Below, piece by piece: positions 1 to 64,000 of a stretch of DNA of 64,000 nucleotides; within the stretch, counting starts at the first letter, position 1, and each line of letters begins with the position of its first letter. The position numbers and the translations under genes were made by a program. Source of the stretch: a virus; IMG/VR virus record IMGVR_UViG_3300028586_000750; one strand, written 5' to 3'. The notes beneath the pieces are model-generated. The model ran no database searches, was not told the DNA's origin, and worked only from the letters and a program-made list of their open reading frames with translations.

Positions 1-153
1 CTATCTATAATAGTACAAAGAACCGTTTTACCTAAGAATTTAAAGTAGCAATTGCTAATCAGTAGAGCCTCAGCTACACCATATGGGAAAAGACAAGACG
101 ACTACATACAGAAAAACCCCACCAGTTATTGGTGGGGGTTTTCTGTATGTTCT

Positions 154-384
154 TTACATGAACGGAGCGGCAGCGTTTGCCAGACGGTGAAGCTTCCTCA
201 GACGCGGACGAGCGATGCAGCTAGCGATGAACACCAGACCAAGAACGACAGCGGGCGTCCACGTGAGGATACCCATGATAGCCAGGATACCGGTGACAAT
301 GCCGCCCCAAAGGCCAACACGACGGGCGATGATGTCAAGACCAAGGATGAACCCGATGAGGATGAAAGTACCGCGACCAATCAT
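154..384 (-). CDS. Small membrane protein
   Basis: 76 aa with two hydrophobic segments, purine-rich RBS, hairpin downstream. Confidence 0.75.
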   Translation of the reverse strand: MIGRGTFILIGFILGLDIIARRVGLWGGIVTGILAIMGILTWTPAVVLGLVFIASCIARPRLRKLHRLANAAAPFM

Positions 385-470
385 TATGTTTCTCTTTTCT
401 AAGTTAAGGGGAACTTGCTGATGAGTTTAGTTTACACACTATGGAACCTCAACGCAACTTCAAAGTGAAA

Positions 471-824
471 TTAATTTTTGAGGCTTTTTAGTTCATACAC
501 AGGGGAGATATTACCCATCTTGACAAAATCATAGGTTTTACCAACTGCTACTTTGTCATACGTTTCTTTGTGTGTAGTTAATTTACCACAAGCTGTTTCT
601 ACACGATACGAATGACCTCTGCGTGTGTTCCAATCACGTTTATCTTCAACTTTGCAGCTAGCCACCGTTTCTTGAAAAATCGCGCGGTCCAAACTAATAC
701 CACCAATGATAAATAAAGCTATCCCTAGAATAATACTTCCAAGGATAATCCCGTATTTTTGTTCTTGCTTTTGTTCTGGGGTCAGTTCCTTCTTGTTGCT
801 TCCCTTAACGTTTTTATCTACCAT
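471..824 (-). CDS. Membrane-anchored small beta-barrel (OB-like) protein
   Basis: One TM helix followed by C-x-V-x-DK...TYD...VGKTY.F; paralogue of 842-1141. Confidence 0.75.
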   Translation of the reverse strand: MVDKNVKGSNKKELTPEQKQEQKYGIILGSIILGIALFIIGGISLDRAIFQETVASCKVEDKRDWNTRRGHSYRVETACGKLTTHKETYDKVAVGKTYDFVKMGNISPVYELKSLKN

Positions 825-841
825 ATCAATATTTTACCAGG

Positions 842-1141
842 TTAGCGAGTTTCTTCACTAATACGGGCAGTGGGGATGATTGAACCAGAAACGTCAAAGG
901 TGTAGGTTTCACCAATCACAATGTCATCGTAAGTGGAGCGAGTAGTTGAATAGTCAGCACAAGAGGTTTGTAGCTTGTAATGCCAGTTCTTATTAAAGAA
1001 ACGGGTCTTGTCCGTGACAGTGCAGTTAGTGACTGTTTCATTAACAGTGACGTGATTGTAAATGAAGACACCGAGGAACCCAAGAAGGAAAATTCCACCG
1101 AGCAGAGAAAATACGGTCTGAACTTTTTCAAACTTACTCAT
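842..1141 (-). CDS. Membrane-anchored small beta-barrel protein, paralogue of 471-824
   Basis: TM helix plus CTVTDK...TYDDIVIGETYTF. Confidence 0.75.
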   Translation of the reverse strand: MSKFEKVQTVFSLLGGIFLLGFLGVFIYNHVTVNETVTNCTVTDKTRFFNKNWHYKLQTSCADYSTTRSTYDDIVIGETYTFDVSGSIIPTARISEETR

Positions 1142-1149
1142 TGTTTTCC

Positions 1150-1500
1150 CTACTTGAAGATGTTGTAACGAGTGATGGACGCGCTAAGAATGGTGCGCTT
1201 TGCGCCTAGCGAGATAACAGCAAGAACTTCATCAAGCTCTTCCTCGTTGCGGTCACCGGGACGGCTGAAAAGGTTGTTGTGGATGACGACTTCAAGAAGT
1301 TTGGTGGCTACTGAAAGCCCCGGCTCATCAGGGTGACCCAGAACAGTCTGGCGAGCAATGGACGCCTTAATGAGGCGGTCAAGAGGCTCACCCTTGGTAC
1401 TCATGATGATATCAGTGAGCTTGTCCTTATCCGTGTCAAAAAGAGCATCCAGCATGGGCAGGGTCTTAGCGGAGATAGGGTCAATAACAAGAGCAGGCAT
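1150..1500 (-). CDS. Hypothetical protein
   Basis: ORF 1150-1581; the ATG at 1500 (MPALVIDP) is preferred because it lies downstream of a -10-like TATGAT. Confidence 0.7.
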   Translation of the reverse strand: MPALVIDPISAKTLPMLDALFDTDKDKLTDIIMSTKGEPLDRLIKASIARQTVLGHPDEPGLSVATKLLEVVIHNNLFSRPGDRNEEELDEVLAVISLGAKRTILSASITRYNIFK

Positions 1501-1605
1501 GAGAACATCTTTCTGTGGAATGAACGATTTAATCCACTCTATCATAAGGTAATGGGAAAAGACAGGGTATTCACCAAACATTTGGTGAATACCCTGTCTT
1601 CAAAA

Positions 1606-2088
1606 TTACATTCTGACGGTTACTTGATGTTGAACAAGATTTTCGTCGTAGTAAAAAACTTTGTGGTTATCGTAAGCAGCAACAGTATCTTCATTAGTTA
1701 CGTCAAGAGGCCAGTGGAGCCTGAACCCACCGTTCTTTTCATAGAAAGCGTCAGCAACATCTGCTCGTACTTTGAATTCCTGATAAGAGAAAGGTGAATT
1801 CCTATACCACTTACCATAGTTCTTTTCCGAAATGCGACCTGATGAGTTAAACCATGCAGCGAAACCTTCTACGTTTTCGTATGTCTCGCTTCCTTCAAGG
1901 TAAACTTGGCTAATTTTTTCAACAACAGCAAGTAGTTCTTGCAATGCAGGCTCATCTTGATTTTCGTAAAAAGGGCCAGTAATTAGTTTCTTGTAGGCGT
2001 CACCGTCACCATGCATAACTTCAATTTCAACCTCAAAGCTTTTAGGCTTGTTTTTCTGTGGTAAGGCTGCGCCAATAATAAGTTCCAT
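1606..2088 (-). CDS. Hypothetical protein, paralogue of 6308-6784
   Basis: Shares FEV.I..M.GD.D.Y....GPF...QDE..L..LL and K.FYYDENLV.H.VTV. Confidence 0.8.
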   Translation of the reverse strand: MELIIGAALPQKNKPKSFEVEIEVMHGDGDAYKKLITGPFYENQDEPALQELLAVVEKISQVYLEGSETYENVEGFAAWFNSSGRISEKNYGKWYRNSPFSYQEFKVRADVADAFYEKNGGFRLHWPLDVTNEDTVAAYDNHKVFYYDENLVQHQVTVRM

Positions 2089-2168
2089 ACCATCTAGTAT
2101 ATCCCAAATACCCCTAAATAGCAATGACCCCTACCAGATTTCAACTGGTAGGGGTCATTGCTATTACG

Positions 2169-2459
2169 TTACTTGTCCAGGTGCACCTGAGCGAGAGCAG
2201 CCGCCTTCATGGCGAAAGTTGCAAGCGACTTAGCGGAGTACACCGCGACCGCAGCGGCAGCAATTGCGGTGAGGCCAAAAGCTGCAACCCACGCAGTGCC
2301 AACGATGGAGAAGATAGCCAGGAAGAGGCTAATGAAACCGGCGATGCCCATGACAACAGCAACACCCACCGAGAGGGCCATGATAGGCGCGAAGAGAAGG
2401 GGAGCAGCCGAGATAGCGACCTGGCCGACCGTCTTGCCGTTGCTGGTGATGTTGAGCAT
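2169..2459 (-). CDS. Small membrane protein
   Basis: AAGGAG RBS before ATG 2459; Ala/Ile-rich TM segments. Confidence 0.75.
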   Translation of the reverse strand: MLNITSNGKTVGQVAISAAPLLFAPIMALSVGVAVVMGIAGFISLFLAIFSIVGTAWVAAFGLTAIAAAAVAVYSAKSLATFAMKAAALAQVHLDK

Positions 2460-2611
2460 TTCATTCTCCTTGTTGGAAGTCCGTGTGTTGCTTACAAGAG
2501 AGACATTACACGCCTTTGTGACGGAACGCAACTCATTACCCAAAGTATTTTTAGACAAGAAATAGGTGTGGCCCTGACTGCATCAAAAGCCAGGGCCACA
2601 CCTATAGTTTT

Positions 2612-2839
2612 TTAAGCCTCTACAAGGACAGGGTAATCGTTAAGGCGCATCTTTGCCTTGCTTTCAGTGAAAAGAGTTGCGCTTGTGAAAAGACCGAAAG
2701 AGTTCGGAATTGTGGCACGCATTGCGGGAATGTAATCACCCGACTTGAACGGGTAAAGCTGAGTGCCCATGAGCGTGTTACCGGCGTATACAGCGGAAAC
2801 ACCAGTGGGACCGTTGACAACAAAAACATTGTGAGACAT
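2612..2839 (-). CDS. Hypothetical protein
   Basis: 75 aa ORF with AAGGA RBS. Confidence 0.7.
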   Translation of the reverse strand: MSHNVFVVNGPTGVSAVYAGNTLMGTQLYPFKSGDYIPAMRATIPNSFGLFTSATLFTESKAKMRLNDYPVLVEA

Positions 2840-2869
2840 ATTAAATCCTTAAAATTTTGAAGAGGAAGC

Positions 2870-3148
2870 TTAGATGTGGCGAGTGAGGAAGTGAGCCGCG
2901 TGCTTACGGGTGTTGTGGGCAAGCTGCAAACCGGACTTCAACTCGTCAAGGTGGACAAGTCCAGCCCAACCCTTGTGACGGTAAACGCGGTCAGGGATGC
3001 TAGGCGAGGGGTGAGACACGATACCAGATGCAACGTAGCCGTACGTACAGTCAGCGTCCTCAGCGTCAACAATCAGGTAGACAGCACGAATGTCGTCAAC
3101 CATCGTCAGGTCAGTGGTGTCAATTTTAGTGAAACGAACCTCAGGCAT
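2870..3148 (-). CDS. Hypothetical protein
   Basis: 92 aa ORF with AAGGA RBS and phage-like codon usage. Confidence 0.7.
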   Translation of the reverse strand: MPEVRFTKIDTTDLTMVDDIRAVYLIVDAEDADCTYGYVASGIVSHPSPSIPDRVYRHKGWAGLVHLDELKSGLQLAHNTRKHAAHFLTRHI

Positions 3149-3312
3149 TGGATTTCCTTAAAAGTGGGGGCGTGTTTTGCTTACAAGTTAGACACTACAC
3201 CAAGTTTGCGATTTTAGCAAAACTATTTAGTAATTCTTTTTATGCTGATGAGGTTGCTTTTAGTAACCGTGGAGACTATACTAGTGATAACAACTTATTA
3301 AGGGAGAACATC

Positions 3313-3474
3313 ATGGCTCAACCCACTAAAAAGCAGATTTCCGCCGTTCGTCGTCGTGAGGCTCATTTCACTAGGAAGGCTGTGAAGGCAATGATTGACG
3401 GAGACATGGTTAAGTATCGTGAGTTAGCTGATGAGCGCGACTGCCAGACTTCATGGCTTTACCGTTACGCTTGA
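3313..3474 (+). CDS. Small basic hypothetical protein
   Basis: AGGGAG RBS, ATG 3313 (MAQPTKKQ), followed by a hairpin. Confidence 0.7.
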   Translation: MAQPTKKQISAVRRREAHFTRKAVKAMIDGDMVKYRELADERDCQTSWLYRYA

Positions 3475-3530
3475 ATAATAAGGAAAGGGCCACAACCTAA
3501 TTTAGGTTGTGGCCCTTTCCTTATTCCTGG

Positions 3531-3779
3531 TTAGATAAGCTTACGTCGGTAGCTGTTTACGAAACCGTTGTAGAAGTAGCGCCAGATGAACACGAATGCT
3601 GCAAATCCAACGGCAAAGACTACAAAAGCGCCGACACTGAGTGCGTTAGTCACAACCGCTGCAATGACAAGAGCGAAGATAAATGGAGCAAGTACCCCGC
3701 TGAGGATGAGCACAGCAAACGTAACGGGCTGGTCCTTGATTGTTGCCAGTACAGGCTTAAGAGTTTTGAGAGCCTTCAT
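3531..3779 (-). CDS. Small membrane protein
   Basis: MKALKTLK start after AGAAGGA; two TM segments. Confidence 0.7.
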   Translation of the reverse strand: MKALKTLKPVLATIKDQPVTFAVLILSGVLAPFIFALVIAAVVTNALSVGAFVVFAVGFAAFVFIWRYFYNGFVNSYRRKLI

Positions 3780-3995
3780 TATTTTCCTTCTGTTGTAAAC
3801 GGATAGGTACATATACCATTATACGCCCCCTAAAGGGGCATGTCAACTAGCAACTATGGGAAAAGACACTTAATTCTAGCTAGTAAAGCTTGGGTTAAGT
3901 CCAGCCAAAATATGTTTTCGTTTAGACTTGCGTTTGCTAGCGAAACCTGTTAAGTTTCCCTTGTAACCACTTCCCGCTCACAAAAGGAACAAACC

Positions 3996-4277
3996 ATGTT
4001 CATCCCTACGGCTACCGCTGACGTTAAGAAAATGGCTGCTAAGGCTTCCATTGCTGCTCGTCCGGCTAAGAGCATTCAGAGCCTTGATGCTCGTCGTCAG
4101 GCCGCCGCTACGGCTCACCGTGTGGCTGTCATGACCACTGACCTGTGTGCAATGACTAACCGTAACGTCACTCACGGTATGCCTATTCGTAAGGCTTACG
4201 CTGATGCTCGTACTCGTGTTGCTAACACGTCTGATGCTCTGGCGCTGGTCAAGTGGGTTGAAACTTTCTCTCGTTAA
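3996..4277 (+). CDS. Basic Ala/Arg-rich hypothetical protein
   Basis: AAAGGA RBS; 93 aa. Confidence 0.75.
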   Translation: MFIPTATADVKKMAAKASIAARPAKSIQSLDARRQAAATAHRVAVMTTDLCAMTNRNVTHGMPIRKAYADARTRVANTSDALALVKWVETFSR

Positions 4278-4360
4278 CAAATGCAGTATCGCCAAAACAC
4301 TTTGGCGACCTTACAAAAATATGTCTTGTAAAAGACAAGAAAGCGTGCTAGCCTAATATT

Positions 4361-4630
4361 ATGTCTGATACCACTGCAACTACTACCCCTAAGTACCCTG
4401 CTCTCAACAAGATGATTGAGAAGCTTGACAACCGCCCTGCTGGTCACGGCGGTTATGTCACAGGTCGTGATGAGGTTATTGATATTCTCAGTAGCCTTTC
4501 CAAGCTTGTCCCTGCAAGCGTCATCCTTGACCGTAGCTATAATGACACTGACGGTGTTTCAGCAACCATTACGGTCAGGGTCACGGTTTCTCGTTCTGAG
4601 CTTGCTGAGCTAGACGCTGAAAACGCCTAA
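4361..4630 (+). CDS. Hypothetical protein (leaderless)
   Basis: -10 TAGCCT + 6 nt + ATG; 29-bp hairpin follows. Confidence 0.75.
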   Translation: MSDTTATTTPKYPALNKMIEKLDNRPAGHGGYVTGRDEVIDILSSLSKLVPASVILDRSYNDTDGVSATITVRVTVSRSELAELDAENA

Positions 4631-4765
4631 CCCTTCCTATTACGCAAACTAAAACTGCCCCTACATTATCTGTAGGGGCAGTTTTAGTTTGCGTAATAGC
4701 GAATTGTAGTGTAGGTTTTATTCAAGCAAGCAAACCACTTCAAATTTAGAGAAAGTTGATTGATT

Positions 4766-5101
4766 ATGAACGGCATCAAGAACATTCAGGACAACTACAA
4801 CCTCACGCTTAACCGTTTGCTGGCGGTGGAAGGTGAAACTTCCCGAATTCTTGACATTCGTTTCCGTCTGACCCTCAGCGATGGAACCGTTCTTCCTGCT
4901 TCCAACCTCATTCTCAACGGTAAAAGCATTGGGGACGCAACCATTCCTGACACGACCACCTTTGAAGGATGTACTGAGCTTTGCATTCAGACGATGCGTA
5001 TTGTTCTTGACCTTCCTGCCCCTCTGTTCCACCCCATCCTTGAAGTTTCGGCTTATGCTTTTGAGACTAGCGATATTGATGTGAAGGTTTACGTTCAGTA
5101 G
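4766..5101 (+). CDS. Hypothetical protein
   Basis: About 111 aa ORF followed by a hairpin. Confidence 0.7.
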   Translation: MNGIKNIQDNYNLTLNRLLAVEGETSRILDIRFRLTLSDGTVLPASNLILNGKSIGDATIPDTTTFEGCTELCIQTMRIVLDLPAPLFHPILEVSAYAFETSDIDVKVYVQ

Positions 5102-5201
5102 TTTTTACGAGAAAGCGGCCAATCGGTTAATCCTGGTTGGCCGCTTTCTCGTGTCTATGGGAAAAGACAAGCTGAATGTTCCCTTCAATATTCAGACAGA
5201 G

Positions 5202-5231
5202 TTGACACTAGGCAGAAAGAAGGGTTAGACT
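5202..5231 (+). promoter_or_regulatory. SigA-type promoter, leaderless start of 5238 gene
   Basis: TTGACA-18-TAGACT, then 6 nt, then ATG. Confidence 0.75.
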
Positions 5232-5237
5232 GTACCT

Positions 5238-6179
5238 ATGTTCAAGAAGCTCGCCGCACTGCTCCCCGTGCTCGCCCTGACCCTCACCGGCTGTGCCGTT
5301 AACATGGAGTTTCAGGATGACACCACGCCTTCGGTTTCGCAGGAAGCAACTACCCTTCCTGCTGAGGCCCCTACCGTTGAGGGTGTTATCTCCGCTGAGA
5401 CTGTTACCAAGCTGAATGAGCTTGTTGTTGCGGATGAGGCCCACGATGACACGTACAGCCAGGATGAGTTCAAGTTCTGGGTCCGTAAGAACGACACCGG
5501 GTGTGACACTCGTTTCGCTGTTCTTAAGCGAGACAGCCTTTCCGGTTTCAGTGCCAACAAGTGTGAAATCACTGGTGGCGAGTGGTTCTCTTCGTACGAT
5601 GCTCTAACGGTCACTGACGCTTCTAAGCTTGACATTGACCACATGGTTCCTCGTTCTGAGGCATGGCGTTCTGGCGCTTCTGAGTGGACCGCTGATGAGC
5701 GAGAGAACTTCGCCAACGACCTTAGCAACCCTGCTACTCTTGTTGCTGTTTCCGCTTCTTCTAACCGCTCCAAGAGTGACAATGACCCTAGCAAGTGGAT
5801 GCCTGCTACGGATGCTTGTATTTACCTTACGAACTGGGTTGATGTGAAGCACCAGTGGAAGCTTACGGTTGATGCAACAGAAAAGACGAAGATTGTTAGC
5901 ACTATGTCTTTCTGTGCTATGGATGAGGCGACCGCTGCTCTTCTTCCTGACGTGACTAATGTTGTCAACTCGGATGGTTCTATTCCTGGTGCGGCTATTG
6001 CAACGGATGCGCCTGCTGAGACTGCTGCTCCCGTTGAGGCTGGTACGGACGGTAACGACCCTCGTTTTGACACTTGCGCTGATGTTAAAAAGAATGGTTA
6101 TGGTCCTTACACTCAGGGAACTGACGTTGAGTATGACTGGTACCGTGACGGTAACAGCGACGGTGTTACTTGCACCTAA
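5238..6179 (+). CDS. Lipoprotein with DUF1524 (HNH-like, GmrSD C-terminal type) nuclease domain and C-terminal Excalibur Ca-binding domain
   Basis: Lipobox LTGC; DIDHMVP...AW.SGA..W...R..FAND...L.AVS..SN.SK.D.DP..W.P; C-terminal F.TCA......YGPY..G.D.EY.W..DG..DG..C. Confidence 0.85.
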   Translation: MFKKLAALLPVLALTLTGCAVNMEFQDDTTPSVSQEATTLPAEAPTVEGVISAETVTKLNELVVADEAHDDTYSQDEFKFWVRKNDTGCDTRFAVLKRDSLSGFSANKCEITGGEWFSSYDALTVTDASKLDIDHMVPRSEAWRSGASEWTADERENFANDLSNPATLVAVSASSNRSKSDNDPSKWMPATDACIYLTNWVDVKHQWKLTVDATEKTKIVSTMSFCAMDEATAALLPDVTNVVNSDGSIPGAAIATDAPAETAAPVEAGTDGNDPRFDTCADVKKNGYGPYTQGTDVEYDWYRDGNSDGVTCT

Positions 6180-6307
6180 GAATTAATGAGTGTGGCCCTT
6201 TACCTGATATCAGGTAAAGGGCCACACTCATTTTTATTACCTTTTCGTAATCAAAAACATCTAATTACGAAAAGGTAATAATGATTAGCTATTGGGAAAA
6301 GACATTA

Positions 6308-6784
6308 TTACTCTACTGTTACGAAATGAGCAACAAGGTTTTCATCATAGAAAACAATCTTGTGACCATCGTAGCTATTAGGGCTATCAGTGAATTCGGA
6401 ATAAGGCCAGTTAGGATAGTTATTTGTTTTCTTGCAGAATTGTAAAACCCTTGTTTTGTAAGCAATTAGCTCTTGCTGCTTTTCTTCATCGTCAAAGAAA
6501 TAACTGGCTATTTCTGGGGTTTCAATAATTTCATCACGGAACCAGGCTAAATGGCCTACTAGTTTGGAGTATCCACTACGCCTTCCACCATTGGGGTAAG
6601 TATCATCCATTTCTTTTAACGTAGCAAGCAAGCCTTCTAGTAACTCTTCATCTTGACCTTTAGAGAACGGACCTACAACTACATCCTCATATCCGTCAGC
6701 ATCGCCAAGCATTGTACTTATAGTGACTTCAAAGGTGTTGGGCTTTTTCTCAGTTGGAATTACATCACCAATAACAAATTTCAT
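6308..6784 (-). CDS. Hypothetical protein, paralogue of 1606-2088
   Basis: Shared motifs as noted above. Confidence 0.8.
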   Translation of the reverse strand: MKFVIGDVIPTEKKPNTFEVTISTMLGDADGYEDVVVGPFSKGQDEELLEGLLATLKEMDDTYPNGGRRSGYSKLVGHLAWFRDEIIETPEIASYFFDDEEKQQELIAYKTRVLQFCKKTNNYPNWPYSEFTDSPNSYDGHKIVFYDENLVAHFVTVE

Positions 6785-7038
6785 TTCTTATCCTCAATTT
6801 GAGTACCATCATTAAATACAACGTCATAGCCAATGACAAATTCTAGAGAATTAGCAATCCAACGGATTTGCGCCATAGTAAGGTCAACCCCACCATGAAC
6901 ACACAAGTAGGTGTATTCTAAGGAGTAATCAAGCTTACGCGCTAACTCTTCAAGGGAAATTGGGGACTTCTCAAACTGCTCTTGGATGAGAGCTAATAGA
7001 GGGTCACCAGCGGCTAAGTTTTCTAAAGTTTTGGGCAT
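6781..7038 (-). CDS. Cro/C1-type HTH DNA-binding protein
   Basis: ISLEELARKLDYSLEY...GGVDLTMAQIRWIANSL resembles an XRE HTH. Confidence 0.65.
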   Translation of the reverse strand: MPKTLENLAAGDPLLALIQEQFEKSPISLEELARKLDYSLEYTYLCVHGGVDLTMAQIRWIANSLEFVIGYDVVFNDGTQIEDKK

Positions 7039-7300
7039 ACTATTCTGTCGTAAATGATGGGACTTGTGTATCTCTAGTATATCAGATTATGAACCCGAAT
7101 TCAAGCTTTATGCACACCCTAGATACACGCTCTAAGCCTTTCTGCGCCATTCTGAGCGCCTTGCACGGTATGAGCGCAAGGACGCCGGTACTTTACTGTG
7201 CAAAGGCTTAGAATAGCTTCTAGCATCGTTGTATTTTCGCAGGTAACCTGATAGTGTTAGTAACACTTAATTCTATTTTAGACGAAAGCAAGGTTATAAC

Positions 7301-7639
7301 ATGACTGTTCTTCTGCTTGACGATGAGCGTTCTTTCAAGAATGGACGCAGAAGCTTCGTTGCCCGCACTGTAGATAAGGCAATTGAACTGACGGACCCGT
7401 TGGATGAGCTTGATGAGCTTTGGTTGGACTATGTTCTAGCAGGATGGGCTTCCACTGACGAGTTCCTTTACCACCTTCTAAAGAGGAAGCGTGAAGGTAA
7501 CCCTTTGGTCCTAAAGACTGTGTACATTCACACTTCTTCCTTCTCGGCAGTTGAACTTCTTCAAAAGCTTCTTTCCGACCTAGAGGTTCCGGCAAAAGAC
7601 ATTATTGTTGTCAACTACAAAGATTACATGAACGACTAA
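7301..7639 (+). CDS. Cyclic-phosphate processing receiver domain protein
   Basis: LLLDDER...ART...AI.......LWLDY.L...........L....IHTSS motif set of stand-alone phage receiver domains. Confidence 0.7.
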   Translation: MTVLLLDDERSFKNGRRSFVARTVDKAIELTDPLDELDELWLDYVLAGWASTDEFLYHLLKRKREGNPLVLKTVYIHTSSFSAVELLQKLLSDLEVPAKDIIVVNYKDYMND

Positions 7640-7653
7640 AAGGGAGAAACGAA

Positions 7654-7818
7654 ATGGCAACTTTCACGTCCAAAGAAAAAGCAATGAAAGTCATCTGGGA
7701 AGGTGAAGGCCACAAATGGGATGACCTTTACGAGTATCCCTATACTGACCATGAGCGTGAAGAAATTCTTACTCGCTTGAAGCTAACCGTAGAAAACTTG
7801 CAGAAACTCATTTCTTAA
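7654..7818 (+). CDS. Small hypothetical protein (54 aa)
   Basis: AGGGAG RBS, ATG 7654 to TAA 7818, hairpin follows; below the ORF track cutoff. Confidence 0.65.
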   Translation: MATFTSKEKAMKVIWEGEGHKWDDLYEYPYTDHEREEILTRLKLTVENLQKLIS

Positions 7819-8093
7819 AAAGTGTGGCCTTACCAGAACTAACTGGTAAGGCCACACTTGGTTCCATCAAAAGTTTTTAAATACCAGCCAGCCTGAACAT
7901 GATGTGAAAGTACAGCTTTTATGATCTTTTGTTGAATTACATTTTTACATTAAAGCCTCGTTGAACGAGCACTGTTTACATGTCATTGGCTCACTAGTTT
8001 CCATCAAACTGCCAAAGTTTTTAATGGCTACTTCACAATAAAAGCGTAGTTTGAAAGAAGGATCTTTTCGGAACTACGCTTTCGTTGTTAAAG

Positions 8094-9788
8094 TTAACGT
8101 TGGGTCTTGTGAGTATTCGCGTGCTCTAAAAGCTCTGCTGCGTGAGCGCGACCAGTTTCACTGTTGCTCATACCAGATAGCATACGAGCTAATTCTTCAA
8201 GGCGGTCCTCTGTACTTAGCTGCGCAACGCTTGTTTCTGTGAATGTATCAGTGCTGCTCTTTTGTACACGCAAGTGGTTATCTGCATATGCTGCCACCTG
8301 AGGTAAGTGAGTGACAACAATTACTTGTGCTTCTGCTGCGAGGGAAGACAACCTTTTACCAATTTCAATAGCTGTAGCTCCACCAACTCCACTGTCTACC
8401 TCATCAAAAATGAACGTAGGCGTGATATCTGGGTTTGCTAGGACAACTTCTAAGGCAAGCATGATACGTGATAGTTCTCCACCGCTTGCTGCTTTATTGA
8501 TAGGACGAGCATTAGTTGCACCAGGCATTTTGAGCATGAAATTTACTTCATCTGCGCCTGTACTTGAAAAACTTCCTACGTTGATTTCAATGACTAGTTT
8601 GTTTCCAGCCATTGCTAGACCAGCGAGTTCTTTGTTCACTTCTTTGGATAGACGTGCTGCTGCTTCTGTCCTGATTTTTGTGACAATACCAGCATGTTCT
8701 TCAAGTTTTTTAGCTAGTTCAATAAATTGGCGATCTAGCTTCTCAACATTGTTTGCCTCAGGGTTGAGGTCTACTAGTTTTTCATCGCTTTTCTGCCAGT
8801 ATTCAATGACATCATCAAGGGTCACGCCATATTTTCTAACTAGGCGATTCAAATCAGCAAGACGTTCTTGGGCCTGGTTTAGACGGTAGATGCTGTCTCC
8901 ATCAATGTTGTCTAGGTAGCTGCTGAGAGCATCTTTAAGTTCTTGGGCTTCATCAAGGACAGTTTCAGCTTTGTCGGAAATCTTCTGCATTTCTGGGTCG
9001 TACTCTGCTGCACTTTGAAGAGCTTTGACTGCTACTACCAGTTGGGAAAAGACATTAGCTACTTCGTAATCTTCGGGGTCAATAGCTGCTAACGCTTCAA
9101 CTGCCGAATTTTTTAATGCATCCACGTTTGTTAGTGTTGCGATCTCTTGTTTAAGAAGATCATCTTCGTTGGGTGTTGGGTTTACTTCACTGATTTCAGC
9201 TACAGCTAAAGTCAAATCATCAAACTCTCGTTGACGAGCGGAGGCGTTAACTTTAACATCCTTGATAGTACGAGCTAGCTCTTTCCACTCTTGGTGAACT
9301 TCGCCGTATTTTTTTAATGCAGAAGTAAGCTTGTCTCCGGCATAGCGATCTAAAGCATCAAGCTGAGCAACGCTGCTTTTAAGACGAATTTGGTCTGACT
9401 GACCGTGAATGTTAACCAACCCGCCACCAATTTTTGCAAGAATGCTGGCTGGCGTAGTTTTTCCGCCTAATACTGCTCGGCTTTTGCCATCTGTGTTGAC
9501 GGTACGGTTAATGTACAACTGGTCATCTTCTACTACTGCGCCTGTTTCCAAAATGTCAGGCAATGAGTTTAATCCTGCGACGTTCCAACACCCTTCAATA
9601 GATGTGAACTCTTTACCGTGACGCACAATACTGGCGTCACTACGTTTACCTAGTAGCAACTGGACTGCGGTAAGCACCATTGTTTTACCTGCACCAGTTT
9701 CACCAGTGATAACGGTCAGCCCTTTCGTAAAAGGCAAACGGGTATGACTGATAACACCTAGGTTGTGAATTGAAATTTCTTCTAGCAT
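8094..9788 (-). CDS. recN: DNA repair protein RecN
   Basis: Walker A GETGAGKT, long coiled coil, signature ASGGELSR, Walker B/D-loop FIFDEVDSG, THLPQVAA; actinobacterial-type N-terminus MLEEISIHNLGVI. Confidence 0.95.
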   Translation of the reverse strand: MLEEISIHNLGVISHTRLPFTKGLTVITGETGAGKTMVLTAVQLLLGKRSDASIVRHGKEFTSIEGCWNVAGLNSLPDILETGAVVEDDQLYINRTVNTDGKSRAVLGGKTTPASILAKIGGGLVNIHGQSDQIRLKSSVAQLDALDRYAGDKLTSALKKYGEVHQEWKELARTIKDVKVNASARQREFDDLTLAVAEISEVNPTPNEDDLLKQEIATLTNVDALKNSAVEALAAIDPEDYEVANVFSQLVVAVKALQSAAEYDPEMQKISDKAETVLDEAQELKDALSSYLDNIDGDSIYRLNQAQERLADLNRLVRKYGVTLDDVIEYWQKSDEKLVDLNPEANNVEKLDRQFIELAKKLEEHAGIVTKIRTEAAARLSKEVNKELAGLAMAGNKLVIEINVGSFSSTGADEVNFMLKMPGATNARPINKAASGGELSRIMLALEVVLANPDITPTFIFDEVDSGVGGATAIEIGKRLSSLAAEAQVIVVTHLPQVAAYADNHLRVQKSSTDTFTETSVAQLSTEDRLEELARMLSGMSNSETGRAHAAELLEHANTHKTQR

Positions 9789-9907
9789 TTTCTTTTTCTG
9801 TCTCAGTAACTACATAAGTCTACCTTATAAATAGAAATGGGATAAGTTTTACTGTACCTCCGCGTTTTCCACGTTAACCAAAGTTTTTGATGCGTTAGAT
9901 ATAAAGC

Positions 9908-10642
9908 ATGTCTAGAAATATGCACAGAGCAGGCAGTGGTAAATTCACTGGCCAATGGGTAACATGCGATGCTGGCATTCAATGCAAGCTAGGTGGAACT
10001 CACACACAAGCTTCAACATTACAAGAAGCAAAAAGATGGGTTGGAAAGAAAAAAGCATCAGACGTAACCGAAGAAGATTATGCTAATTTCCTTCGTAGTA
10101 AAGTTTCTGAGGCAGCAACCACATCTACACCCGATCAAGCAACATCAGCTAAACCAGCAAATATGTCACAAGAAGACTACATCCGTTCTCTTCGTCAAAA
10201 ACTTGCTGACAAAACAAGAACTGAACAACATACTGTTCAAGCTACTGCTGCACTTAACGAACGCAAAGCACAGCGTGCATCCCAAATAGGTACTTCTCTT
10301 GACGAACGTAGGGCGCTTCGTGCTCAACGTAGAGACGAGCTACTTATGGGAGAAACCCGTGACGAAAAAGACCAACGTTATGCACGTGAAAATAATCTTG
10401 ACGGCTTAGTTCCTTTTGAACAGAACTTCTCAATCAGGACACGTTTACGTTGGAACGCTTTCCATGAAACAGCTATGGAAATGGGTGTACATATTCCTCT
10501 TGACACTGTTAAAGAAGCTGGACGCTATTTCGCACAAGGTGGACGTAACTTTGAGTTCAAGAATGTTCCTCTTCGTTTGAAGGCAGATAAAATGGATGAG
10601 TTCCTATTTAAGACACAAAACTTCATTCAAAAGATTGATTGA
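9908..10642 (+). CDS. Hypothetical protein with N-terminal H..C....C...H putative metal-binding motif
   Basis: 244 aa; MHRAGSG...WVTCDAGIQCKLGGTH followed by a charged helical region. Confidence 0.75.
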   Translation: MSRNMHRAGSGKFTGQWVTCDAGIQCKLGGTHTQASTLQEAKRWVGKKKASDVTEEDYANFLRSKVSEAATTSTPDQATSAKPANMSQEDYIRSLRQKLADKTRTEQHTVQATAALNERKAQRASQIGTSLDERRALRAQRRDELLMGETRDEKDQRYARENNLDGLVPFEQNFSIRTRLRWNAFHETAMEMGVHIPLDTVKEAGRYFAQGGRNFEFKNVPLRLKADKMDEFLFKTQNFIQKID

Positions 10643-10782
10643 TTTACCTCATTATACAAAAAGCGACGCTTAGTACATTTACTAAGCGTCGCTTTTTGTA
10701 TAAATGCTTTGAAATCCCCGATACTCTTCTGCGTATAGCAAATAATTAGAGGCTTTACTATCTGTATAAGGAGAGAGTTACA

Positions 10783-12102
10783 ATTTTTAATTTTAAAGCA
10801 GCCACAATTGCAGGCTTAGTAGCAGCATTGAGTTTAAGTTCAGCGTTACCAGCAATAGCGGCGGTAGAGACGAGCATTAATGTCAACGGTTCAGTGTTAT
10901 CAGGAGCCACATTAAACAGTAGTGTTTTTACTGTTGATGCTTCTACCCCTGCTGATACCGAAGACGTAAGATTTTATCTAGATGGCACGTACTTGGGAAA
11001 AGACAGTAGTGCGCCTTACTCTTGGCCAGTAAATACAACAGCAGGTAATCACGAATTAAAAATTCGTGTTGATGGGAAAACTAATTCTCGCGCAGAAGCA
11101 AAGTTTGTAGTTAAAGCAGGTTCTCCTGTAACACCTACTCCACAACCTTCCACTCCACCTGTTGTAACTCCACCCCCTACAGCGCCAACCCCAGTACCTG
11201 AACCTTCACAACCTGCACCTGGTAGCGCAGTTGTAAGCGTGTCCACAGCAGCGCAATTAGACACAGCCCTAAAAAATGCTACACCAGGGTCAACTATTTC
11301 ACTTGCAGATGGTAAATATGTAGGGAAGTTCATTGCTCCAAAAGATGGAACAAAAGACCAGCCTATTAATTTAGTGGGTTCTAGCAAAGCTGTTCTAACT
11401 ACAGATAGCCTTTCAAAAGGTTACGGCTTAAACATCACTGGTGATTACTGGAATGTCAAAGGAATTAGTGTAACAAAATCAGGTAAAGGTATTATGCTTG
11501 ACGGTTCTGTGGGTTCTGTAGTGGATAACGTTGACGTTGGAAACATTGGAGACGAAGGTGTTCATTTCCGCAAAAACAGTAGTGATGGAATAATCATGAA
11601 CTCAAAAATTCATGACACAGGTCTTGACTCACCTTCTTACGGTGAAGGCGTTTACATTGGAAGCGCAAAAAGTAACTGGGCTTCAATCATGGGTTCTTCT
11701 ACAACACCTGACAGAAGCGACCGCGTTGTAGTTAAAAACAACCAAATTTTTAACACAACCACAGAAGGTGTTGATGTTAAAGAAGGAACTGTTGATGGAA
11801 CAGTAACTGGTAACGTATTCACTAACTCTGGCTTCTCTGGTGCAAATTACGGCGACTCATGGGTTGACGTTAAAGGCAACAACTACACTATTTCTAATAA
11901 CAGTGGAAATGGAACTCTGTTGGATGCTTTCCAAGTTCACCAAGCTTTAGCTGGATGGGGAAACAACAACAAGTTCAGTAATAACAGCGCCACTGGTATT
12001 AAAGGTTACTTAGTCAGTGTACAAAAAGGCGTAACTGGCACTGTTGTATCTTGTCAAGACACGACAGCTAAATTGGGTCTGTCTAACGTTTCATGCTCAT
12101 AA
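10783..12102 (+). CDS. Secreted right-handed beta-helix (pectin lyase-like) protein with N-terminal Ig-like domain and Pro/Thr linker
   Basis: Signal peptide if started at ATT 10783; V.FYLDG....D..APY Ig-like motif; PTP linker; GDEGVHFR...IHDTG...GEGVYIG...EGVDVKEGT beta-helix repeats. Confidence 0.8.
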   Translation: MFNFKAATIAGLVAALSLSSALPAIAAVETSINVNGSVLSGATLNSSVFTVDASTPADTEDVRFYLDGTYLGKDSSAPYSWPVNTTAGNHELKIRVDGKTNSRAEAKFVVKAGSPVTPTPQPSTPPVVTPPPTAPTPVPEPSQPAPGSAVVSVSTAAQLDTALKNATPGSTISLADGKYVGKFIAPKDGTKDQPINLVGSSKAVLTTDSLSKGYGLNITGDYWNVKGISVTKSGKGIMLDGSVGSVVDNVDVGNIGDEGVHFRKNSSDGIIMNSKIHDTGLDSPSYGEGVYIGSAKSNWASIMGSSTTPDRSDRVVVKNNQIFNTTTEGVDVKEGTVDGTVTGNVFTNSGFSGANYGDSWVDVKGNNYTISNNSGNGTLLDAFQVHQALAGWGNNNKFSNNSATGIKGYLVSVQKGVTGTVVSCQDTTAKLGLSNVSCS

Positions 12103-12143
12103 TCAAACAATCCAATCTACGTAAAATTAATTGAAATGTTTGG

Positions 12144-12172
12144 TTGCAAAGCTGTTTAATCTATGCTATAGT
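12144..12172 (+). promoter_or_regulatory. SigA-type promoter driving an ORF-free transcript
   Basis: TTGCAA-17-TATAGT with extended -10 TG. Confidence 0.7.
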
Positions 12173-12178
12173 AAATAT

Positions 12179-12362
12179 GTGTTCAGGAACGGGCCTGGGA
12201 GCTTATCGTAACAGACAGCAAATCCGAGGGCACGGCAGAGATAGCCGTAACACAAATCATTCTGGTGGATTTGACAGTTTAGCAATTGGAACTGTGACCT
12301 ATTTATTGAAGGGGTTCAGCACTGGTAATTCAGTGTTGGACCCCTTTAGTAATTCCCTGACT
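12179..12362 (+). ncRNA. Candidate structured ncRNA (about 185 nt)
   Basis: Own promoter, no RBS-led ORF, at least four hairpins with G-U pairs, 5'/3' closing stem, downstream terminator. Confidence 0.5.
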
Positions 12363-12424
12363 TAAAGCAATGGGAAAAGACAAGCGCCTCACCAGTTAAT
12401 TCTGGTGAGGCGCTTGTCTTTGTG

Positions 12425-12700
12425 TTACTGAGCGGCGATACGGGCAATCGTTGCAACGCTGCTGTAGACGTTACCAACTTCGCTGTAGCCACTTGCATGA
12501 CCCTCTTCAAAAGCATAACCGTAGATTGCGGCCTGAGCTTCATCAGAAAGATGAGCAACTTCATTTTCAGTGGCAAGCCAAAGCATCCACTTAGCCTCTA
12601 AAGCACCACGCTGCTCGTAGTAATCCTTACGACTAATGTTCTCTCGTGCGTAAACCTTGTCCAGTTCACGAACGCGCTGGACCAGTGTTTCGGTATCCAT
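12425..12700 (-). CDS. Hypothetical protein
   Basis: 91 aa with AGGAG RBS. Confidence 0.75.
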   Translation of the reverse strand: MDTETLVQRVRELDKVYARENISRKDYYEQRGALEAKWMLWLATENEVAHLSDEAQAAIYGYAFEEGHASGYSEVGNVYSSVATIARIAAQ

Positions 12701-12885
12701 ATTTTTTTACTCCTAATTACTGAGGCTTGTTTTGTTCCTCATGTGTTTTGATTAATAATTACATCCTGTCATAAAATTACGTTAAAGTCAACCGTTTTCC
12801 ATGTAGCTTTCGTCAGTGGTTCGTGATACGCTATCCATATCAGGAAGCAAACGGTCTTCCTCCCCCCCAATCTACGGAGAACAAA

Positions 12886-13185
12886 ATGTCGCTTGAGCCT
12901 CGTTACCAGCACCACTCGCAGAAGACGCTTGACACCATTGCTGACCTTGACCGCTTGGAGCAGGTTGCCGCTGCCGCAGGTCACGGTTACGCTAGAATTC
13001 TAGTGGAGCACAACGCAGGATGGACCGAGGTTGCCATTGCACCTGAGAACAGCCGTCCCAACTACGACCTTCGCCACATCGCTGCTTTCTCCCCTGATGT
13101 CATCCAGGCTCTTCTTTTTGAGCTTAGCGAGTCTCGCAAGAAGCTTGCTGAGCTTGGTGAGAGCATCGTCATTCCTGCTCGCTAA
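12886..13185 (+). CDS. Hypothetical protein
   Basis: GGAG RBS before ATG 12886 (MSLEPRY). Confidence 0.75.
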   Translation: MSLEPRYQHHSQKTLDTIADLDRLEQVAAAAGHGYARILVEHNAGWTEVAIAPENSRPNYDLRHIAAFSPDVIQALLFELSESRKKLAELGESIVIPAR

Positions 13186-13322
13186 TCTCACTTTAAGTGG
13201 TGCAACTTTACGTCTAGAAAAAGACGTAAAGTTGCACCACTTTTTAGTTGACGAATGACGATGGAGCATGTTAGGCTGTAATCAATTAGTTCGTAACCGC
13301 AAACATATTGTTAGGAAAACAC

Positions 13323-13559
13323 ATGTCAGACTTCGAACAGTTCCACCGTCACGGTATGCGTGAGGTCTTGAAGCGCAACATCGCCCGTCGTGAGGACATG
13401 GTGGTGTTCGCGGAAGAGCGCCTCGCCACGGCCAAGAGGCTCACCCTCGCTCCCGAGTTCCAGGCGCGAGCGGAAGAGCGCCTCGAAAACGCCAAGCAGC
13501 GCGTGGACGAGGCGAAGCAGGAACTCGCAGACTTCAAGGCCGCAGGTAAGGTGTCCTAA
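13323..13559 (+). CDS. Small coiled-coil hypothetical protein
   Basis: AGGA RBS, GC-rich host-like codons, helical A/E/R composition. Confidence 0.75.
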   Translation: MSDFEQFHRHGMREVLKRNIARREDMVVFAEERLATAKRLTLAPEFQARAEERLENAKQRVDEAKQELADFKAAGKVS

Positions 13560-13689
13560 AAAAGACATAAAGCAAAAGCCCCAGTAAATTATACTGGGGC
13601 TTTTGCTTTATGTTAAGCTATTGGGAAAAGACACCTTGCTTTTATTGCTTAAAAATGTTATGCTTAAAGTTCGTAAATAGGAGATTTAT

Positions 13690-14004
13690 ATGAGTTCAAC
13701 AGTAGGCTATGGGGTTGAAGTAGACCCCCAGAAATTTGACGGTGACGACCAATATCAGTTAGAGCTAGAGCAGCCTAACTTACAGGTTGTCGTTTCACGC
13801 GCAGAATATGGCGACGAAGAGCGAGTGTTCGTTATGGAGAAGAGCACTGTTCAGGAAGCCGGTAAAAGTTCTGGCACTGCAACACGTTTAGTATTTAGGC
13901 TCCCTGGTGGCACTGATAACCTTGATGTGTTTGTTTCTGCACATAAAGACGCAATTATTGACCAGCCCAACTGGTTCCTCGTAGACTATTACGTATACAG
14001 CTAA
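13690..14004 (+). CDS. Hypothetical protein
   Basis: AGGAG RBS; 104 aa. Confidence 0.75.
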   Translation: MSSTVGYGVEVDPQKFDGDDQYQLELEQPNLQVVVSRAEYGDEERVFVMEKSTVQEAGKSSGTATRLVFRLPGGTDNLDVFVSAHKDAIIDQPNWFLVDYYVYS

Positions 14005-14016
14005 GGCTTAAAAACT

Positions 14017-14196
14017 ATGCCTATTGAAAGACCAGTAAAAGCACCTTACCGTAGTGAAGTTCACACAGCAGCTTGGGAAGCCTGGGATAAGCAAATTGAG
14101 AAGCTTGTTGCAGAAGGCGCTGACCGTAAACGTGTAGATACAACAATTCATCGTATGATGTTCATTGACGGTTTCATTAGCGGTTTAAACGCTTAA
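14017..14196 (+). CDS. Small hypothetical protein (59 aa)
   Basis: ATG 14017 (MPIERPVK) to TAA 14196, co-oriented with the upstream gene. Confidence 0.6.
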   Translation: MPIERPVKAPYRSEVHTAAWEAWDKQIEKLVAEGADRKRVDTTIHRMMFIDGFISGLNA

Positions 14197-14247
14197 TCTA
14201 TACATCAAGTGGGGTATGTACTTATAGAGTATGTGCCCCACTTTTGC

Positions 14248-14276
14248 TTGACATTTCAGTGTTTTGATGCTAATAT
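14248..14276 (+). promoter_or_regulatory. Consensus SigA promoter
   Basis: TTGACA-17-TAATAT with extended -10 TG. Confidence 0.8.
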
Positions 14277-14286
14277 TATAGTATAA

Positions 14287-14447
14287 GCACAAGGTAGAAG
14301 CTTGATGGACGGTCAACCGGAGCTTTCCGTATGGGAAGGTTAGGCGCTTGCAAAAGTAGCTCGGCTAGCGGGGGCATTACTGTTCGGAAACTGGAAACGG
14401 TTCCTTACAAGTACGTCGCGTGGGTTCGATTCCCTCCTATCTTGTGT
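14287..14447 (+). ncRNA. tRNA-like structured RNA (about 160 nt)
   Basis: CACAAGGTAG (14288-97) pairs with CTATCTTGTG (14437-46); T-arm GTGGG-TTCGATT-CCCTC; D-like hairpin TTGA/TCAA; two extra stem domains in place of an anticodon arm. Confidence 0.65.
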
Positions 14448-14479
14448 TTTAACTTTTTAACCAACTCTAAGGGAACATT

Positions 14480-14689
14480 ATGAAACTCAATTTCAAGGAA
14501 TACCTCCACGGTGACAATACTTCATATGAGTTAGCTGAATGGATTTATTCACAAGTAAAAGATAAGTTTGAAGGCACTGAGGAAGACCTTCTTGCTCTCA
14601 TTGGAAACAACCGTCCTTTCTATGAAGTAGGACTAAACTGTGAGCTTGATACAGTTACAGGCGATATTCGTATTCTTGGTCTAGCATAA
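14480..14689 (+). CDS. Hypothetical protein
   Basis: AAGGGA RBS; 69 aa. Confidence 0.75.
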   Translation: MKLNFKEYLHGDNTSYELAEWIYSQVKDKFEGTEEDLLALIGNNRPFYEVGLNCELDTVTGDIRILGLA

Positions 14690-14809
14690 TAAAAGCTTTG
14701 GCTGTACGTAAACAACTACGTACAGCCAAAGCTTTTGGGAAAAGACATATAAAAATAGGGTGTTCTACCGAAAGTTGGTAGAACACCCTATTTGTTTAAA
14801 GCTTGGAGC

Positions 14810-15019
14810 TTAGAGGCTCGTCACCATGTCGTTGCGGTGGAAGGCATCCAGAACAGCCTGGTCGTCAGCGCCAGCGATGACACGCACGAACTCGTCAGAC
14901 CAACCAGTCATCACATCCCAAATGGCGTAGTAGTCAAACCCGTTCGCAGTCTCAGCAAGCTGGAACTCAAACGCGTTCGGAACAACGAGAATGGTCTTCT
15001 TCTCAGCGACAACAGACAT
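14810..15019 (-). CDS. Hypothetical protein
   Basis: AGGAG RBS; 69 aa. Confidence 0.7.
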   Translation of the reverse strand: MSVVAEKKTILVVPNAFEFQLAETANGFDYYAIWDVMTGWSDEFVRVIAGADDQAVLDAFHRNDMVTSL

Positions 15020-15222
15020 TTTCTAACTCCTAGAACTTTGTGTGTAACCAGCAGGTGTTCCCGGTGGCTTATGACTAAACCTTATCACGCTCAAAACACA
15101 CATGCAACACCAGAAAGAACTTTTTCTAGAAAAATCTTTTTGGGCATTTACGTTGCATGTAAACCCGCATCCTGCTAGAGTACAAGTATCAAGTTATTCC
15201 CCCTTCTTCTTTGAGAGAGAAA

Positions 15223-15450
15223 ATGACTACCACTACGAAGACCACCACTCGTTACATGTACACGGTTTCTGATTGGGTAGCTGGTCAGCCTGAGCGTGAT
15301 GCTCGTGAGGCAGAGTACCAAGCAGAGAGCGCTGCGCGTGAAGCAAAGTACCAAGCAGAGCGCGTTGCGCGTGAAGCAAAGTACCAAGCAGAGCGCGCTG
15401 CTCGTAAGGCAAGGTACCAAGCAGAGCGCTCTGCACGTCTTGCAGAATAG
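15223..15450 (+). CDS. Small protein with 4 tandem 11-aa repeats (xAREAKYQAER)
   Basis: 33-nt unit x4 at about 15298-15429. Confidence 0.75.
   Translation: MTTTTKTTTRYMYTVSDWVAGQPERDAREAEYQAESAAREAKYQAERVAREAKYQAERAARKARYQAERSARLAE
15298..15429 (+). repeat. In-frame 33-bp tandem repeat x4
   Basis: GC(T/G)CGTGAAGCAAAGTACCAAGCAGAGCGC-like units. Confidence 0.9.
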
Positions 15451-15669
15451 AATAATGCCCTCGCCCTTGCTTTCACCGAAAAGATTGCTCTTAATCAGGC
15501 GGACATTTTCTCAGCTATTTACGCACCGTGGGGTAAAAGCTTATTACCGCGTAAGCAAAAGCAACTGCATGGGAAAAGACATATTTTTCTCATGCAGTTG
15601 CTTTTTTGTTCAATCATCGTTACGATAGGTAACACCGCAACATTCCCCCTTCAAACAAAGGCAAAACTC

Positions 15670-16038
15670 ATGGACGTTCAGTACAGCAGCGCAGACACCT
15701 ACCCTGTCACCAAGAGCATCACCGTTGGCGATATCACTATTGAGGCGGGTGCTGGTACAGACGCTTTCAACCGCATTAGCGACTTCCTGCACGTTACCCT
15801 TGGGTACAATGAAGATGGCGAGTTCAACGAAAGCTCGGACCCGTTCATCAATGATGTGAAGGCGCTTTATAGGCGTTACAGCATTGCTCACTCTACGGTG
15901 GAGGCTATCGCTTCGGGTGCTTTCACTTCCACGGATGAGAACCCCCAGTATGCTGGCGGCGTTGTTACCCCTTCGCACCGTATTTTCACGCCTCAGGAAG
16001 CAGCTAAGAACGGTCTTAGGGATATCGCAAAGCACTGA
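15670..16038 (+). CDS. Hypothetical protein
   Basis: AAAGG RBS before MDVQYSSA. Confidence 0.7.
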   Translation: MDVQYSSADTYPVTKSITVGDITIEAGAGTDAFNRISDFLHVTLGYNEDGEFNESSDPFINDVKALYRRYSIAHSTVEAIASGAFTSTDENPQYAGGVVTPSHRIFTPQEAAKNGLRDIAKH

Positions 16039-16139
16039 CTTTTACCACGTAGTTACAGGCAGGAATAGTTGATTTCTCTGCAACTACGTGGTAAAATTGT
16101 ATACACAACAATACTTATTTTATGCAGAAAAGGCCACAA

Positions 16140-16679
16140 ATGAAAGCTCCTACATTTACGACGTTTGATAAGCAAATTAGTCAGGTTCAGGAAGAACTTC
16201 ACGACGCAAGACGTGAAGCTAATAGTCGTCAAGCTATCGTAAAGATGCTTGTTATGGATGCTAAAAAGTTCACCAAAGCCAACCCCGACAACCTTGTAGC
16301 ACTTCTTGAAGCTAATGCTACAGCGCAGCAGCTAGCTCGGAATAATGCTAAAGAAGCTGGTGATGCAGTAAAAGCGTTGAAGGGTAAAGAAGGTGCCCTG
16401 TGGGAAGCTCGCAATAAAGCTAATCGCGCTATGTGGGAAGCTGAAGAGCAGCGTGATAGGGACGCTAAGCTAAAAAGTATTACTGATGCGTTTTCACCTT
16501 TGTGGACTAGCGCAGTAAACGATGGAAGACCTATCCTTATTGCTACCGACGACAGCGAAGGTCTTGGTATTTGGGTTGAGGACGATGAAAGCGATGACGG
16601 TTTTGGGCTTGTTTTGTCTACCCAGGAAGAGGAAGAGCTTCGCGCTCTACTTAATGCACGTCACAACCGAACGCAATAA
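16140..16679 (+). CDS. Coiled-coil hypothetical protein
   Basis: AAAGG RBS; helical N-terminal half, acidic tail. Confidence 0.75.
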   Translation: MKAPTFTTFDKQISQVQEELHDARREANSRQAIVKMLVMDAKKFTKANPDNLVALLEANATAQQLARNNAKEAGDAVKALKGKEGALWEARNKANRAMWEAEEQRDRDAKLKSITDAFSPLWTSAVNDGRPILIATDDSEGLGIWVEDDESDDGFGLVLSTQEEEELRALLNARHNRTQ

Positions 16680-16837
16680 AAGACAAAGTTTTTTAATATA
16701 ATTTATCAACCAAAAAGCAAGCGGTCCCAGTAACTTACTTACTGGGACCGCTTGCTTTTTAGCGTGTGTAAGGGTATACTTATAATAAGAGAAAAGCCCT
16801 GGTGAAAGGGCAAATAAGACAGCTTTGGAGAATAAAA

Positions 16838-17035
16838 ATGGCTAAGAACGTTATCGACCTGAACAACAGCGAGTACGCAGTTATTGACCTTGACAGTGGA
16901 ACGGTTCTTGGAACCAATGTCATGCTTGTTCGTGTGCCTCAGGACGAAGCTGAGTGGGAAGAGATTATCTCCAACGACAGCGTTGCATTTGACTATGCTC
17001 AGAAAAACGGTATTGCACTTACCGCTGAGGTCTAA
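16838..17035 (+). CDS. Hypothetical protein
   Basis: GGAG RBS; MAKNVIDL. Confidence 0.75.
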   Translation: MAKNVIDLNNSEYAVIDLDSGTVLGTNVMLVRVPQDEAEWEEIISNDSVAFDYAQKNGIALTAEV

Positions 17036-17179
17036 ACACTAAAACTTTGGGAGCACAGATACGATTATCTGTGCTCCCAAAGTTTTCTCTATATCAACAA
17101 GGTAATGGGAAAAGACACCTTAGTTATTGATTTGATTGAGGTTTCAGACATCAAGTTCTACAACCGTGAAAATAGGTTG

Positions 17180-17208
17180 TTGCTTTTTCGCTAGAAAACA
17201 GTTATAGT
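17180..17208 (+). promoter_or_regulatory. SigA-type promoter, leaderless start of 17215 gene
   Basis: TTGCTT-17-TATAGT, then 6 nt, then ATG. Confidence 0.75.
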
Positions 17209-17214
17209 AGACCT

Positions 17215-18021
17215 ATGACTACTTCAACTACCGTGGGTATCGCTGGCGACTGGCACAGCGCAGAAAGCTGGGCTATCCTTTGCCTTGACCAGTTCGCTGC
17301 TGCCGGTATCAAGCGTGTGCTTCACGTTGGAGACTTCGGTTTCTGGCCTACCCCGCTTGGAGTGCAGTTCATCAAGAGCATGCAGAGCAAGCTTGCTGAC
17401 AACGACCAGACGCTTTACGTGACCCTTGGCAACCACGAGGATTACGTTCACATCAGCACGTTCGTTGCTCACCCTGACATGCCTGGTTTCGTCTACAGCC
17501 CTGAGTTCCCCAACATCCTTGTTGCTGAGCGCGGCGCTCGCTGGAACTGGGACGGTGTTAGCTTTGTTTCCCTTGGTGGAGCGGCAAGCATTGACTTTGA
17601 GGGGCGCACTCAGGGCATCAACTGGTGGACCGAAGAGCGCATTACTCTCGGTGACGTGTTCCGCACCATTCAGGACGGCCATGCAGACGTTATGATTGCC
17701 CATGACGCAGCACAGGGCGTTAACCTTTTTGGTTCGCACCGTGACGACCGTGGCGCTTGGAGCCAGAAAGCGCTTGCTTACGCAGATGAGTCCCGTGCAA
17801 TGATGCGTCAGGCAGTGGACAGTGTGAAGCCTGACCTTTTCTTCCACGGTCACTACCACCACTACCTTGATACTCAGGTTCACCTTCACGACGGGGTAGA
17901 GGGTTACACGTACCGTAACGTTAGCCTCAACAAGGACGGTAGCAAGAACAACCTTGCAGTGCTTACGCTTCCCACAATGGACGTAAGTATCCTTCCCGTT
18001 CCTGGTGAGACTGAGTTCTAA
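17215..18021 (+). CDS. Calcineurin-like metallophosphoesterase
   Basis: GDWH, HVGDFG, LGNHED, MIAHD, FHGHYH motifs. Confidence 0.9.
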   Translation: MTTSTTVGIAGDWHSAESWAILCLDQFAAAGIKRVLHVGDFGFWPTPLGVQFIKSMQSKLADNDQTLYVTLGNHEDYVHISTFVAHPDMPGFVYSPEFPNILVAERGARWNWDGVSFVSLGGAASIDFEGRTQGINWWTEERITLGDVFRTIQDGHADVMIAHDAAQGVNLFGSHRDDRGAWSQKALAYADESRAMMRQAVDSVKPDLFFHGHYHHYLDTQVHLHDGVEGYTYRNVSLNKDGSKNNLAVLTLPTMDVSILPVPGETEF

Positions 18022-18072
18022 AAAGTTTGCCATGTCCTTGCCTTAACCCCTAAAAGCGTGTAAGGTAAAGAC

Positions 18073-18600
18073 ATGACTACTTCAACTGCTACTCAGACAC
18101 TCCGTAACAGCGATGCTGTGAACATTGCTGCTGGCCTGGTGAACGCTTTCATGGGAAATGAGGATGGAGCGTATGCATCATTCCCCGTGGACACGGTTAA
18201 GATTGCTAACGCTTACGGGGTAGAGGTTACAACGGTTACCTTCCCTGACAAGGCTACCGTTTCTGTGCTGGTCAAGGACAATGCAGACACCAACCCTAAA
18301 ATGATGTTTGCTAAGCGTCTGAGGAACCGTAAGGAAATCCGTTACATGACTGCTCTCAACTTGGGTCATGCGATTGAGAACCAGGACAAGGACAGGTACG
18401 GTTTCTACTCCACCAAGTTCGGTCTGTCTGGTGTGGAGCGTAGTGGTTTCGCTGCTACTTTCGCAACAAACCTTCTCATGCCTGCTGACGTAATGCGTAT
18501 CATGTACGCATCTGGTGCTAGCATCCGCAAGATTGCACGCACTTTCGGTGTGAGTAAGACGCAGGTGTTCATTCGCCTTGCTCAGCTTGGCCTTGCATAG
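18073..18600 (+). CDS. ImmA/IrrE (Peptidase_M78)-like protein with degenerate active site and C-terminal HTH
   Basis: PVD..KIA...GV.V...; R..TALNLGH in place of RFTIAHELGH; E....FA..LLMP; IARTFGVS..V..RL..LGL. Confidence 0.75.
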   Translation: MTTSTATQTLRNSDAVNIAAGLVNAFMGNEDGAYASFPVDTVKIANAYGVEVTTVTFPDKATVSVLVKDNADTNPKMMFAKRLRNRKEIRYMTALNLGHAIENQDKDRYGFYSTKFGLSGVERSGFAATFATNLLMPADVMRIMYASGASIRKIARTFGVSKTQVFIRLAQLGLA

Positions 18601-18794
18601 GCGCTGGGAAAAGACACTGAGTAACCCCCTTGGCTAGATAATCTAGTCAAGGGGGTTACTTCTGTTACAGGGAAAACCAAAAAAGTTTTAAACTCAGCTT
18701 GCATCCACCAAAACCTTCTGATAGAGTTTACTTATACGCACAAACCGTGCACAACACTTTCGCCCTACTTTTAATAGGATAAGGAATTAGAACC

Positions 18795-19406
18795 ATGACC
18801 GCTCCGCTCACCATCGCTGAGGCCCTCGACCCCCGTAACGTCACTGACCAGTTCAAGGGCATGACCGACGACTTCATTCGTGGAGAGCAGGAAAAGCGTC
18901 GCATTCCTCTCGTCACCATTGCGCTCAACATGACGCACGACTTCAACAAGGCCACCGTTCTTCGCACCCACTCTGGTGTTGCCGGTCAGGCGTTCTACTT
19001 CCTCAACAAGCCCAACGACCAGAAGCCTGGCCACCCTGAGGGAACCAAGAAGTTTGACAAGCGTGGAACCGTTGGCACCCACAACTACAACACCGTCAAC
19101 CACTACAGCATTGAGCGTTACATGGAGCTTTTCGCTGAGCTTCGTGCAGATGGTTACACCATTGTTGCCGTTGACAACGTGGACGGCTACGACGCCAAGA
19201 TGGTCTACGACGTGGAGCTTCCTGAGAAGGTTGCGTACATTTTGGGCGAGGAGAAGCTCGGAATCCCAAAGGAAATCATTGAGGCTGCTGACATGATGGT
19301 GTTCCTTCCTATGATGGGTGTTTCGCCCCGTTCATACAACGTGTCCGTTGCTCACGCGGGCGTCGTGTTTGAGTACGTTCGTCAGAACCGTCACCTAGTC
19401 AAGTAA
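18795..19406 (+). CDS. SpoU/TrmH-family RNA methyltransferase
   Basis: N......FN...VLRT; YILGEEKLGIP; LPMMGV..RSYNVSVA SPOUT knot motifs. Confidence 0.85.
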   Translation: MTAPLTIAEALDPRNVTDQFKGMTDDFIRGEQEKRRIPLVTIALNMTHDFNKATVLRTHSGVAGQAFYFLNKPNDQKPGHPEGTKKFDKRGTVGTHNYNTVNHYSIERYMELFAELRADGYTIVAVDNVDGYDAKMVYDVELPEKVAYILGEEKLGIPKEIIEAADMMVFLPMMGVSPRSYNVSVAHAGVVFEYVRQNRHLVK

Positions 19407-19543
19407 GACGTTAAAATAAAGAAGCGGTGCCCTTCAACTTAGGGCACCGCTTCTTTATTTATTAAGTAAGCGTAAAAAGACGCTAAATATAAAGATGTAA
19501 AAAAGATCATTGTTCGGTAGATCGCTATGTTGTTGCCTATGAG

Positions 19544-19802
19544 ATTAAAAACTTTGGAAGTTGTTCTATCTCGTATGTACTACTTGCTACTCACTAGTTA
19601 CTACTCATCAACTACTTGCTTACTACTCACTAACTACCCACTAGTGAGTGATGAGTCATATATTAAAAACTTTGGTAGTTTTTCTACTTGCTAGTTACTT
19701 ATCAACTACTTGCTAGTTACTTATCAACTACTTATCAACTACTTGCTAACTACTCACTAACTACTCACTAGTGAGTGATGGGTCGCAGATTAAAAATTTT
19801 GG
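19544..19802. repeat. Non-coding G-poor repeat block (iteron-like)
   Basis: ATTAAAAA(C/T)TTTGG at 19544, 19662, 19789; between them are arrays of ACTACTTGCT, ACTACTCACTA and ACTTATCA units, each block ending CACTAGTGAGTGATG. Confidence 0.85.
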
Positions 19803-19969
19803 AAGTTACTGTTTATTTTTATGCGCACGCTAAATCTCATTTGCGATTTAGCGTGCGCATAAGGCGGAAATAATTTTTAGATGTTTTTGGTATGGGTTGC
19901 AGAGAGATTTTTGGTCTGCTATTGTTGTTCTTGTAAGCAACACAGACAACTTCTACGAAAGGTAAAATC

Positions 19970-20305
19970 ATGCAGCAGGTCGGCCAGAAGAGCTTCACGG
20001 AAATCGAGAAGTCCGGTTCGTTCCACGGTAAGGGTTTCCTGTCCGTTGCTCTCTTCACTGACCGTCTGGTGGCGCTGGATGCCATTGGTGGTGTTGGTAT
20101 CAAGAGCTACCCGCTGTATGTGTACCACGTAGTCAAGCCTTACAACGACACGGTTCTTTCGCGTTTCTTCAAGAAGGCCAAGAAGGCTAAGCCGATTTAC
20201 GCTCAGGAGTGCGTGGACGTGTTCACGAATGAGCAGCAGGCTCGTCGTGCGTTCACCAACCTGGTGGAGAACCGCAAGCGTGAGGGTTACGTTCTCGCCA
20301 ACTAA
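19970..20305 (+). CDS. Hypothetical protein, possible WGR-like domain
   Basis: C-terminal F.NEQQARRAF.NLV..RKREGY resembles the WGR-domain helix. Confidence 0.65.
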   Translation: MQQVGQKSFTEIEKSGSFHGKGFLSVALFTDRLVALDAIGGVGIKSYPLYVYHVVKPYNDTVLSRFFKKAKKAKPIYAQECVDVFTNEQQARRAFTNLVENRKREGYVLAN

Positions 20306-20497
20306 ACTAAAATAGGTAAGGGGTGACAGTCATATGATTGCCACCCCTTACCTATTTTAGCTGGTATGTAACTGTGCGGTGCAATTGATAACCACTATCA
20401 ATTACATTGCACGGCAGTTATTTAGTTGCTTATATGCACTTGATAGGTTAGAATTAGACTATTAAAGGTAAACATCAATCTTATTAGGAGAGACAAA

Positions 20498-20884
20498 ATG
20501 TTGTATAAAGATGTGGCTATTTCCAACGAAGTTATCAATGAACTGCGTGTGCTTGTTGCTACTACAGAAAATTTGAAGGTTCTTCAGCAGCCTGGTTTCG
20601 TTTTCCGTAGAGGCAAGAAAATCAACACTGAGTTTGAGAAAATGTTTAGTGCTGCCAGCAATGTTGCTGATTTCTTCAATAGTAGCGGTGAAACTGTCAA
20701 AGAAGAGTTTGCTAAGGTTCTTCAACCTATGAAGCTTATCCGAAGAACTATGGAACATGAGGGGACGGAAGACATCAGTAAAATGTCCTCTTTCAGCCAA
20801 GCTGTTGTTGAGCGTTGCATGACAGATGCCATTGATGGGCTTAATAAGCTTGCAGTCAAGGTGCTCACTAATTTGGAGAACTAA
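20498..20884 (+). CDS. Hypothetical protein
   Basis: AGGAG RBS; 128 aa. Confidence 0.75.
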   Translation: MLYKDVAISNEVINELRVLVATTENLKVLQQPGFVFRRGKKINTEFEKMFSAASNVADFFNSSGETVKEEFAKVLQPMKLIRRTMEHEGTEDISKMSSFSQAVVERCMTDAIDGLNKLAVKVLTNLEN

Positions 20885-20989
20885 AGTTTAATATGCAAGA
20901 GTGGATGCAACTATCATTAGTTGCATCCACTCTTGCATTCTGGTACAATTGATACATACTGTTTCAATTTAATCGAAAGTTACTATTTT

Positions 20990-21469
20990 ATGTCTAAGTC
21001 AACTGAGCCAGCTATTTTCGTTGATGTTCATTCATCTGGTGTGACTGATATTCTCGCTAAGTCTCCTCTTTTTGAGAAGACTGCAACTGTGACGGCTGTT
21101 CAGATTACTGAAGCAGAGCATGTTGTTACTGCTTTCGGTGATTTTATTGAGACTGAGCGTGATGCTGTTGCTGGTCAGTGGAAGGTTACTAACCCTGACG
21201 GTGAGCAGTACATTCTTGATGATGAGGTTTTCAAGGCTCGCTATAAGGCTTTGGGAAAAGACAAGTACCAGGCTATTGGCTTCATTCGTGCTACTAGTAA
21301 CCCTTGGGGTGTTCCCATTGAGATTACTGCACCTTGGGGTGAACCTCAGTTCGGTGATGAGGATTGCATCGTAGCTGTTTCTGTCCTTAATGGTGAACCT
21401 GTGTGGACTGACCGTTATATTATTGAGCGTAAGGCTTTTGAGAATACTTACGCTTCCGTTACTGCTTAA
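20990..21469 (+). CDS. PGDYG-like phage protein
   Basis: A.AGQW.VTNPDGEQY......F...Y and APWGEPQ. Confidence 0.7.
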   Translation: MSKSTEPAIFVDVHSSGVTDILAKSPLFEKTATVTAVQITEAEHVVTAFGDFIETERDAVAGQWKVTNPDGEQYILDDEVFKARYKALGKDKYQAIGFIRATSNPWGVPIEITAPWGEPQFGDEDCIVAVSVLNGEPVWTDRYIIERKAFENTYASVTA

Positions 21470-21488
21470 TTAAGAAAGACTGACTATA

Positions 21489-21812
21489 ATGACTGAAACC
21501 ACTTTTGCTCCTAAGCTCATTTCCTATTACCAGATGGATTACTATGAACTGGAAGAAATTACTAAGAAGGTTTACGGTGCTGACACGGACTACAGTGTTC
21601 AATCTGCACTAGAGTGCGGGAATGACACTTCCCACACGTTTAATATCCAGACAAGCGATATCGATATGTTTGAGCGTTTTGATAAGGTGAAGCTAGATGA
21701 TTTCTTTGCTGGCAAGGCTTGGAGAGAGCCTTATGTTGAATATGTGCTTATTGATTTGTGCATGAAGAAGCACCTTCCTTTTGGAAAGTACGTCATTAAC
21801 GTTTCTTACTAG
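21489..21812 (+). CDS. Hypothetical protein
   Basis: 107 aa co-oriented ORF, hairpin follows. Confidence 0.75.
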   Translation: MTETTFAPKLISYYQMDYYELEEITKKVYGADTDYSVQSALECGNDTSHTFNIQTSDIDMFERFDKVKLDDFFAGKAWREPYVEYVLIDLCMKKHLPFGKYVINVSY

Positions 21813-21907
21813 TTGTCAAAAGGTAAGCGCCCCGTAACGCAAAGTTATGGGGCGCTTACCTTTTGACACAAATGATGTTTTAGTTTAGAGAATGTTATAA
21901 TTACGGT

Positions 21908-22147
21908 ATGGACATAATTTTTGATGCTGAGTACAGAGAGAAAGCTACAGGCAACATTGTTGTTGTTTTGGGTTTAAAAAGTTCTGGTGTTGTTGTACGT
22001 GACAAGCGTACTGATACTTTGAGCACTTTTAAAGATGCAGATTTTTTGACACGCTATGAAGATACTGGTGTTCATGATCATAAGAAGAGTTGCTGTACTG
22101 TTCATGAAACTCATACTTCCCCTCATATGGGTTGCATTTTACGTTGA
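21908..22147 (+). CDS. Small hypothetical protein (leaderless), C-terminal H/C cluster
   Basis: TATAAT + 6 nt + ATG. Confidence 0.7.
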   Translation: MDIIFDAEYREKATGNIVVVLGLKSSGVVVRDKRTDTLSTFKDADFLTRYEDTGVHDHKKSCCTVHETHTSPHMGCILR

Positions 22148-22213
22148 CTTTAGTAGGCAATTGGAGTATGCTTTAGCTATACCACTTCATCCCTACTTTA
22201 AGGACTAACTTTA

Positions 22214-22600
22214 ATGGGCACCAAGATTGTTATTCAGCCGCTTCTTCCTAAGATTTCTGTGGAGAAGGTTGACTGGGACAACATTGAGAACATTCTTGCT
22301 CTGTTGAAGAGTAATTCTGAGCTTTTCACGGTTTTCGCTAAGCAGCTTGATAACCGTGAGGCTCGCAGCCGTCTTTTCATTGATGATGACAAGATTGTTC
22401 TTCCTTCTACTGGTTCTTATCTGGGGACGCATAAAGTTATTGCCACGGTTGGCGATTTCTATGCAGTTTCGGAGAACGGCTACCGTCACTTCACTCACCA
22501 GACCGCTATTCGTCATGGAGTGTTGAACACTCTTCCTCGTGAAATGTTCATCCCTCTTACTGGTGATGTTCTTGACGAGGTTTCGTTCATGGCGTTGTAA
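22214..22600 (+). CDS. Hypothetical protein
   Basis: AAGGA RBS; 128 aa. Confidence 0.75.
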   Translation: MGTKIVIQPLLPKISVEKVDWDNIENILALLKSNSELFTVFAKQLDNREARSRLFIDDDKIVLPSTGSYLGTHKVIATVGDFYAVSENGYRHFTHQTAIRHGVLNTLPREMFIPLTGDVLDEVSFMAL

Positions 22601-22857
22601 TTAGCTAAAAAGTGTGTGGCCCGTTTTCTTCCTAGGAAACGGGCCACACCTATATGGGAAAAGACATGCACCATAACTGCGTTAACCAAAAGCTACGCAT
22701 ATATTACTTTTGTTTAGAGCGGGTTAGCTATACAAACGAGCACAAATGATAATAAAAATGAGCGTTCTTTACTTTAGCGAATATTTTGATACCAACTTCC
22801 CGATGCTTACAAGTAAGCAAGTCGCTAGAAGTTCTTTTAAGTTCACAGGAATGAACC

Positions 22858-24006
22858 ATGAAAATCAAAACAAAGTTAAACCAAAACAAACTTGGTTCGT
22901 TCAGGGACGAAGGGTTTACTCTTGCTGAACTTATGATTGTTGTGGTGATTATTGGTATCCTCGCAGCTATCGCTATTCCTATTTTTTCCAATCAACAAAG
23001 AGCCGCTATTGAGTCAACAATCAAGAGTGACGTTAAATCTAACTCTGATATGGTAGCTCCGGGTGCCAGTGGTAAACTTTATGTAACACCTAACGTGTTC
23101 ATGGCTAATAGCAACTCTACTGATGCAAACCAGCGTGGTTACACTGTAAATGCTGCATTCAACCAAGCATGTACATGGTCTTGGAGAAAATTTAGTGAAA
23201 CTGATGTAGTTCAATACAACTTCCAAACTTCTACAGGTAAAATGACAGAAGGCCCATGCCCTGATTTAGGCACTAATTCTTCTTCCGCTACTACTGCTCC
23301 ACCAGTTTCAGCTAATCCTTCTGGTTCAACTCCAGGTTCAACAAATCCTGGTCCAGTTACACCAGTAGCATCATTAACTACTATTCCAACAGCCGTAGCA
23401 GGTAGCGGAGAATACTCATGTTCTTACGCTGCCTTTAACTTCCATAACCAATATCAAAAATCTATAGGTAAAGCTAGTACCGATTTAAGTGTTACTAAAA
23501 TTAGTGGTAACCCAACAGATTGGAGTTGTACCATTGATTATTCTAAAGCTCCATACTTTGGTGCAATTCCAGTAACATACGACTCCGAAGTTGTATTAAC
23601 TAACATTGGCAACAGTCAGGTTAAGATTAGTAACAAAAATGCAGATAGTGGTTTATCTGGCAAATCTAAAGAAGGGCCTTTTGGTTTAACAACAACTTCT
23701 GGCATTCTTTATCCTGAGTCTGCTGATGATTACAAATTCTCAGTAGTCAGAGTTAATGCTAATTGTGTTCGTGTTAACGTGGAAACTGCTTCTACCGTTC
23801 CTGTCGCATGGAGTGGAACAATTAACTTAGATGAATGGTTTACAGGAAACATGGCAACTGTGGCTTACCCAAACAACATCGTTAAGGTAAAAACAACAGG
23901 AAACACTTACAAGATTTCGGGCGGCGGGTTCTTATATGCTCTTAACAGCGAAAGACCAATCAACGAAGAGCAAGAAACTTATACCAAATTCTGTAAATAC
24001 AATTAA
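22858..24006 (+). CDS. Long type IV pilin-like protein with S/T/P linker and C-terminal beta-sandwich (CBM2-like) region
   Basis: Class III signal G|FTLAELMIVVVIIGILAAIAIP; 382 aa. Confidence 0.85.
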   Translation: MKIKTKLNQNKLGSFRDEGFTLAELMIVVVIIGILAAIAIPIFSNQQRAAIESTIKSDVKSNSDMVAPGASGKLYVTPNVFMANSNSTDANQRGYTVNAAFNQACTWSWRKFSETDVVQYNFQTSTGKMTEGPCPDLGTNSSSATTAPPVSANPSGSTPGSTNPGPVTPVASLTTIPTAVAGSGEYSCSYAAFNFHNQYQKSIGKASTDLSVTKISGNPTDWSCTIDYSKAPYFGAIPVTYDSEVVLTNIGNSQVKISNKNADSGLSGKSKEGPFGLTTTSGILYPESADDYKFSVVRVNANCVRVNVETASTVPVAWSGTINLDEWFTGNMATVAYPNNIVKVKTTGNTYKISGGGFLYALNSERPINEEQETYTKFCKYN

Positions 24007-24132
24007 CCTTTAAAAACTGCGGTGGCAACTTATTACAAGTTACCACCGCAGTTTTCATTTCTATCTAGTCTTTATTGCTGATGAGAAGGCTAGTTAAGGA
24101 TGGGAAAAGACATGTTATGGTAAGCTTAAGAT

Positions 24133-24495
24133 ATGCATACTATTATTGATCGCAAGAGCTTAACTCAGGAAGAGTATACTGAGTTCTTCCAAGAGACAAT
24201 CCTTGAACCAGAAGGTAAGGCTGTTAGCCCTACACAAATTAAGAAGACAAAACATAAACTTCGTAAGTTTTTAGAGCGTGTTACTTTGGAGCACATCTAT
24301 GAAACAACTGGTACTGATTTACGCACAGAGGAAGCTCAATGGGCAATCAGAGTTGCTGTTCATTTTGATTTTGATGTTTCACCAGAAGGCGATGTTGTTG
24401 TTAGGGTGAAAACAGATAACGGTTGCCACCAAAACAATAGGAACAGACTTTATAACGACACTTATCGTATTAGCAAGCAAGAACTTTTGAAATAA
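24133..24495 (+). CDS. Hypothetical protein
   Basis: 120 aa ORF. Confidence 0.7.
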   Translation: MHTIIDRKSLTQEEYTEFFQETILEPEGKAVSPTQIKKTKHKLRKFLERVTLEHIYETTGTDLRTEEAQWAIRVAVHFDFDVSPEGDVVVRVKTDNGCHQNNRNRLYNDTYRISKQELLK

Positions 24496-24508
24496 GTTGG
24501 TTTTAGGT

Positions 24509-24537
24509 TTGCTTTTTGATAAAAGTGGGAGTATGCT
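24509..24537 (+). promoter_or_regulatory. SigA-type promoter
   Basis: TTGCTT-17-TATGCT. Confidence 0.7.
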
Positions 24538-24615
24538 TTAACTGTAAGCAAGAAAGACCGAGGTTACTTGAACGCTCGGCATTAAACAAAAACAACAAGA
24601 AAGAAGTACCACGTA

Positions 24616-24948
24616 ATGAAGAAAGCAACTTACCTCAAGAAGCTTGCAATTGCGCAGGCTAAGGTAACTGATGCAACTACTGTAGCTGACCTCAAAAAGC
24701 GCAAAGCTGCAAAACGTGCACTTGAACTTTTCTGGGAAAAGGCTGCTATTGCTTGGATGGAAAAGAACATTTGGCACAAGCCTTACGCTGAATGGCTTGC
24801 AGGTTGGCAGTCGGCTAAGTTCAACTTCACCCTAAACCCTGGTGGTAAGGTGACTGTTGCAACTTTTGGTCACGACTTCTCGTGGGCACGTGGAACTACA
24901 ACGGAGCCTATGAAAGAATATGTCATCCCTAAGGCTGTTCTACTTTAA
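24616..24948 (+). CDS. Basic hypothetical protein
   Basis: 110 aa, preceded by the leader repeat. Confidence 0.8.
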   Translation: MKKATYLKKLAIAQAKVTDATTVADLKKRKAAKRALELFWEKAAIAWMEKNIWHKPYAEWLAGWQSAKFNFTLNPGGKVTVATFGHDFSWARGTTTEPMKEYVIPKAVLL

Positions 24949-25008
24949 CAACCGAGGTTACTTGAACGCTCGGTATCAACTAAAACAACAAGAAAGAAGC
25001 AACACATC

Positions 25009-25284
25009 ATGATGGAAATTAACATCAATAACAACCTTGTCGCTAAGCGTGTGGGAATGCAGAAGAACCTCACCCTTCGTATGCCCACTACTGAGCCTCA
25101 GGACATTTTTGACGAGGCTCAGGCTCACATTACTGTTGGTGACGAAATCACCATCAGTGTCGTGCAGGGAGCCGGAGTTTTTGACAATAACTTTGAGGCA
25201 GAAACCACTACTCGTGAGCTTCGCAAGGGCTTTGTTACCGGCATTGTCAACGGTAAGGCTATCGTTGATTGGGTTCAGGGCTAA
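25009..25284 (+). CDS. Hypothetical protein (SH3-like beta-rich)
   Basis: 91 aa, preceded by the leader repeat. Confidence 0.75.
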   Translation: MMEININNNLVAKRVGMQKNLTLRMPTTEPQDIFDEAQAHITVGDEITISVVQGAGVFDNNFEAETTTRELRKGFVTGIVNGKAIVDWVQG

Positions 25285-25402
25285 CACTGTCACAGGTTGC
25301 TTTTTGCGCCTGTTAGGTGTATGATTTAACTGTAAGCAAGAAAGACCGAGGTTACTTGAACGCTCGGCATTAAACAAAAACAACAAGGAAAGAAGGAACA
25401 AA

Positions 25403-25708
25403 ATGTACGCTGTTAACAATTACGAGAAGATTGATAACCTACGCGCTGAGCTTGCTAAGGCAGAAGCAGAGCGTGACAAGTTCGAGAAGCTCACCGAGGA
25501 CAAGCGACTTGCCACTACCATTCATGAGGACCAGTGTCACTGGAACCATACGGATGGTTGCGGTTGGTTCTATAATGACGAGAAAGACCCAACTATTTGG
25601 GTTAAGGACACTACTCGTGCCCGTTACCTAAAAAAGGCTAATGACCTTTTGGCGGTTGTTGATTATGACACTGCTTTGAAGGTTATGAAGGCTCTAAAGG
25701 GTCGTTGA
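25403..25708 (+). CDS. Hypothetical protein with H...C.W.H.DGC.W motif
   Basis: 101 aa, preceded by the leader repeat. Confidence 0.8.
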   Translation: MYAVNNYEKIDNLRAELAKAEAERDKFEKLTEDKRLATTIHEDQCHWNHTDGCGWFYNDEKDPTIWVKDTTRARYLKKANDLLAVVDYDTALKVMKALKGR

Positions 25709-25872
25709 TACAAAGCAAATATCCCCACCAGAACTAACTGGTGGGGATATTTGCTTTTAGGCTATGGGAAAAGACAACATGTAACGTCTGAGTTCTGAAG
25801 TTCCTTAAGATCCTCAAGATCGCTTTAATATAGAAAAGCGATTAGTTTGGTGTTTGTTAAAAACTTTGGCAG

Positions 25873-26691
25873 TTAACTACAATATTTACGAAACGTGTCC
25901 CAACCTTGTTCGTTCCAGTTAAGACCAGGGTATTTACCTGCAATGGGTGGAATAACATCATCAGAGTGACCTGCGTGACCGTTAATAAGTCCGGAGTAAG
26001 GCAACATCAATAAGTGCCATTTTCCACCAGCGCCATGACAAACAGGGTATTTGTTCTTTGTGCTGCTGTAAGTTGGAGCGGTCGGTTTAACTGTAGGCTG
26101 AGGTTGCTGCACAACAGGGGCTGGCTGGGTAACAACTACCGGTGCAGTTGAAGGTGTTGACTGCTGTGGGACAGGTGTAATGACAGGAGGGGCTGGTTGC
26201 TCTTCTACATGGTCGCCAACTGTTGGGTCTGTGGTTCCTGGTCCACTACCTACAATTACTACGCTTTCATCAGGTACCACACCAAGACAACTTCCATCCC
26301 CAATTTTTCCTGTTTGGGAACTGTAGTGATAAGAGACAATATCTGTCTCACTGAATACATGACTGCCCCAGATGCATGCTACTTGTCCTGGTCCGGTTCC
26401 ATCTACCATGAGCACAAGGTTATTTTCACCTGTTATTGCTGCGTTCTGGTTGAAGTAATCTTCACCAACGATGAAACCATCAGCGTCAAGTTGTTTAACT
26501 AAAATATTTGCGCTGCTGCGAATATCGCTTTTGACTGTTGCCAGTATGGCGTCACGTTGAAAACTGTTATTCAGAGGAATTACGATTGCAGCTAGTGTCC
26601 CAATAATTACAATAACGATTAATAATTCAAGCAGTGTGAAGCCGTCTTCCTTGTCTTTCAGGGCTTTAAGTTTAGGAAGAGTAAAAGTCAT
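25873..26691 (-). CDS. Long type IV pilin-like protein with Pro-rich linker and His/Cys-rich C-terminal domain
   Basis: G|FTLLELLIVIVIIGTLAAIVIP; C-terminus VCHG...GH.GH.DDVIPP....YPG.NW. Confidence 0.85.
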   Translation of the reverse strand: MTFTLPKLKALKDKEDGFTLLELLIVIVIIGTLAAIVIPLNNSFQRDAILATVKSDIRSSANILVKQLDADGFIVGEDYFNQNAAITGENNLVLMVDGTGPGQVACIWGSHVFSETDIVSYHYSSQTGKIGDGSCLGVVPDESVVIVGSGPGTTDPTVGDHVEEQPAPPVITPVPQQSTPSTAPVVVTQPAPVVQQPQPTVKPTAPTYSSTKNKYPVCHGAGGKWHLLMLPYSGLINGHAGHSDDVIPPIAGKYPGLNWNEQGWDTFRKYCS

Positions 26692-26849
26692 ACTATTAGT
26701 TTCGGTTGATTATAGATAATTTTGTTTTCTGGTGGTTATACGTCTTCAAAAAGACAAACAATTTTTCTTAGTTATGGTTGCATATCTGCTTGATGCTGTG
26801 TATGCTGGGTTTATCAGCAACAGTCACCTTCACAAAATTGGAGAACAAA

Positions 26850-27227
26850 ATGTTCGGTAAGCGTAAGAAGCAGGCTCAGGCAATTCAGACCGTCGTTCGC
26901 ACCGTTCAGGTTCGTACTGACGAGGACAAGACGCTGCGTGCCAATGTCAGCCAGTACGTGGAGAACGCCGAGAACGAGTACGCTCGACTGGCCAAGTCCG
27001 TCAGTGATGCCCTGGATGCCCGCGACGAGGGTCGCTACTACGACCGTGGTCAGATGGACCGCGACCAGGGTAAGATGCATGTTCTGGTTGCTTCTGTCGC
27101 TGCGGTTACGGGAACTGACCTCATCGTGATGTCGTTCAAGATGGACAAGCTTGCTCAGGCTCGCCGTAACGGTCGTTTTCCTCTGAACTCGTTCCTTTCC
27201 AACGGTTCCCTCATCTACGCTAACTGA
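26850..27227 (+). CDS. Hypothetical protein
   Basis: GGAG RBS, GC-rich codons. Confidence 0.75.
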   Translation: MFGKRKKQAQAIQTVVRTVQVRTDEDKTLRANVSQYVENAENEYARLAKSVSDALDARDEGRYYDRGQMDRDQGKMHVLVASVAAVTGTDLIVMSFKMDKLAQARRNGRFPLNSFLSNGSLIYAN

Positions 27228-27310
27228 ACAAAATAGGTAAGGCCCCACCAGAATTAACTGGTGGGGCCTTGCCTATTTTAGGACTACATGGTAATGGGAA
27301 AAGACAAGCT

Positions 27311-27748
27311 TTAGTTGTTTTTGCGGATTTCAGCCTTAGCGTTAATCTTAATCTCTTCAAACTTACGCATCCAAATATCTTGTGCGCTTTGTGCTTGTTC
27401 TAAAACTTTTTCACACTGTTCAACATATACAGCTTTTGCTTCTGCAAGTGTACGGAAAATGTTGACGCTGATACCTGTGTACCCACGGTAACCAGTGTTG
27501 TCGTAGGGAGCAATGATTGTAGAAAGGGCAGCACCATTCTTCCCTACAGGTCGGAAGTGGTAATCTGCGTAGTACACTGTTTTTCGTGGAGGAAGCTCAG
27601 TGTTGGGGAAAAGGATAACCTCTGTTGGAGCAATATTACGAATAGGTTTGTTGAGGATATCACCATGACGGAAGTCAGTGATGAATAGCTTATCTCCAAC
27701 GCTAATTTCACCAGTATTGATAGCTTCAGCTAGCTCTTTGTAATCCAT
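27311..27748 (-). CDS. Hypothetical protein
   Basis: 145 aa; third gene of a coupled - strand trio. Confidence 0.75.
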   Translation of the reverse strand: MDYKELAEAINTGEISVGDKLFITDFRHGDILNKPIRNIAPTEVILFPNTELPPRKTVYYADYHFRPVGKNGAALSTIIAPYDNTGYRGYTGISVNIFRTLAEAKAVYVEQCEKVLEQAQSAQDIWMRKFEEIKINAKAEIRKNN

Positions 27749-28167
27749 TAAACATTTTCCTTTTCTAGAAGTTCGTGTTGAGCAATCTTTTTAGCTTCGT
27801 GTTCTAATATAGCGCGGTTCATTTGTTCTAGTTCTGTTTGATGTTCAAAAGCTTGTCCCAAATTGTAATCTGGGTTACTAGAAAGAATTAAAGCTGGGGC
27901 GTACTGTATAGGGTAATAGAAAGTCTTGAATGCAGAGGCTTTTTTATATACATGATTGCCCTGCCATGCCGCTTCTTCACGTACTGCTTGCGCCATAACA
28001 ATTTTTAAGTTGTTGTCTTGATATTCAACTGAATGCGCAACTGGTGGGATTGAGTAATCAGAGCGAGCATTACCATTTAACTCAATTAAATATTGGTTAC
28101 AAGCTCTGACGTGAAGAGAAACAGTAAATGGTTGTTGTAATTTAGTCATCACTGTCTTCTCCCTCAT
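27748..28167 (-). CDS. Hypothetical protein
   Basis: Stop/start overlap with both neighbours; true start may be MTKLQQ. Confidence 0.7.
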   Translation of the reverse strand: MREKTVMTKLQQPFTVSLHVRACNQYLIELNGNARSDYSIPPVAHSVEYQDNNLKIVMAQAVREEAAWQGNHVYKKASAFKTFYYPIQYAPALILSSNPDYNLGQAFEHQTELEQMNRAILEHEAKKIAQHELLEKENV

Positions 28168-28507
28168 ATGGTCTTACAATATAATCTAAATATTCTTCAT
28201 TAACAGTTTTAACAAAATTTGGAATATTTGCAATCAAAAAGTAATAAACAGCTCTGTTTCTTGGTTGAAATGTTTCGTTTGCAACTGTATCTGTATCCAT
28301 TTCAGTGTTCCAACGATAATTAGGAATCCAAGCTCCATCTTCGTTGACATGAATAAGCATCATTCCGTTTTCAAAAGAGAACTCATGTGCATAGCTAGGG
28401 AATTCGACTGACGGATTAATGCGCTCGTTGAGTCTCAGTCTATATCTATTAGTTCCACGCAAAGCTAAGACTTTTTCGTCTAGCTGAATGAATTCTTGCT
28501 TATCCAT
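28142..28507 (-). CDS. Hypothetical protein
   Basis: AAGGA RBS; 121 aa. Confidence 0.75.
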   Translation of the reverse strand: MDKQEFIQLDEKVLALRGTNRYRLRLNERINPSVEFPSYAHEFSFENGMMLIHVNEDGAWIPNYRWNTEMDTDTVANETFQPRNRAVYYFLIANIPNFVKTVNEEYLDYIVRPYEGEDSDD

Positions 28508-28642
28508 TATTTCCTTAATAAAGTTGTATTATAACCTTACCAGAAAACACTTAGAATATCAATCTTTATATGAGTTAAGGACGATGGGAAAAGACAAAGG
28601 TGAGTTGCAGTTCAGTTCAACTGCAACTCACCTTTGTAGCTG

Positions 28643-29305
28643 TTAGGCGCTTAGTGCCACCCTGGACGCGTTACCGAGAACGTTAGTCGCGCTAAGAAGA
28701 GCGATAAGCTCACGGATAGAAGTGGAGCGGGCAAGCTTCACAACGTCCTTAGAGAAGCCAAGGAAGTTGTTGTTAGAGGAAGCTACGAAGCCGTGAGGGC
28801 CTTTGCCCTTTGCAAGGACATACACAGCCGTGTGGCCCCATTCCCAACCGTCACGACGGTCATTGGTGGCAGGGGTAAGAGGCTGGTCTACCACGTCAGG
28901 AAGAACAAGAAGCTGTAGGGCTGCCGAACCGTAACCCTCAGGGATACCGTAACCGCTGACGGTAGGCATCCAGTGGTTCCAACCAAGCTGGTCATAGCTG
29001 GGAGACACGTGCTTGCGCATGTCACTTTCGGGAATGCCCATGTTCTTAGCACCTTCGTAGTCCATGATTGCACCCTTGAAAGTACCCTCTAGGATGGTCA
29101 CAGTCTCGGCACGATAAGAACCGTCGTAAGACCTGACCTGCTTGCCAGTCTGAGCTTCCCAAACGGCAACCCACAGGGCCATAGCGGCAAGAGGCGTAAC
29201 GATTGCCTCAGTACCTGCAAGGTAGCGGGTGCGGGCGTCCTTGCGCTCATCCATTTCGCGCTCGAACTCTGCATCGTCAAAATCGTCGTAATCACGGTTA
29301 GACAT
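28643..29305 (-). CDS. Hypothetical protein
   Basis: 220 aa, host-like codons, hairpin downstream. Confidence 0.8.
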   Translation of the reverse strand: MSNRDYDDFDDAEFEREMDERKDARTRYLAGTEAIVTPLAAMALWVAVWEAQTGKQVRSYDGSYRAETVTILEGTFKGAIMDYEGAKNMGIPESDMRKHVSPSYDQLGWNHWMPTVSGYGIPEGYGSAALQLLVLPDVVDQPLTPATNDRRDGWEWGHTAVYVLAKGKGPHGFVASSNNNFLGFSKDVVKLARSTSIRELIALLSATNVLGNASRVALSA

Positions 29306-29502
29306 GTCTAATAACTTTCTAAAAGAAGGTGTGTTGCTCTGACTTCATAAGACTACATGAAGCAGGCCGTACTTGCAACATCTTGTTGAACTTTTTGGGA
29401 AAAATTATTGAACAAGATTTTTCGGTTTTGGTGTTGCATCTTTGATTTATCCGGCGTATGATTGTCTTAGACGTTGTTCACCCCTTTGAAAGGTTTAACA
29501 TT

Positions 29503-29670
29503 ATGGCTTCCATGCTGGTCAACCCCAAGTCCGCCCGTAAGTGCTGCAAGGGCTGCTCGTCCGAGTACGGTGAGCGCGCTCACGGCAAGGGCAAGCAGGA
29601 GTTCAAGCGCATCATCCGTCACCGTGACAAGCAGAACTTCAAGCGCGAGGTCATCCGCAACGAGTTCTAG
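29503..29670 (+). CDS. Small basic protein with CCxxC motif (55 aa)
   Basis: AAAGG RBS; MASMLVNPKSARKCCKGC. Confidence 0.7.
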   Translation: MASMLVNPKSARKCCKGCSSEYGERAHGKGKQEFKRIIRHRDKQNFKREVIRNEF

Positions 29671-29748
29671 TCTTAAATAAGTATCGCCTCTCACCTAAAA
29701 CTAGGTGAGAGGCGATACTTATTTGTAGGCTATGGGAAAAGACGGATG

Positions 29749-30228
29749 TTAGCTTTCTTGCGTCGTCATTTTGCCGGTCATTGAAATGTACAATACGCCA
29801 AAGCCGTTACCGACAAACTTGTATTTTTCCACTCCATCTGCTGTCAAACCTACCTCAGGGGCAATAGTTACATTTCTACCTAAGATGAAGTAGTTATTCC
29901 ATGAGCCGCTAACAGTAATAGAGGTATTTATGTCAGTTTTGACTATTTTGTATTTTGCGAGTGAAGTAGCATCTTGTGTATTACCAGCCGCATAACCATA
30001 GACGGTATCTGCGGTAGGGTTCTTTACCAAGTAGGTAATGACGTTAGTATTAGTGTTTTTAACGTCAGACTTAACACCTGCAATTAAAGCAGCTTTTTGT
30101 TGATTGGCAAAAATAGGGATAGCGATAGCTGCTAGAATACCAATAATTACTACAACAATCATAAGTTCAATAAGAGTGAAACCCTCTTCTGAACCTGTTG
30201 CTCGTAAAGTGCGTAGTTTTTCTACCAT
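29749..30228 (-). CDS. Type IV pilin-like protein
   Basis: GAGG RBS, MVEKLRTLRATGSEEG|FTLIELMIVVVIIGILAAIAIP. Confidence 0.9.
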   Translation of the reverse strand: MVEKLRTLRATGSEEGFTLIELMIVVVIIGILAAIAIPIFANQQKAALIAGVKSDVKNTNTNVITYLVKNPTADTVYGYAAGNTQDATSLAKYKIVKTDINTSITVSGSWNNYFILGRNVTIAPEVGLTADGVEKYKFVGNGFGVLYISMTGKMTTQES

Positions 30229-30454
30229 GTTAACCTCGAAGTATTTGTTATCTTCATTATCTGGTTTCTCTGTGTTTAGCTCGGGCCTTACCAAAAGATG
30301 ATAATGTATCTTATCGTTTCTTATCTTTTGCATAATGTATGGGTGTCTCAATAATGAGACATTCTATGAAACTATCTCATTATTGAGACACTTGCGTTGG
30401 CATAACAACATATGCTATTCTTAAATCCTTAATCTTCATTTAGAATGGAACACT

Positions 30455-30850
30455 ATGGTTGCTTTTATTGCACAAATTATTATCTCTTTCGATCCGCTGC
30501 GCGCTTGGGTCAACAAGAAGCCAAACAAGAGCGCATATGTTCTTTTAGCTCTTAACGTGGTGGCTTTCATCCTAAGTTTTGCCCTACTTTCTAGTGGCTC
30601 TTGGCCTACTATTAACTGGCTAACTCTATTTGGGCTTGTTGGGTTGGTAGCTTCAATTCTTTGGCTTGGAGCTAACCTAGCTAATCTTTATGCTGTAGGC
30701 GCTTTTGATGGTCTAGTGACACGTTATGGCGTATTCGGTAAGCGAGTACAAGAGGAAGTTGTTTTCCAGCGTATCCAGCAAAACACTGTACGTGAAGAAA
30801 TTCGTGGCAATGGAAAAGACGACAAAGCATTAGAACACCTAATTGGCTAA
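30455..30850 (+). CDS. Membrane protein, FDP family member 1 (divergent)
   Basis: FIAQIIISFDPL..W plus two TM helices. Confidence 0.7.
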   Translation: MVAFIAQIIISFDPLRAWVNKKPNKSAYVLLALNVVAFILSFALLSSGSWPTINWLTLFGLVGLVASILWLGANLANLYAVGAFDGLVTRYGVFGKRVQEEVVFQRIQQNTVREEIRGNGKDDKALEHLIG

Positions 30851-30960
30851 TTGAAGAAACCCTCTCTAGATATTCAGAGAGGGTTTCTTTTTGAGTGATT
30901 ATATGATAGGCTCAATGGGTAAAGACATTATTAATTGCAACTTATTGATTGGAAAAAATC

Positions 30961-31398
30961 ATGACCCAGCTTTTTGCCAAATTTCTTGTCCTTTTTGACC
31001 CTATCGTTGACTGGGCTGACCGTGGCGATACGGACGCCCGTAAATACTTCTCGTTCTCTGTGCTGTACTTGGTGCTCACAGCTATTTTTGTTGTAATAGC
31101 TAATCTATTTGGAATGCCAGAAATGAACTGGGGAACAGGTCTTAGTGGTCTAGCTTTCCTTATCTTCGGAATTATGAGCTTTGGGGCTATGCTTTGGGCT
31201 TGCCTAGAGTTCTTCAACTCGAACCGCTGGTATTCTATTTGGGACGCAACAGGTGGAGCTATCAGCAACAAGGTTGATAAGGCCAAGAATGAAGTCCGCA
31301 ACCAGAAGCGTGCCAGCCAGGACGAAGCAATTACCCATTCGGTTGCTCTATACGACCCTTCGGCTTCTCGTCGTGAAGACATTGAGTACATGCGTTAA
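30961..31398 (+). CDS. Membrane protein, FDP family member 2
   Basis: FAKFLVLFDPIV.W ... EDIEYMR. Confidence 0.8.
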   Translation: MTQLFAKFLVLFDPIVDWADRGDTDARKYFSFSVLYLVLTAIFVVIANLFGMPEMNWGTGLSGLAFLIFGIMSFGAMLWACLEFFNSNRWYSIWDATGGAISNKVDKAKNEVRNQKRASQDEAITHSVALYDPSASRREDIEYMR

Positions 31399-31514
31399 CC
31401 ACTAGTTACAAAAACACCCTCTTTTTCGGAAGAGGGTGTTTCTTTTTAGGTACAGGTGTGATAGGCTAAATGGGTAAAGACATTTACTGACAAAAACTTA
31501 TTGATTGGAAAATC

Positions 31515-31928
31515 ATGGCTTACATCATTGCACGGTTCCTCATCCTGCTTGACCCTATTGTGGCTTGGTCTAAGAGGGGGAAGCATGGCGAGTCGCGCCA
31601 GTTCTTCTTGGTCACATTGTCATTTCTTGCCGGGTTTAATATTTCGGTTGGACTAACTAAACTTTCTGGTTTTCCTGCTTTTAACTTCGGAACAATTTTG
31701 TTCTTTCTTACCGCATTTGTGTGCATCCTTGTAACTATTGTGTCAGCCATAGTGGCGGTTTTCGAGTACATGATTAACGGAGGATGGGCAAGTACAGGGG
31801 ATGTTTTCTTTAAGCAGATTAGGAAGGCTAAGCAGGACATTCGCGCACAGAAGAATGCCGCTGAGGCCCCTGAGAACGTTCAGGTATCTAAGGCTTACAC
31901 GCCTGATGACCTTGAATATCTTCGTTAA
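31515..31928 (+). CDS. Membrane protein, FDP family member 3
   Basis: IARFLILLDPIV.W ... DDLEYLR. Confidence 0.8.
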   Translation: MAYIIARFLILLDPIVAWSKRGKHGESRQFFLVTLSFLAGFNISVGLTKLSGFPAFNFGTILFFLTAFVCILVTIVSAIVAVFEYMINGGWASTGDVFFKQIRKAKQDIRAQKNAAEAPENVQVSKAYTPDDLEYLR

Positions 31929-31987
31929 AGCTTAACCAATGAGTAGTGCCCCACCAGAATTAACTGGTGGGGCACTACTCATTGGTA

Positions 31988-32458
31988 TTAAAGTTGACTT
32001 GGACCTGAATATGTTCTTCCGGTAGCGGAATCGTATCTCACGTCATCAGCACCAGCAACTAATAAGCTGGCTTCTGAATTTACAGAAGTGTTCCATCCAC
32101 GGACACTATAGCTTTTCCAGTCACCGAAAACAGAGACTGTAGTGTTAGTGTCAGTAACGATGACTTTATAATTGTTGATACCTGCACCTACAGGTGCGTC
32201 ACCATTTCCAAAAGCTCTATTTTGTAGTTCAAGTGCAACTGCTTTAGGGTTCTTAACCAAATATGTGACAACATTAGTGTTGGTGTTTCTCACATCTGAT
32301 TTAACGCCAGCTACAATAGCTGATTTTTGTTGATTAGCAAAGATTGGAATAGCAATAGCTGCGAGAATACCAATAATTACGACAACAATCATCAACTCGA
32401 TAAGAGTGAAACCCTCTTCTGAACCTGTGTTGCGTAATTTCTGTAAGTTTTTAATCAT
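31988..32458 (-). CDS. Type IV pilin-like protein
   Basis: G|FTLIELMIVVVIIGILAAIAIPIFANQQK. Confidence 0.9.
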   Translation of the reverse strand: MIKNLQKLRNTGSEEGFTLIELMIVVVIIGILAAIAIPIFANQQKSAIVAGVKSDVRNTNTNVVTYLVKNPKAVALELQNRAFGNGDAPVGAGINNYKVIVTDTNTTVSVFGDWKSYSVRGWNTSVNSEASLLVAGADDVRYDSATGRTYSGPSQL

Positions 32459-32472
32459 GATATGTTCCTGTA

Positions 32473-32961
32473 TTATGGGGTAGTTGTTGGCGCTGGTGGG
32501 GAGAAGCTGTATGCGTTGTCAGCAGCACCGCAGCTTAATTGACTAGCATGACCAAGTTCACCATTAAACCCGCTCTTACCTGTTGCAGAAACGAAAATGA
32601 AATAACGGCCTGTTTCGTCATACTTATCACCGTTAGCATTGTAAGCTTTAATGCAGTAATCAGATGGTGAACCAAAAATTGAAATTAGTGTACCTTCAGA
32701 ACGTGGGGTAGCGAGTTCTGGAAGACGACCTTTGAAAGATTTGACCTGTGGGTGTGAAGCTATCCATCCAGCAATAGTGTTATTAGCTGTCTTCACGTCA
32801 CTTTGTGTTCTTGCATCAATCGCTGCTTTTTGTTGGTTAGAGAAGATTGGGATAGCAATAGCAGCGAGGATGCCAATAATTACTACCACAATCATTAGCT
32901 CAATAAGGGTGAAACCTTCCTCTGAGCTAGAGTTGCGTAGTTTTTGTAAGTTTTTAATCAT
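32473..32961 (-). CDS. Type IV pilin-like protein
   Basis: Same class III signal and alpha1 helix; Cys pair in the head domain. Confidence 0.9.
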   Translation of the reverse strand: MIKNLQKLRNSSSEEGFTLIELMIVVVIIGILAAIAIPIFSNQQKAAIDARTQSDVKTANNTIAGWIASHPQVKSFKGRLPELATPRSEGTLISIFGSPSDYCIKAYNANGDKYDETGRYFIFVSATGKSGFNGELGHASQLSCGAADNAYSFSPPAPTTTP

Positions 32962-32988
32962 GTCATAGTCCTGTAATAGTTATTATAG

Positions 32989-33468
32989 TTAGTCGCCTTG
33001 TACAGCAAATTTTCCTGTTTTGGATGTGTAAAGGACACCAAACCCATCCCCGGTGAATATTTGTCCTTTGTCAGCGTCAGCAGTCAAGCTAACAAGCGGA
33101 CCTACTGTTAAATTTCTACCTAAAATAAAGTAATTGTTCCATGAGCCTCTTACAATAATAAGGGTGTCCTTATCACTAATAGTCATTTCGTATTTAGCTT
33201 TTGAGGTAGCATCTTGGCCAGTTGCGTTATGGAAACCATCTAACGTACTAGCTGTTGGGTTCTTAACAAGATATGTTGTAACATTAGTGTTAATGTTTTT
33301 AACGTCTGACTTGATGCCTGCGACAATTGCGCTTTTTTGTTGGTTGGCAAAAATTGGGATAGCAATAGCAGCCAAAATTCCAATGATTACAACAACAATC
33401 ATCAACTCAATAAGAGTGAAACCTTCTTCTGAGCCTGTTGAACGAAGTTCTTTAAGTTTATTAATCAT
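32989..33468 (-). CDS. Type IV pilin-like protein
   Basis: Same N-terminus; head closely related to 33472-33963 and 29749-30228. Confidence 0.9.
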   Translation of the reverse strand: MINKLKELRSTGSEEGFTLIELMIVVVIIGILAAIAIPIFANQQKSAIVAGIKSDVKNINTNVTTYLVKNPTASTLDGFHNATGQDATSKAKYEMTISDKDTLIIVRGSWNNYFILGRNLTVGPLVSLTADADKGQIFTGDGFGVLYTSKTGKFAVQGD

Positions 33469-33471
33469 GAA

Positions 33472-33963
33472 TTAGTCGCCTTGTGCAACAATCTTGCCTG
33501 TTTTGGATGTGTATAAAATGCCAAAAGTGTTGTCAGCAGCTACAAACTTGTAGCCTTTAACTGTGTCTGTTGAAATGCTTGCGATTGGTGCAATAGCAGT
33601 GTTACGACCAAGGACAAAGTAGTTATCCCATGAGCCTCTTACTGTAATCACAGTATCTTTATCAGAAACAGTCATGGAGTATTTAGCTTTTGAAACGGAG
33701 TCTTGACCAGTTGGTGTCCAGTAACCTTCTAAGTCTGCTTCTGTAGCTGTAGGGTTCTTTACCAAGTATGTTGTAACACTAGTGTTAATGTTTTTAACAT
33801 CTGATTTAACACTAGCAATAATTGCGCTTTTCTGCTGGTTAGCAAAAATAGGAATAGCAATCGCAGCGAGAATACCAATGATTACGACAACAATCATTAA
33901 CTCAATAAGGGTGAAGCCCTCTTCTGAGCCTGTGTTGCGTAGTTTTTGTAAGTTTTTAATCAT
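33472..33963 (-). CDS. Type IV pilin-like protein
   Basis: Same N-terminus; first gene of the 4-pilin tandem. Confidence 0.9.
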   Translation of the reverse strand: MIKNLQKLRNTGSEEGFTLIELMIVVVIIGILAAIAIPIFANQQKSAIIASVKSDVKNINTSVTTYLVKNPTATEADLEGYWTPTGQDSVSKAKYSMTVSDKDTVITVRGSWDNYFVLGRNTAIAPIASISTDTVKGYKFVAADNTFGILYTSKTGKIVAQGD

Positions 33964-34147
33964 GCTGACCTTAGTTGTTTATTATAATAAACATCTGCCG
34001 TTGTTTAGAAGGCTTACAAACCTACGTTTTGATGATTAGGTTTTATTATCTTTTCTTATCTTCTACTTAAACCTTGGGTAACGTTTTTAGTCTATAAAAA
34101 GACCAATTATGTTATGCTTATGAAAATACACTTTGATCGGATACCGC

Positions 34148-34537
34148 ATGACAACCCTTTTAGCAAATTTCCTTGTACTGTTTGACCCTATTGTTAATTG
34201 GCCTAAAGCAAAAGACACAGAGTTTCGCCAAAACCTTTTAATGTTTGCTTTTACAGCCTTACTATCTACTATCGCAGGTTTCCTGCTACCAGTATTTAAC
34301 TTCCCTGCGTTTAACGCCGGAACTGCTATCTGTATGACAATTGTTGTTTTTGGTGGGATAGTATCCATTATCCTTGGCATTATGACTTTAGTGGAAATGA
34401 CAGAGACAAGCTGGTGGAAAAAGACATCAAGAAACATTGAGCTAGCAAAAGCTGATGCAAGAAAAAGACGTTTACGTGTAGAAAAAGAAGAAACAGCTAC
34501 ATCTGTTACCAAAGAAGACCTAGAATATCTACGATGA
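34148..34537 (+). CDS. Membrane protein, FDP family member 4
   Basis: LANFLVLFDPIV.W ... EDLEYLR. Confidence 0.8.
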   Translation: MTTLLANFLVLFDPIVNWPKAKDTEFRQNLLMFAFTALLSTIAGFLLPVFNFPAFNAGTAICMTIVVFGGIVSIILGIMTLVEMTETSWWKKTSRNIELAKADARKRRLRVEKEETATSVTKEDLEYLR

Positions 34538-34833
34538 TAGATAAGAAGAAAACTTCATTTGGAGATAAGTTAGCTAAAACTCTATATCTAGATTTAGCTA
34601 TAATTTTTGTTCTAGCTGTGGTAGGATTAATATGTCTCTACTTTGGTTTTAGATTACCTAACCCTTATGACATAGTAGTAAACGTTATAGCAGGTTTAAT
34701 AGTTATAGCAGCGAGTGGTCTTGGCGCAGTCGTTTGTTTCAAAATCTTTGTTCTTGGCGAATTTTTTGAAACAGACAAAAACAATAACCTTCGCTCTATA
34801 TTTACAGAACCAGAACCACCTAAGGAAAATTAA
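34534..34833 (+). CDS. Two-TM membrane protein
   Basis: ATGA overlap with the upstream gene. Confidence 0.75.
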   Translation: MIDKKKTSFGDKLAKTLYLDLAIIFVLAVVGLICLYFGFRLPNPYDIVVNVIAGLIVIAASGLGAVVCFKIFVLGEFFETDKNNNLRSIFTEPEPPKEN

Positions 34834-34842
34834 AGGCTTCAA

Positions 34843-35559
34843 ATGGAACTTACTGTACAACGACTTGAACAAATCATTGCATCCCAAAAAAGGGTTGTAG
34901 TGGTTACGGGTGCGGGCACTTCAACCTTGTCAGGTATCCCTGACTTCGTTAGCGTGGACAGTGGGTGGGAAGGTGATATCCCTCGTGAAGTGGCTATCAG
35001 TAAAAACTATTTCCATGCTTACCCTAAAAGTTTTTGGAAAGTCTACAAGAAGCTTTTTCTTCCTAAAGTCAGGGCTGAGCTTGCACCATCTAAAGCTCAT
35101 ACTTTTTTGAAAAAGCTTGAAGATTTTGCGGAAGTAGAAATCTACACGCAAAACGTTGACGGTTTACATCAAGCTGCTGGTAGCACTAATGTCACTGAGG
35201 TCCACGGTAACGCAAATACTCTTACTTGCGTTAAATGTCGCAACCAAGTGGATGTTTGGGATGTTTACGATAGTGTTGTACCTATTTGCGAGCTTTGTGG
35301 CAAACTTTTGAAACCAGATGTTGTCTTGTTCGGGGAGAAAAGTCCTGGTTACGGGAAAATGTTTGATGCTTTGAACGGACCTGGTGTTCTTCTTATGATG
35401 GGAACAAGTCTTAACGTAGCCCCTGTTAATCAAATGCCTTTGGAAGCCGCTCAATTCGCTCCCCATTTATGGCGTGTGTATTGGGATAAAACTGCTACTG
35501 CGGAGCAAGAACCTTTGTTCCATCATTACGTGAATACTGATTTTTCAGAGCTAAACTAA
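34843..35559 (+). CDS. Sir2-family NAD-dependent protein deacylase (CobB-like)
   Basis: TGAG.ST.SGIPDF, TQNVDGLH..AG, EVHG, CxxC...CxxC, KPDVVLFGE, GTSL.V.P. Confidence 0.92.
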   Translation: MELTVQRLEQIIASQKRVVVVTGAGTSTLSGIPDFVSVDSGWEGDIPREVAISKNYFHAYPKSFWKVYKKLFLPKVRAELAPSKAHTFLKKLEDFAEVEIYTQNVDGLHQAAGSTNVTEVHGNANTLTCVKCRNQVDVWDVYDSVVPICELCGKLLKPDVVLFGEKSPGYGKMFDALNGPGVLLMMGTSLNVAPVNQMPLEAAQFAPHLWRVYWDKTATAEQEPLFHHYVNTDFSELN

Positions 35560-35605
35560 AAAACTTTGGCCCCACCAGTTAATTCTGGTGGGGCCAAAGT
35601 TTTTG

Positions 35606-35713
35606 TTACTTGTTGAGCATGTCTTTCTCATGCTGTTCAGCTTCTAAACGAGCCTGCTTCACTTCATCTGAGTTCTCATCGTAACCCAAATCTCGGAATA
35701 GGTTAATACCCAT
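35606..35713 (-). CDS. Small acidic peptide (35 aa)
   Basis: MGINLFRDLGYDENSDE...; purine-rich RBS; directly downstream of 35727-36020. Confidence 0.55.
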   Translation of the reverse strand: MGINLFRDLGYDENSDEVKQARLEAEQHEKDMLNK

Positions 35714-35726
35714 TTTACCCTTTTCT

Positions 35727-36020
35727 TTAGTTGAACATGTACCCTGCGTACACAGTTGCGGTAGGAGCAATAAGGCTGTTCACGCTTGTGTGACCGTCAG
35801 TGTAGAACTTCCTGGTAAGGATGTTCTCACCGTACAGAGTGATGTTCTCGTAGTAATAGCCGTCCATGCGACCAACATCTTCTGTTACCTCACCGAACTG
35901 GAAGTTTTCCCCATCAACGATAAGGACATACTCACCAGTTGCAATCTGCTCAGGGTTAACCTGAGTTAGGTTGCTTGCGTTGACTACAGTCTTAACGAAC
36001 TGCTGTGCGTCACCATTCAT
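35727..36020 (-). CDS. Hypothetical protein
   Basis: 97 aa ORF. Confidence 0.75.
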   Translation of the reverse strand: MNGDAQQFVKTVVNASNLTQVNPEQIATGEYVLIVDGENFQFGEVTEDVGRMDGYYYENITLYGENILTRKFYTDGHTSVNSLIAPTATVYAGYMFN

Positions 36021-36095
36021 TTTTCTTTCAATCTTTGTTGTGTTACTCGGTTAATATATTTCCAGCATATCAAACAAAAGCGTGTTTTGCAACCA

Positions 36096-36395
36096 TTAGA
36101 TGTGGTGGATGAAATAATTCATTCGTGCAATGTAACGCGTTAGAGGCGCTGCGGTTGGGTTGTGCATCACATCGTAGCAAACCCACTTTTTACCGTCTAC
36201 AGCGAGCTTGTGAAGCGTGCTGGGGTAGGTTGCATGGTTACGAGCAATCACGCGAAGAAGCACAATGTCTTCGTTGTCTCGCTCAGCAAGATAATCAAGG
36301 TCATCAGGGAAAGCATAAGGGTTCTCAGCAGCAGTCACCCGCTCATACCAGTCATCTGAGTGAGCGTTACCCACAGTTATAGCAAACGTAGACAT
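36096..36395 (-). CDS. Variant leucine-rich-repeat (LRV)-like protein
   Basis: AAENP...PDDL..LA...VIARN.AT.P..LHKLA.D....V...V..NP repeats. Confidence 0.65.
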   Translation of the reverse strand: MSTFAITVGNAHSDDWYERVTAAENPYAFPDDLDYLAERDNEDIVLLRVIARNHATYPSTLHKLAVDGKKWVCYDVMHNPTAAPLTRYIARMNYFIHHI

Positions 36396-36508
36396 TGTAA
36401 GTCTTTCTTGTCTTTCCAATAATTACTTTTACTGTAGCACAGTTGCCAGACATATGGAAATTGCCTCACCGACTAATTTGGTGAGGCAATTTCTGTGATG
36501 CAGATAAT

Positions 36509-36751
36509 TTACTGTGCAGCAGCTTTCGTACCAGAAGCAGTGAGAACAACGACAGCAGCACGGAGGCTAGGTGCAGCGCGGGTAAGGCTGCGCTGCATGA
36601 GAGACTTGTAAGTGCGAGTATCCGAAGAACGGCGTCCCTGAACGATGAAATAAGGCTTGTCCTTGCGGGAAAGAGGGAAGTGAACGTACTTGACTTCACC
36701 CTTCTGAACGAGTTCAAGGGCGGTCTTCTGAGCGATGCTAAGAGTGGGCAT
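36509..36751 (-). CDS. Small basic hypothetical protein (winged-helix-like)
   Basis: AAGGA RBS; MPTLSIAQ. Confidence 0.7.
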   Translation of the reverse strand: MPTLSIAQKTALELVQKGEVKYVHFPLSRKDKPYFIVQGRRSSDTRTYKSLMQRSLTRAAPSLRAAVVVLTASGTKAAAQ

Positions 36752-36922
36752 GTTATTTCCTTTTAATGAGGGACTTAATTGCTTACAAAGTAATAGTATC
36801 ACGAACCACTGACATTTTGAGCACTTGTAAAAAGACATACAAAGCTTGTTGCTATTGTCAGTCGTAGGGTGTAGAGTGAACTTAAAGTTATTCAACCATC
36901 TAATTGAGAGAGATAATTACCA

Positions 36923-37435
36923 ATGACTTACCGTATTTTCACTGAAAGCGTTCTTGATGAGGTTGCTGATTTCACCCTCAAGCTTGCTATCCCTGAGAGC
37001 AGCTACAATGTTAAGAACGCAGACGGTACGGCTCCTGTAGTAACCCTCAAGGTTAACGCTTCTACCAAGCGTTTCGCTCTCGCTGCCCTTCGTGAGATTA
37101 ACACCACTCAGGAAATGCTCAACATCATCGCTCAGCACCGTCTGGGCGCTGACTTCGCCACTCTTGTTGTAAGGAAGCCCAAGAAGGCTACCAAGCTCAT
37201 GGAGAAGATTGACCCTAAGTTCTACGAGTTCTACTTCAAGGCCACTCAGGATGAGGCTGACGGCGGTGGAGAGATTGAGGTTACGCTTACCGCTCCCAGC
37301 GGCCTCATTGGTTTCAAGGCTTTCCAGGCTATGACCAACCCTCAGAAGCTTTCTGGTCTTCTTGCCAGCTTCATGCCTGATGAGGATGAGGACGACTTTG
37401 ACGATTATGACACCGACGAAGACTACGGCAACTAA
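36923..37435 (+). CDS. Hypothetical protein with acidic tail
   Basis: 170 aa, host-like codons. Confidence 0.8.
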   Translation: MTYRIFTESVLDEVADFTLKLAIPESSYNVKNADGTAPVVTLKVNASTKRFALAALREINTTQEMLNIIAQHRLGADFATLVVRKPKKATKLMEKIDPKFYEFYFKATQDEADGGGEIEVTLTAPSGLIGFKAFQAMTNPQKLSGLLASFMPDEDEDDFDDYDTDEDYGN

Positions 37436-37552
37436 GTAGTTTCATATTGAGCCTCGCACCTGAATAATTTAGGTGCGAGGCTCAATTGCTTTTGACAGAC
37501 AAATAGTTATGGCCCCACCAGTTATCTGGTGGGGCCATAACTATTTAAGTTT

Positions 37553-37867
37553 TTAGTTGATAAGACGGGTCATGTAATCTACTGCCACCTTGGTGCCAGC
37601 TTCATCTGCCCCATCAATCTTTGCTACTCCAAGGATGAAAGCGGCAAGCGTGTAAGCTTCATCGATAGTGGTTACAGCCTTGATACGGTCGCTTTGCTCC
37701 ATGAGCACCTTAGCGATAGCATCCGACTTGTTCTGTAGACGCTGAGCGTTCTCAGGGTTGGTAGCCTTTGCGGCAAGAAGGTCAAGTGTCTTGACGGCAT
37801 CCGCCATGTCACGAATTGCTTCGGTACGGAAAAGTTCGAGCTTTGTGTTTTCAATCGTAGTAGTCAT
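37553..37867 (-). CDS. Hypothetical protein
   Basis: GAGG RBS; 104 aa. Confidence 0.75.
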   Translation of the reverse strand: MTTTIENTKLELFRTEAIRDMADAVKTLDLLAAKATNPENAQRLQNKSDAIAKVLMEQSDRIKAVTTIDEAYTLAAFILGVAKIDGADEAGTKVAVDYMTRLIN

Positions 37868-38032
37868 AATGCTACCTCGTTTCTTTGTTAGTTTTTATTA
37901 TATGTTTCAACTATACACCTTGGTGTAGTTTTGTCAACAAGCAAGGGTATGGGAAAAGACAATATATTAGATAGTGATATATGATTGGTATGCTAGACGC
38001 AAGTCTCAACATACCGTCACATTAGGCCCTAA

Positions 38033-38392
38033 CTAGCCCTGTGCAGGCGGTAGAGGGGTTCTAGTGCGCTGCCTGAGCCACTTAGCGTTACGCTTCGCTA
38101 AACGGTGTGGCGAGGCTTCTACGACCGCAATGAGTTCATTTACGTCTGACTGCCCATTAAGGAAAGGGAAGATATAAGAGTGGTCAGCGTGACCTTCTTC
38201 AAGAAGAGAAGCAACTTGCGAATGGATAATTTGCATTTTGTTCACAATGGAATGCATTTGCTGCAAGGCTTCGTTTGAAGTGTAAGCACCTTTTTCTTCA
38301 AAGCGCTTAAAGTAATGTAAAGCCATCTCAGCAGTATCCTCTGCTTGTTGATGAATAGAGTTTAGAGCAGCTACTTCACTTAGTTTATCCAT
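38033..38392 (-). CDS. Hypothetical protein
   Basis: 119 aa ORF. Confidence 0.7.
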   Translation of the reverse strand: MDKLSEVAALNSIHQQAEDTAEMALHYFKRFEEKGAYTSNEALQQMHSIVNKMQIIHSQVASLLEEGHADHSYIFPFLNGQSDVNELIAVVEASPHRLAKRNAKWLRQRTRTPLPPAQG

Positions 38393-38472
38393 AGAATTTT
38401 AGGATACCACTTATAGGTTGTTAAAGCAAACAAAAACGGGGAACAGTATATTAATACTGCCCCCCGTGAGGC

Positions 38473-38691
38473 TTAAAGAGCCTTGATAAGCTTTCGGATT
38501 AGTCCGTTAGTTCCGAACCTAGAACCGAAGGCACTATCAAAGAGCCTCTTTAGCTCAATCTTCTTCTCTTGGATTGACTGGTCGCTGTCCAAAATTGTAA
38601 GCGCTTTGTCAGTGATAATTCCGGACATACCGTAGAACTCATTGATGAGCGTATCTACGTTCACGTAAGTGTTGTTGAGGTTGATACTCAT
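38473..38691 (-). CDS. Hypothetical protein
   Basis: AAAGG RBS; 72 aa. Confidence 0.7.
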   Translation of the reverse strand: MSINLNNTYVNVDTLINEFYGMSGIITDKALTILDSDQSIQEKKIELKRLFDSAFGSRFGTNGLIRKLIKAL

Positions 38692-38773
38692 TCGGGTGGA
38701 TACCTTTCCTTTGTTTATGGTTCAATCATAGCATAGAAAAAGGCCCCCATGTGAGGGCCTTTTTCTATTTTTC

Positions 38774-38998
38774 TCAGACCTCGTAGAGGTAGTTGTTAAG
38801 GGGACTGTAAAGAGCCTCCAAGTCACGCATCTGCTGGGCGCGAAGGATTTCGTCCACAATTGCGTAAACGGTTCGTGCGTTGCTCTCGTTAACAACTGCA
38901 CCAGCGAAAACAGACAGGCGAATACGGGCGTTCTCGAAGTTGTCCGCGCGAACTGCGGAAATGAAGTCTTCCTTCATTGCTTCTGCGAAACCGTTCAT
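38774..38998 (-). CDS. Hypothetical protein
   Basis: AAGGAG RBS; 74 aa. Confidence 0.75.
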   Translation of the reverse strand: MNGFAEAMKEDFISAVRADNFENARIRLSVFAGAVVNESNARTVYAIVDEILRAQQMRDLEALYSPLNNYLYEV

Positions 38999-39110
38999 TG
39001 TCTTGCTCCTTGTTGTGTAGCGAACTGGGATGTTTCAAGTATACATGGACAGCAAGACTTACGCAACAACAAAAGTGCGGAACACCAATATTTCTGGTGT
39101 TCCGCACTTT

Positions 39111-39368
39111 TTAGTCTTCTACGTTCCCTGTGACAAGCACCTGGTCTGTCTTGGGAAACGCCCAACTAGTGTGTGACGTGTGAAGCACGACAGCTTCACC
39201 TTCGACCTCAATTGTTTCTACAACGAATGTTTCTACTTCTGAGGTTAGCCTTAGAACTTCTAGGTCATCACCGTCATCAGAGGTAACGTTCTCTAGAATA
39301 GGGTAAAAATCAATAAGGTCGCCAACCTTAACTTCTGTTACTGGGGTTAGTGTTCCGTCTTCCGACAT
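39111..39368 (-). CDS. Acidic SH3-like hypothetical protein
   Basis: AGGAG RBS; 85 aa. Confidence 0.7.
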   Translation of the reverse strand: MSEDGTLTPVTEVKVGDLIDFYPILENVTSDDGDDLEVLRLTSEVETFVVETIEVEGEAVVLHTSHTSWAFPKTDQVLVTGNVED

Positions 39369-39465
39369 TAAATCTCCTGTTTTATGGAATATATACTTTC
39401 ATAGTATATCAATCTTTTCCCAAGTTAGCAAGACCTAACTTGGGAAAAGACATTACTCGCAGCTA

Positions 39466-39768
39466 TTAAGCGTTGTTGTACTCGTCTTCGCTGCGAGGGC
39501 TGAACTCCCAAGCGGGACTGTCTTCCATGCCGACCTTAAAGTGCCTACGGTACTCGCTACCGTCATCGTCAATCGTGACCCAAGGCTCAGGGTCCGACCA
39601 AAGAGGGTGAACCTGCTCATCAAACTCGTCTCGCGGGTCGTACGTCCACCCGTTCCACATGACACCGTTCTCGTCAAGTCCGTCCTCGTGAGCGGTGTGA
39701 GTGCGAAACTCCTTACCATTCTCGTCAAGGGTAACCCAAGGCTCGGGGTCGCGGTTCACGGTGTACAT
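39466..39768 (-). CDS. Acidic Trp-rich protein with internal duplication
   Basis: DPEPWVTLDENGKEFR / DPEPWVTIDDDGSEYR. Confidence 0.75.
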   Translation of the reverse strand: MYTVNRDPEPWVTLDENGKEFRTHTAHEDGLDENGVMWNGWTYDPRDEFDEQVHPLWSDPEPWVTIDDDGSEYRRHFKVGMEDSPAWEFSPRSEDEYNNA

Positions 39769-39879
39769 GTTAACTCCAAAATTAGTGGGGATGAACTCTT
39801 AACTAAAGCGTACACCTGTAGAGCAGAAAGAGCAACACCAAAAAAGACAAGTTTTTGAAGAAACTGATATGCTTTACCT

Positions 39880-40299
39880 ATGGAAAAGTTTCGTATTAAC
39901 CCCTTATGGGCTGCTGTCATGTATAACGCTGGCACTGACCTTGACTCGCAAAAAGAAATTGAAGAAAATGCAAGTAAATTAGCTGCATCATTGTTTTGGC
40001 GATACGGCGAAAACAAAGCTTCTTTCAATGTTCTCGACAATCGCGGGAAAGAACAAAGCTTTTCTGGGGATGTTTTCCTAATTTCAGAACATGGAACGAA
40101 AATCCGTAATATGTTCTCGGGAACACTTATCTCAAAATGGCGAGAAAATGGAATTGAATATTCTCATATAGATACTATTTTGGTCTTGGATGCAATTTAC
40201 GATGTCCAAAAAGCAATGCAACAGATTACTGTAACTAAATCGCTCAAAGATTACCGCATCATAGATAAGCATTCATCTTCCTTGACAGAAAGTTTCTAA
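39880..40299 (+). CDS. Hypothetical protein, family A (WAA..YN) member 1
   Basis: KF.I.P.WAA..YN shared with 41539 and 42001. Confidence 0.75.
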   Translation: MEKFRINPLWAAVMYNAGTDLDSQKEIEENASKLAASLFWRYGENKASFNVLDNRGKEQSFSGDVFLISEHGTKIRNMFSGTLISKWRENGIEYSHIDTILVLDAIYDVQKAMQQITVTKSLKDYRIIDKHSSSLTESF

Positions 40300-40317
40300 A
40301 CTTTTTTGGTCAAGGTG

Positions 40318-40347
40318 TTGCGGATACCATTTTGACCGTGCTATAGT
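40318..40347 (+). promoter_or_regulatory. SigA-type promoter driving an ORF-free transcript
   Basis: TTGCGG-18-TATAGT. Confidence 0.6.
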
Positions 40348-40352
40348 AGAGA

Positions 40353-40556
40353 TATCAAGGGGGTTGTTGAACACAAACCGAACCTTGTGAGTAAGTTATT
40401 GACAAATACATATCGCGTTCAGAAGATGAAAACTTTCCTTTTCTAGTTAGTTTGTGAACTGATACCCCTCCTAAATGGTGCACCGTTTAGGGATAAAAGT
40501 GGGAGTACAGGTTAAGGAAAAAGTAATCTGCGCATTAGATATAGTTACTTACCAAA
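40353..40556 (+). ncRNA. Candidate structured ncRNA (about 200 nt)
   Basis: No ORF between promoter and terminator (40554-40585); CACAAAC/GTTTGTG and GGGG/CCCC long-range stem, plus hairpins. Confidence 0.45.
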
Positions 40557-40599
40557 AATGGCACCCTCAATGGGTGCCATTTTTGTTTGTCCAGTAGTT

Positions 40600-40989
40600 T
40601 CATTTACTGTTCTTAACTTCTTTCAGTAGTTGATAGTAGTTAACTTTTTTACGAAGTGTGTCTGGCGAGGCAGTTCGTGTTCCAAAAAGTTTGATTTGGA
40701 TACTGAAGGCTGACTTCATTATGCGTTCTTCTGAGGTTTCCCCAATAATATGAGTGTGGCCTTTATCGCCTAGTTTACGAGCCATTTTTTCAAGCAAAGC
40801 TTTTTCTGTTTCACTTTTACTGTAGCCAAAATCCATGTCACGCATATTAATTTCAACTAGCTCAACGTAAGCGGCTTCAAGCTTTTTTTGTTCCTCGTCA
40901 TTATCCCAAGGAAGATAGACGTACCCTTGTTCTAGTAACCATCTATTAATACGTGCTTTTTCAGCTAAAGACATATTAGGTATACCCAT
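40600..40989 (-). CDS. Hypothetical protein, family B member 2
   Basis: EKAR.NRWLLEQGYVYLPWDND ... KVNYYQLLK. Confidence 0.8.
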   Translation of the reverse strand: MGIPNMSLAEKARINRWLLEQGYVYLPWDNDEEQKKLEAAYVELVEINMRDMDFGYSKSETEKALLEKMARKLGDKGHTHIIGETSEERIMKSAFSIQIKLFGTRTASPDTLRKKVNYYQLLKEVKNSK

Positions 40990-41414
40990 TATTTTGCCTT
41001 CTTTTTTCTAGTCTTCGTTTTGATGTTTTTCTCTTCTTTGACCTGTTTAAGCAACTGGTAGTAGTTTACTTTTCTACGTACTTTTGCGTCAGGAAGGTTG
41101 AAGCGTTCTAAGGCGGTGATGTTAATAGACATTATTGATTTCATCATGCGTTCTTCTGATGACTCACCTAAAAGCCTAGTGACCTTTTCTTTATTCAACT
41201 TTTCTGAAAGTCCCACTATCAGCTTTCGGCGTGCTTCATCTTCTGCGTTTTCATAAGTGATGCTAGTTAAGTCTATTTCTACGAGTTCAACATATGCATC
41301 ATCTAGTTGTTTTTGAGTTTTGTCGTTATCCCAAGGAAGATAGACATAGCCTTGCTCTAGTAACCACCTGTTTACGCGAGCTTTTTCAGCCAAATTCAAA
41401 CTTATTCTTGCCAT
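40989..41414 (-). CDS. Hypothetical protein, family B member 1
   Basis: Tandem paralogue of 40600-40989. Confidence 0.8.
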   Translation of the reverse strand: MARISLNLAEKARVNRWLLEQGYVYLPWDNDKTQKQLDDAYVELVEIDLTSITYENAEDEARRKLIVGLSEKLNKEKVTRLLGESSEERMMKSIMSINITALERFNLPDAKVRRKVNYYQLLKQVKEEKNIKTKTRKKKAK

Positions 41415-41538
41415 AGTTACATCTTTCGCAATATTCCCGTTAGCAATTTTAGCATTGTTCTGATTTTCACCTGAGAATAGTTAGTATAAGCAAGTCTTAA
41501 AAAAGACGTAAATTACAAAATGCTGATATGGTTACTAT

Positions 41539-41958
41539 ATGAAAATGTTCTTAATCGATCCTATTTGGGCTGCTAAAACATATAACCCTAATGTTAATAC
41601 TAAATCTGTTGTGGATGTAACTAAAGCTGCGATAGATTTTATTACTAATCTCAAATGGTATTACTCGTCCCCAGAAATTACGCACGTACAGGCCAAAACT
41701 ACCAAGGCTGATGGAACGGAGTATGCAGGTGGGGTTAATCTTATAGGTGAAAATGGAGAAATCAGAAAATATTTCAAAGCTCCACTAATTGCATCATGGC
41801 AAGACAGCGAAGATTGTGTCATTGTTGAAATGCCTACAATTCTAATTCAGCGAAAATTATATAATGTTCGTAAAGCTATGGAGCTTTTTAATATAGAACC
41901 TGAGGAAGATATCTCTTACCTTGATATCGCTGATGAGCTTGAATACATCAAAGCTTAA
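41539..41958 (+). CDS. Hypothetical protein, family A member 2 (leaderless)
   Basis: IDPIWAAKTYNPN ... ADELEYI. Confidence 0.8.
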   Translation: MKMFLIDPIWAAKTYNPNVNTKSVVDVTKAAIDFITNLKWYYSSPEITHVQAKTTKADGTEYAGGVNLIGENGEIRKYFKAPLIASWQDSEDCVIVEMPTILIQRKLYNVRKAMELFNIEPEEDISYLDIADELEYIKA

Positions 41959-42000
41959 CCTATAAAAGACCAATTTTAGAAAACGTGATAGATTTTATTT

Positions 42001-42402
42001 ATGCAAAAATTTTATATTGATCCTATTTGGGCTGCTAAAACATATAACCCTAATATAAATGTTAACTCTGTAGAGGAAGTGTCAAAAGCTGCTAACCTCT
42101 TTATAAAAAAATTAACATGTTATTATCCTACTCCAACTGAAATTCAAATTGACATGTTTTCAGTGTGCGCGGATGGGGAAAAATTTCATGGTCCTATAGA
42201 TATAATTTCTGAAGAGGGAAACGAATTAAGAGAAAAACATAAAAGTACATTATTGTCTTCTTGGAGAATCAGAGGCATATCCCATTTCCAAATGACTAGT
42301 GGAATTATTATAGTGAAACAACCTTATGATGTAGACAAAGCTATAAAGTTACACAACTTATTGTCTACTGGCGCTGATGAGCTTGAATATATAGAGTTTT
42401 AA
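42001..42402 (+). CDS. Hypothetical protein, family A member 3
   Basis: IDPIWAAKTYNPN ... ADELEYI. Confidence 0.8.
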   Translation: MQKFYIDPIWAAKTYNPNINVNSVEEVSKAANLFIKKLTCYYPTPTEIQIDMFSVCADGEKFHGPIDIISEEGNELREKHKSTLLSSWRIRGISHFQMTSGIIIVKQPYDVDKAIKLHNLLSTGADELEYIEF

Positions 42403-42450
42403 ATGAGTGAAGCCCCACCAGTCATCTGGTGGGGCTTCACTCATTTGCGA

Positions 42451-42789
42451 TTAACGACGGCGACTGCCACCGAGGGTGAAGATAAGACCAACGATGCCAA
42501 TAATAATCCAAGCGACAGCCCAGTTGTTAGCACCAACGTTTGCAATGTCCGTGATACCGAAAGCAATTGCCCAGATGCAAAGACCAATGATTGCGATGTT
42601 GATGAGAAGGTTAATCAGAATGGTCGCAGCAATTCCGAACTCAGCCGGGGCGTCAGTCAGCGTGCTACGGCTACGCGTAACGGGAGCCAGGTAACGGTAC
42701 TGCTCACGAGGGTCAACAGGCTGAACGGGAAGGTTCTTCTTTGCCTCAGCCTTGAGAGCGGCCTCTTCGCGGGAGTTACGAACAAACAT
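42451..42789 (-). CDS. Two-TM membrane protein
   Basis: 112 aa. Confidence 0.75.
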   Translation of the reverse strand: MFVRNSREEAALKAEAKKNLPVQPVDPREQYRYLAPVTRSRSTLTDAPAEFGIAATILINLLINIAIIGLCIWAIAFGITDIANVGANNWAVAWIIIGIVGLIFTLGGSRRR

Positions 42790-42880
42790 GATTTAATCCT
42801 TTGTTTTGAAGGGAATAACTTGTTGGTAGTTCCACTATAAGCTTTCGTACGCTTACATGTCAACTATTTCGCAAAACTTT

Positions 42881-43120
42881 TTAGGTATTTGGTAGAACAG
42901 ATATTGGTTGCAAACGCTCAATAAAACGAACATGAGTAATAACGCTCAAACTAGCGTAGACGCCTAGTGTTGCAACCAAGGAGAGTGCACCAGGAAAGTC
43001 TATGTCTCTACCTAGTGTTACTAAGATGATTAGTGTAATTGCTATAGCTGCAAGAAGCAGATAAGTAGCTATAGCTAAAACTGCTAATTTTATTTGTGAT
43101 GATGCTATCTTGTTGGCCAT
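42881..43120 (-). CDS. Two-TM membrane protein
   Basis: 79 aa. Confidence 0.7.
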   Translation of the reverse strand: MANKIASSQIKLAVLAIATYLLLAAIAITLIILVTLGRDIDFPGALSLVATLGVYASLSVITHVRFIERLQPISVLPNT

Positions 43121-43238
43121 AAGTTAATTATACGATAGAACGCGGTTGCTTCCATTAATTAAAGCACTTGGGAAAAGACATTGCTTTTCAAGGAATATAA
43201 TGATAAGATAGCCAGTAGACTACTTTATAAGGAATGCA

Positions 43239-44078
43239 ATGACTACAGTATTTATGTACCCAAACGACATGTTTGCGAAAAGCCAGGTTGACGATGAATT
43301 CGTTAACGACCTTGCTGCTGCCGTTGCACTTTCTTTCCCCACTGTTTTCCTAGATGCTGAATCGCTTGAAGATGACCGAATTAAAATTCGTGGCGTTATT
43401 CCAGAAGGAAGCACTGTTATCTATCGCGGGTGGATGCTTTCACCCGAGCGTTATCAGCGTCTTAGTAATGCTGTAGAAAAGACAGGTTCAGTTCTATTCA
43501 CCACACCTGAGCAGTATTCTAAAGCTCATTTCATGTCAGGTTGGATTGATGCTCTAGGTGACTTGACCTTCAAAACCAAGCTTTATCCTGCTCCCGTTGA
43601 CATTGACGCAATTGTTGCATCTGCACCCGATTGGTCCAGTTTCTTTGTCAAGGATTATGTAAAGTCCGTTTACGGCTTTACAGGGGAAGTTGTTAAAGAT
43701 GACCTTGCTAGTTTCTTGGAAGGTTTTATGGAAGAGCATAGCTACTGGCTTGCTGGTGGTATTGCTCTTCGTGAGTTCGTAAATATCCCTGAGGATGCTG
43801 TAGAGCTTCGCGGTTGGTGGGTTAATGGGAACTGGCACTTCACACCACATCCTAAGTTCGCAAATGTAGGAAGCCTTCCTGTCGTTGATGAAGAGCTTCT
43901 TAATAACATTAATGACAAGCTAAAAACTTTGGGTGTTGCGTTTGTTAGCGCTGATTTCATTGAGATTTCTGCTGGTTCTTGGACTGTTATCGAAATTGGT
44001 GACGGACAAGTTTCAGGACTACCCCACTATGAGGATGCATCAAGAAATGACGCTGTAAATATTTATAGACTATTTTAA
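43239..44078 (+). CDS. ATP-grasp domain protein (R2K/DUF4343-like)
   Basis: YRGWML...Y..L; FFVKDYVKS; REFV; E.R.WW.NG; F.S.DF.....W..IE.GDGQVSG. Confidence 0.85.
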   Translation: MTTVFMYPNDMFAKSQVDDEFVNDLAAAVALSFPTVFLDAESLEDDRIKIRGVIPEGSTVIYRGWMLSPERYQRLSNAVEKTGSVLFTTPEQYSKAHFMSGWIDALGDLTFKTKLYPAPVDIDAIVASAPDWSSFFVKDYVKSVYGFTGEVVKDDLASFLEGFMEEHSYWLAGGIALREFVNIPEDAVELRGWWVNGNWHFTPHPKFANVGSLPVVDEELLNNINDKLKTLGVAFVSADFIEISAGSWTVIEIGDGQVSGLPHYEDASRNDAVNIYRLF

Positions 44079-44135
44079 AATAGACTAAAGGCCCCAACTC
44101 AGATTGAGTTGGGGCCTTTAGTCTTAACTAACGTT

Positions 44136-44516
44136 TTACTTAATAAGGTTCCTGCGACGAGCTTCTGCCACATACTGGGAGTAATACTTATGTCCTGAGA
44201 AGAACTCTAGAACAAACGAGACTATTGACACTGCCGAAAAGAAGCCTGTGATGAGAAGTGGGATACCCAAAATAATCCAGATACCCCAGAAGTTGAAGTT
44301 AATCTGTAAAGGCACCGCTACTGCAAGGAAAACAGCCGTTAAGAGAACAGCTACCACAGCAAGGAAGTCTTCTTCGGGAGCGCTGTGAGCGGCGAAGTGA
44401 GAATAGTGGCCTCTAGAGTTGGTTTCACTTTTGATAGTCTCAAGTAGCTCACTGTCGGACAAGCTCTTGTGATAAGAGTCTTCTTGGCCCAAGTCTTTTA
44501 AGGTAACTGTTTGCAT
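44136..44516 (-). CDS. Membrane protein
   Basis: Start MQTVTLKDL; two TM helices. Confidence 0.7.
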   Translation of the reverse strand: MQTVTLKDLGQEDSYHKSLSDSELLETIKSETNSRGHYSHFAAHSAPEEDFLAVVAVLLTAVFLAVAVPLQINFNFWGIWIILGIPLLITGFFSAVSIVSFVLEFFSGHKYYSQYVAEARRRNLIK

Positions 44517-44665
44517 AAAATTAGTGTAGCACAAGCTTCTAACTTGCGCAACCATGTGCAACTTAAAAGTTTGCGCTACATATTGATTTATACGGGTTCT
44601 TTGTGTATGCTTACTGTATTGAGCGGCACCGAATACAGCGTGTGCCACATTTGTTGGAGAATATT

Positions 44666-44896
44666 ATGAACCGCTTTTTCGCTTTTGTCGCTAGCGCTTG
44701 GATTGCTGTTGCTCTCGGAATCATTGCTGCTCTGGTAATCGTCCTGGTCAACGTTTTTGACGGCCTGAACAATGGTTGGGAGACTTCCAACACCATCTGG
44801 ATTATTGGTGCTGTTGGCGGCTTCTTCATCTGGGAAATTACAGTGGTTATCATTGCGGTTGTCTCCGCAGTGGTCACGAATAAGAACCGCTTTTAA
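44666..44896 (+). CDS. Small two-TM membrane protein
   Basis: GGAG RBS; MNRFFAF. Confidence 0.75.
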   Translation: MNRFFAFVASAWIAVALGIIAALVIVLVNVFDGLNNGWETSNTIWIIGAVGGFFIWEITVVIIAVVSAVVTNKNRF

Positions 44897-45027
44897 CTAG
44901 TAACTAGGTAAGGCCCCAAGTCATTTAAGGCTTGGGGCCTTACCTTTACCCTTTGGGAAAAGACAGTGCATATAAACAAGTGTGGCCCCTTACTAATCAG
45001 GTAAGGGGCCACACTTGGAAGGTCTAA

Positions 45028-45114
45028 CTAGATACCAAGCTCATTCATGAGAGCAATCGTCTCAGCGTCGAACTCGTCGGTCATGATGAACTCATCGTCA
45101 GTGTAAGTAGCCAT
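45028..45114 (-). CDS. Acidic micropeptide (28 aa)
   Basis: AGAAGGA RBS; MATYTDDEFIMTDEFDAETIALMNELGI; hairpin downstream. Confidence 0.6.
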   Translation of the reverse strand: MATYTDDEFIMTDEFDAETIALMNELGI

Positions 45115-45308
45115 TGTAATAGGTTTCCTTCTGTAAGTTAGTGGGTGTCTTGCTTTCTGGTTACAGCTTACATCCTTATTTTGAAGCTTGTCAACTTGAA
45201 ACGGAACTTTTTTAGAAAAAGATTTCCGGGTTTTAAGTTGCATCCAGCCATTGAGAGTGATAGAGTTCTTACATACAGCAACACCACCTAAAAACTTTGG
45301 AGAAATAA

Positions 45309-45533
45309 ATGTTCAACCCCTTCGCTTTCGGTCGTAAGAAGAACCTCACGTTCGTTCAGATTGAGGTTAAGAACCTTCAGCTTAACGATGTTGTTCGTGA
45401 AGGTGGGCACACTGCTGAGGTTGCGGAAATGAACTCGTCCGTTGCTTTCGCTGGCCACCTGAACATCAAGCTCGCTGATGGACACACGTTCCTTGCTCAG
45501 CCTTTCGAGACGATTTACCGTCAGGCTGCGTAA
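45309..45533 (+). CDS. Hypothetical protein
   Basis: GGAG RBS; 74 aa. Confidence 0.75.
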   Translation: MFNPFAFGRKKNLTFVQIEVKNLQLNDVVREGGHTAEVAEMNSSVAFAGHLNIKLADGHTFLAQPFETIYRQAA

Positions 45534-45627
45534 TAAAACATAAAGGTAATGCCCCACCAGTTATCTGGTGGGGCATTACCTTTATGACACTCCATGCTTT
45601 ATAGTTGAATTATGGTAAACTTAATAT

Positions 45628-46296
45628 ATGAAACCTATAATTTTCTTAGACTTTGATGGTGTGATCAATGCTATCCCACGTGAGCGCATTTACGTGGGGC
45701 CTGAACCAGCGGACATTCTTGATATGTACCCTTCAAAGAACTGGGAATGGAAAGACGTTACGCCTGACCTAGAAACCCATTTTGAGCTAGACCAAATCAC
45801 TACTGCGCATACTAACGGTCGTGACTACAAAATCACTTATTCTTCTGAGGTCGTAGCTGCATTACGTGAACTAATTGTTGAAGACAAAGTGCAGTTCATC
45901 TGGTTAACGACATGGCGTGAAGATGCTATGTCTAAGTTGAACCCTATTCTTGGTTTCCCTAACGACAAAACATCTAGTTTGCAGTGGTTTGATACTTCTA
46001 TCAGTCACACAAACCCTCAAATGGGTAAATATTACGGGATGATTGACTACTTTGAAAAACTTGAACGCGATAACGTTGATTTAGACGGAACATCCATTGT
46101 CTGGGTTGATGATGTAGCTACAATTGGGTTTGTTGATTTGACTGATAAAGAGAAAAAGTTCCGTATTGAGCATTATGCTGCTTCACCAGTTCTTTTATAC
46201 CCTTCTCTTGTAGTTAAACCAGATATGCATTTTGGTATTTCTCGTGCTGAATTGAAAAGCATTCAGGATTTTGTTGAAGAGCAGAACAAGCGATAA
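45628..46296 (+). CDS. HAD-superfamily phosphatase (Swiss Army Knife RNA-repair-like)
   Basis: IFLDFDGVIN, WLTTWR, K, VWVDD. Confidence 0.85.
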   Translation: MKPIIFLDFDGVINAIPRERIYVGPEPADILDMYPSKNWEWKDVTPDLETHFELDQITTAHTNGRDYKITYSSEVVAALRELIVEDKVQFIWLTTWREDAMSKLNPILGFPNDKTSSLQWFDTSISHTNPQMGKYYGMIDYFEKLERDNVDLDGTSIVWVDDVATIGFVDLTDKEKKFRIEHYAASPVLLYPSLVVKPDMHFGISRAELKSIQDFVEEQNKR

Positions 46297-46305
46297 CCGA
46301 GTGGT

Positions 46306-46503
46306 TTAGATTTCCGCGCTTTCGCCATATGCGATAGCGCGGCTTTCTTTACGGGCAATGGACATTAGCTCAAGCACTGCTTTGGCTGCAATAATCTTCT
46401 TATCTTGGACAGTGTTCCCGTTCCATGATACTGATTGCTTAGCTAAGTATTTTGCTTCGTCAAGGTCGATTGTTAATGTGTTGGTTGGGCCTGAATATTT
46501 CAT
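46306..46503 (-). CDS. Hypothetical protein
   Basis: 65 aa ORF. Confidence 0.65.
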   Translation of the reverse strand: MKYSGPTNTLTIDLDEAKYLAKQSVSWNGNTVQDKKIIAAKAVLELMSIARKESRAIAYGESAEI

Positions 46504-46576
46504 AGTTCTAGTTTAACCCAAAAATTATTGTCGTTAAAGAATAAGATGATTTCAAACTTAATGCTAAACTTTCTAC

Positions 46577-46912
46577 ATGAAAAACATTATATTAACTGGT
46601 ACCCCAGTTTCTTTGCCTGAACACATGCGACAACTTTCTATTCATGATGCGCCTCTTGATGTAGTGGTCTATATGCCTTTTGATAACCTTTATGTTGATG
46701 GCAATTATGGGCTATGGGTTAGCCCTGATGATGGTTTTTATGACCTTGAGGACATTGAGGATGAAGAAGAAGATTTCGTTGCAGTCACTCGCCATGAAGA
46801 AGGTTTTGAAATTTGGGTTAGCATACTTGACCAATTTACTGTTGACCGTACAGCCACCTTTGAAAAGTTTCTTCCTGTTATCCGTTTGAACTTAGCGGAT
46901 GAAGAAGACTAA
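46577..46912 (+). CDS. Acidic hypothetical protein (leaderless)
   Basis: TAAACT + 6 nt + ATG. Confidence 0.7.
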   Translation: MKNIILTGTPVSLPEHMRQLSIHDAPLDVVVYMPFDNLYVDGNYGLWVSPDDGFYDLEDIEDEEEDFVAVTRHEEGFEIWVSILDQFTVDRTATFEKFLPVIRLNLADEED

Positions 46913-46975
46913 CCCTTTGGGAAAAGACAAGTAAGGCCCCACCAGATGACTGGTGGGGCCTTACTTTATTGTGTG

Positions 46976-47110
46976 CTACTCAGCGAGGATACCACTGGCA
47001 CCCGACACGCTCACAATAGCGGTTGCGTTGGTGTCCTCCACCGTTGCAACAGCCGGAGTGGCCGTGGTAAGGGCAAGAACAAAAACGATGCTAGCTCCGA
47101 AGACCTTCAT
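46976..47110 (-). CDS. Small secreted peptide precursor (44 aa)
   Basis: AAGGA RBS; MKVFGASIVFVLALTTATPAVA signal peptide plus 22-aa tail; hairpin downstream. Confidence 0.55.
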   Translation of the reverse strand: MKVFGASIVFVLALTTATPAVATVEDTNATAIVSVSGASGILAE

Positions 47111-47298
47111 GATGTTTTCCTTTCTCAGTGGTTTTTCTCTCTAACAACAAGTATACGGGTTTACCCCATCAAGTGCAACCTTTTGGGCCATTCATTTGGA
47201 CATATTTGATAACAAAAGTTCACTTGGTTTTCTGGCCATGAACCGGGTTTTCTACAAACACTGATTATAGATATGTAGAAAACATCCGAGGGGAACAC

Positions 47299-47766
47299 GT
47301 GTTAAAAATTTTACGCGCACAACGACAAAGCGCAAGTGAAGAGGGCTTCACTCTTATCGAGTTAATGATCGTTGTGGTCATTATTGGCATCCTCGCTGCT
47401 ATTGCTATTCCAATCTTCGCAAACCAACAGAAATCAGCTATAGCGGCTGGCGTTAAGTCAGATGTTAAGAACACCAACACAAACATCGCTACAGCGCTTA
47501 TTAAAAACCCTAAATCAGATGATGTATCTGCTGATTTTAAAGAGTCAGAAGTTTATAACGGTCACCCTGTAACAAAAACAGAAGCTGACGCAGGAAAAAA
47601 TGTTGTCATTAGCGATACCAGAACAACTATTACAATAGGTGATGGAACCGGAGAACGCATAGCTTGGGACCGCTACATTGTGGTAGGTAAAAATCCTTCT
47701 GTTAGTTCTACGTTCAGTGTTACTTACGACGTAAAAACAGGTAAAACAACAACAGTGGGAGCATAA
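47299..47766 (+). CDS. Type IV pilin-like protein
   Basis: GAGG RBS, GTG start; G|FTLIELMIVVVIIGILAAIAIP. Confidence 0.9.
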   Translation: MLKILRAQRQSASEEGFTLIELMIVVVIIGILAAIAIPIFANQQKSAIAAGVKSDVKNTNTNIATALIKNPKSDDVSADFKESEVYNGHPVTKTEADAGKNVVISDTRTTITIGDGTGERIAWDRYIVVGKNPSVSSTFSVTYDVKTGKTTTVGA

Positions 47767-47767
47767 A

Positions 47768-48322
47768 ATGGTTAACAGACTCAAAAACTTACGTAGTTCA
47801 GGCTCAGAAGAAGGCTTTACTCTCATTGAGTTAATGATCGTTGTAGTGATCATTGGTATCCTCGCTGCTATTGCTATACCAATTTTCGCCAATCAACAGA
47901 AAGCTGCTCAACTTGCTGCTGTTAAATCTGACGTTAAGAACACTGCGTTAGCAATTCAAACTCACGCGACTAAAGGTTTCTACCCAACAACTGACGCTCA
48001 ACTGCAAGCAACAAAAATTAGTGTCAGTGCACCAGGGAATTTTGACCTTACACGCAACAACTATCTAGTATGTACCACTAAAGGCGGCGCTAATACTAAT
48101 GAGTACGCTGTTGCTGCGTTATCTAATGACGGTAAAACTCTTGTCTACTACACGTCAACCGAAGGATTAAAAACTTCTGAGACTATTACCTTAGCTAATA
48201 GCATTGCAGGTTCTTGTGCTCAAATGGGTATCACAGTTGACTCTGCTACAGGTTTTGGCGCATGGGCTTACGGCGGGACAACAACTAAAGCTTGGTACCC
48301 TTGGACTGGAGTAACAGCATAA
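47768..48322 (+). CDS. Type IV pilin-like protein
   Basis: Same N-terminus; Cys pair in the head domain. Confidence 0.9.
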   Translation: MVNRLKNLRSSGSEEGFTLIELMIVVVIIGILAAIAIPIFANQQKAAQLAAVKSDVKNTALAIQTHATKGFYPTTDAQLQATKISVSAPGNFDLTRNNYLVCTTKGGANTNEYAVAALSNDGKTLVYYTSTEGLKTSETITLANSIAGSCAQMGITVDSATGFGAWAYGGTTTKAWYPWTGVTA

Positions 48323-48324
48323 TT

Positions 48325-48804
48325 ATGATTAATAGACTTAAAAACTTACGTAACTCAGGTTCAGAGGAAGGGTTTACCCTTATCGAGCTAATGATTGTTG
48401 TTGTGATTATTGGCATCCTTGCTGCGATTGCTATTCCTATTTTCGCAAACCAACAGAAGGCCGCTATAGACGCTAGTATAAAAAGCGACGTGAAAAATGG
48501 CGTTTTGGCAATTGAAACTTATTTTGCTCAGCATCCAGAAAAGACAACTTTTACTGCTGCTGATTTGTCCGGTCAATTTAAACCAGGCAAAGACACACGA
48601 ATTGAGGTTTGGGGTACCAAAAAAGCTTACTGTGTCATTGGAAGCAACCCAAACTCTGGTTCATACAACTTAAGTCCTGGCGCATCTGGTAATGACCCAA
48701 CTTACTACTTGTATTATAACCTTGAAGGGTACAAGAAAGACGCACAACGCTGGTCTTTTGAAGCCTGTCGTGATGGTTCACCTGTAGTATTTACTACTTC
48801 TTAG
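48325..48804 (+). CDS. Type IV pilin-like protein
   Basis: MINRLKNL start; Cys pair; head resembles 32473-32961 (YC..G.NPN...Y). Confidence 0.9.
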   Translation: MINRLKNLRNSGSEEGFTLIELMIVVVIIGILAAIAIPIFANQQKAAIDASIKSDVKNGVLAIETYFAQHPEKTTFTAADLSGQFKPGKDTRIEVWGTKKAYCVIGSNPNSGSYNLSPGASGNDPTYYLYYNLEGYKKDAQRWSFEACRDGSPVVFTTS

Positions 48805-48882
48805 TAGGCTATGGGAAAAGACACTTAAACTAGGAAAGCTCCTCACCTGATGGTGGGGAGCTTTTTTGGATGAGGCGGGGTA

Positions 48883-49065
48883 TTACCAGCCGGACTTGAT
48901 TGCGTTGCTCTTGGAGGAAGAGCGGGTGCGCTCGCGCTTGGGACGGTTGTCGTGGCTTCCAGCGGCACCAGAAGTGTACTTGGAAACAATTCCGTCGTAC
49001 ATGGGACGGTTTCCCATGTCAGCGAACTTCATGTCCTGCGGCTTGATGTTCTTACGCTTAGCCAT
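48883..49065 (-). CDS. Small very basic protein
   Basis: 60 aa, K/R-rich. Confidence 0.7.
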   Translation of the reverse strand: MAKRKNIKPQDMKFADMGNRPMYDGIVSKYTSGAAGSHDNRPKRERTRSSSKSNAIKSGW

Positions 49066-49204
49066 GATTTCTTCTTTCTTGTTTAATGCTTAGTTTCTTG
49101 GACATTTACAAGTATAGGACAGGTTCCAGAAAATTGCAACATTTCAACCAAAAAACTTTTGCCCTTAACCTGAAACCAGGTTAAGGGCAAAAGTTGTGGT
49201 GCTT

Positions 49205-49528
49205 TTAGCTCATGTACTTGTCAATCATCATGCGAAGTGCCTCCGCGAGGATGATACGCTGGGCGGTCTCGAAGGGGTCAATCCACTGGCCGTTGTCGGG
49301 GTAAGCAAGAGCAAGGGTCATCTTGTTGTCGATGATACCAGTCTCGGTGTCAATCGTCATCTTGCTGGTAGCCTGAACGGTGAAATCGCCCGCGTAGCCA
49401 CCAACCTTGCGAAGAATGGGAGAAAGCGTCTCGGTGTACTGCTCCGTGGCCATAGCGGAAGCTTCCTGCTCCATCTTGGTCAGCGCGTCAGCAATGGTCA
49501 GGTCAGTGGAAGTGGCGGTAAGCATCAT
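49205..49528 (-). CDS. Hypothetical protein, paralogue of 49856-50134
   Basis: PILR...GY.G.F...A.......ETG...N. Confidence 0.75.
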   Translation of the reverse strand: MMLTATSTDLTIADALTKMEQEASAMATEQYTETLSPILRKVGGYAGDFTVQATSKMTIDTETGIIDNKMTLALAYPDNGQWIDPFETAQRIILAEALRMMIDKYMS

Positions 49529-49616
49529 GATTGGTTTTCCTTTGTTTGGGTGGAACCGGCTAATAATTCAAGTATATGAGGTTGGAACCAGAAGCGCAAG
49601 TGCTTTAGGAATTAAT

Positions 49617-49766
49617 TTAGGAAATTTTATCCTGAATGAGTCGAGCAGCGGTAGCTGCCCAATGTCCCGCCTTGAAGTCTGCGCCAGCATCAAGGTAATA
49701 CTTTGCATCATTCAGCAGAGCAATAGCCTTGTCAAGGTCTTCCTGGGTAAGAGCAGTGTCAGCCAT
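49617..49766 (-). CDS. Small hypothetical protein (49 aa)
   Basis: AAGGA RBS; MADTALTQEDLDKAI. Confidence 0.65.
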   Translation of the reverse strand: MADTALTQEDLDKAIALLNDAKYYLDAGADFKAGHWAATAARLIQDKIS

Positions 49767-49855
49767 AATTTTTCCTTATAAGTTGTGAATAACAGTTAAA
49801 TGATTAGTTCAACTGTATAGGATGTTTATTGATTATGCAAGTAGGGGAATGCTAA

Positions 49856-50134
49856 TTAAATGGTTGCGTGCAGGAGGTTATCGAACAGGTTGACAAGCAT
49901 CACTCGCTGGTCAAGCTCAACTTCATCTTCCGTGCCTGCGGGGAATACGATGCTGCTCTTAATCGTGTTCGTGAGAGCACCGGTTTCCTCGTTGAACCAA
50001 GTCTCAGCGACAGCAAGGATTTTGAACTCGCCAACGTAACCGGTGGCGTGGCGAAGAATGGGAGCGTAAATCTCGGTGGTTGCTTCGGTGGTGAAAGCCA
50101 GTTCGTTGCTGACAACGAGTTCCATGGTGGACAT
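49856..50134 (-). CDS. Hypothetical protein, paralogue of 49205-49528
   Basis: AAGGA RBS; shared motif. Confidence 0.75.
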   Translation of the reverse strand: MSTMELVVSNELAFTTEATTEIYAPILRHATGYVGEFKILAVAETWFNEETGALTNTIKSSIVFPAGTEDEVELDQRVMLVNLFDNLLHATI

Positions 50135-50285
50135 TGGTTTTCCTTTAGTTTGTTGTATCTCGCGGTTGAATAAATTTACTCTACCTGATTATGGTCAATG
50201 ATGTAACGCTTTCTTCTAACTTTTTTCCAAATAAGGTAAACTTGATGTTCCGATAGTTTTTGTACCACCAAAAGAATAGGTTAAA

Positions 50286-50900
50286 ATGTCCGCTCAAATG
50301 TACGGTTTTGTTCTTCTTCCCGATCAAACCAATTTACGCAAAATGGTTGAGATAAATAACTCTGTGTTCCCTGCGTCCCCGTTACAATTGGACAAGGAAT
50401 ACACTTTGCCTCATTGCACTGTATTACAAGCCCCTATTCGTAATACCTTTGACTACCAATCTTCCTTAGAGAAATTTGTTGGTTTTTCCGGCTTCAAACA
50501 TGAACCTCGTACTGAAATTGGTACTATGTATCAAGATGGGTATGCTGTTCTTATTGACGTGGATAATGCTCGCTGGTTATCTGACTTTAATGCTTACATG
50601 GTCAGGGAAGTATCAGAATTCATTGATGTTCCGCCTGTGGGAAAAGACACTGTTTTTGAGAACTCTGACCAAGAATTAAGCTACTCTTTAACAGGATACA
50701 AACGTAACCTTGCTGCCTACTCTCCCCATTTCACTATTGCAGTTAACGAGGGAAAAGATAAAGCTAGTTTTGACCCATCTGCTAACACAGCATTAGGAGC
50801 GACAGTACGTTTCCGTAAGTTGGCTTTCTGTAAGCATGGGCAATACGGGAAAGTAGCTCAGGTTATAAGCTCTGTGGATTTACCTTTTCAATGGGATTGA
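50286..50900 (+). CDS. 2H phosphoesterase
   Basis: Two HxT motifs (PHCTV, PHFTI) about 105 aa apart. Confidence 0.75.
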   Translation: MSAQMYGFVLLPDQTNLRKMVEINNSVFPASPLQLDKEYTLPHCTVLQAPIRNTFDYQSSLEKFVGFSGFKHEPRTEIGTMYQDGYAVLIDVDNARWLSDFNAYMVREVSEFIDVPPVGKDTVFENSDQELSYSLTGYKRNLAAYSPHFTIAVNEGKDKASFDPSANTALGATVRFRKLAFCKHGQYGKVAQVISSVDLPFQWD

Positions 50901-51151
50901 TACTGAAAACATCATGCGAATGTTCAGCTAGATGCCAGATTAGGAATATTTTGTCCTGAAAAGGACTAAAACATCCGCAACACGCCGTATTTTTGTGAAT
51001 AAATTGACTTTATTGATAATCATAGTGTATAGTAGACAACTGTAACAAGCTCTTCTGATCTGGTTACTACTTTTGTTTGTTGTTGATTGTTGTAGAAAGC
51101 CCCCGCTATGTTGTAAGCGGGGGCTTTCGTCTTTGTGGAGCACATATTAAA

Positions 51152-51553
51152 TTACTTTTTGATAAGAATGTTAGCTTTCAAAGCAGCGGGAATAGCATAA
51201 GTAGGAAATTCTCTATCGTCTTCATAATGAGTGACGTATGCATTCTTAGTTTGGTTCCACATTACGTAACTACCTATACTGATAAACGAATATGTACGTT
51301 CATCTACGCTATCACCGTAACCTGATGAGTACGTTGTGTAAGTAATTCTTCCTTTGTCTTCGTCCAACTTTAAATTATGCAAGGAAGGAATAATATCTTC
51401 ATTGTTGCGGCTGTACATAGGCGTGTAATGCACATATAGTTCTTTGTGTTGGATTGCCCTAAAAAGCTCTTTTAGGTCTTCTAGATTTTCTATGTGAGCT
51501 ACAGATACACGAGGTAGTTCGTATTCGTAAACAATGTCTGTTTTCATGAGCAC
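51152..51553 (-). CDS. Hypothetical protein
   Basis: 133 aa ORF. Confidence 0.7.
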   Translation of the reverse strand: MLMKTDIVYEYELPRVSVAHIENLEDLKELFRAIQHKELYVHYTPMYSRNNEDIIPSLHNLKLDEDKGRITYTTYSSGYGDSVDERTYSFISIGSYVMWNQTKNAYVTHYEDDREFPTYAIPAALKANILIKK

Positions 51554-51684
51554 CTTACGGTTTAATGGGGGATAACTAGTTTACCATTAACATGACATTT
51601 TATCTAGTATTACTTCTACAAGAAACAAAGACATACATGTATCTACTTAGAAAATTGACATGCTGATATACTAAGTAGAGAACT

Positions 51685-52668
51685 ATGGTCCATACTGCGC
51701 ACAAACTGAATAAGCTATTCCTTGTAGGGTTAGCTGTTCTTGCTGTTGTTGCTTTAACTCGCATATTCTTTGATGCCCAATTCCAGCTTGGTAGTTCACT
51801 TCAAAACTTATTGAGCTTATCCATAGCTGTTATTATTGAGTCCACGCCATTTGTTATTCTTGGTATTGTTCTTTCCGGATTGTTGCAAAAGTTTGTGTCT
51901 TATGACCATGTTGCTCGCTATCTTCCGAAGAATGCTTTCCTCCGAAGAGCACTACTTTCATTAATGGGAGTGTTCATTCCAGTCTGCGAATGTGGAAATG
52001 TTCCTTTAGCCCGTGGATTGATACTTAAAGGGTTTACTGTTCCAGAAGCAATGACATTTTTGCTAGCCGCACCAATCCTTAACCCCTTGACCATTATCAC
52101 TACATACCAAGCTTTTGGTTGGGATAACGGCATTCTTGTCGGACGTATCATTGGTGGATTTGTGATTGCCAACTTGATTGCTTGGTATTTCAGCACTCAC
52201 GCTAATCCTCATGGGTTACTTACCGAAAAGTTTGAAGCTGCATGCAATCACAGTCATGGCATGGGAAAAGACATAAAGTTTTTCAATACGTTTCTTTCCG
52301 AAGTAAGCGTTATTATGCCCACTTTAATTTTAGGTAGTTTCATCGCTGGTGGCATACATGCTTTCGTTCCACAAGAGTTCTTAACACAAGTTGCGTCCAA
52401 CCCAGTTTCTGCTGTGTTAGTGATGATTGTTATGGCTTTCGTTATTGCAATCTGTTCAAACGTTGATGCTTTCTTTGCTCTTTCGTTTGCATCTATTTTC
52501 CCTTCTTACGCAATCCTAGTGTTCCTTCTTGTAGGTCCACTTGTTGATATCAAAATGTTGGCACTATTAAGGACAACATTCAAAACCTCCACTGTTGCTA
52601 CAATAGCTGTTCTTGTAGTGATATTAAGTGTAACAATCAGCTTAGGGGTAAGCACTTTCTATGCTTAA
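51685..52668 (+). CDS. DUF318 (YcgR/ArsP-type) permease
   Basis: ES.PF...G..LS; PVCECGNVPL; FLLAAP.LNP; ICSNVDAF; GP.VDIK. Confidence 0.9.
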   Translation: MVHTAHKLNKLFLVGLAVLAVVALTRIFFDAQFQLGSSLQNLLSLSIAVIIESTPFVILGIVLSGLLQKFVSYDHVARYLPKNAFLRRALLSLMGVFIPVCECGNVPLARGLILKGFTVPEAMTFLLAAPILNPLTIITTYQAFGWDNGILVGRIIGGFVIANLIAWYFSTHANPHGLLTEKFEAACNHSHGMGKDIKFFNTFLSEVSVIMPTLILGSFIAGGIHAFVPQEFLTQVASNPVSAVLVMIVMAFVIAICSNVDAFFALSFASIFPSYAILVFLLVGPLVDIKMLALLRTTFKTSTVATIAVLVVILSVTISLGVSTFYA

Positions 52669-53383
52669 ACAACTTTCTAACCATCGCGGGCTGTTCATCA
52701 TCATGACAGTTTGCTTAGTCACATTGTGGCTTTACTTCGCGGATAAACTTGTGCTGTTCATTCATCCTCGTTATTTCCTTTTCACAGCTATATTTGCTGC
52801 GGCAGGATTGGCATTCAGCATTATTGCTTTGTGCATAAATCGCACACACGATGATCATGAAGAAGATCCTTTAGATCATGAACATCAAAATGACAGCAAA
52901 ATTAAAAACTTTGCCTATTTGGGTATTACAGCAGTAATTATCCTTGTATTTGCTTTGTTTACTCCTTCGAGCTTATCAACGCAGAATGTTAACTTAGCCC
53001 GTGTAAACAACTTCACCTTTGGGGTGAATGACAATGTAGATGTAAGCAACATAGAAAAACTGACTGTCAAAAACTGGTCAACTATTTTGAGCGGCAACTT
53101 GGCATTCAATAATGAGGAAGCTGTAAGTCTTACTGGCTTTGTTGTTCCTATAGATAAAGACAACTTCTTCTTAACACGCTATGTACTTTCATGTTGCGCT
53201 ATTGATGCCCAACCTGTAGCTGTTCCTATTTATGCTCCGAACTGGGAGGCTTCTAACACAGAAGGTGACTGGGTTTCTGTAGAAGGGTCTTTTGAAGAAG
53301 CAACCGTTGATGGATATAGCAACTCTTTGGTACCTTCAACATTAAAAATTATCGATGAACCGGATGAACCTTATGACTATTAA
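52661..53383 (+). CDS. TIGR03943 / DUF1980 (YcgQ-like) permease subunit
   Basis: LFIHPRY; His-rich loop; RYVLSCCAIDAQP; DWVSVEG; PDEPY.Y. Confidence 0.9.
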   Translation: MLKQLSNHRGLFIIMTVCLVTLWLYFADKLVLFIHPRYFLFTAIFAAAGLAFSIIALCINRTHDDHEEDPLDHEHQNDSKIKNFAYLGITAVIILVFALFTPSSLSTQNVNLARVNNFTFGVNDNVDVSNIEKLTVKNWSTILSGNLAFNNEEAVSLTGFVVPIDKDNFFLTRYVLSCCAIDAQPVAVPIYAPNWEASNTEGDWVSVEGSFEEATVDGYSNSLVPSTLKIIDEPDEPYDY

Positions 53384-54443
53384 AGCAAGACGTTTCCTCT
53401 TAGGCGGGATACTCGTATTATGTTTAGCTCTCATAGGAGTATTCATCGCTGTTAACTCACATAAAGCTGACAAAGAAGTAGAGAACGCTTTCCAAAGCAT
53501 GTCAGGTTTTGTTCTTACAGACCAAGGTATTGAGAAGGTTGAACAGAATAGTGACACACTAGAAACAGCAATGGTCTTGGAAAAAGACAATATTGCTTCC
53601 TTTGATGTGGTTGATAACAAAACTTTGGTGTACGAAGTATACGCAAACAAAGAAGATACTTCTAAGTCCAACATTTTTACTTACAACCTTGACACAAAAA
53701 AGTCTGACAATGTTTTTGCAAGCACAGAAACAAACTATTTTTCGAGTCTGCATAGTTTAGACAATGGCCGTTTTGGTGTTCTAGAGACTGATGATATTAA
53801 CAATGTACGTCGTTTGATGATTTTCAATGTATCTACAGGAGTTACTGAAAATTTTGGTTCACCTACCAAAGAGAACTTCATTATTGACTGGATACCATCC
53901 CCTGATGGAAAACATGCTGCTTTCAAAGGTGTGAACGATGATGCTTACGTGTTCAATATTGAAGATGGTACTTCCACATTGATTGGTACCTTCAATAACC
54001 AGTTTGGCTTTCTAGACAACAACACAATTTGGGTGACAAACATTGAAGACGATAAGAAAATGTCGGTGTTTAATATTGCTAGCAAACAGTCTAAAGAAGT
54101 AAAATTCGCAGATGGATTAGTGAACAAAACCTTCTTAAATGGAGCTTTACTTACTAGTTCGCCTACGGAGAAAGTCATTTGGACTACTAGTGGATTTTAC
54201 AACTCAGATACGGCAAGCCAACTGGTTATTGCCACAGATGGAACTGAATATTCTACCATCTACGATTTGACGTACAACGGTTACAAGTTTTTGAGTGTTA
54301 CGCCCTCGTTTGATGCAACAAAACAAATCATGTCTATTGCTTCAACAGATAATTATGAAAACAACGTAATACTTGTTATCGACACTACAACTGGTCAACT
54401 GCTTACTACCTTGTTCGGTAAACAGTTCATCTATACAAGCTAA
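53373..54443 (+). CDS. Membrane-anchored TolB-like beta-propeller protein
   Basis: N-terminal TM; WIPSPDGK propeller repeat; coupled to the permease pair. Confidence 0.7.
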   Translation: MTIKARRFLLGGILVLCLALIGVFIAVNSHKADKEVENAFQSMSGFVLTDQGIEKVEQNSDTLETAMVLEKDNIASFDVVDNKTLVYEVYANKEDTSKSNIFTYNLDTKKSDNVFASTETNYFSSLHSLDNGRFGVLETDDINNVRRLMIFNVSTGVTENFGSPTKENFIIDWIPSPDGKHAAFKGVNDDAYVFNIEDGTSTLIGTFNNQFGFLDNNTIWVTNIEDDKKMSVFNIASKQSKEVKFADGLVNKTFLNGALLTSSPTEKVIWTTSGFYNSDTASQLVIATDGTEYSTIYDLTYNGYKFLSVTPSFDATKQIMSIASTDNYENNVILVIDTTTGQLLTTLFGKQFIYTS

Positions 54444-54455
54444 TTTAAGGTAATC

Positions 54456-54755
54456 ATGGAAACAATTGCTCGTCTTTTTAAGTCTGTCATCGTTGGTGTT
54501 GTCTTTGTTTTGGTGCTGCTCTTCTTCATTTTTGTGGGAGTGTTCGTTATCACCAATGCAACTGATGAAGGTTTCAGCATCCCTTACTTTTTCACTGCCG
54601 TTTCGTCAGAAGGAACTTCTTCATTGTTTAATTTCCAGTTTCAGGTAGACAATGTTTACCTGCTTCCTGCTGTTGCTGTCATAGTTGGAGCTATCTATTT
54701 CTTCTTTGGAAGTAAGAAGCCTGATGCGCACTTGGAAGAAGACATAGGTCGTTAA
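54456..54755 (+). CDS. Two-TM membrane protein
   Basis: AAGG RBS; 99 aa. Confidence 0.75.
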   Translation: METIARLFKSVIVGVVFVLVLLFFIFVGVFVITNATDEGFSIPYFFTAVSSEGTSSLFNFQFQVDNVYLLPAVAVIVGAIYFFFGSKKPDAHLEEDIGR

Positions 54756-54828
54756 TACAGTAAAGAGGCATATTACATTTTGTAACGTGCCTCTTTACTT
54801 TTGTTTAAAATTTTGATAAACTGGAAAC

Positions 54829-55266
54829 ATGATTAGACAGCGTTCCACTTTCTCAGCGTCAGAGTTTTTCTACGCCATTGATTTTTCGCAAACCCGTGAT
54901 TTAAAAGTTCATCATGGGGAACGTGCTGACGGAAGTACCTTCCGTTCAGCTTCTGCACATTTCGCCGCTATCTGGTTTAAGAGGAAAGCTGGTGAAATCA
55001 CCGTTGTCAAAGGAACGCTAAACCACTTCATCAGTTCAAAAGATGATGTTGAGCTTAGCCTTGATAACATTGTTGCGGATGCAAAAGCAACATTTGATGG
55101 TCGTTACGGTGGGCAAGCTGAGTTCCGCTGGAACGGAGTTAACATGTGGGCACCACAACAGGACTTCGTTACCACAAGTGCTACTCAAGCTGAGCTAGAA
55201 TTCTGCCTTCAGACTTTCCCTGAAATTCCTTTTGGCTACACTGGCTGGTACAGCATTAAAGACTAA
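54829..55266 (+). CDS. Hypothetical protein (leaderless)
   Basis: TAAACT + 6 nt + ATG. Confidence 0.75.
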   Translation: MIRQRSTFSASEFFYAIDFSQTRDLKVHHGERADGSTFRSASAHFAAIWFKRKAGEITVVKGTLNHFISSKDDVELSLDNIVADAKATFDGRYGGQAEFRWNGVNMWAPQQDFVTTSATQAELEFCLQTFPEIPFGYTGWYSIKD

Positions 55267-55352
55267 AAGACATAAAGAAGCGCATTCCATTGTTTGCTGG
55301 TGGAATGCGCTTCTTTGCTTTTGCAAATAATTAATATACCGATAGGTTTATC

Positions 55353-55922
55353 ATGGAAACTAAGTTATCATCCAAAATTTTGTACAGTGGTTTACTTAAA
55401 AAGTATGCTGGAAAACAAGCAGCTATTTTAGGTGAAGTGACGATGGAAGACGAAATAGAGCAAGCTCGTTACCGTACTTATCAAGCCCTTCGTAGTCCTT
55501 ATTACAAGAAGGCATATATCAAAAATGGTTTGTCTTTTGACGCTGAGCTACCTGATGATTATGTTCCAACTACTACTCATGTACGTAGAATTGACGCTTT
55601 AGTTTTTGAAGGACCGCAAAGGACAGCAGTTGAAATCAAAATTTCTCGTGCTGATTTCTTTAGAGACACTTTGGAGAAAAGGTCAGCGTGGATGAGACAT
55701 ACTAATAGGTTCGTGTATTTGACACCTAAAGGACTTATTAAGTTAGATGAAGTACCAGATAATTGCGGTCTTTGGGAGTATGACCCTGCTACAAGAAAAG
55801 TCACATCTGTTAAGAACGCGAAGTTGAACAAGGATGTTCAGGATTTTCCTGCTTCAATGGTTAAGTATTTTGCTTGGAGAGCTTTCATCGCAGAAAACAA
55901 AAATGGTCGTTACAATTATTAA
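55353..55922 (+). CDS. MmcB-like PD-(D/E)xK nuclease
   Basis: RRIDAL...AVEIKISRADF.RD..K...W....NRF.YLTP.GLI..DEVP..CGL. Confidence 0.75.
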   Translation: METKLSSKILYSGLLKKYAGKQAAILGEVTMEDEIEQARYRTYQALRSPYYKKAYIKNGLSFDAELPDDYVPTTTHVRRIDALVFEGPQRTAVEIKISRADFFRDTLEKRSAWMRHTNRFVYLTPKGLIKLDEVPDNCGLWEYDPATRKVTSVKNAKLNKDVQDFPASMVKYFAWRAFIAENKNGRYNY

Positions 55923-55989
55923 AAGCTTTGCGTTTGCAGAGTTGTTGGGTTATAGTTAATACAACATCACCCACTGATTTGAAAAGGAC

Positions 55990-56217
55990 ATGAAAATGCT
56001 TGAAGTTGAGAAGGCCAAGAACGACCGTGTTGCACTGGTGGCCATTGGTTTTGGTTCCGCTTACGTTGAGGGAACTGTCACCGAGGTTCACGATGCTGGT
56101 AAGCCTTTCGTTTCCTACACTGTTGCGTGGGATGACAACGAGTACGCTGATGAGAAGTGGGGTGCTGATGAGCTTGATGAGGTCACCATTGGTAAGGTGC
56201 AGGACCACAATCTCTAA
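55990..56217 (+). CDS. Small SH3-like protein
   Basis: G.V.EV......YTV.WDD; AAAGGA RBS. Confidence 0.7.
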   Translation: MKMLEVEKAKNDRVALVAIGFGSAYVEGTVTEVHDAGKPFVSYTVAWDDNEYADEKWGADELDEVTIGKVQDHNL

Positions 56218-56298
56218 ATAGACATATAGGTAACGCCCCGCCAGAATTAACTGGCGGGGCGTTACCTATATGTCTTGGGAAAAGACAAGCTACTCTGT

Positions 56299-56661
56299 TT
56301 ATTCTAATCCCGTAAGTATTTCTTTCTGAATTTTGTAATTGTCAATAAGAAACCTAATTTTTGTAGGAATGATATTTACAGGGCGGGTTACCGGAGCACT
56401 TGCCGCACGCCTTGACATGTCATCGATATGAAACCTATTTGTGTCTAAAACAAGGTCGCCAATGCGTTCATTAGAGGCAATATGTGTCACAGTGAAAACA
56501 AGCGAACCATTTTTATCACGCAAGGTAAGAGCGTTACCTTGTCCTTCTATGATTCGAGAAGCTACAGAAACTGTAACCATGAATCCTTCATTTTTGAAAG
56601 CTGCAATAGCCTCTTTGAGCTTCTTTAGCTCATTAGGACGTATTACTAAATTTGGTGTCAT
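56299..56661 (-). CDS. Hypothetical protein
   Basis: 120 aa ORF. Confidence 0.7.
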   Translation of the reverse strand: MTPNLVIRPNELKKLKEAIAAFKNEGFMVTVSVASRIIEGQGNALTLRDKNGSLVFTVTHIASNERIGDLVLDTNRFHIDDMSRRAASAPVTRPVNIIPTKIRFLIDNYKIQKEILTGLE

Positions 56662-56730
56662 ATTAGCAGTATATCAAATTGTGATGTGTTTTGCAATATG
56701 CTAGTATTGTTACATTATTGAAAGGTTATT

Positions 56731-57192
56731 ATGTTAACACGCTCTACAGTTAAGGTCAGCTTAACCCTATTCGTTATTGCTTTATGCGCCGGATGTACTT
56801 CCTCGCCTGAACCTGTTATCAGCACTCCTACGGCTACCAGTGAAGTAAACGTGGACGTTTATCCTACTTCTGAGGCGGAAGCTAGTGTAGCTGATACAAG
56901 TAGCTTAGAAGAGCTACAAACAGTTTTTCCCGAAGTTGACTTTTCGGGCATTGCCGGAAGTGTTGAACATGTTAACAAAAAGGACACAACATTCATCGTT
57001 ACTGGCACTGACATTGACGCTGGTTTAGCTTGGGCTAAGAACTCTTCATCGTTAGGTTCAGTATTGAACGGTGAAGGAACCAGTGAAGTGGATACATTCG
57101 CTTCTTCTTATGTTCAAGATGATGGAACACAAGTGGGTATAAACTATACCCAGAATTCAGACGGCTTCATTCTTTCACTATTTACTGTGTAA
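56731..57192 (+). CDS. Lipoprotein
   Basis: Lipobox CAGC; acidic S/T-rich mature part. Confidence 0.75.
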   Translation: MLTRSTVKVSLTLFVIALCAGCTSSPEPVISTPTATSEVNVDVYPTSEAEASVADTSSLEELQTVFPEVDFSGIAGSVEHVNKKDTTFIVTGTDIDAGLAWAKNSSSLGSVLNGEGTSEVDTFASSYVQDDGTQVGINYTQNSDGFILSLFTV

Positions 57193-57224
57193 AAGTTTAG
57201 GGTGTTTCAATCGCTCCTAAACTT

Positions 57225-57464
57225 TTAGTACACGAGTACGTTTGAAGCAACCACGACGATTGCAGATATGGCAGCAAAACCACCAGTCATACCAAAAGCT
57301 ACTCGCCACATCTGGTTGCTTTCAGCTTTCTTCGCCGCGTTGACTACTACTGCTTTAGGGGCAGTGATGCGAACGAAGGCAAAGGCCAGGGCCAGCATGG
57401 CAAACATGCCGGTCCAAACCATCAGGAATGCCATAGCCAGGTCAAAGTTCGTGAATTCGTTCAT
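57225..57464 (-). CDS. Two-TM membrane protein
   Basis: 79 aa. Confidence 0.7.
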   Translation of the reverse strand: MNEFTNFDLAMAFLMVWTGMFAMLALAFAFVRITAPKAVVVNAAKKAESNQMWRVAFGMTGGFAAISAIVVVASNVLVY

Positions 57465-57516
57465 AGCTTTATTCTACACATATCAACTTACGGTTACAAC
57501 ACTAATTGGAGACAAA

Positions 57517-57666
57517 ATGACTAATTTTCTAACTGCTGTAAAGAACTTCTTTTTCTTTCAACCTGAACGAGAAGATGAAGACTTTACAGACCGCCAAAGC
57601 GGGTACACCACGGAACCTTTTAGACCAGATGTTTCCTCTTTTCATTGGAACCGTAGTTCAAGGTAG
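57517..57666 (+). CDS. Small hypothetical protein (49 aa)
   Basis: GGAG RBS; MTNFLTAVK. Confidence 0.6.
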   Translation: MTNFLTAVKNFFFFQPEREDEDFTDRQSGYTTEPFRPDVSSFHWNRSSR

Positions 57667-57747
57667 CCGATGGGAAAAGACAGCTTCTTAGTGTAGAGAT
57701 AGGCTGTCTTTTCTGATATACTGAAAGTATATTAGAAAGGTTTTATT

Positions 57748-58080
57748 ATGTCATTTGACTACGACAAGTACCCACTCATGTTTGATGAGAACGACAATGT
57801 TGTTCTGAACGATGTAACTCTTGAATTTATTGAAAACCGTTACACGTCTGACCCTATTCCTCCATGCCGTGTTTGTGGTGCGGAGCTTAGTATTCAGCGT
57901 ATGGGTGGTGGAGAAGCAACCACGTGGGGTCATAGCAAGCCTAACGATGGGGTCACTACTTTTGGTGAATGGATGGACCATTACAGCCAGTCTAAGTACA
58001 TTGAGCGCAAAAGCGGAGATAGTTTCGTTCTCAAACTCCTTGCGGCTTACAAAGAGCTAGCATCTGAAAACAAATCCTAA
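57748..58080 (+). CDS. Hypothetical protein with CxxC motif
   Basis: PPCRVCGAELS; AAAGG RBS. Confidence 0.75.
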   Translation: MSFDYDKYPLMFDENDNVVLNDVTLEFIENRYTSDPIPPCRVCGAELSIQRMGGGEATTWGHSKPNDGVTTFGEWMDHYSQSKYIERKSGDSFVLKLLAAYKELASENKS

Positions 58081-58087
58081 AATCTTG

Positions 58088-58116
58088 TTGCAAATGTCAG
58101 TGGAAGGTGCTACAGT
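58088..58116 (+). promoter_or_regulatory. SigA-type promoter driving an ORF-free transcript
   Basis: TTGCAA-17-TACAGT. Confidence 0.65.
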
Positions 58117-58122
58117 TTAATT

Positions 58123-58347
58123 AAGCGGAAAGAAGTAGATGAAATAACCTTCATCATTGATAGCTTTTCACTATAACAGTAAGCGAGATATGGCTGACCA
58201 CCTAAGCAGTGGAGGTTGCATCCATGACCTTACTGAATTGATAGTCGGAACGGTTATGTTTCGGTAAATTATTAAATTAAAGAATAGCACTCTAAGACAG
58301 AACAAAAGCTAATTTGTTGCATACAAACGCTGTCTTAGGGTGCTTTT
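58123..58347 (+). ncRNA. Candidate structured ncRNA (about 220 nt)
   Basis: No ORF; GATGAA/TTCATC, CAGTAAG/CTTACTG and CGGAAC/GTTTCG stems; long 3' hairpin AGCACTCTAAGACAG/CTGTCTTAGGGTGCT. Confidence 0.45.
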
Positions 58348-58415
58348 CGCTTTTTACGTCGTAATAACGAAAACTCTGCTAAACTTAAAATATACATAAC
58401 TAAAAGGATATTATC

Positions 58416-58904
58416 ATGGAAACAAGTAACGGGTTCAGAGAAGAGTATTTCTTCCTCAGCAATTTTGAAAAGTCCCCAATGACAGCAACTATTCGTGGCA
58501 CAGAAGCAGTGTTCCCTACAGGTGAGCACCTATTCCAAGCATACAAGTTAGAATGCTCTAACATTAGCGACATTGCGGCTGTAGCAATGGTTAAACAGTT
58601 TGCTAACGCTCCTACTCCCTCTAAAGCTAAGTATGCAGGTCGTTCTGTTCCTCTAGATATTTCTGCTTGGAATGATGCTTCTTACGAATACATGCGTAAG
58701 ACTCTTCAAGCTAAATTTGGACAAAATCCTAAGCTTGCTAAAAAACTCCGTGATACTGAAGGTCTAACGCTAGTTGAATACAATAGCTGGAACGATAGGC
58801 TTTGGGGTAAAGACGAAAAGACACGAGAAGGCAAAAACCAGTTAGGTATTCTACTTATGGAACTAAGAAGTACACTCGTTGCTTTTGATGCACAGTTGTT
58901 CTAA
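58416..58904 (+). CDS. NADAR (YbiA) family protein
   Basis: FLSNF; F.T.EH.FQA.K; AK..GR; W......M...L.AKF.QNP.L...L..T; W.DR.WG......G.N.LG.LLM.LR. Confidence 0.92.
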   Translation: METSNGFREEYFFLSNFEKSPMTATIRGTEAVFPTGEHLFQAYKLECSNISDIAAVAMVKQFANAPTPSKAKYAGRSVPLDISAWNDASYEYMRKTLQAKFGQNPKLAKKLRDTEGLTLVEYNSWNDRLWGKDEKTREGKNQLGILLMELRSTLVAFDAQLF

Positions 58905-58970
58905 ACTTTAATACCCTTAAATAAGTGAAGCCCCAACCTAAGTAGGTTGGGGCTTCACTTATTTTTATTA

Positions 58971-59234
58971 TTAGGCTGAAACGAGAGCAAGCTTCTCGCG
59001 GTTAGCGGCCTGCACGCCAGCCGCATCTGTAATCCAGTTGGCATTCGCGTTGGCTTCGGTCAAGGCGTTCACATAGTCAGCGAAGTCAGCCTCGAAATCG
59101 GTAACATTGCCGTTCATCACATCCACAAGAAGGACACCAGCGAAGCGCTCATAAATGTCGTATCCGGCACCATCAAGGTGGCAGACAACATCATAGGCGG
59201 CCTTGAGACGTTCGTTCTGGTTCAACTTAGACAT
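58971..59234 (-). CDS. Hypothetical protein
   Basis: AAAGGA RBS; 87 aa. Confidence 0.75.
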   Translation of the reverse strand: MSKLNQNERLKAAYDVVCHLDGAGYDIYERFAGVLLVDVMNGNVTDFEADFADYVNALTEANANANWITDAAGVQAANREKLALVSA

Positions 59235-59310
59235 TGGTAATCCTTTGGTTAGTGTTCCTATAAGCGGTATAGATTAATCATACTCCACACAAAGTGTAAG
59301 TGCAACCAAT

Positions 59311-59640
59311 TTAGTTGAAGTGGCTGTAGATAATTACGCCAGCGGCATCCATTCCTCTAGCTATATCATCAGAAGGCTCAGCGCTAAAGTCAGTATGGAT
59401 TTGGTTAATAATCTTACGCATGTCTGCATCAGAAGACATTTGGTTTAACTGTTCTCCATAGTTTTTCATGACATGAAGAACGCCTGCTACTTTAGAAGTG
59501 ATACGAATTTTGTCGTCAATTGTTGGAGCAGAAGTAGCTTTGTCAAGAAGCTTAGCAACTAATGTGTCAAGTTCGGAATTAATGGCTGTCTTTATTGTTT
59601 CGTGCCAGTTTTTGTGTGTAGCATTGTCAACATTTTCCAT
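59311..59640 (-). CDS. Helical hypothetical protein
   Basis: About 109 aa ORF. Confidence 0.7.
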   Translation of the reverse strand: MENVDNATHKNWHETIKTAINSELDTLVAKLLDKATSAPTIDDKIRITSKVAGVLHVMKNYGEQLNQMSSDADMRKIINQIHTDFSAEPSDDIARGMDAAGVIIYSHFN

Positions 59641-59758
59641 ATTATTCACGCTTTCTTTATATAGATTATTTTCCATCTTATCATATCAATAGTTACAATA
59701 TAAGGCTGTGGGAAAAGACACACTTTACTTATTCAGAATAATTTGATATGATAAGAGT

Positions 59759-60055
59759 ATGACTAACCTACGAAACTTTGATGAGTTGCAGCTAGATGCC
59801 ACAGAGACTAACGCACAGCGTGTAGTTGTTGGCGCATCCTATTCGCCGCTCATTCTACAAGGTGAGCCTGCCCCTTCTGAGCGTCAGGTTGCAGCGGTGC
59901 TCCGTGCTCTAGCTGACCACACTCACAACATGCTTATGACCAGTCCTGACTTCATTGCTCACGGTGAAGACGGCGGCATTGCATCACCACAGTGGAGACA
60001 CGCAATGGCCCTAGGTCGCTATTTCCATTACCTCGCTGACGACCTTACAAAATAA
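59759..60055 (+). CDS. Hypothetical protein (leaderless)
   Basis: TTTACT-17-TATGAT + 6 nt + ATG. Confidence 0.75.
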   Translation: MTNLRNFDELQLDATETNAQRVVVGASYSPLILQGEPAPSERQVAAVLRALADHTHNMLMTSPDFIAHGEDGGIASPQWRHAMALGRYFHYLADDLTK

Positions 60056-60119
60056 CAACATAAAGGTAACGCCCCACTAGTTAACTCTAGTGGGGCGTTA
60101 CCTTTATGTTTAAGAACGA

Positions 60120-60491
60120 TTAGTCAGGAATAACTACTGTCTCAGGGTCACCTTTTTCATAGTACACAGTTTCTGGTACATCTAAACCGTAACGGTCATC
60201 AAGGTTCTCTAGTTCCCTTTCGCCTCTGGCTGTATATTTGGTTCCATCAACAGTGTACTCATAGATTATAAAAGTACCGTAGTTACCCCTAGAAATTCTA
60301 CTGCGTTCAGTATCAATAGGCGTTCCTTGTGTAGTCTCACCCGTTTCAACAAGCTGTGCATTTTGTCGGTCACGGAACTGGTTATAGAAGAAAGCTGCAA
60401 TGATAACTGCAAGAGCAATAGCCATCCAAATACCAATTATTTTCAAGGACTTCTGTTGACTATTTTTAGAGGGTTCTGCGGCGTGTGTCAT
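60120..60491 (-). CDS. DUF3592-like membrane protein
   Basis: TM followed by G.TT.G......I.YEYTVDG..YT. Confidence 0.7.
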   Translation of the reverse strand: MTHAAEPSKNSQQKSLKIIGIWMAIALAVIIAAFFYNQFRDRQNAQLVETGETTQGTPIDTERSRISRGNYGTFIIYEYTVDGTKYTARGERELENLDDRYGLDVPETVYYEKGDPETVVIPD

Positions 60492-60516
60492 AGTTACATT
60501 TCTATCGGGATAAATT

Positions 60517-61218
60517 ATGATAATAGACGATAGTCTAAACATGACTACTATACACTATTTAGATAAAATTTTGGGCAAAACGTTTGATGACCAAGCAGCA
60601 GCTTTTTATGCTAAGGAAGAGAATATTCCTAACCCTGAAAATGGTTTTAACAAAACTGCGTTAATCAATTTTTATCTACTAGGGCAAAAAATTCCTGTTG
60701 TGTATGGTTTTTACGCTTACGGGGCAGAGCTAGTAGAGTCTAAACATATCCGACGTAATTTCAATATGCTTCTAATTATTTTACTTCTGTCTTTATTAGT
60801 TCACCCGGTTTTATTCCTAATCATCTTTAGCTTAACTACGCTCTTGTACTTCGCGCCGGTAGTAACAAAAAGATTAGTTGATGAACAAGTCCAGTTACAT
60901 CTAAACACTGTTGATGAAGAACATCCTGTAATAAAAAACTTCCGTACTTGGGTGCAAGGTCGTTATGGTTTCAACATTAAAGCAAAACAAGTACGTAATT
61001 TATTCTTCACTAATACTGGCAAAGCAGACGGCAAATATTGGTCTTTCAAAAAAGGTGGAAGCCAGATGAATGAGTTTTTCTTAGTTCAAGCAACTCAGGA
61101 AGACATAGATTACTTAGAATTTAGAACACGCCTTGATAAAGGGTATGCGGCAGAGTTTGTTAATGAAGCTCCTGTTGTAAGCAAAAGAACAACTTTTGGT
61201 TACAGAAATACATACTAA
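60517..61218 (+). CDS. Membrane protein
   Basis: 233 aa with central TM hairpin; start uncertain. Confidence 0.7.
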   Translation: MIIDDSLNMTTIHYLDKILGKTFDDQAAAFYAKEENIPNPENGFNKTALINFYLLGQKIPVVYGFYAYGAELVESKHIRRNFNMLLIILLLSLLVHPVLFLIIFSLTTLLYFAPVVTKRLVDEQVQLHLNTVDEEHPVIKNFRTWVQGRYGFNIKAKQVRNLFFTNTGKADGKYWSFKKGGSQMNEFFLVQATQEDIDYLEFRTRLDKGYAAEFVNEAPVVSKRTTFGYRNTY

Positions 61219-61288
61219 CGGTCATGTGAAAAGACAATGAGTGAGGCCCCACCAGTTAATTCTGGTGGGGCCTCACTCATTATTATTA

Positions 61289-61486
61289 TTAAGCTGCGTA
61301 GCTGAGTTCCACTTCCGCCCAAAGTGTTGCCTCAGCGCTAATGTCACTGAAAGGGTGGACGGTGATGCTGTCTACCATGTTCTCGTCAGCGTCAAAGATA
61401 TCCCAAACCTGCTCACCATTCTTAGCCCAGTTCGCGTTTTCAGCAGTGAACTCGCGGCCTTCTGCGGTGAAGTAATAAACGTCCAT
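61289..61486 (-). CDS. Small acidic hypothetical protein
   Basis: AGGGAG RBS; MDVYYFTAE. Confidence 0.7.
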   Translation of the reverse strand: MDVYYFTAEGREFTAENANWAKNGEQVWDIFDADENMVDSITVHPFSDISAEATLWAEVELSYAA

Positions 61487-61675
61487 TGTGCTTAACTCCC
61501 TAATCAGTTGATGTGATAGTTCTATTCTACTCCGGTGTACGTTAAGTGTCAACTGTGTTCGCAATTTTTACTTCAACCTGAACGTTTTCTCCTAAATTTT
61601 AAAAAGATGTGACCATTTTGGGGTTACCGGCAGATATATATTTAGACAAACAAATTGCCAAAGGAGGAAGGCGAA

Positions 61676-62242
61676 ATGAATGCACAACCAAAAACTGATG
61701 TAATCAAAGTAATTTACAATGAAGGTGAAGAAAAGCCTTGGGCTTTAGATTATGAAGACGTGAGCGCAATCAAAACTGCTCGTGCTGCATTAAACTATCC
61801 TGCTCAGAAGTTCGAAACAGAAGAAAAAGCTGTTGAAGTAGCTGAAATGCTTCGTGATATTATTAAAGCTGATGCTGTAGTAATTCCAAGTGAAGACGAA
61901 GTGCTAGATGATGTAGAAAAAGCTAAGTTCTTCCAGCCTATTAGTTCAGAAGATAAAACAGATGAACTACATGACGGTGGACATAGAGATAACCACGACC
62001 ATGATGACACGAAACGTGAAGATGTAGATTTCTACGCTACTGATGAAGTAGATGAAGACTTAATCCGCGAGTCACAACAAGAAGCTGATATTAAAAATTT
62101 AGATAGTGATGAAATTACTACTAACCCTGGCGAGTCTCAAAGACAAGCTGAAAGGGAAATGGGAATAGACACCCCTTACACCGAGGCTGACAAAGCCCAA
62201 GGGCGTACTAGACCAGTAATTACACCACCGCCAACGATTTAA
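61676..62242 (+). CDS. Highly acidic hypothetical protein
   Basis: AAGGAGG RBS; D/E-rich. Confidence 0.8.
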   Translation: MNAQPKTDVIKVIYNEGEEKPWALDYEDVSAIKTARAALNYPAQKFETEEKAVEVAEMLRDIIKADAVVIPSEDEVLDDVEKAKFFQPISSEDKTDELHDGGHRDNHDHDDTKREDVDFYATDEVDEDLIRESQQEADIKNLDSDEITTNPGESQRQAEREMGIDTPYTEADKAQGRTRPVITPPPTI

Positions 62243-62352
62243 CCAAATAGGCCAGACACTGATTAGTGTCTGGCCTATTTTTATGTTGATTTTCTGTCAA
62301 AGAAATGCTAGACTAACATTATCTATCTATTGTTAAGCAGAGAGCACAAATT

Positions 62353-62865
62353 TTGAAGAAGAGACTTATCCCAACCATAGCCATTGCTATCGCTGCAATC
62401 GCTGTACTTGCTGGTTGTAGTGGACCAGGCGAAAGCAATGCTACTACTCTTGAACCGCGAGACTCTGTTGTCTACGTAGAATACAGTGACGGCATTAAAG
62501 CCAACTGCGCCGCTTATGATTTAATGCGCTGTACTTGGCGTAAAACAGATGGCTTTGATTATGCCAAAGCAGTAAAAATGGTTAACGTTGACCCCGGCGA
62601 AAGAGCATCCTCAGAAGAAACAGAAGCTTACGATAAAGTAAAAAAGGATGACCCTGACAGTCTTATCAGCGTTAAAGTATCATCAACAAGCAGCGTGGAT
62701 TCTTTCTACCCTTCTAAAACTGTTAATCCTGATAACAGCATTTCTTATTGCGTAAGCTACGGTGGTTCATATGCATCTTGCACCCATGTATTCTCCGATG
62801 ATGAAGTAACCATTCTACCAAGCGACAACGACGATAAGGATAGCACGGAACCAAACTCATGGTAA
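62353..62865 (+). CDS. Lipoprotein, paralogue of 62859-63374
   Basis: Lipobox LAGC; DGI.ANC......RCTW.K. Confidence 0.8.
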   Translation: MKKRLIPTIAIAIAAIAVLAGCSGPGESNATTLEPRDSVVYVEYSDGIKANCAAYDLMRCTWRKTDGFDYAKAVKMVNVDPGERASSEETEAYDKVKKDDPDSLISVKVSSTSSVDSFYPSKTVNPDNSISYCVSYGGSYASCTHVFSDDEVTILPSDNDDKDSTEPNSW

Positions 62866-63374
62866 AAAAGTTTGTTATCTTTGCCCTCATTGGTATTCTC
62901 GGTTTCTTCCTCGCTGCTTGTTCCTCCGCAGAAGATGAACAATATGGAGAACAGACATTTGATAGTCCAGAAGAGCAAGCTGAATATGAAGCAGAAATGG
63001 AAGAATGGGACAACGTTTATGTTGGTTCGGTAAATTTCAATGACGGCATTAACGCTAACTGCAACTCATATGAAGCTAACTTCCGTTGCACTTGGACAAA
63101 AGAGGACAACTACACTTACGAAAATGCGATGATTGACTTTGTTCCCGACAAAGCTTTCCCACAGACCGTAAGAAAAGACATTGGAAAGTCCTCTTTCACT
63201 TACCCTGATGAAGAGGAAGATTACATCAAGTACAAAAAGGTTCTTCTTGAAGACAACACAATCACGTACTGTGCTTACCGTAACTTCTATCCCGAACGTT
63301 TTGATTGTGTAGTAATTTACCCTTCTGGTGACGATGTTGAAGTTGTAAAGAAAGAAGAAAATCACAATTGGTAA
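62859..63374 (+). CDS. Lipoprotein, paralogue of 62353-62865
   Basis: Lipobox LAAC; same Cys-pair motifs. Confidence 0.8.
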   Translation: MVKKFVIFALIGILGFFLAACSSAEDEQYGEQTFDSPEEQAEYEAEMEEWDNVYVGSVNFNDGINANCNSYEANFRCTWTKEDNYTYENAMIDFVPDKAFPQTVRKDIGKSSFTYPDEEEDYIKYKKVLLEDNTITYCAYRNFYPERFDCVVIYPSGDDVEVVKKEENHNW

Positions 63375-63467
63375 TTAAGTAAGTTAACTTATTTACAATG
63401 ACACTTAATCATGCTATGGTGAAGTGTTTAAGCAAAACATTACTAACCCTATTAAGGACAAAATATT

Positions 63468-63653
63468 ATGTTGACTATGACTTCTATGTTTGACGAAAAC
63501 GGCAAGGCGAAGTTCAAGGAAGCTGCTGCTGCATTCCGCAGTGTGATGGGGAAGCCTGGTGACGTGATTAACAGGGCTGTTCTTGTTAAGCCTAAAGCTG
63601 CTGTTCTCGCTTTGGCTCGCACTCGCCCTATCGTTTATAACGAGTGGGACTAA
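63468..63653 (+). CDS. Small hypothetical protein
   Basis: AAGGA RBS; 61 aa. Confidence 0.7.
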   Translation: MLTMTSMFDENGKAKFKEAAAAFRSVMGKPGDVINRAVLVKPKAAVLALARTRPIVYNEWD

Positions 63654-63765
63654 CCTAAAAGGGAGAGAAAGTCGGTTAACTTTCTCTCCCTTTTAGGTTG
63701 TAATAACCAAGCGTTTCCCCTATACTTGAGGTAACTTAAAACAACCCACCACAAGAAAGAAACTC

Positions 63766-63945
63766 ATGCGTATTCAGACTGTCCTCATCGTTGCTCTGTT
63801 CGTTGTCATCGTTTTCAACCATGATGGTATTAGTGAGGCAATCACAATGCTTCTTAACGTGGGTCTGGTATTCCTTATTGGTATGGGCGTCCGAGCGATT
63901 GTAAACAAGGTTCGCGGTAAGGGTAAGCCTGCCGCACGTAAGTAG
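63766..63945 (+). CDS. Small two-TM membrane protein (59 aa)
   Basis: MRIQTVLIVALF... to TAG 63945. Confidence 0.7.
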   Translation: MRIQTVLIVALFVVIVFNHDGISEAITMLLNVGLVFLIGMGVRAIVNKVRGKGKPAARK

Positions 63946-64000
63946 GCAATGGGAAAAGACAAGGTGTGTCAAAAGAATTTCAACTTTCTTTTGACACACC

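Follow-up and report, generated by a model that had tools for sequence, protein, structure and literature searches.

A 12-letter word recurs about every 1.8 kb on a single strand of a giant phage-like genome, whatever the direction of its genes

The 12-letter word TGGGAAAAGACA occurs about once per 1.8 kb in a giant phage-like genome, always on the same strand and irrespective of gene direction. Our preferred reading, plausible but somewhat short of probable, is that these copies may be programmed nick sites that are cut by a putative enzyme encoded by the element itself. The window referred to below is the whole stretch of 64,000 nucleotides that was analysed.

A first-pass annotation of this DNA had reported about 32 exact copies of an 11-mer, all on the + strand. 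The window indeed contains 32 exact copies of TGGGAAAAGAC, from 84 to 63960, and 0 on the - strand. In dinucleotide shuffles of the window it occurred 0.03 times on average and never more than once, which corresponds to an enrichment of about 1000-fold (32 vs 0.03). The next base is A at 31 copies, as claimed, and G at one (29733), and the preceding base is usually A or T (A 17, T 11, G 2 and C 1 among the 31 copies scored). The description of this flank as often GGCTA was generous, as exact GGCTA is found at 3 copies only; the upstream consensus is weak (wAGSCTW). Copies have only 12-19 bp in common, their flanks are unrelated, and Rfam contained no match for the word. Six further copies with one mismatch, all on the + strand (30916, 31471, 34415, 53578, 61225 and 62160), occupy the largest gaps between exact copies, and no copy with 0 or 1 mismatch is present on the - strand of the window. 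The copies, given as 12-mers, are as follows.

84..95, +, exact copy: intergenic, hairpin 117-137 starts 21 nt on
1553..1564, +, exact copy: overlaps 5' end of - gene 1150-1581; GACA of the word fused into hairpin 1559-1600
3857..3868, +, exact copy: between divergent genes (-+); consensus leftward promoter has its -35 box 11 nt away
5158..5169, +, exact copy: ++ intergenic; hairpin 5106-5153 ends 4 nt before
6293..6304, +, exact copy: convergent (+-) intergenic; stop of - gene 6308-6784 at 3 nt
9043..9054, +, exact copy: in RecN-like gene (- strand); N-V-F-S-Q encoded, variable stretch
10994..11005, +, exact copy: in + beta-helix/Big_7 gene, which strain L220 lacks
12371..12382, +, exact copy: convergent intergenic; flanked by hairpins 12303-12352 and 12376-12421
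13622..13633, +, exact copy: ++ intergenic; hairpin 13564-13614 ends 7 nt before
14736..14747, +, exact copy: convergent intergenic; flanked by hairpins 14690-14737 and 14753-14793
15570..15581, +, exact copy: inside hairpin 15557-15605
17106..17117, +, exact copy: ++ intergenic; hairpin 17041-17086 ends 19 nt before
18605..18616, +, exact copy: stop of + gene 18073-18600 4 nt before; hairpin 18619-18661 2 nt on
21252..21263, +, exact copy: in + gene 20990-21469 (PGDYG); reads L-G-K-D
22655..22666, +, exact copy: ++ intergenic; hairpin 22614-22649 ends 5 nt before
24101..24112, +, exact copy: ++ intergenic; gene 24133-24495 starts 20 nt on
25765..25776, +, exact copy: convergent intergenic; hairpin 25712-25757 ends 7 nt before
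27295..27306, +, exact copy: convergent intergenic; hairpin 27230-27279 15 nt before; stop of - gene at 4 nt
28585..28596, +, exact copy: -- intergenic; fused with hairpin 28594-28637
29733..29744, +, exact 11-mer with G as 12th base: convergent intergenic; hairpin 29674-29725 ends 7 nt before
30916..30927, +, one-mismatch TGGGTAAAGACA: ++ intergenic; helps bridge 8.2-kb gap between exact copies
31471..31482, +, one-mismatch TGGGTAAAGACA: ++ intergenic
34415..34426, +, one-mismatch TGGAAAAAGACA: in + gene 34148-34537
37950..37961, +, exact copy: -- intergenic
39441..39452, +, exact copy: -- intergenic; shares bases with the 3' arm of hairpin 39413-39450
43169..43180, +, exact copy: between divergent genes (-+)
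44954..44965, +, exact copy: convergent intergenic; flanked by hairpins 44906-44945 and 44977-45017
46918..46929, +, exact copy: + gene stop 5 nt before; fused with hairpin 46929-46966
48812..48823, +, exact copy: + gene stop 7 nt before; hairpin 48830-48869 6 nt on
50638..50649, +, exact copy: in + gene 50286-50900; reads V-G-K-D
52262..52273, +, exact copy: in host-derived ArsP-type permease gene; indel-rich loop
53578..53589, +, one-mismatch TGGAAAAAGACA: in + gene 53364-54443
56276..56287, +, exact copy: convergent intergenic; abuts end of hairpin 56220-56275
57671..57682, +, exact copy: ++ intergenic; partly pairs with inverted partial copy at 57705
59709..59720, +, exact copy: between divergent genes (-+)
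61225..61236, +, one-mismatch TGTGAAAAGACA: convergent intergenic; fused with hairpin 61236-61281
62160..62171, +, one-mismatch TGGGAATAGACA: in + gene 61676-62242
63950..63961, +, exact copy: + gene stop 4 nt before; hairpin 63963-64000 1 nt on

The array was traced over 94 kb of the same 791-kb contig, which revealed 50 copies with at most one mismatch, all on the + strand and 0 on the - strand. One-mismatch copies of the 12-mer over this stretch number 12 beyond the exact ones (13 including 29733), all on the + strand, and the 94 kb examined contain no switch of polarity. The + strand has G>C and T>A regardless of gene direction, which makes it the compositional leading strand and also the lagging-strand template. 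An assembly artefact is ruled out, since ENA and Logan assemblies made independently agree at 100% identity across their shared stretch and the sites persist in related strains.

Our gene calls for the window comprise 124 genes, 71 on the + and 53 on the - strand (43%). The word occurs in all four classes of intergenic region (+-, ++, -+ and --) and in genes running both ways, never on the - strand; polarity thus follows the DNA strand and not transcription, as had been proposed. Most exact copies lie between genes (26 of 32), also as described before, and six lie within them (4 in + and 2 in - genes). The two in-gene copies that were compared with homologues, in RecN and ArsP, are both located in variable protein loops. 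The reported proximity to hairpins was confirmed for 23 of the 29 intergenic copies (exact and variant), which are inside or within about 30 nt of a long hairpin, and no -35/-10 signal was found at a constant distance from the word, in agreement with the first-pass annotation. A - gene has its 3' end towards the word at 14 intergenic copies, and at several of these a hairpin comes directly after. Of the 8 assessable cases with a hairpin no more than about 6 nt after the word, 7 coincide with the end of a - gene, which indicates that the complement of the word, TGTCTTTTCCCA, supplies the U-tract of the - gene.

The copies are evenly spaced, with a mean of 1.85 kb and a CV of 0.43 over 94 kb (1726 bp and 0.40 in the window), and their density is flat across the 94 kb read. 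Random or random-intergenic placement gives a CV of about 0.9-0.97, and 0 of 20,000 simulations were as low as observed.

Conservation in relatives, an earlier suggestion, was found in L220, L311, L117 and L119, where the word is co-oriented. In L220 (92% nucleotide identity), 7/7 shared sites are identical (84/84 motif bases) whereas the 60-nt flanks are 90% identical, showing that the word is under purifying selection. It is on the same relative strand in L311 (97.5%), L117 (79% RecN identity) and L119 (63% RecN identity). Relatives at about 50% RecN identity have no word around RecN, and two 21-kb samples from other parts of the genomes of motif-bearing relatives contain no copy. Gaps in the array, both to the left of the window and in a relative, are filled by a second word, GACGGACRTTTT, which is likewise restricted to the + strand. 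The two words are unrelated and interleaved in one array. The relatives of ArsP and RecN point to Microbacteriaceae as the likely host family; an actinobacterial host is probable. Across 401 Microbacteriaceae genomes the word occurs 0 or 1 times per genome and is not enriched, and near matches had no strand bias in five genomes. As there is at most one copy per genome, whatever reads the word is probably not a host enzyme.

Among the functions that the first-pass annotation had listed, a signal tied to the DNA strand is upheld, and nick sites fit best, since the motif proven to be nicked in phage tf and its relatives is likewise confined to one strand, with spacing that is regular locally. Experiments on tf and Rembedalsseter demonstrated nicks at TACTRTGMC / WACTRTGAC (PMC3517423, PMC11780129), and single-mismatch variants of the tf motif are confined to the same strand as well (PMC3517423). 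We found TACTRTGMC at 14 sites on one strand of tf and 0 on the other; its first ten sites have a mean spacing of 1511 bp, a CV of 0.37 and a minimum of 721 bp (P=0.003). Strand counts of the nick motif are 14:0 in SCYZ1, 8:0 in phiPA01_302 and 9:0 in Pa222, all with locally regular gaps. Like the motif in tf, LUZ24-like phages and Rembedalsseter, TGGGAAAAGACA is a short, near-exact word on one strand in any gene direction, with co-stranded variants and sites both between and within genes, conserved across related genomes and locally regular in spacing (0.6-2.5 kb there; CV 0.37 in tf vs 0.40 in the window). However, TGGGAAAAGACA has no relation to that motif and exceeds it in length (12 + 7 bp vs 9 bp), it has at least 50 sites over 94 kb instead of 8-14 per 45-kb genome, its density is flat instead of thinning, and its array also contains a second, unrelated word. 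The genome, of uncertain nature, measures about 0.79 Mb, and its nicks are putative, whereas those of tf are experimental. T5/BF23 and phiKMV-like phages are nicked on one strand only, at sequence-defined places (PMC3517423), as would be the case here. Unlike here, those phages have few major sites per genome, and the T5 consensus is loose and present on the un-nicked strand too. Overall, the closest counterparts of the array are the programmed nick sites of T5 and tf, although it is far larger and contains a second word as well.

Actual cutting, the enzyme and the purpose of the nicks are inferred. (wAGSCTW)TGGGAAAAGACA would be the recognition site of an element-encoded, sequence-specific enzyme acting on one strand, most likely a nickase that would interrupt the + strand of the packaged genome at programmed places, in the manner of T5, phiKMV and tf/LUZ24-like phages. 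GACGGACRTTTT may serve the same array in the neighbouring stretch. Selection would hold about one site per 1.2-2.7 kb and avoid sites closer than about 0.6-0.8 kb, and the word may be written into tolerant parts of long genes wherever intergenic space is absent. Having all sites on one strand would keep opposed nicks from becoming double-strand breaks, and the nicks might provide, for example, torsional relief or help in handling very long DNA during packaging or entry. Against nick sites, a single strand burdened with about 50 nicks per 94 kb would be without precedent. Known nick motifs are single words with point variants, whereas two unrelated words form one array here, and the flat density over 94 kb differs from tf-like sites, which thin along the genome. 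The nick reading also assumes a tailed phage with packaged linear DNA, whereas relatives carry pilus and conjugation-like genes (T2SSE, T2SSF, TcpE, AAA_10). About 170 kb sampled from the element and its relatives contained no virion, terminase or nickase gene.

It is possible, if doubtful, that the two unrelated one-strand words belong to a hitherto undescribed 'metering' system of giant mobile genomes that involves no nicks, in which element-encoded machinery divides at least 94 kb, and perhaps far more, into units of about 1.8 kb for use by a polar process. This could be the stepwise entry of the genome, its packaging, or discontinuous synthesis along a transferred strand.

An unlikely explanation is that the copies are non-cleaved binding sites for an element-encoded polar DNA machine, acting as KOPS/SRS-like loading or orienting sites for a translocase, as sites for a motor drawing a very long genome into the cell or capsid, or as polar roadblocks. 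Word orientation would set the direction, and with even spacing the machine would never be far from a site. Consistent with this are the polarity, which holds strictly over 94 kb whatever the gene direction, the even spacing, the position on the compositional leading strand (as for KOPS) and the purine-rich core GGGAAAAG, since KOPS and SRS are purine-rich. However, this is a near-exact word of 12-19 bp, whereas the words known for translocases are degenerate 8-mers that occur about ten times less often. The two 21-kb samples that lack the word fit a genome-wide guide poorly, and the word is absent from likely host genomes.

The chances are smaller still that the word marks starts of discontinuous synthesis, as a primase or single-strand-initiation signal on the lagging-strand template, or on the transferred single strand if the element is conjugative. 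The word does lie on the G>C, T>A strand independently of gene direction, its spacing of 1.2-2.7 kb matches the length of Okazaki fragments, and it often adjoins hairpins that would stay free of single-strand-binding protein; the pilus and conjugation-like genes of the relatives also agree. Yet priming must be genome-wide, and the same two 21-kb regions, as well as the surroundings of RecN in the relatives at about 50% identity, lack the word. Known primases read 3-5 nt, unlike an exact 12-mer.

A transcription-level element (phage RNA polymerase promoter, terminator part or repressor 'stoperator' as in mycobacteriophage L5) is improbable. The stoperators of L5 and other cluster A phages are asymmetric sites of 12-13 bp in an actinobacterial setting; about one occurs per 1.7 kb, mostly in short gaps between genes. 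The word resembles them in length, density (1 per 1.8 kb), mainly intergenic location and probable actinobacterial host, and its adjoining terminator hairpins and the U-tract given to - genes (7/8) point the same way. Stoperators are oriented with transcription, whereas this word is strand-fixed while genes alternate. Copies in -- and -+ regions, in - genes and at the 3' ends of - genes, the latter in 14 cases and several times with a hairpin at once after, are all on the + strand, and no copy is on the - strand despite its 53/124 genes, which counts against an L5-type stoperator or operator. Copies within genes of both orientations and the lack of -35/-10 boxes at a fixed distance also argue against transcription. 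Translation as a mini-ORF (NTG GGA AAA GAC) finds no support either, as the peptides range from 5 to at least 135 codons and share nothing after G-K-D.

We consider it very improbable that the word is Chi-like, taming a helicase-nuclease (host RecBCD, AddAB or AdnAB, or the element's own) that enters from a DNA end of fixed polarity, even though its high, even density would protect any stretch. As for Chi, KOPS and SRS, polarity is tied to the DNA strand and to the compositional leading strand. Those words, however, are 5-8 nt long (as known Chi sites are), degenerate, sparser, never 100% polar and host-chromosomal, and this longer word is un-enriched in the 401 likely-host genomes. With at most one copy per genome, and near matches without strand bias in five, it is not the Chi of the likely host family, and the earlier proposals of host-type Chi or KOPS are disfavoured.

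Crossover sites or remnants of a mobile or cassette-shuffling system (integron attC-like or PeSL-like) are hardly credible. All sites are direct repeats in a region of shuffled gene units, but only 12-19 bp are shared, amid unrelated flanks. Both indels relative to L220 end away from the word (at 9852/9893 and 10671/12155), so that a recombination hotspot at cassette borders is likewise unsupported. The homologue of gene 45028-45243 in a relative has the word on its opposite (5') side, so that gene and word were not carried along in the same arrangement. Avoidance of type III restriction, which leaves sites in one orientation (T7 with EcoP15I), was rejected, as avoidance cannot yield an enrichment of about 1000-fold.

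The region consists of small, self-contained gene units in a hyperplastic array, and their order is shuffled from one relative to another. Gene content in the roughly 170 kb sampled is phage-like, and most genes have no Pfam family on record (in L001, 7/34 have one).

The window contains 32 copies of the 11-mer TGGGAAAAGAC, here the main word, every one of them on the + strand, whereas shuffled sequences give an expectation of 0.03. The base that follows is A in 31 of the 32 copies. The first-pass annotation, which had reported about 32 exact + strand copies and 31 with the A, was thus accurate on both counts. Six further copies with one mismatch are also all on the + strand and sit in the largest gaps between exact ones (e.g., 30916, 31471 and 34415 in a gap of 8.2 kb), and the - strand of the window contains no copy at zero or one mismatch. 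A weak consensus (wAGSCTW) lies 5' of the main word, with no conservation beyond that flank. When the main word was masked, no other polar words were found in the window, and 14-mer and 17-mer scans of viral and metagenome collections returned single chance matches only. At 39411-39452 and 57671-57716, a partial inverted copy nearby (- strand, two mismatches) pairs with the main word as a hairpin.

The array is evenly spaced. Within the window, neighbouring copies (exact and one-mismatch together) are on average 1726 bp apart with a CV of 0.40, whereas random or random-intergenic placement gives CVs of 0.91-0.96 (P<5e-5), and the closest exact copies are at least 834 bp apart. Walking the same contig to a continuous 94.1 kb (window coordinates -10,888 to +83,211) yielded 50 copies at zero or one mismatch, every one on the + strand, with a mean gap of 1853 bp and a CV of 0.43, where the lowest of 20,000 simulations was 0.55. 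Each full 10-kb bin of this stretch holds 4-7 copies. Beyond 64 kb to the right, one-mismatch variants outnumber exact copies.

A second, unrelated word, GACGGACRTTTT, belongs to the same array. It is absent from the window and occurs on the + strand only:

about -7227 and -110, + strand: GACGGACRTTTT, ENA contig (L309), left of the window
about -18016, -16780 and -12467, + strand: GACGGACRTTTT, 97.5%-identical strain (L311)
2927 and 5078, reverse strand of L117: GACGGACRTTTT, relative with 79% RecN identity (L117)

In L311, GACGGACRTTTT falls inside the two largest main-word gaps and splits each in two (3693 into 1836 and 1857, 3962 into 2315 and 1647; P=0.005), and leftwards of these it prolongs the array in steps of 1.2 kb. 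In L117, a single strand carries two copies of GACGGACRTTTT and four of the main word as one regular series (gaps of 2151, 2713, 3177, 3108 and 2108 bp). The combined spacing of the two words stays regular where they are interleaved.

The main word is a real and selected signal that is read on one DNA strand. All seven sites shared with the 92%-identical strain L220 are intact (84 of 84 bases), with 60-nt flanks that are 90% identical (0.9^84, about 1e-4). The copy within the gene of the RecN-like protein (8094-9788, - strand) encodes N-V-F-S-Q within a segment that none of the more distant RecN proteins shares, and has one mismatch in L117. A further copy lies in an indel-rich loop of the host-derived permease ArsP. 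Conservation in related phages, which had been proposed as a check, was found in the 92% strain and in the relatives with 79% and 63% RecN identity, where the main word is sparser and its orientation relative to RecN is unchanged. It did not extend to relatives with about 50% RecN identity, which lack the word in 21 kb around RecN. Two other 21-kb regions of motif-bearing lineages also lack it (at most one one-mismatch copy). The first-pass suggestion of a recombination hotspot fared less well, as a recombination site at cassette borders is not supported by the comparison with L220 or by the shuffled genes of L117. The RecN neighbourhood is a hyperplastic cassette region: L220 has an extra 607-bp unit by RecN (9852-9893) and lacks the 1.5-kb beta-helix/Big_7 gene (10671-12155), and L117 carries the same genes shuffled, with homologues of window genes from 45 kb and 63 kb placed beside RecN.

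Knowledge of programmed nicks in phage DNA goes back to the 1960s (T5), and we know of no function established for them so far. In phage tf, 14 nicks were mapped experimentally at TACTRTGMC, all on the top strand despite convergent gene transcription (PMC3517423), and in Rembedalsseter 13 nanopore coverage drops fall at WACTRTGAC on one strand, with 60 relatives enriched in the word (PMC11780129). The published descriptions call such sites unevenly distributed (PMC3517423) or clustered towards one side rather than uniform (PMC11780129). The tf record shows intervals of 721-2575 bp among its first ten sites (mean 1511, CV 0.37, P=0.003; a post hoc choice of ten) and sparser sites thereafter. 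The one-strand rule and locally regular gaps recur in SCYZ1 (14:0), phiPA01_302 (8:0) and Pa222 (9:0). Our array thus resembles tf-type nick motifs in scale, regularity, strand rule and behaviour of variants. A side observation concerns gene content: tf has an amidoligase, an ATP-grasp and an AIG2-like gene in its nick-dense early region, and genes of the same kind (an R2K ATP-grasp, a GGACT and a 1358-aa Amidoligase_2) occur in the element or its 79% relative, spread over these places:

window 43239-44078: one of the places for R2K ATP-grasp, GGACT and Amidoligase_2
about 64.1 kb (locus L310, 11203-11628): a further place
locus L303, 5869-9945 and 11958-12413: two further places

From the likeness of the arrays, programmed nick sites are the best-supported reading of the main word, which we adopt tentatively. 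If it is correct, a 0.79-Mb element with a site every 1.8 kb on one strand would far surpass every other case. Two unrelated words, the flat density and the uncertain nature of the element count against nicks. The even spacing common to the array and the proven tf-type sites speaks for a mechanical or processive role tied to length, and not for a few special sites. The main word could instead mark polar sites that a translocase or entry motor binds without cleaving the DNA, which we consider unlikely; that it provides priming sites is more doubtful still. If the sites are not nicked, the main word would represent a new kind of polar genome punctuation. Lineages with it (this genome and the relatives at 79% and 63% RecN identity) and without it (L221 and L222) contrast clearly, which offers a route to the putative enzyme through gene content. 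Among the window genes, Pfam and PHROGs give accessory genes only and no reader protein.

A transcriptional element is very improbable. We called 124 genes (71 + and 53 -), and in the 20 kb shared with the ENA contig these calls match the genes called there. The 26 intergenic exact copies fall between convergent (10), ++ (8), divergent (3) and -- (3) genes or, in two cases, at the window edges, and the other six exact copies lie in + genes (four) and - genes (two). Rfam has no family that matches the main word. A promoter was rejected, as no promoter-like signal (-35/-10) keeps a constant distance from the word and half the copies point at - gene ends or hairpins; so was a mini-ORF or leader peptide (NTG GGA AAA GAC), as ORF lengths vary between 5 and at least 135 codons and the peptides have nothing in common after G-K-D. 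Therefore, the orientation of the main word follows the DNA strand and not transcription. This bears out the first-pass description of strand-bound, mostly intergenic copies next to hairpins and at no fixed distance from promoters. Gene boundaries in the window are marked by some 62 long intergenic hairpins, with stems of mostly 13-25 bp and at most 29 bp, and the main word lies just 5' of one in 11 cases, just 3' in 13 and within one in two; three copies between two hairpins are counted in both the 5' and 3' groups. Where a hairpin closely follows the word and a - gene ends there, the complement of the word forms the U-tract of that terminator, which looks like a secondary use. Stems show compensatory changes between strains (e.g., upstream of 5158). 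Nearly every gene boundary has a very long perfect hairpin (e.g., 6185-6232, 10652-10703, 21814-21868 and 56220-56275), far exceeding what an intrinsic terminator needs.

Microbacteriaceae is likely the host family: every one of the bacterial proteins nearest to ArsP (50-54% identity) comes from Microbacteriaceae or an unclassified Actinomycetota MAG, and the first named RecN match is Rhodoluna. The permease forms a pair with a DUF1980 gene (ArsP_1, 51685-53383). Microbacteriaceae typically have high GC, and the 36-46% GC of the element is at odds with this host hint. As each of 401 Microbacteriaceae genomes contains at most one copy, the main word does not belong to the likely host chromosome, so that a mimic of host Chi or KOPS, two signals named in the first pass, is not supported and a Chi-like word is barely credible. 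Type III restriction avoidance was rejected, as it cannot yield enrichment.

The gene for the RecN-like protein lies on an ENA metagenome contig of 791,061 bp (ERZ27250822, k141_903752), which matches the window at 100% identity wherever the two overlap; the samples of origin are litter. RecN relatives are on many contigs of 0.4-0.8 Mb, with relatives of the element at 617, 728 and 565 kb, and a RecN-based scan of viral contigs gave no match. The ENA contig starts and ends at about 31967, inside tandem pilin genes; the window therefore stems from another assembly, and the genome is probably circular or permuted. Gene content is phage-like: the genes are small, mostly lack a recorded Pfam family and have a hairpin apiece, and no virion gene was seen in the stretches sampled. 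Relatives of 0.6-0.73 Mb carry T2SSE/CpaF-like ATPases, T2SSF, TcpE and AAA_10 (L222 1-8172 and 12388-14550; L303 57-929), so that the clade has pilus or conjugation-like machinery; the ten pilin genes of the window are without such neighbours. Homologues of the relatives' T2SSE and DUF4379 genes were found at other positions in relatives only, and among no proteins of this genome. On this combination of genes we call it a putative giant phage-like element. Masking the main word leaves a + strand richer in G than C and in T than A irrespective of gene direction, which makes it the leading strand by composition. For the GC skew, the replication-like component amounts to +0.022 when all positions are counted and to +0.048 at third codon positions. 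Genes related to NAD and ADP-ribose (SIR2, NADAR, Arr-type ADP-ribosyltransferase and ART toxin-like) are scattered in the region and its relatives:

window 34843-35559: NAD/ADP-ribose-related
locus L310, 5558-6046 and 14503-14895: NAD/ADP-ribose-related
locus L304, 4462-5586: NAD/ADP-ribose-related
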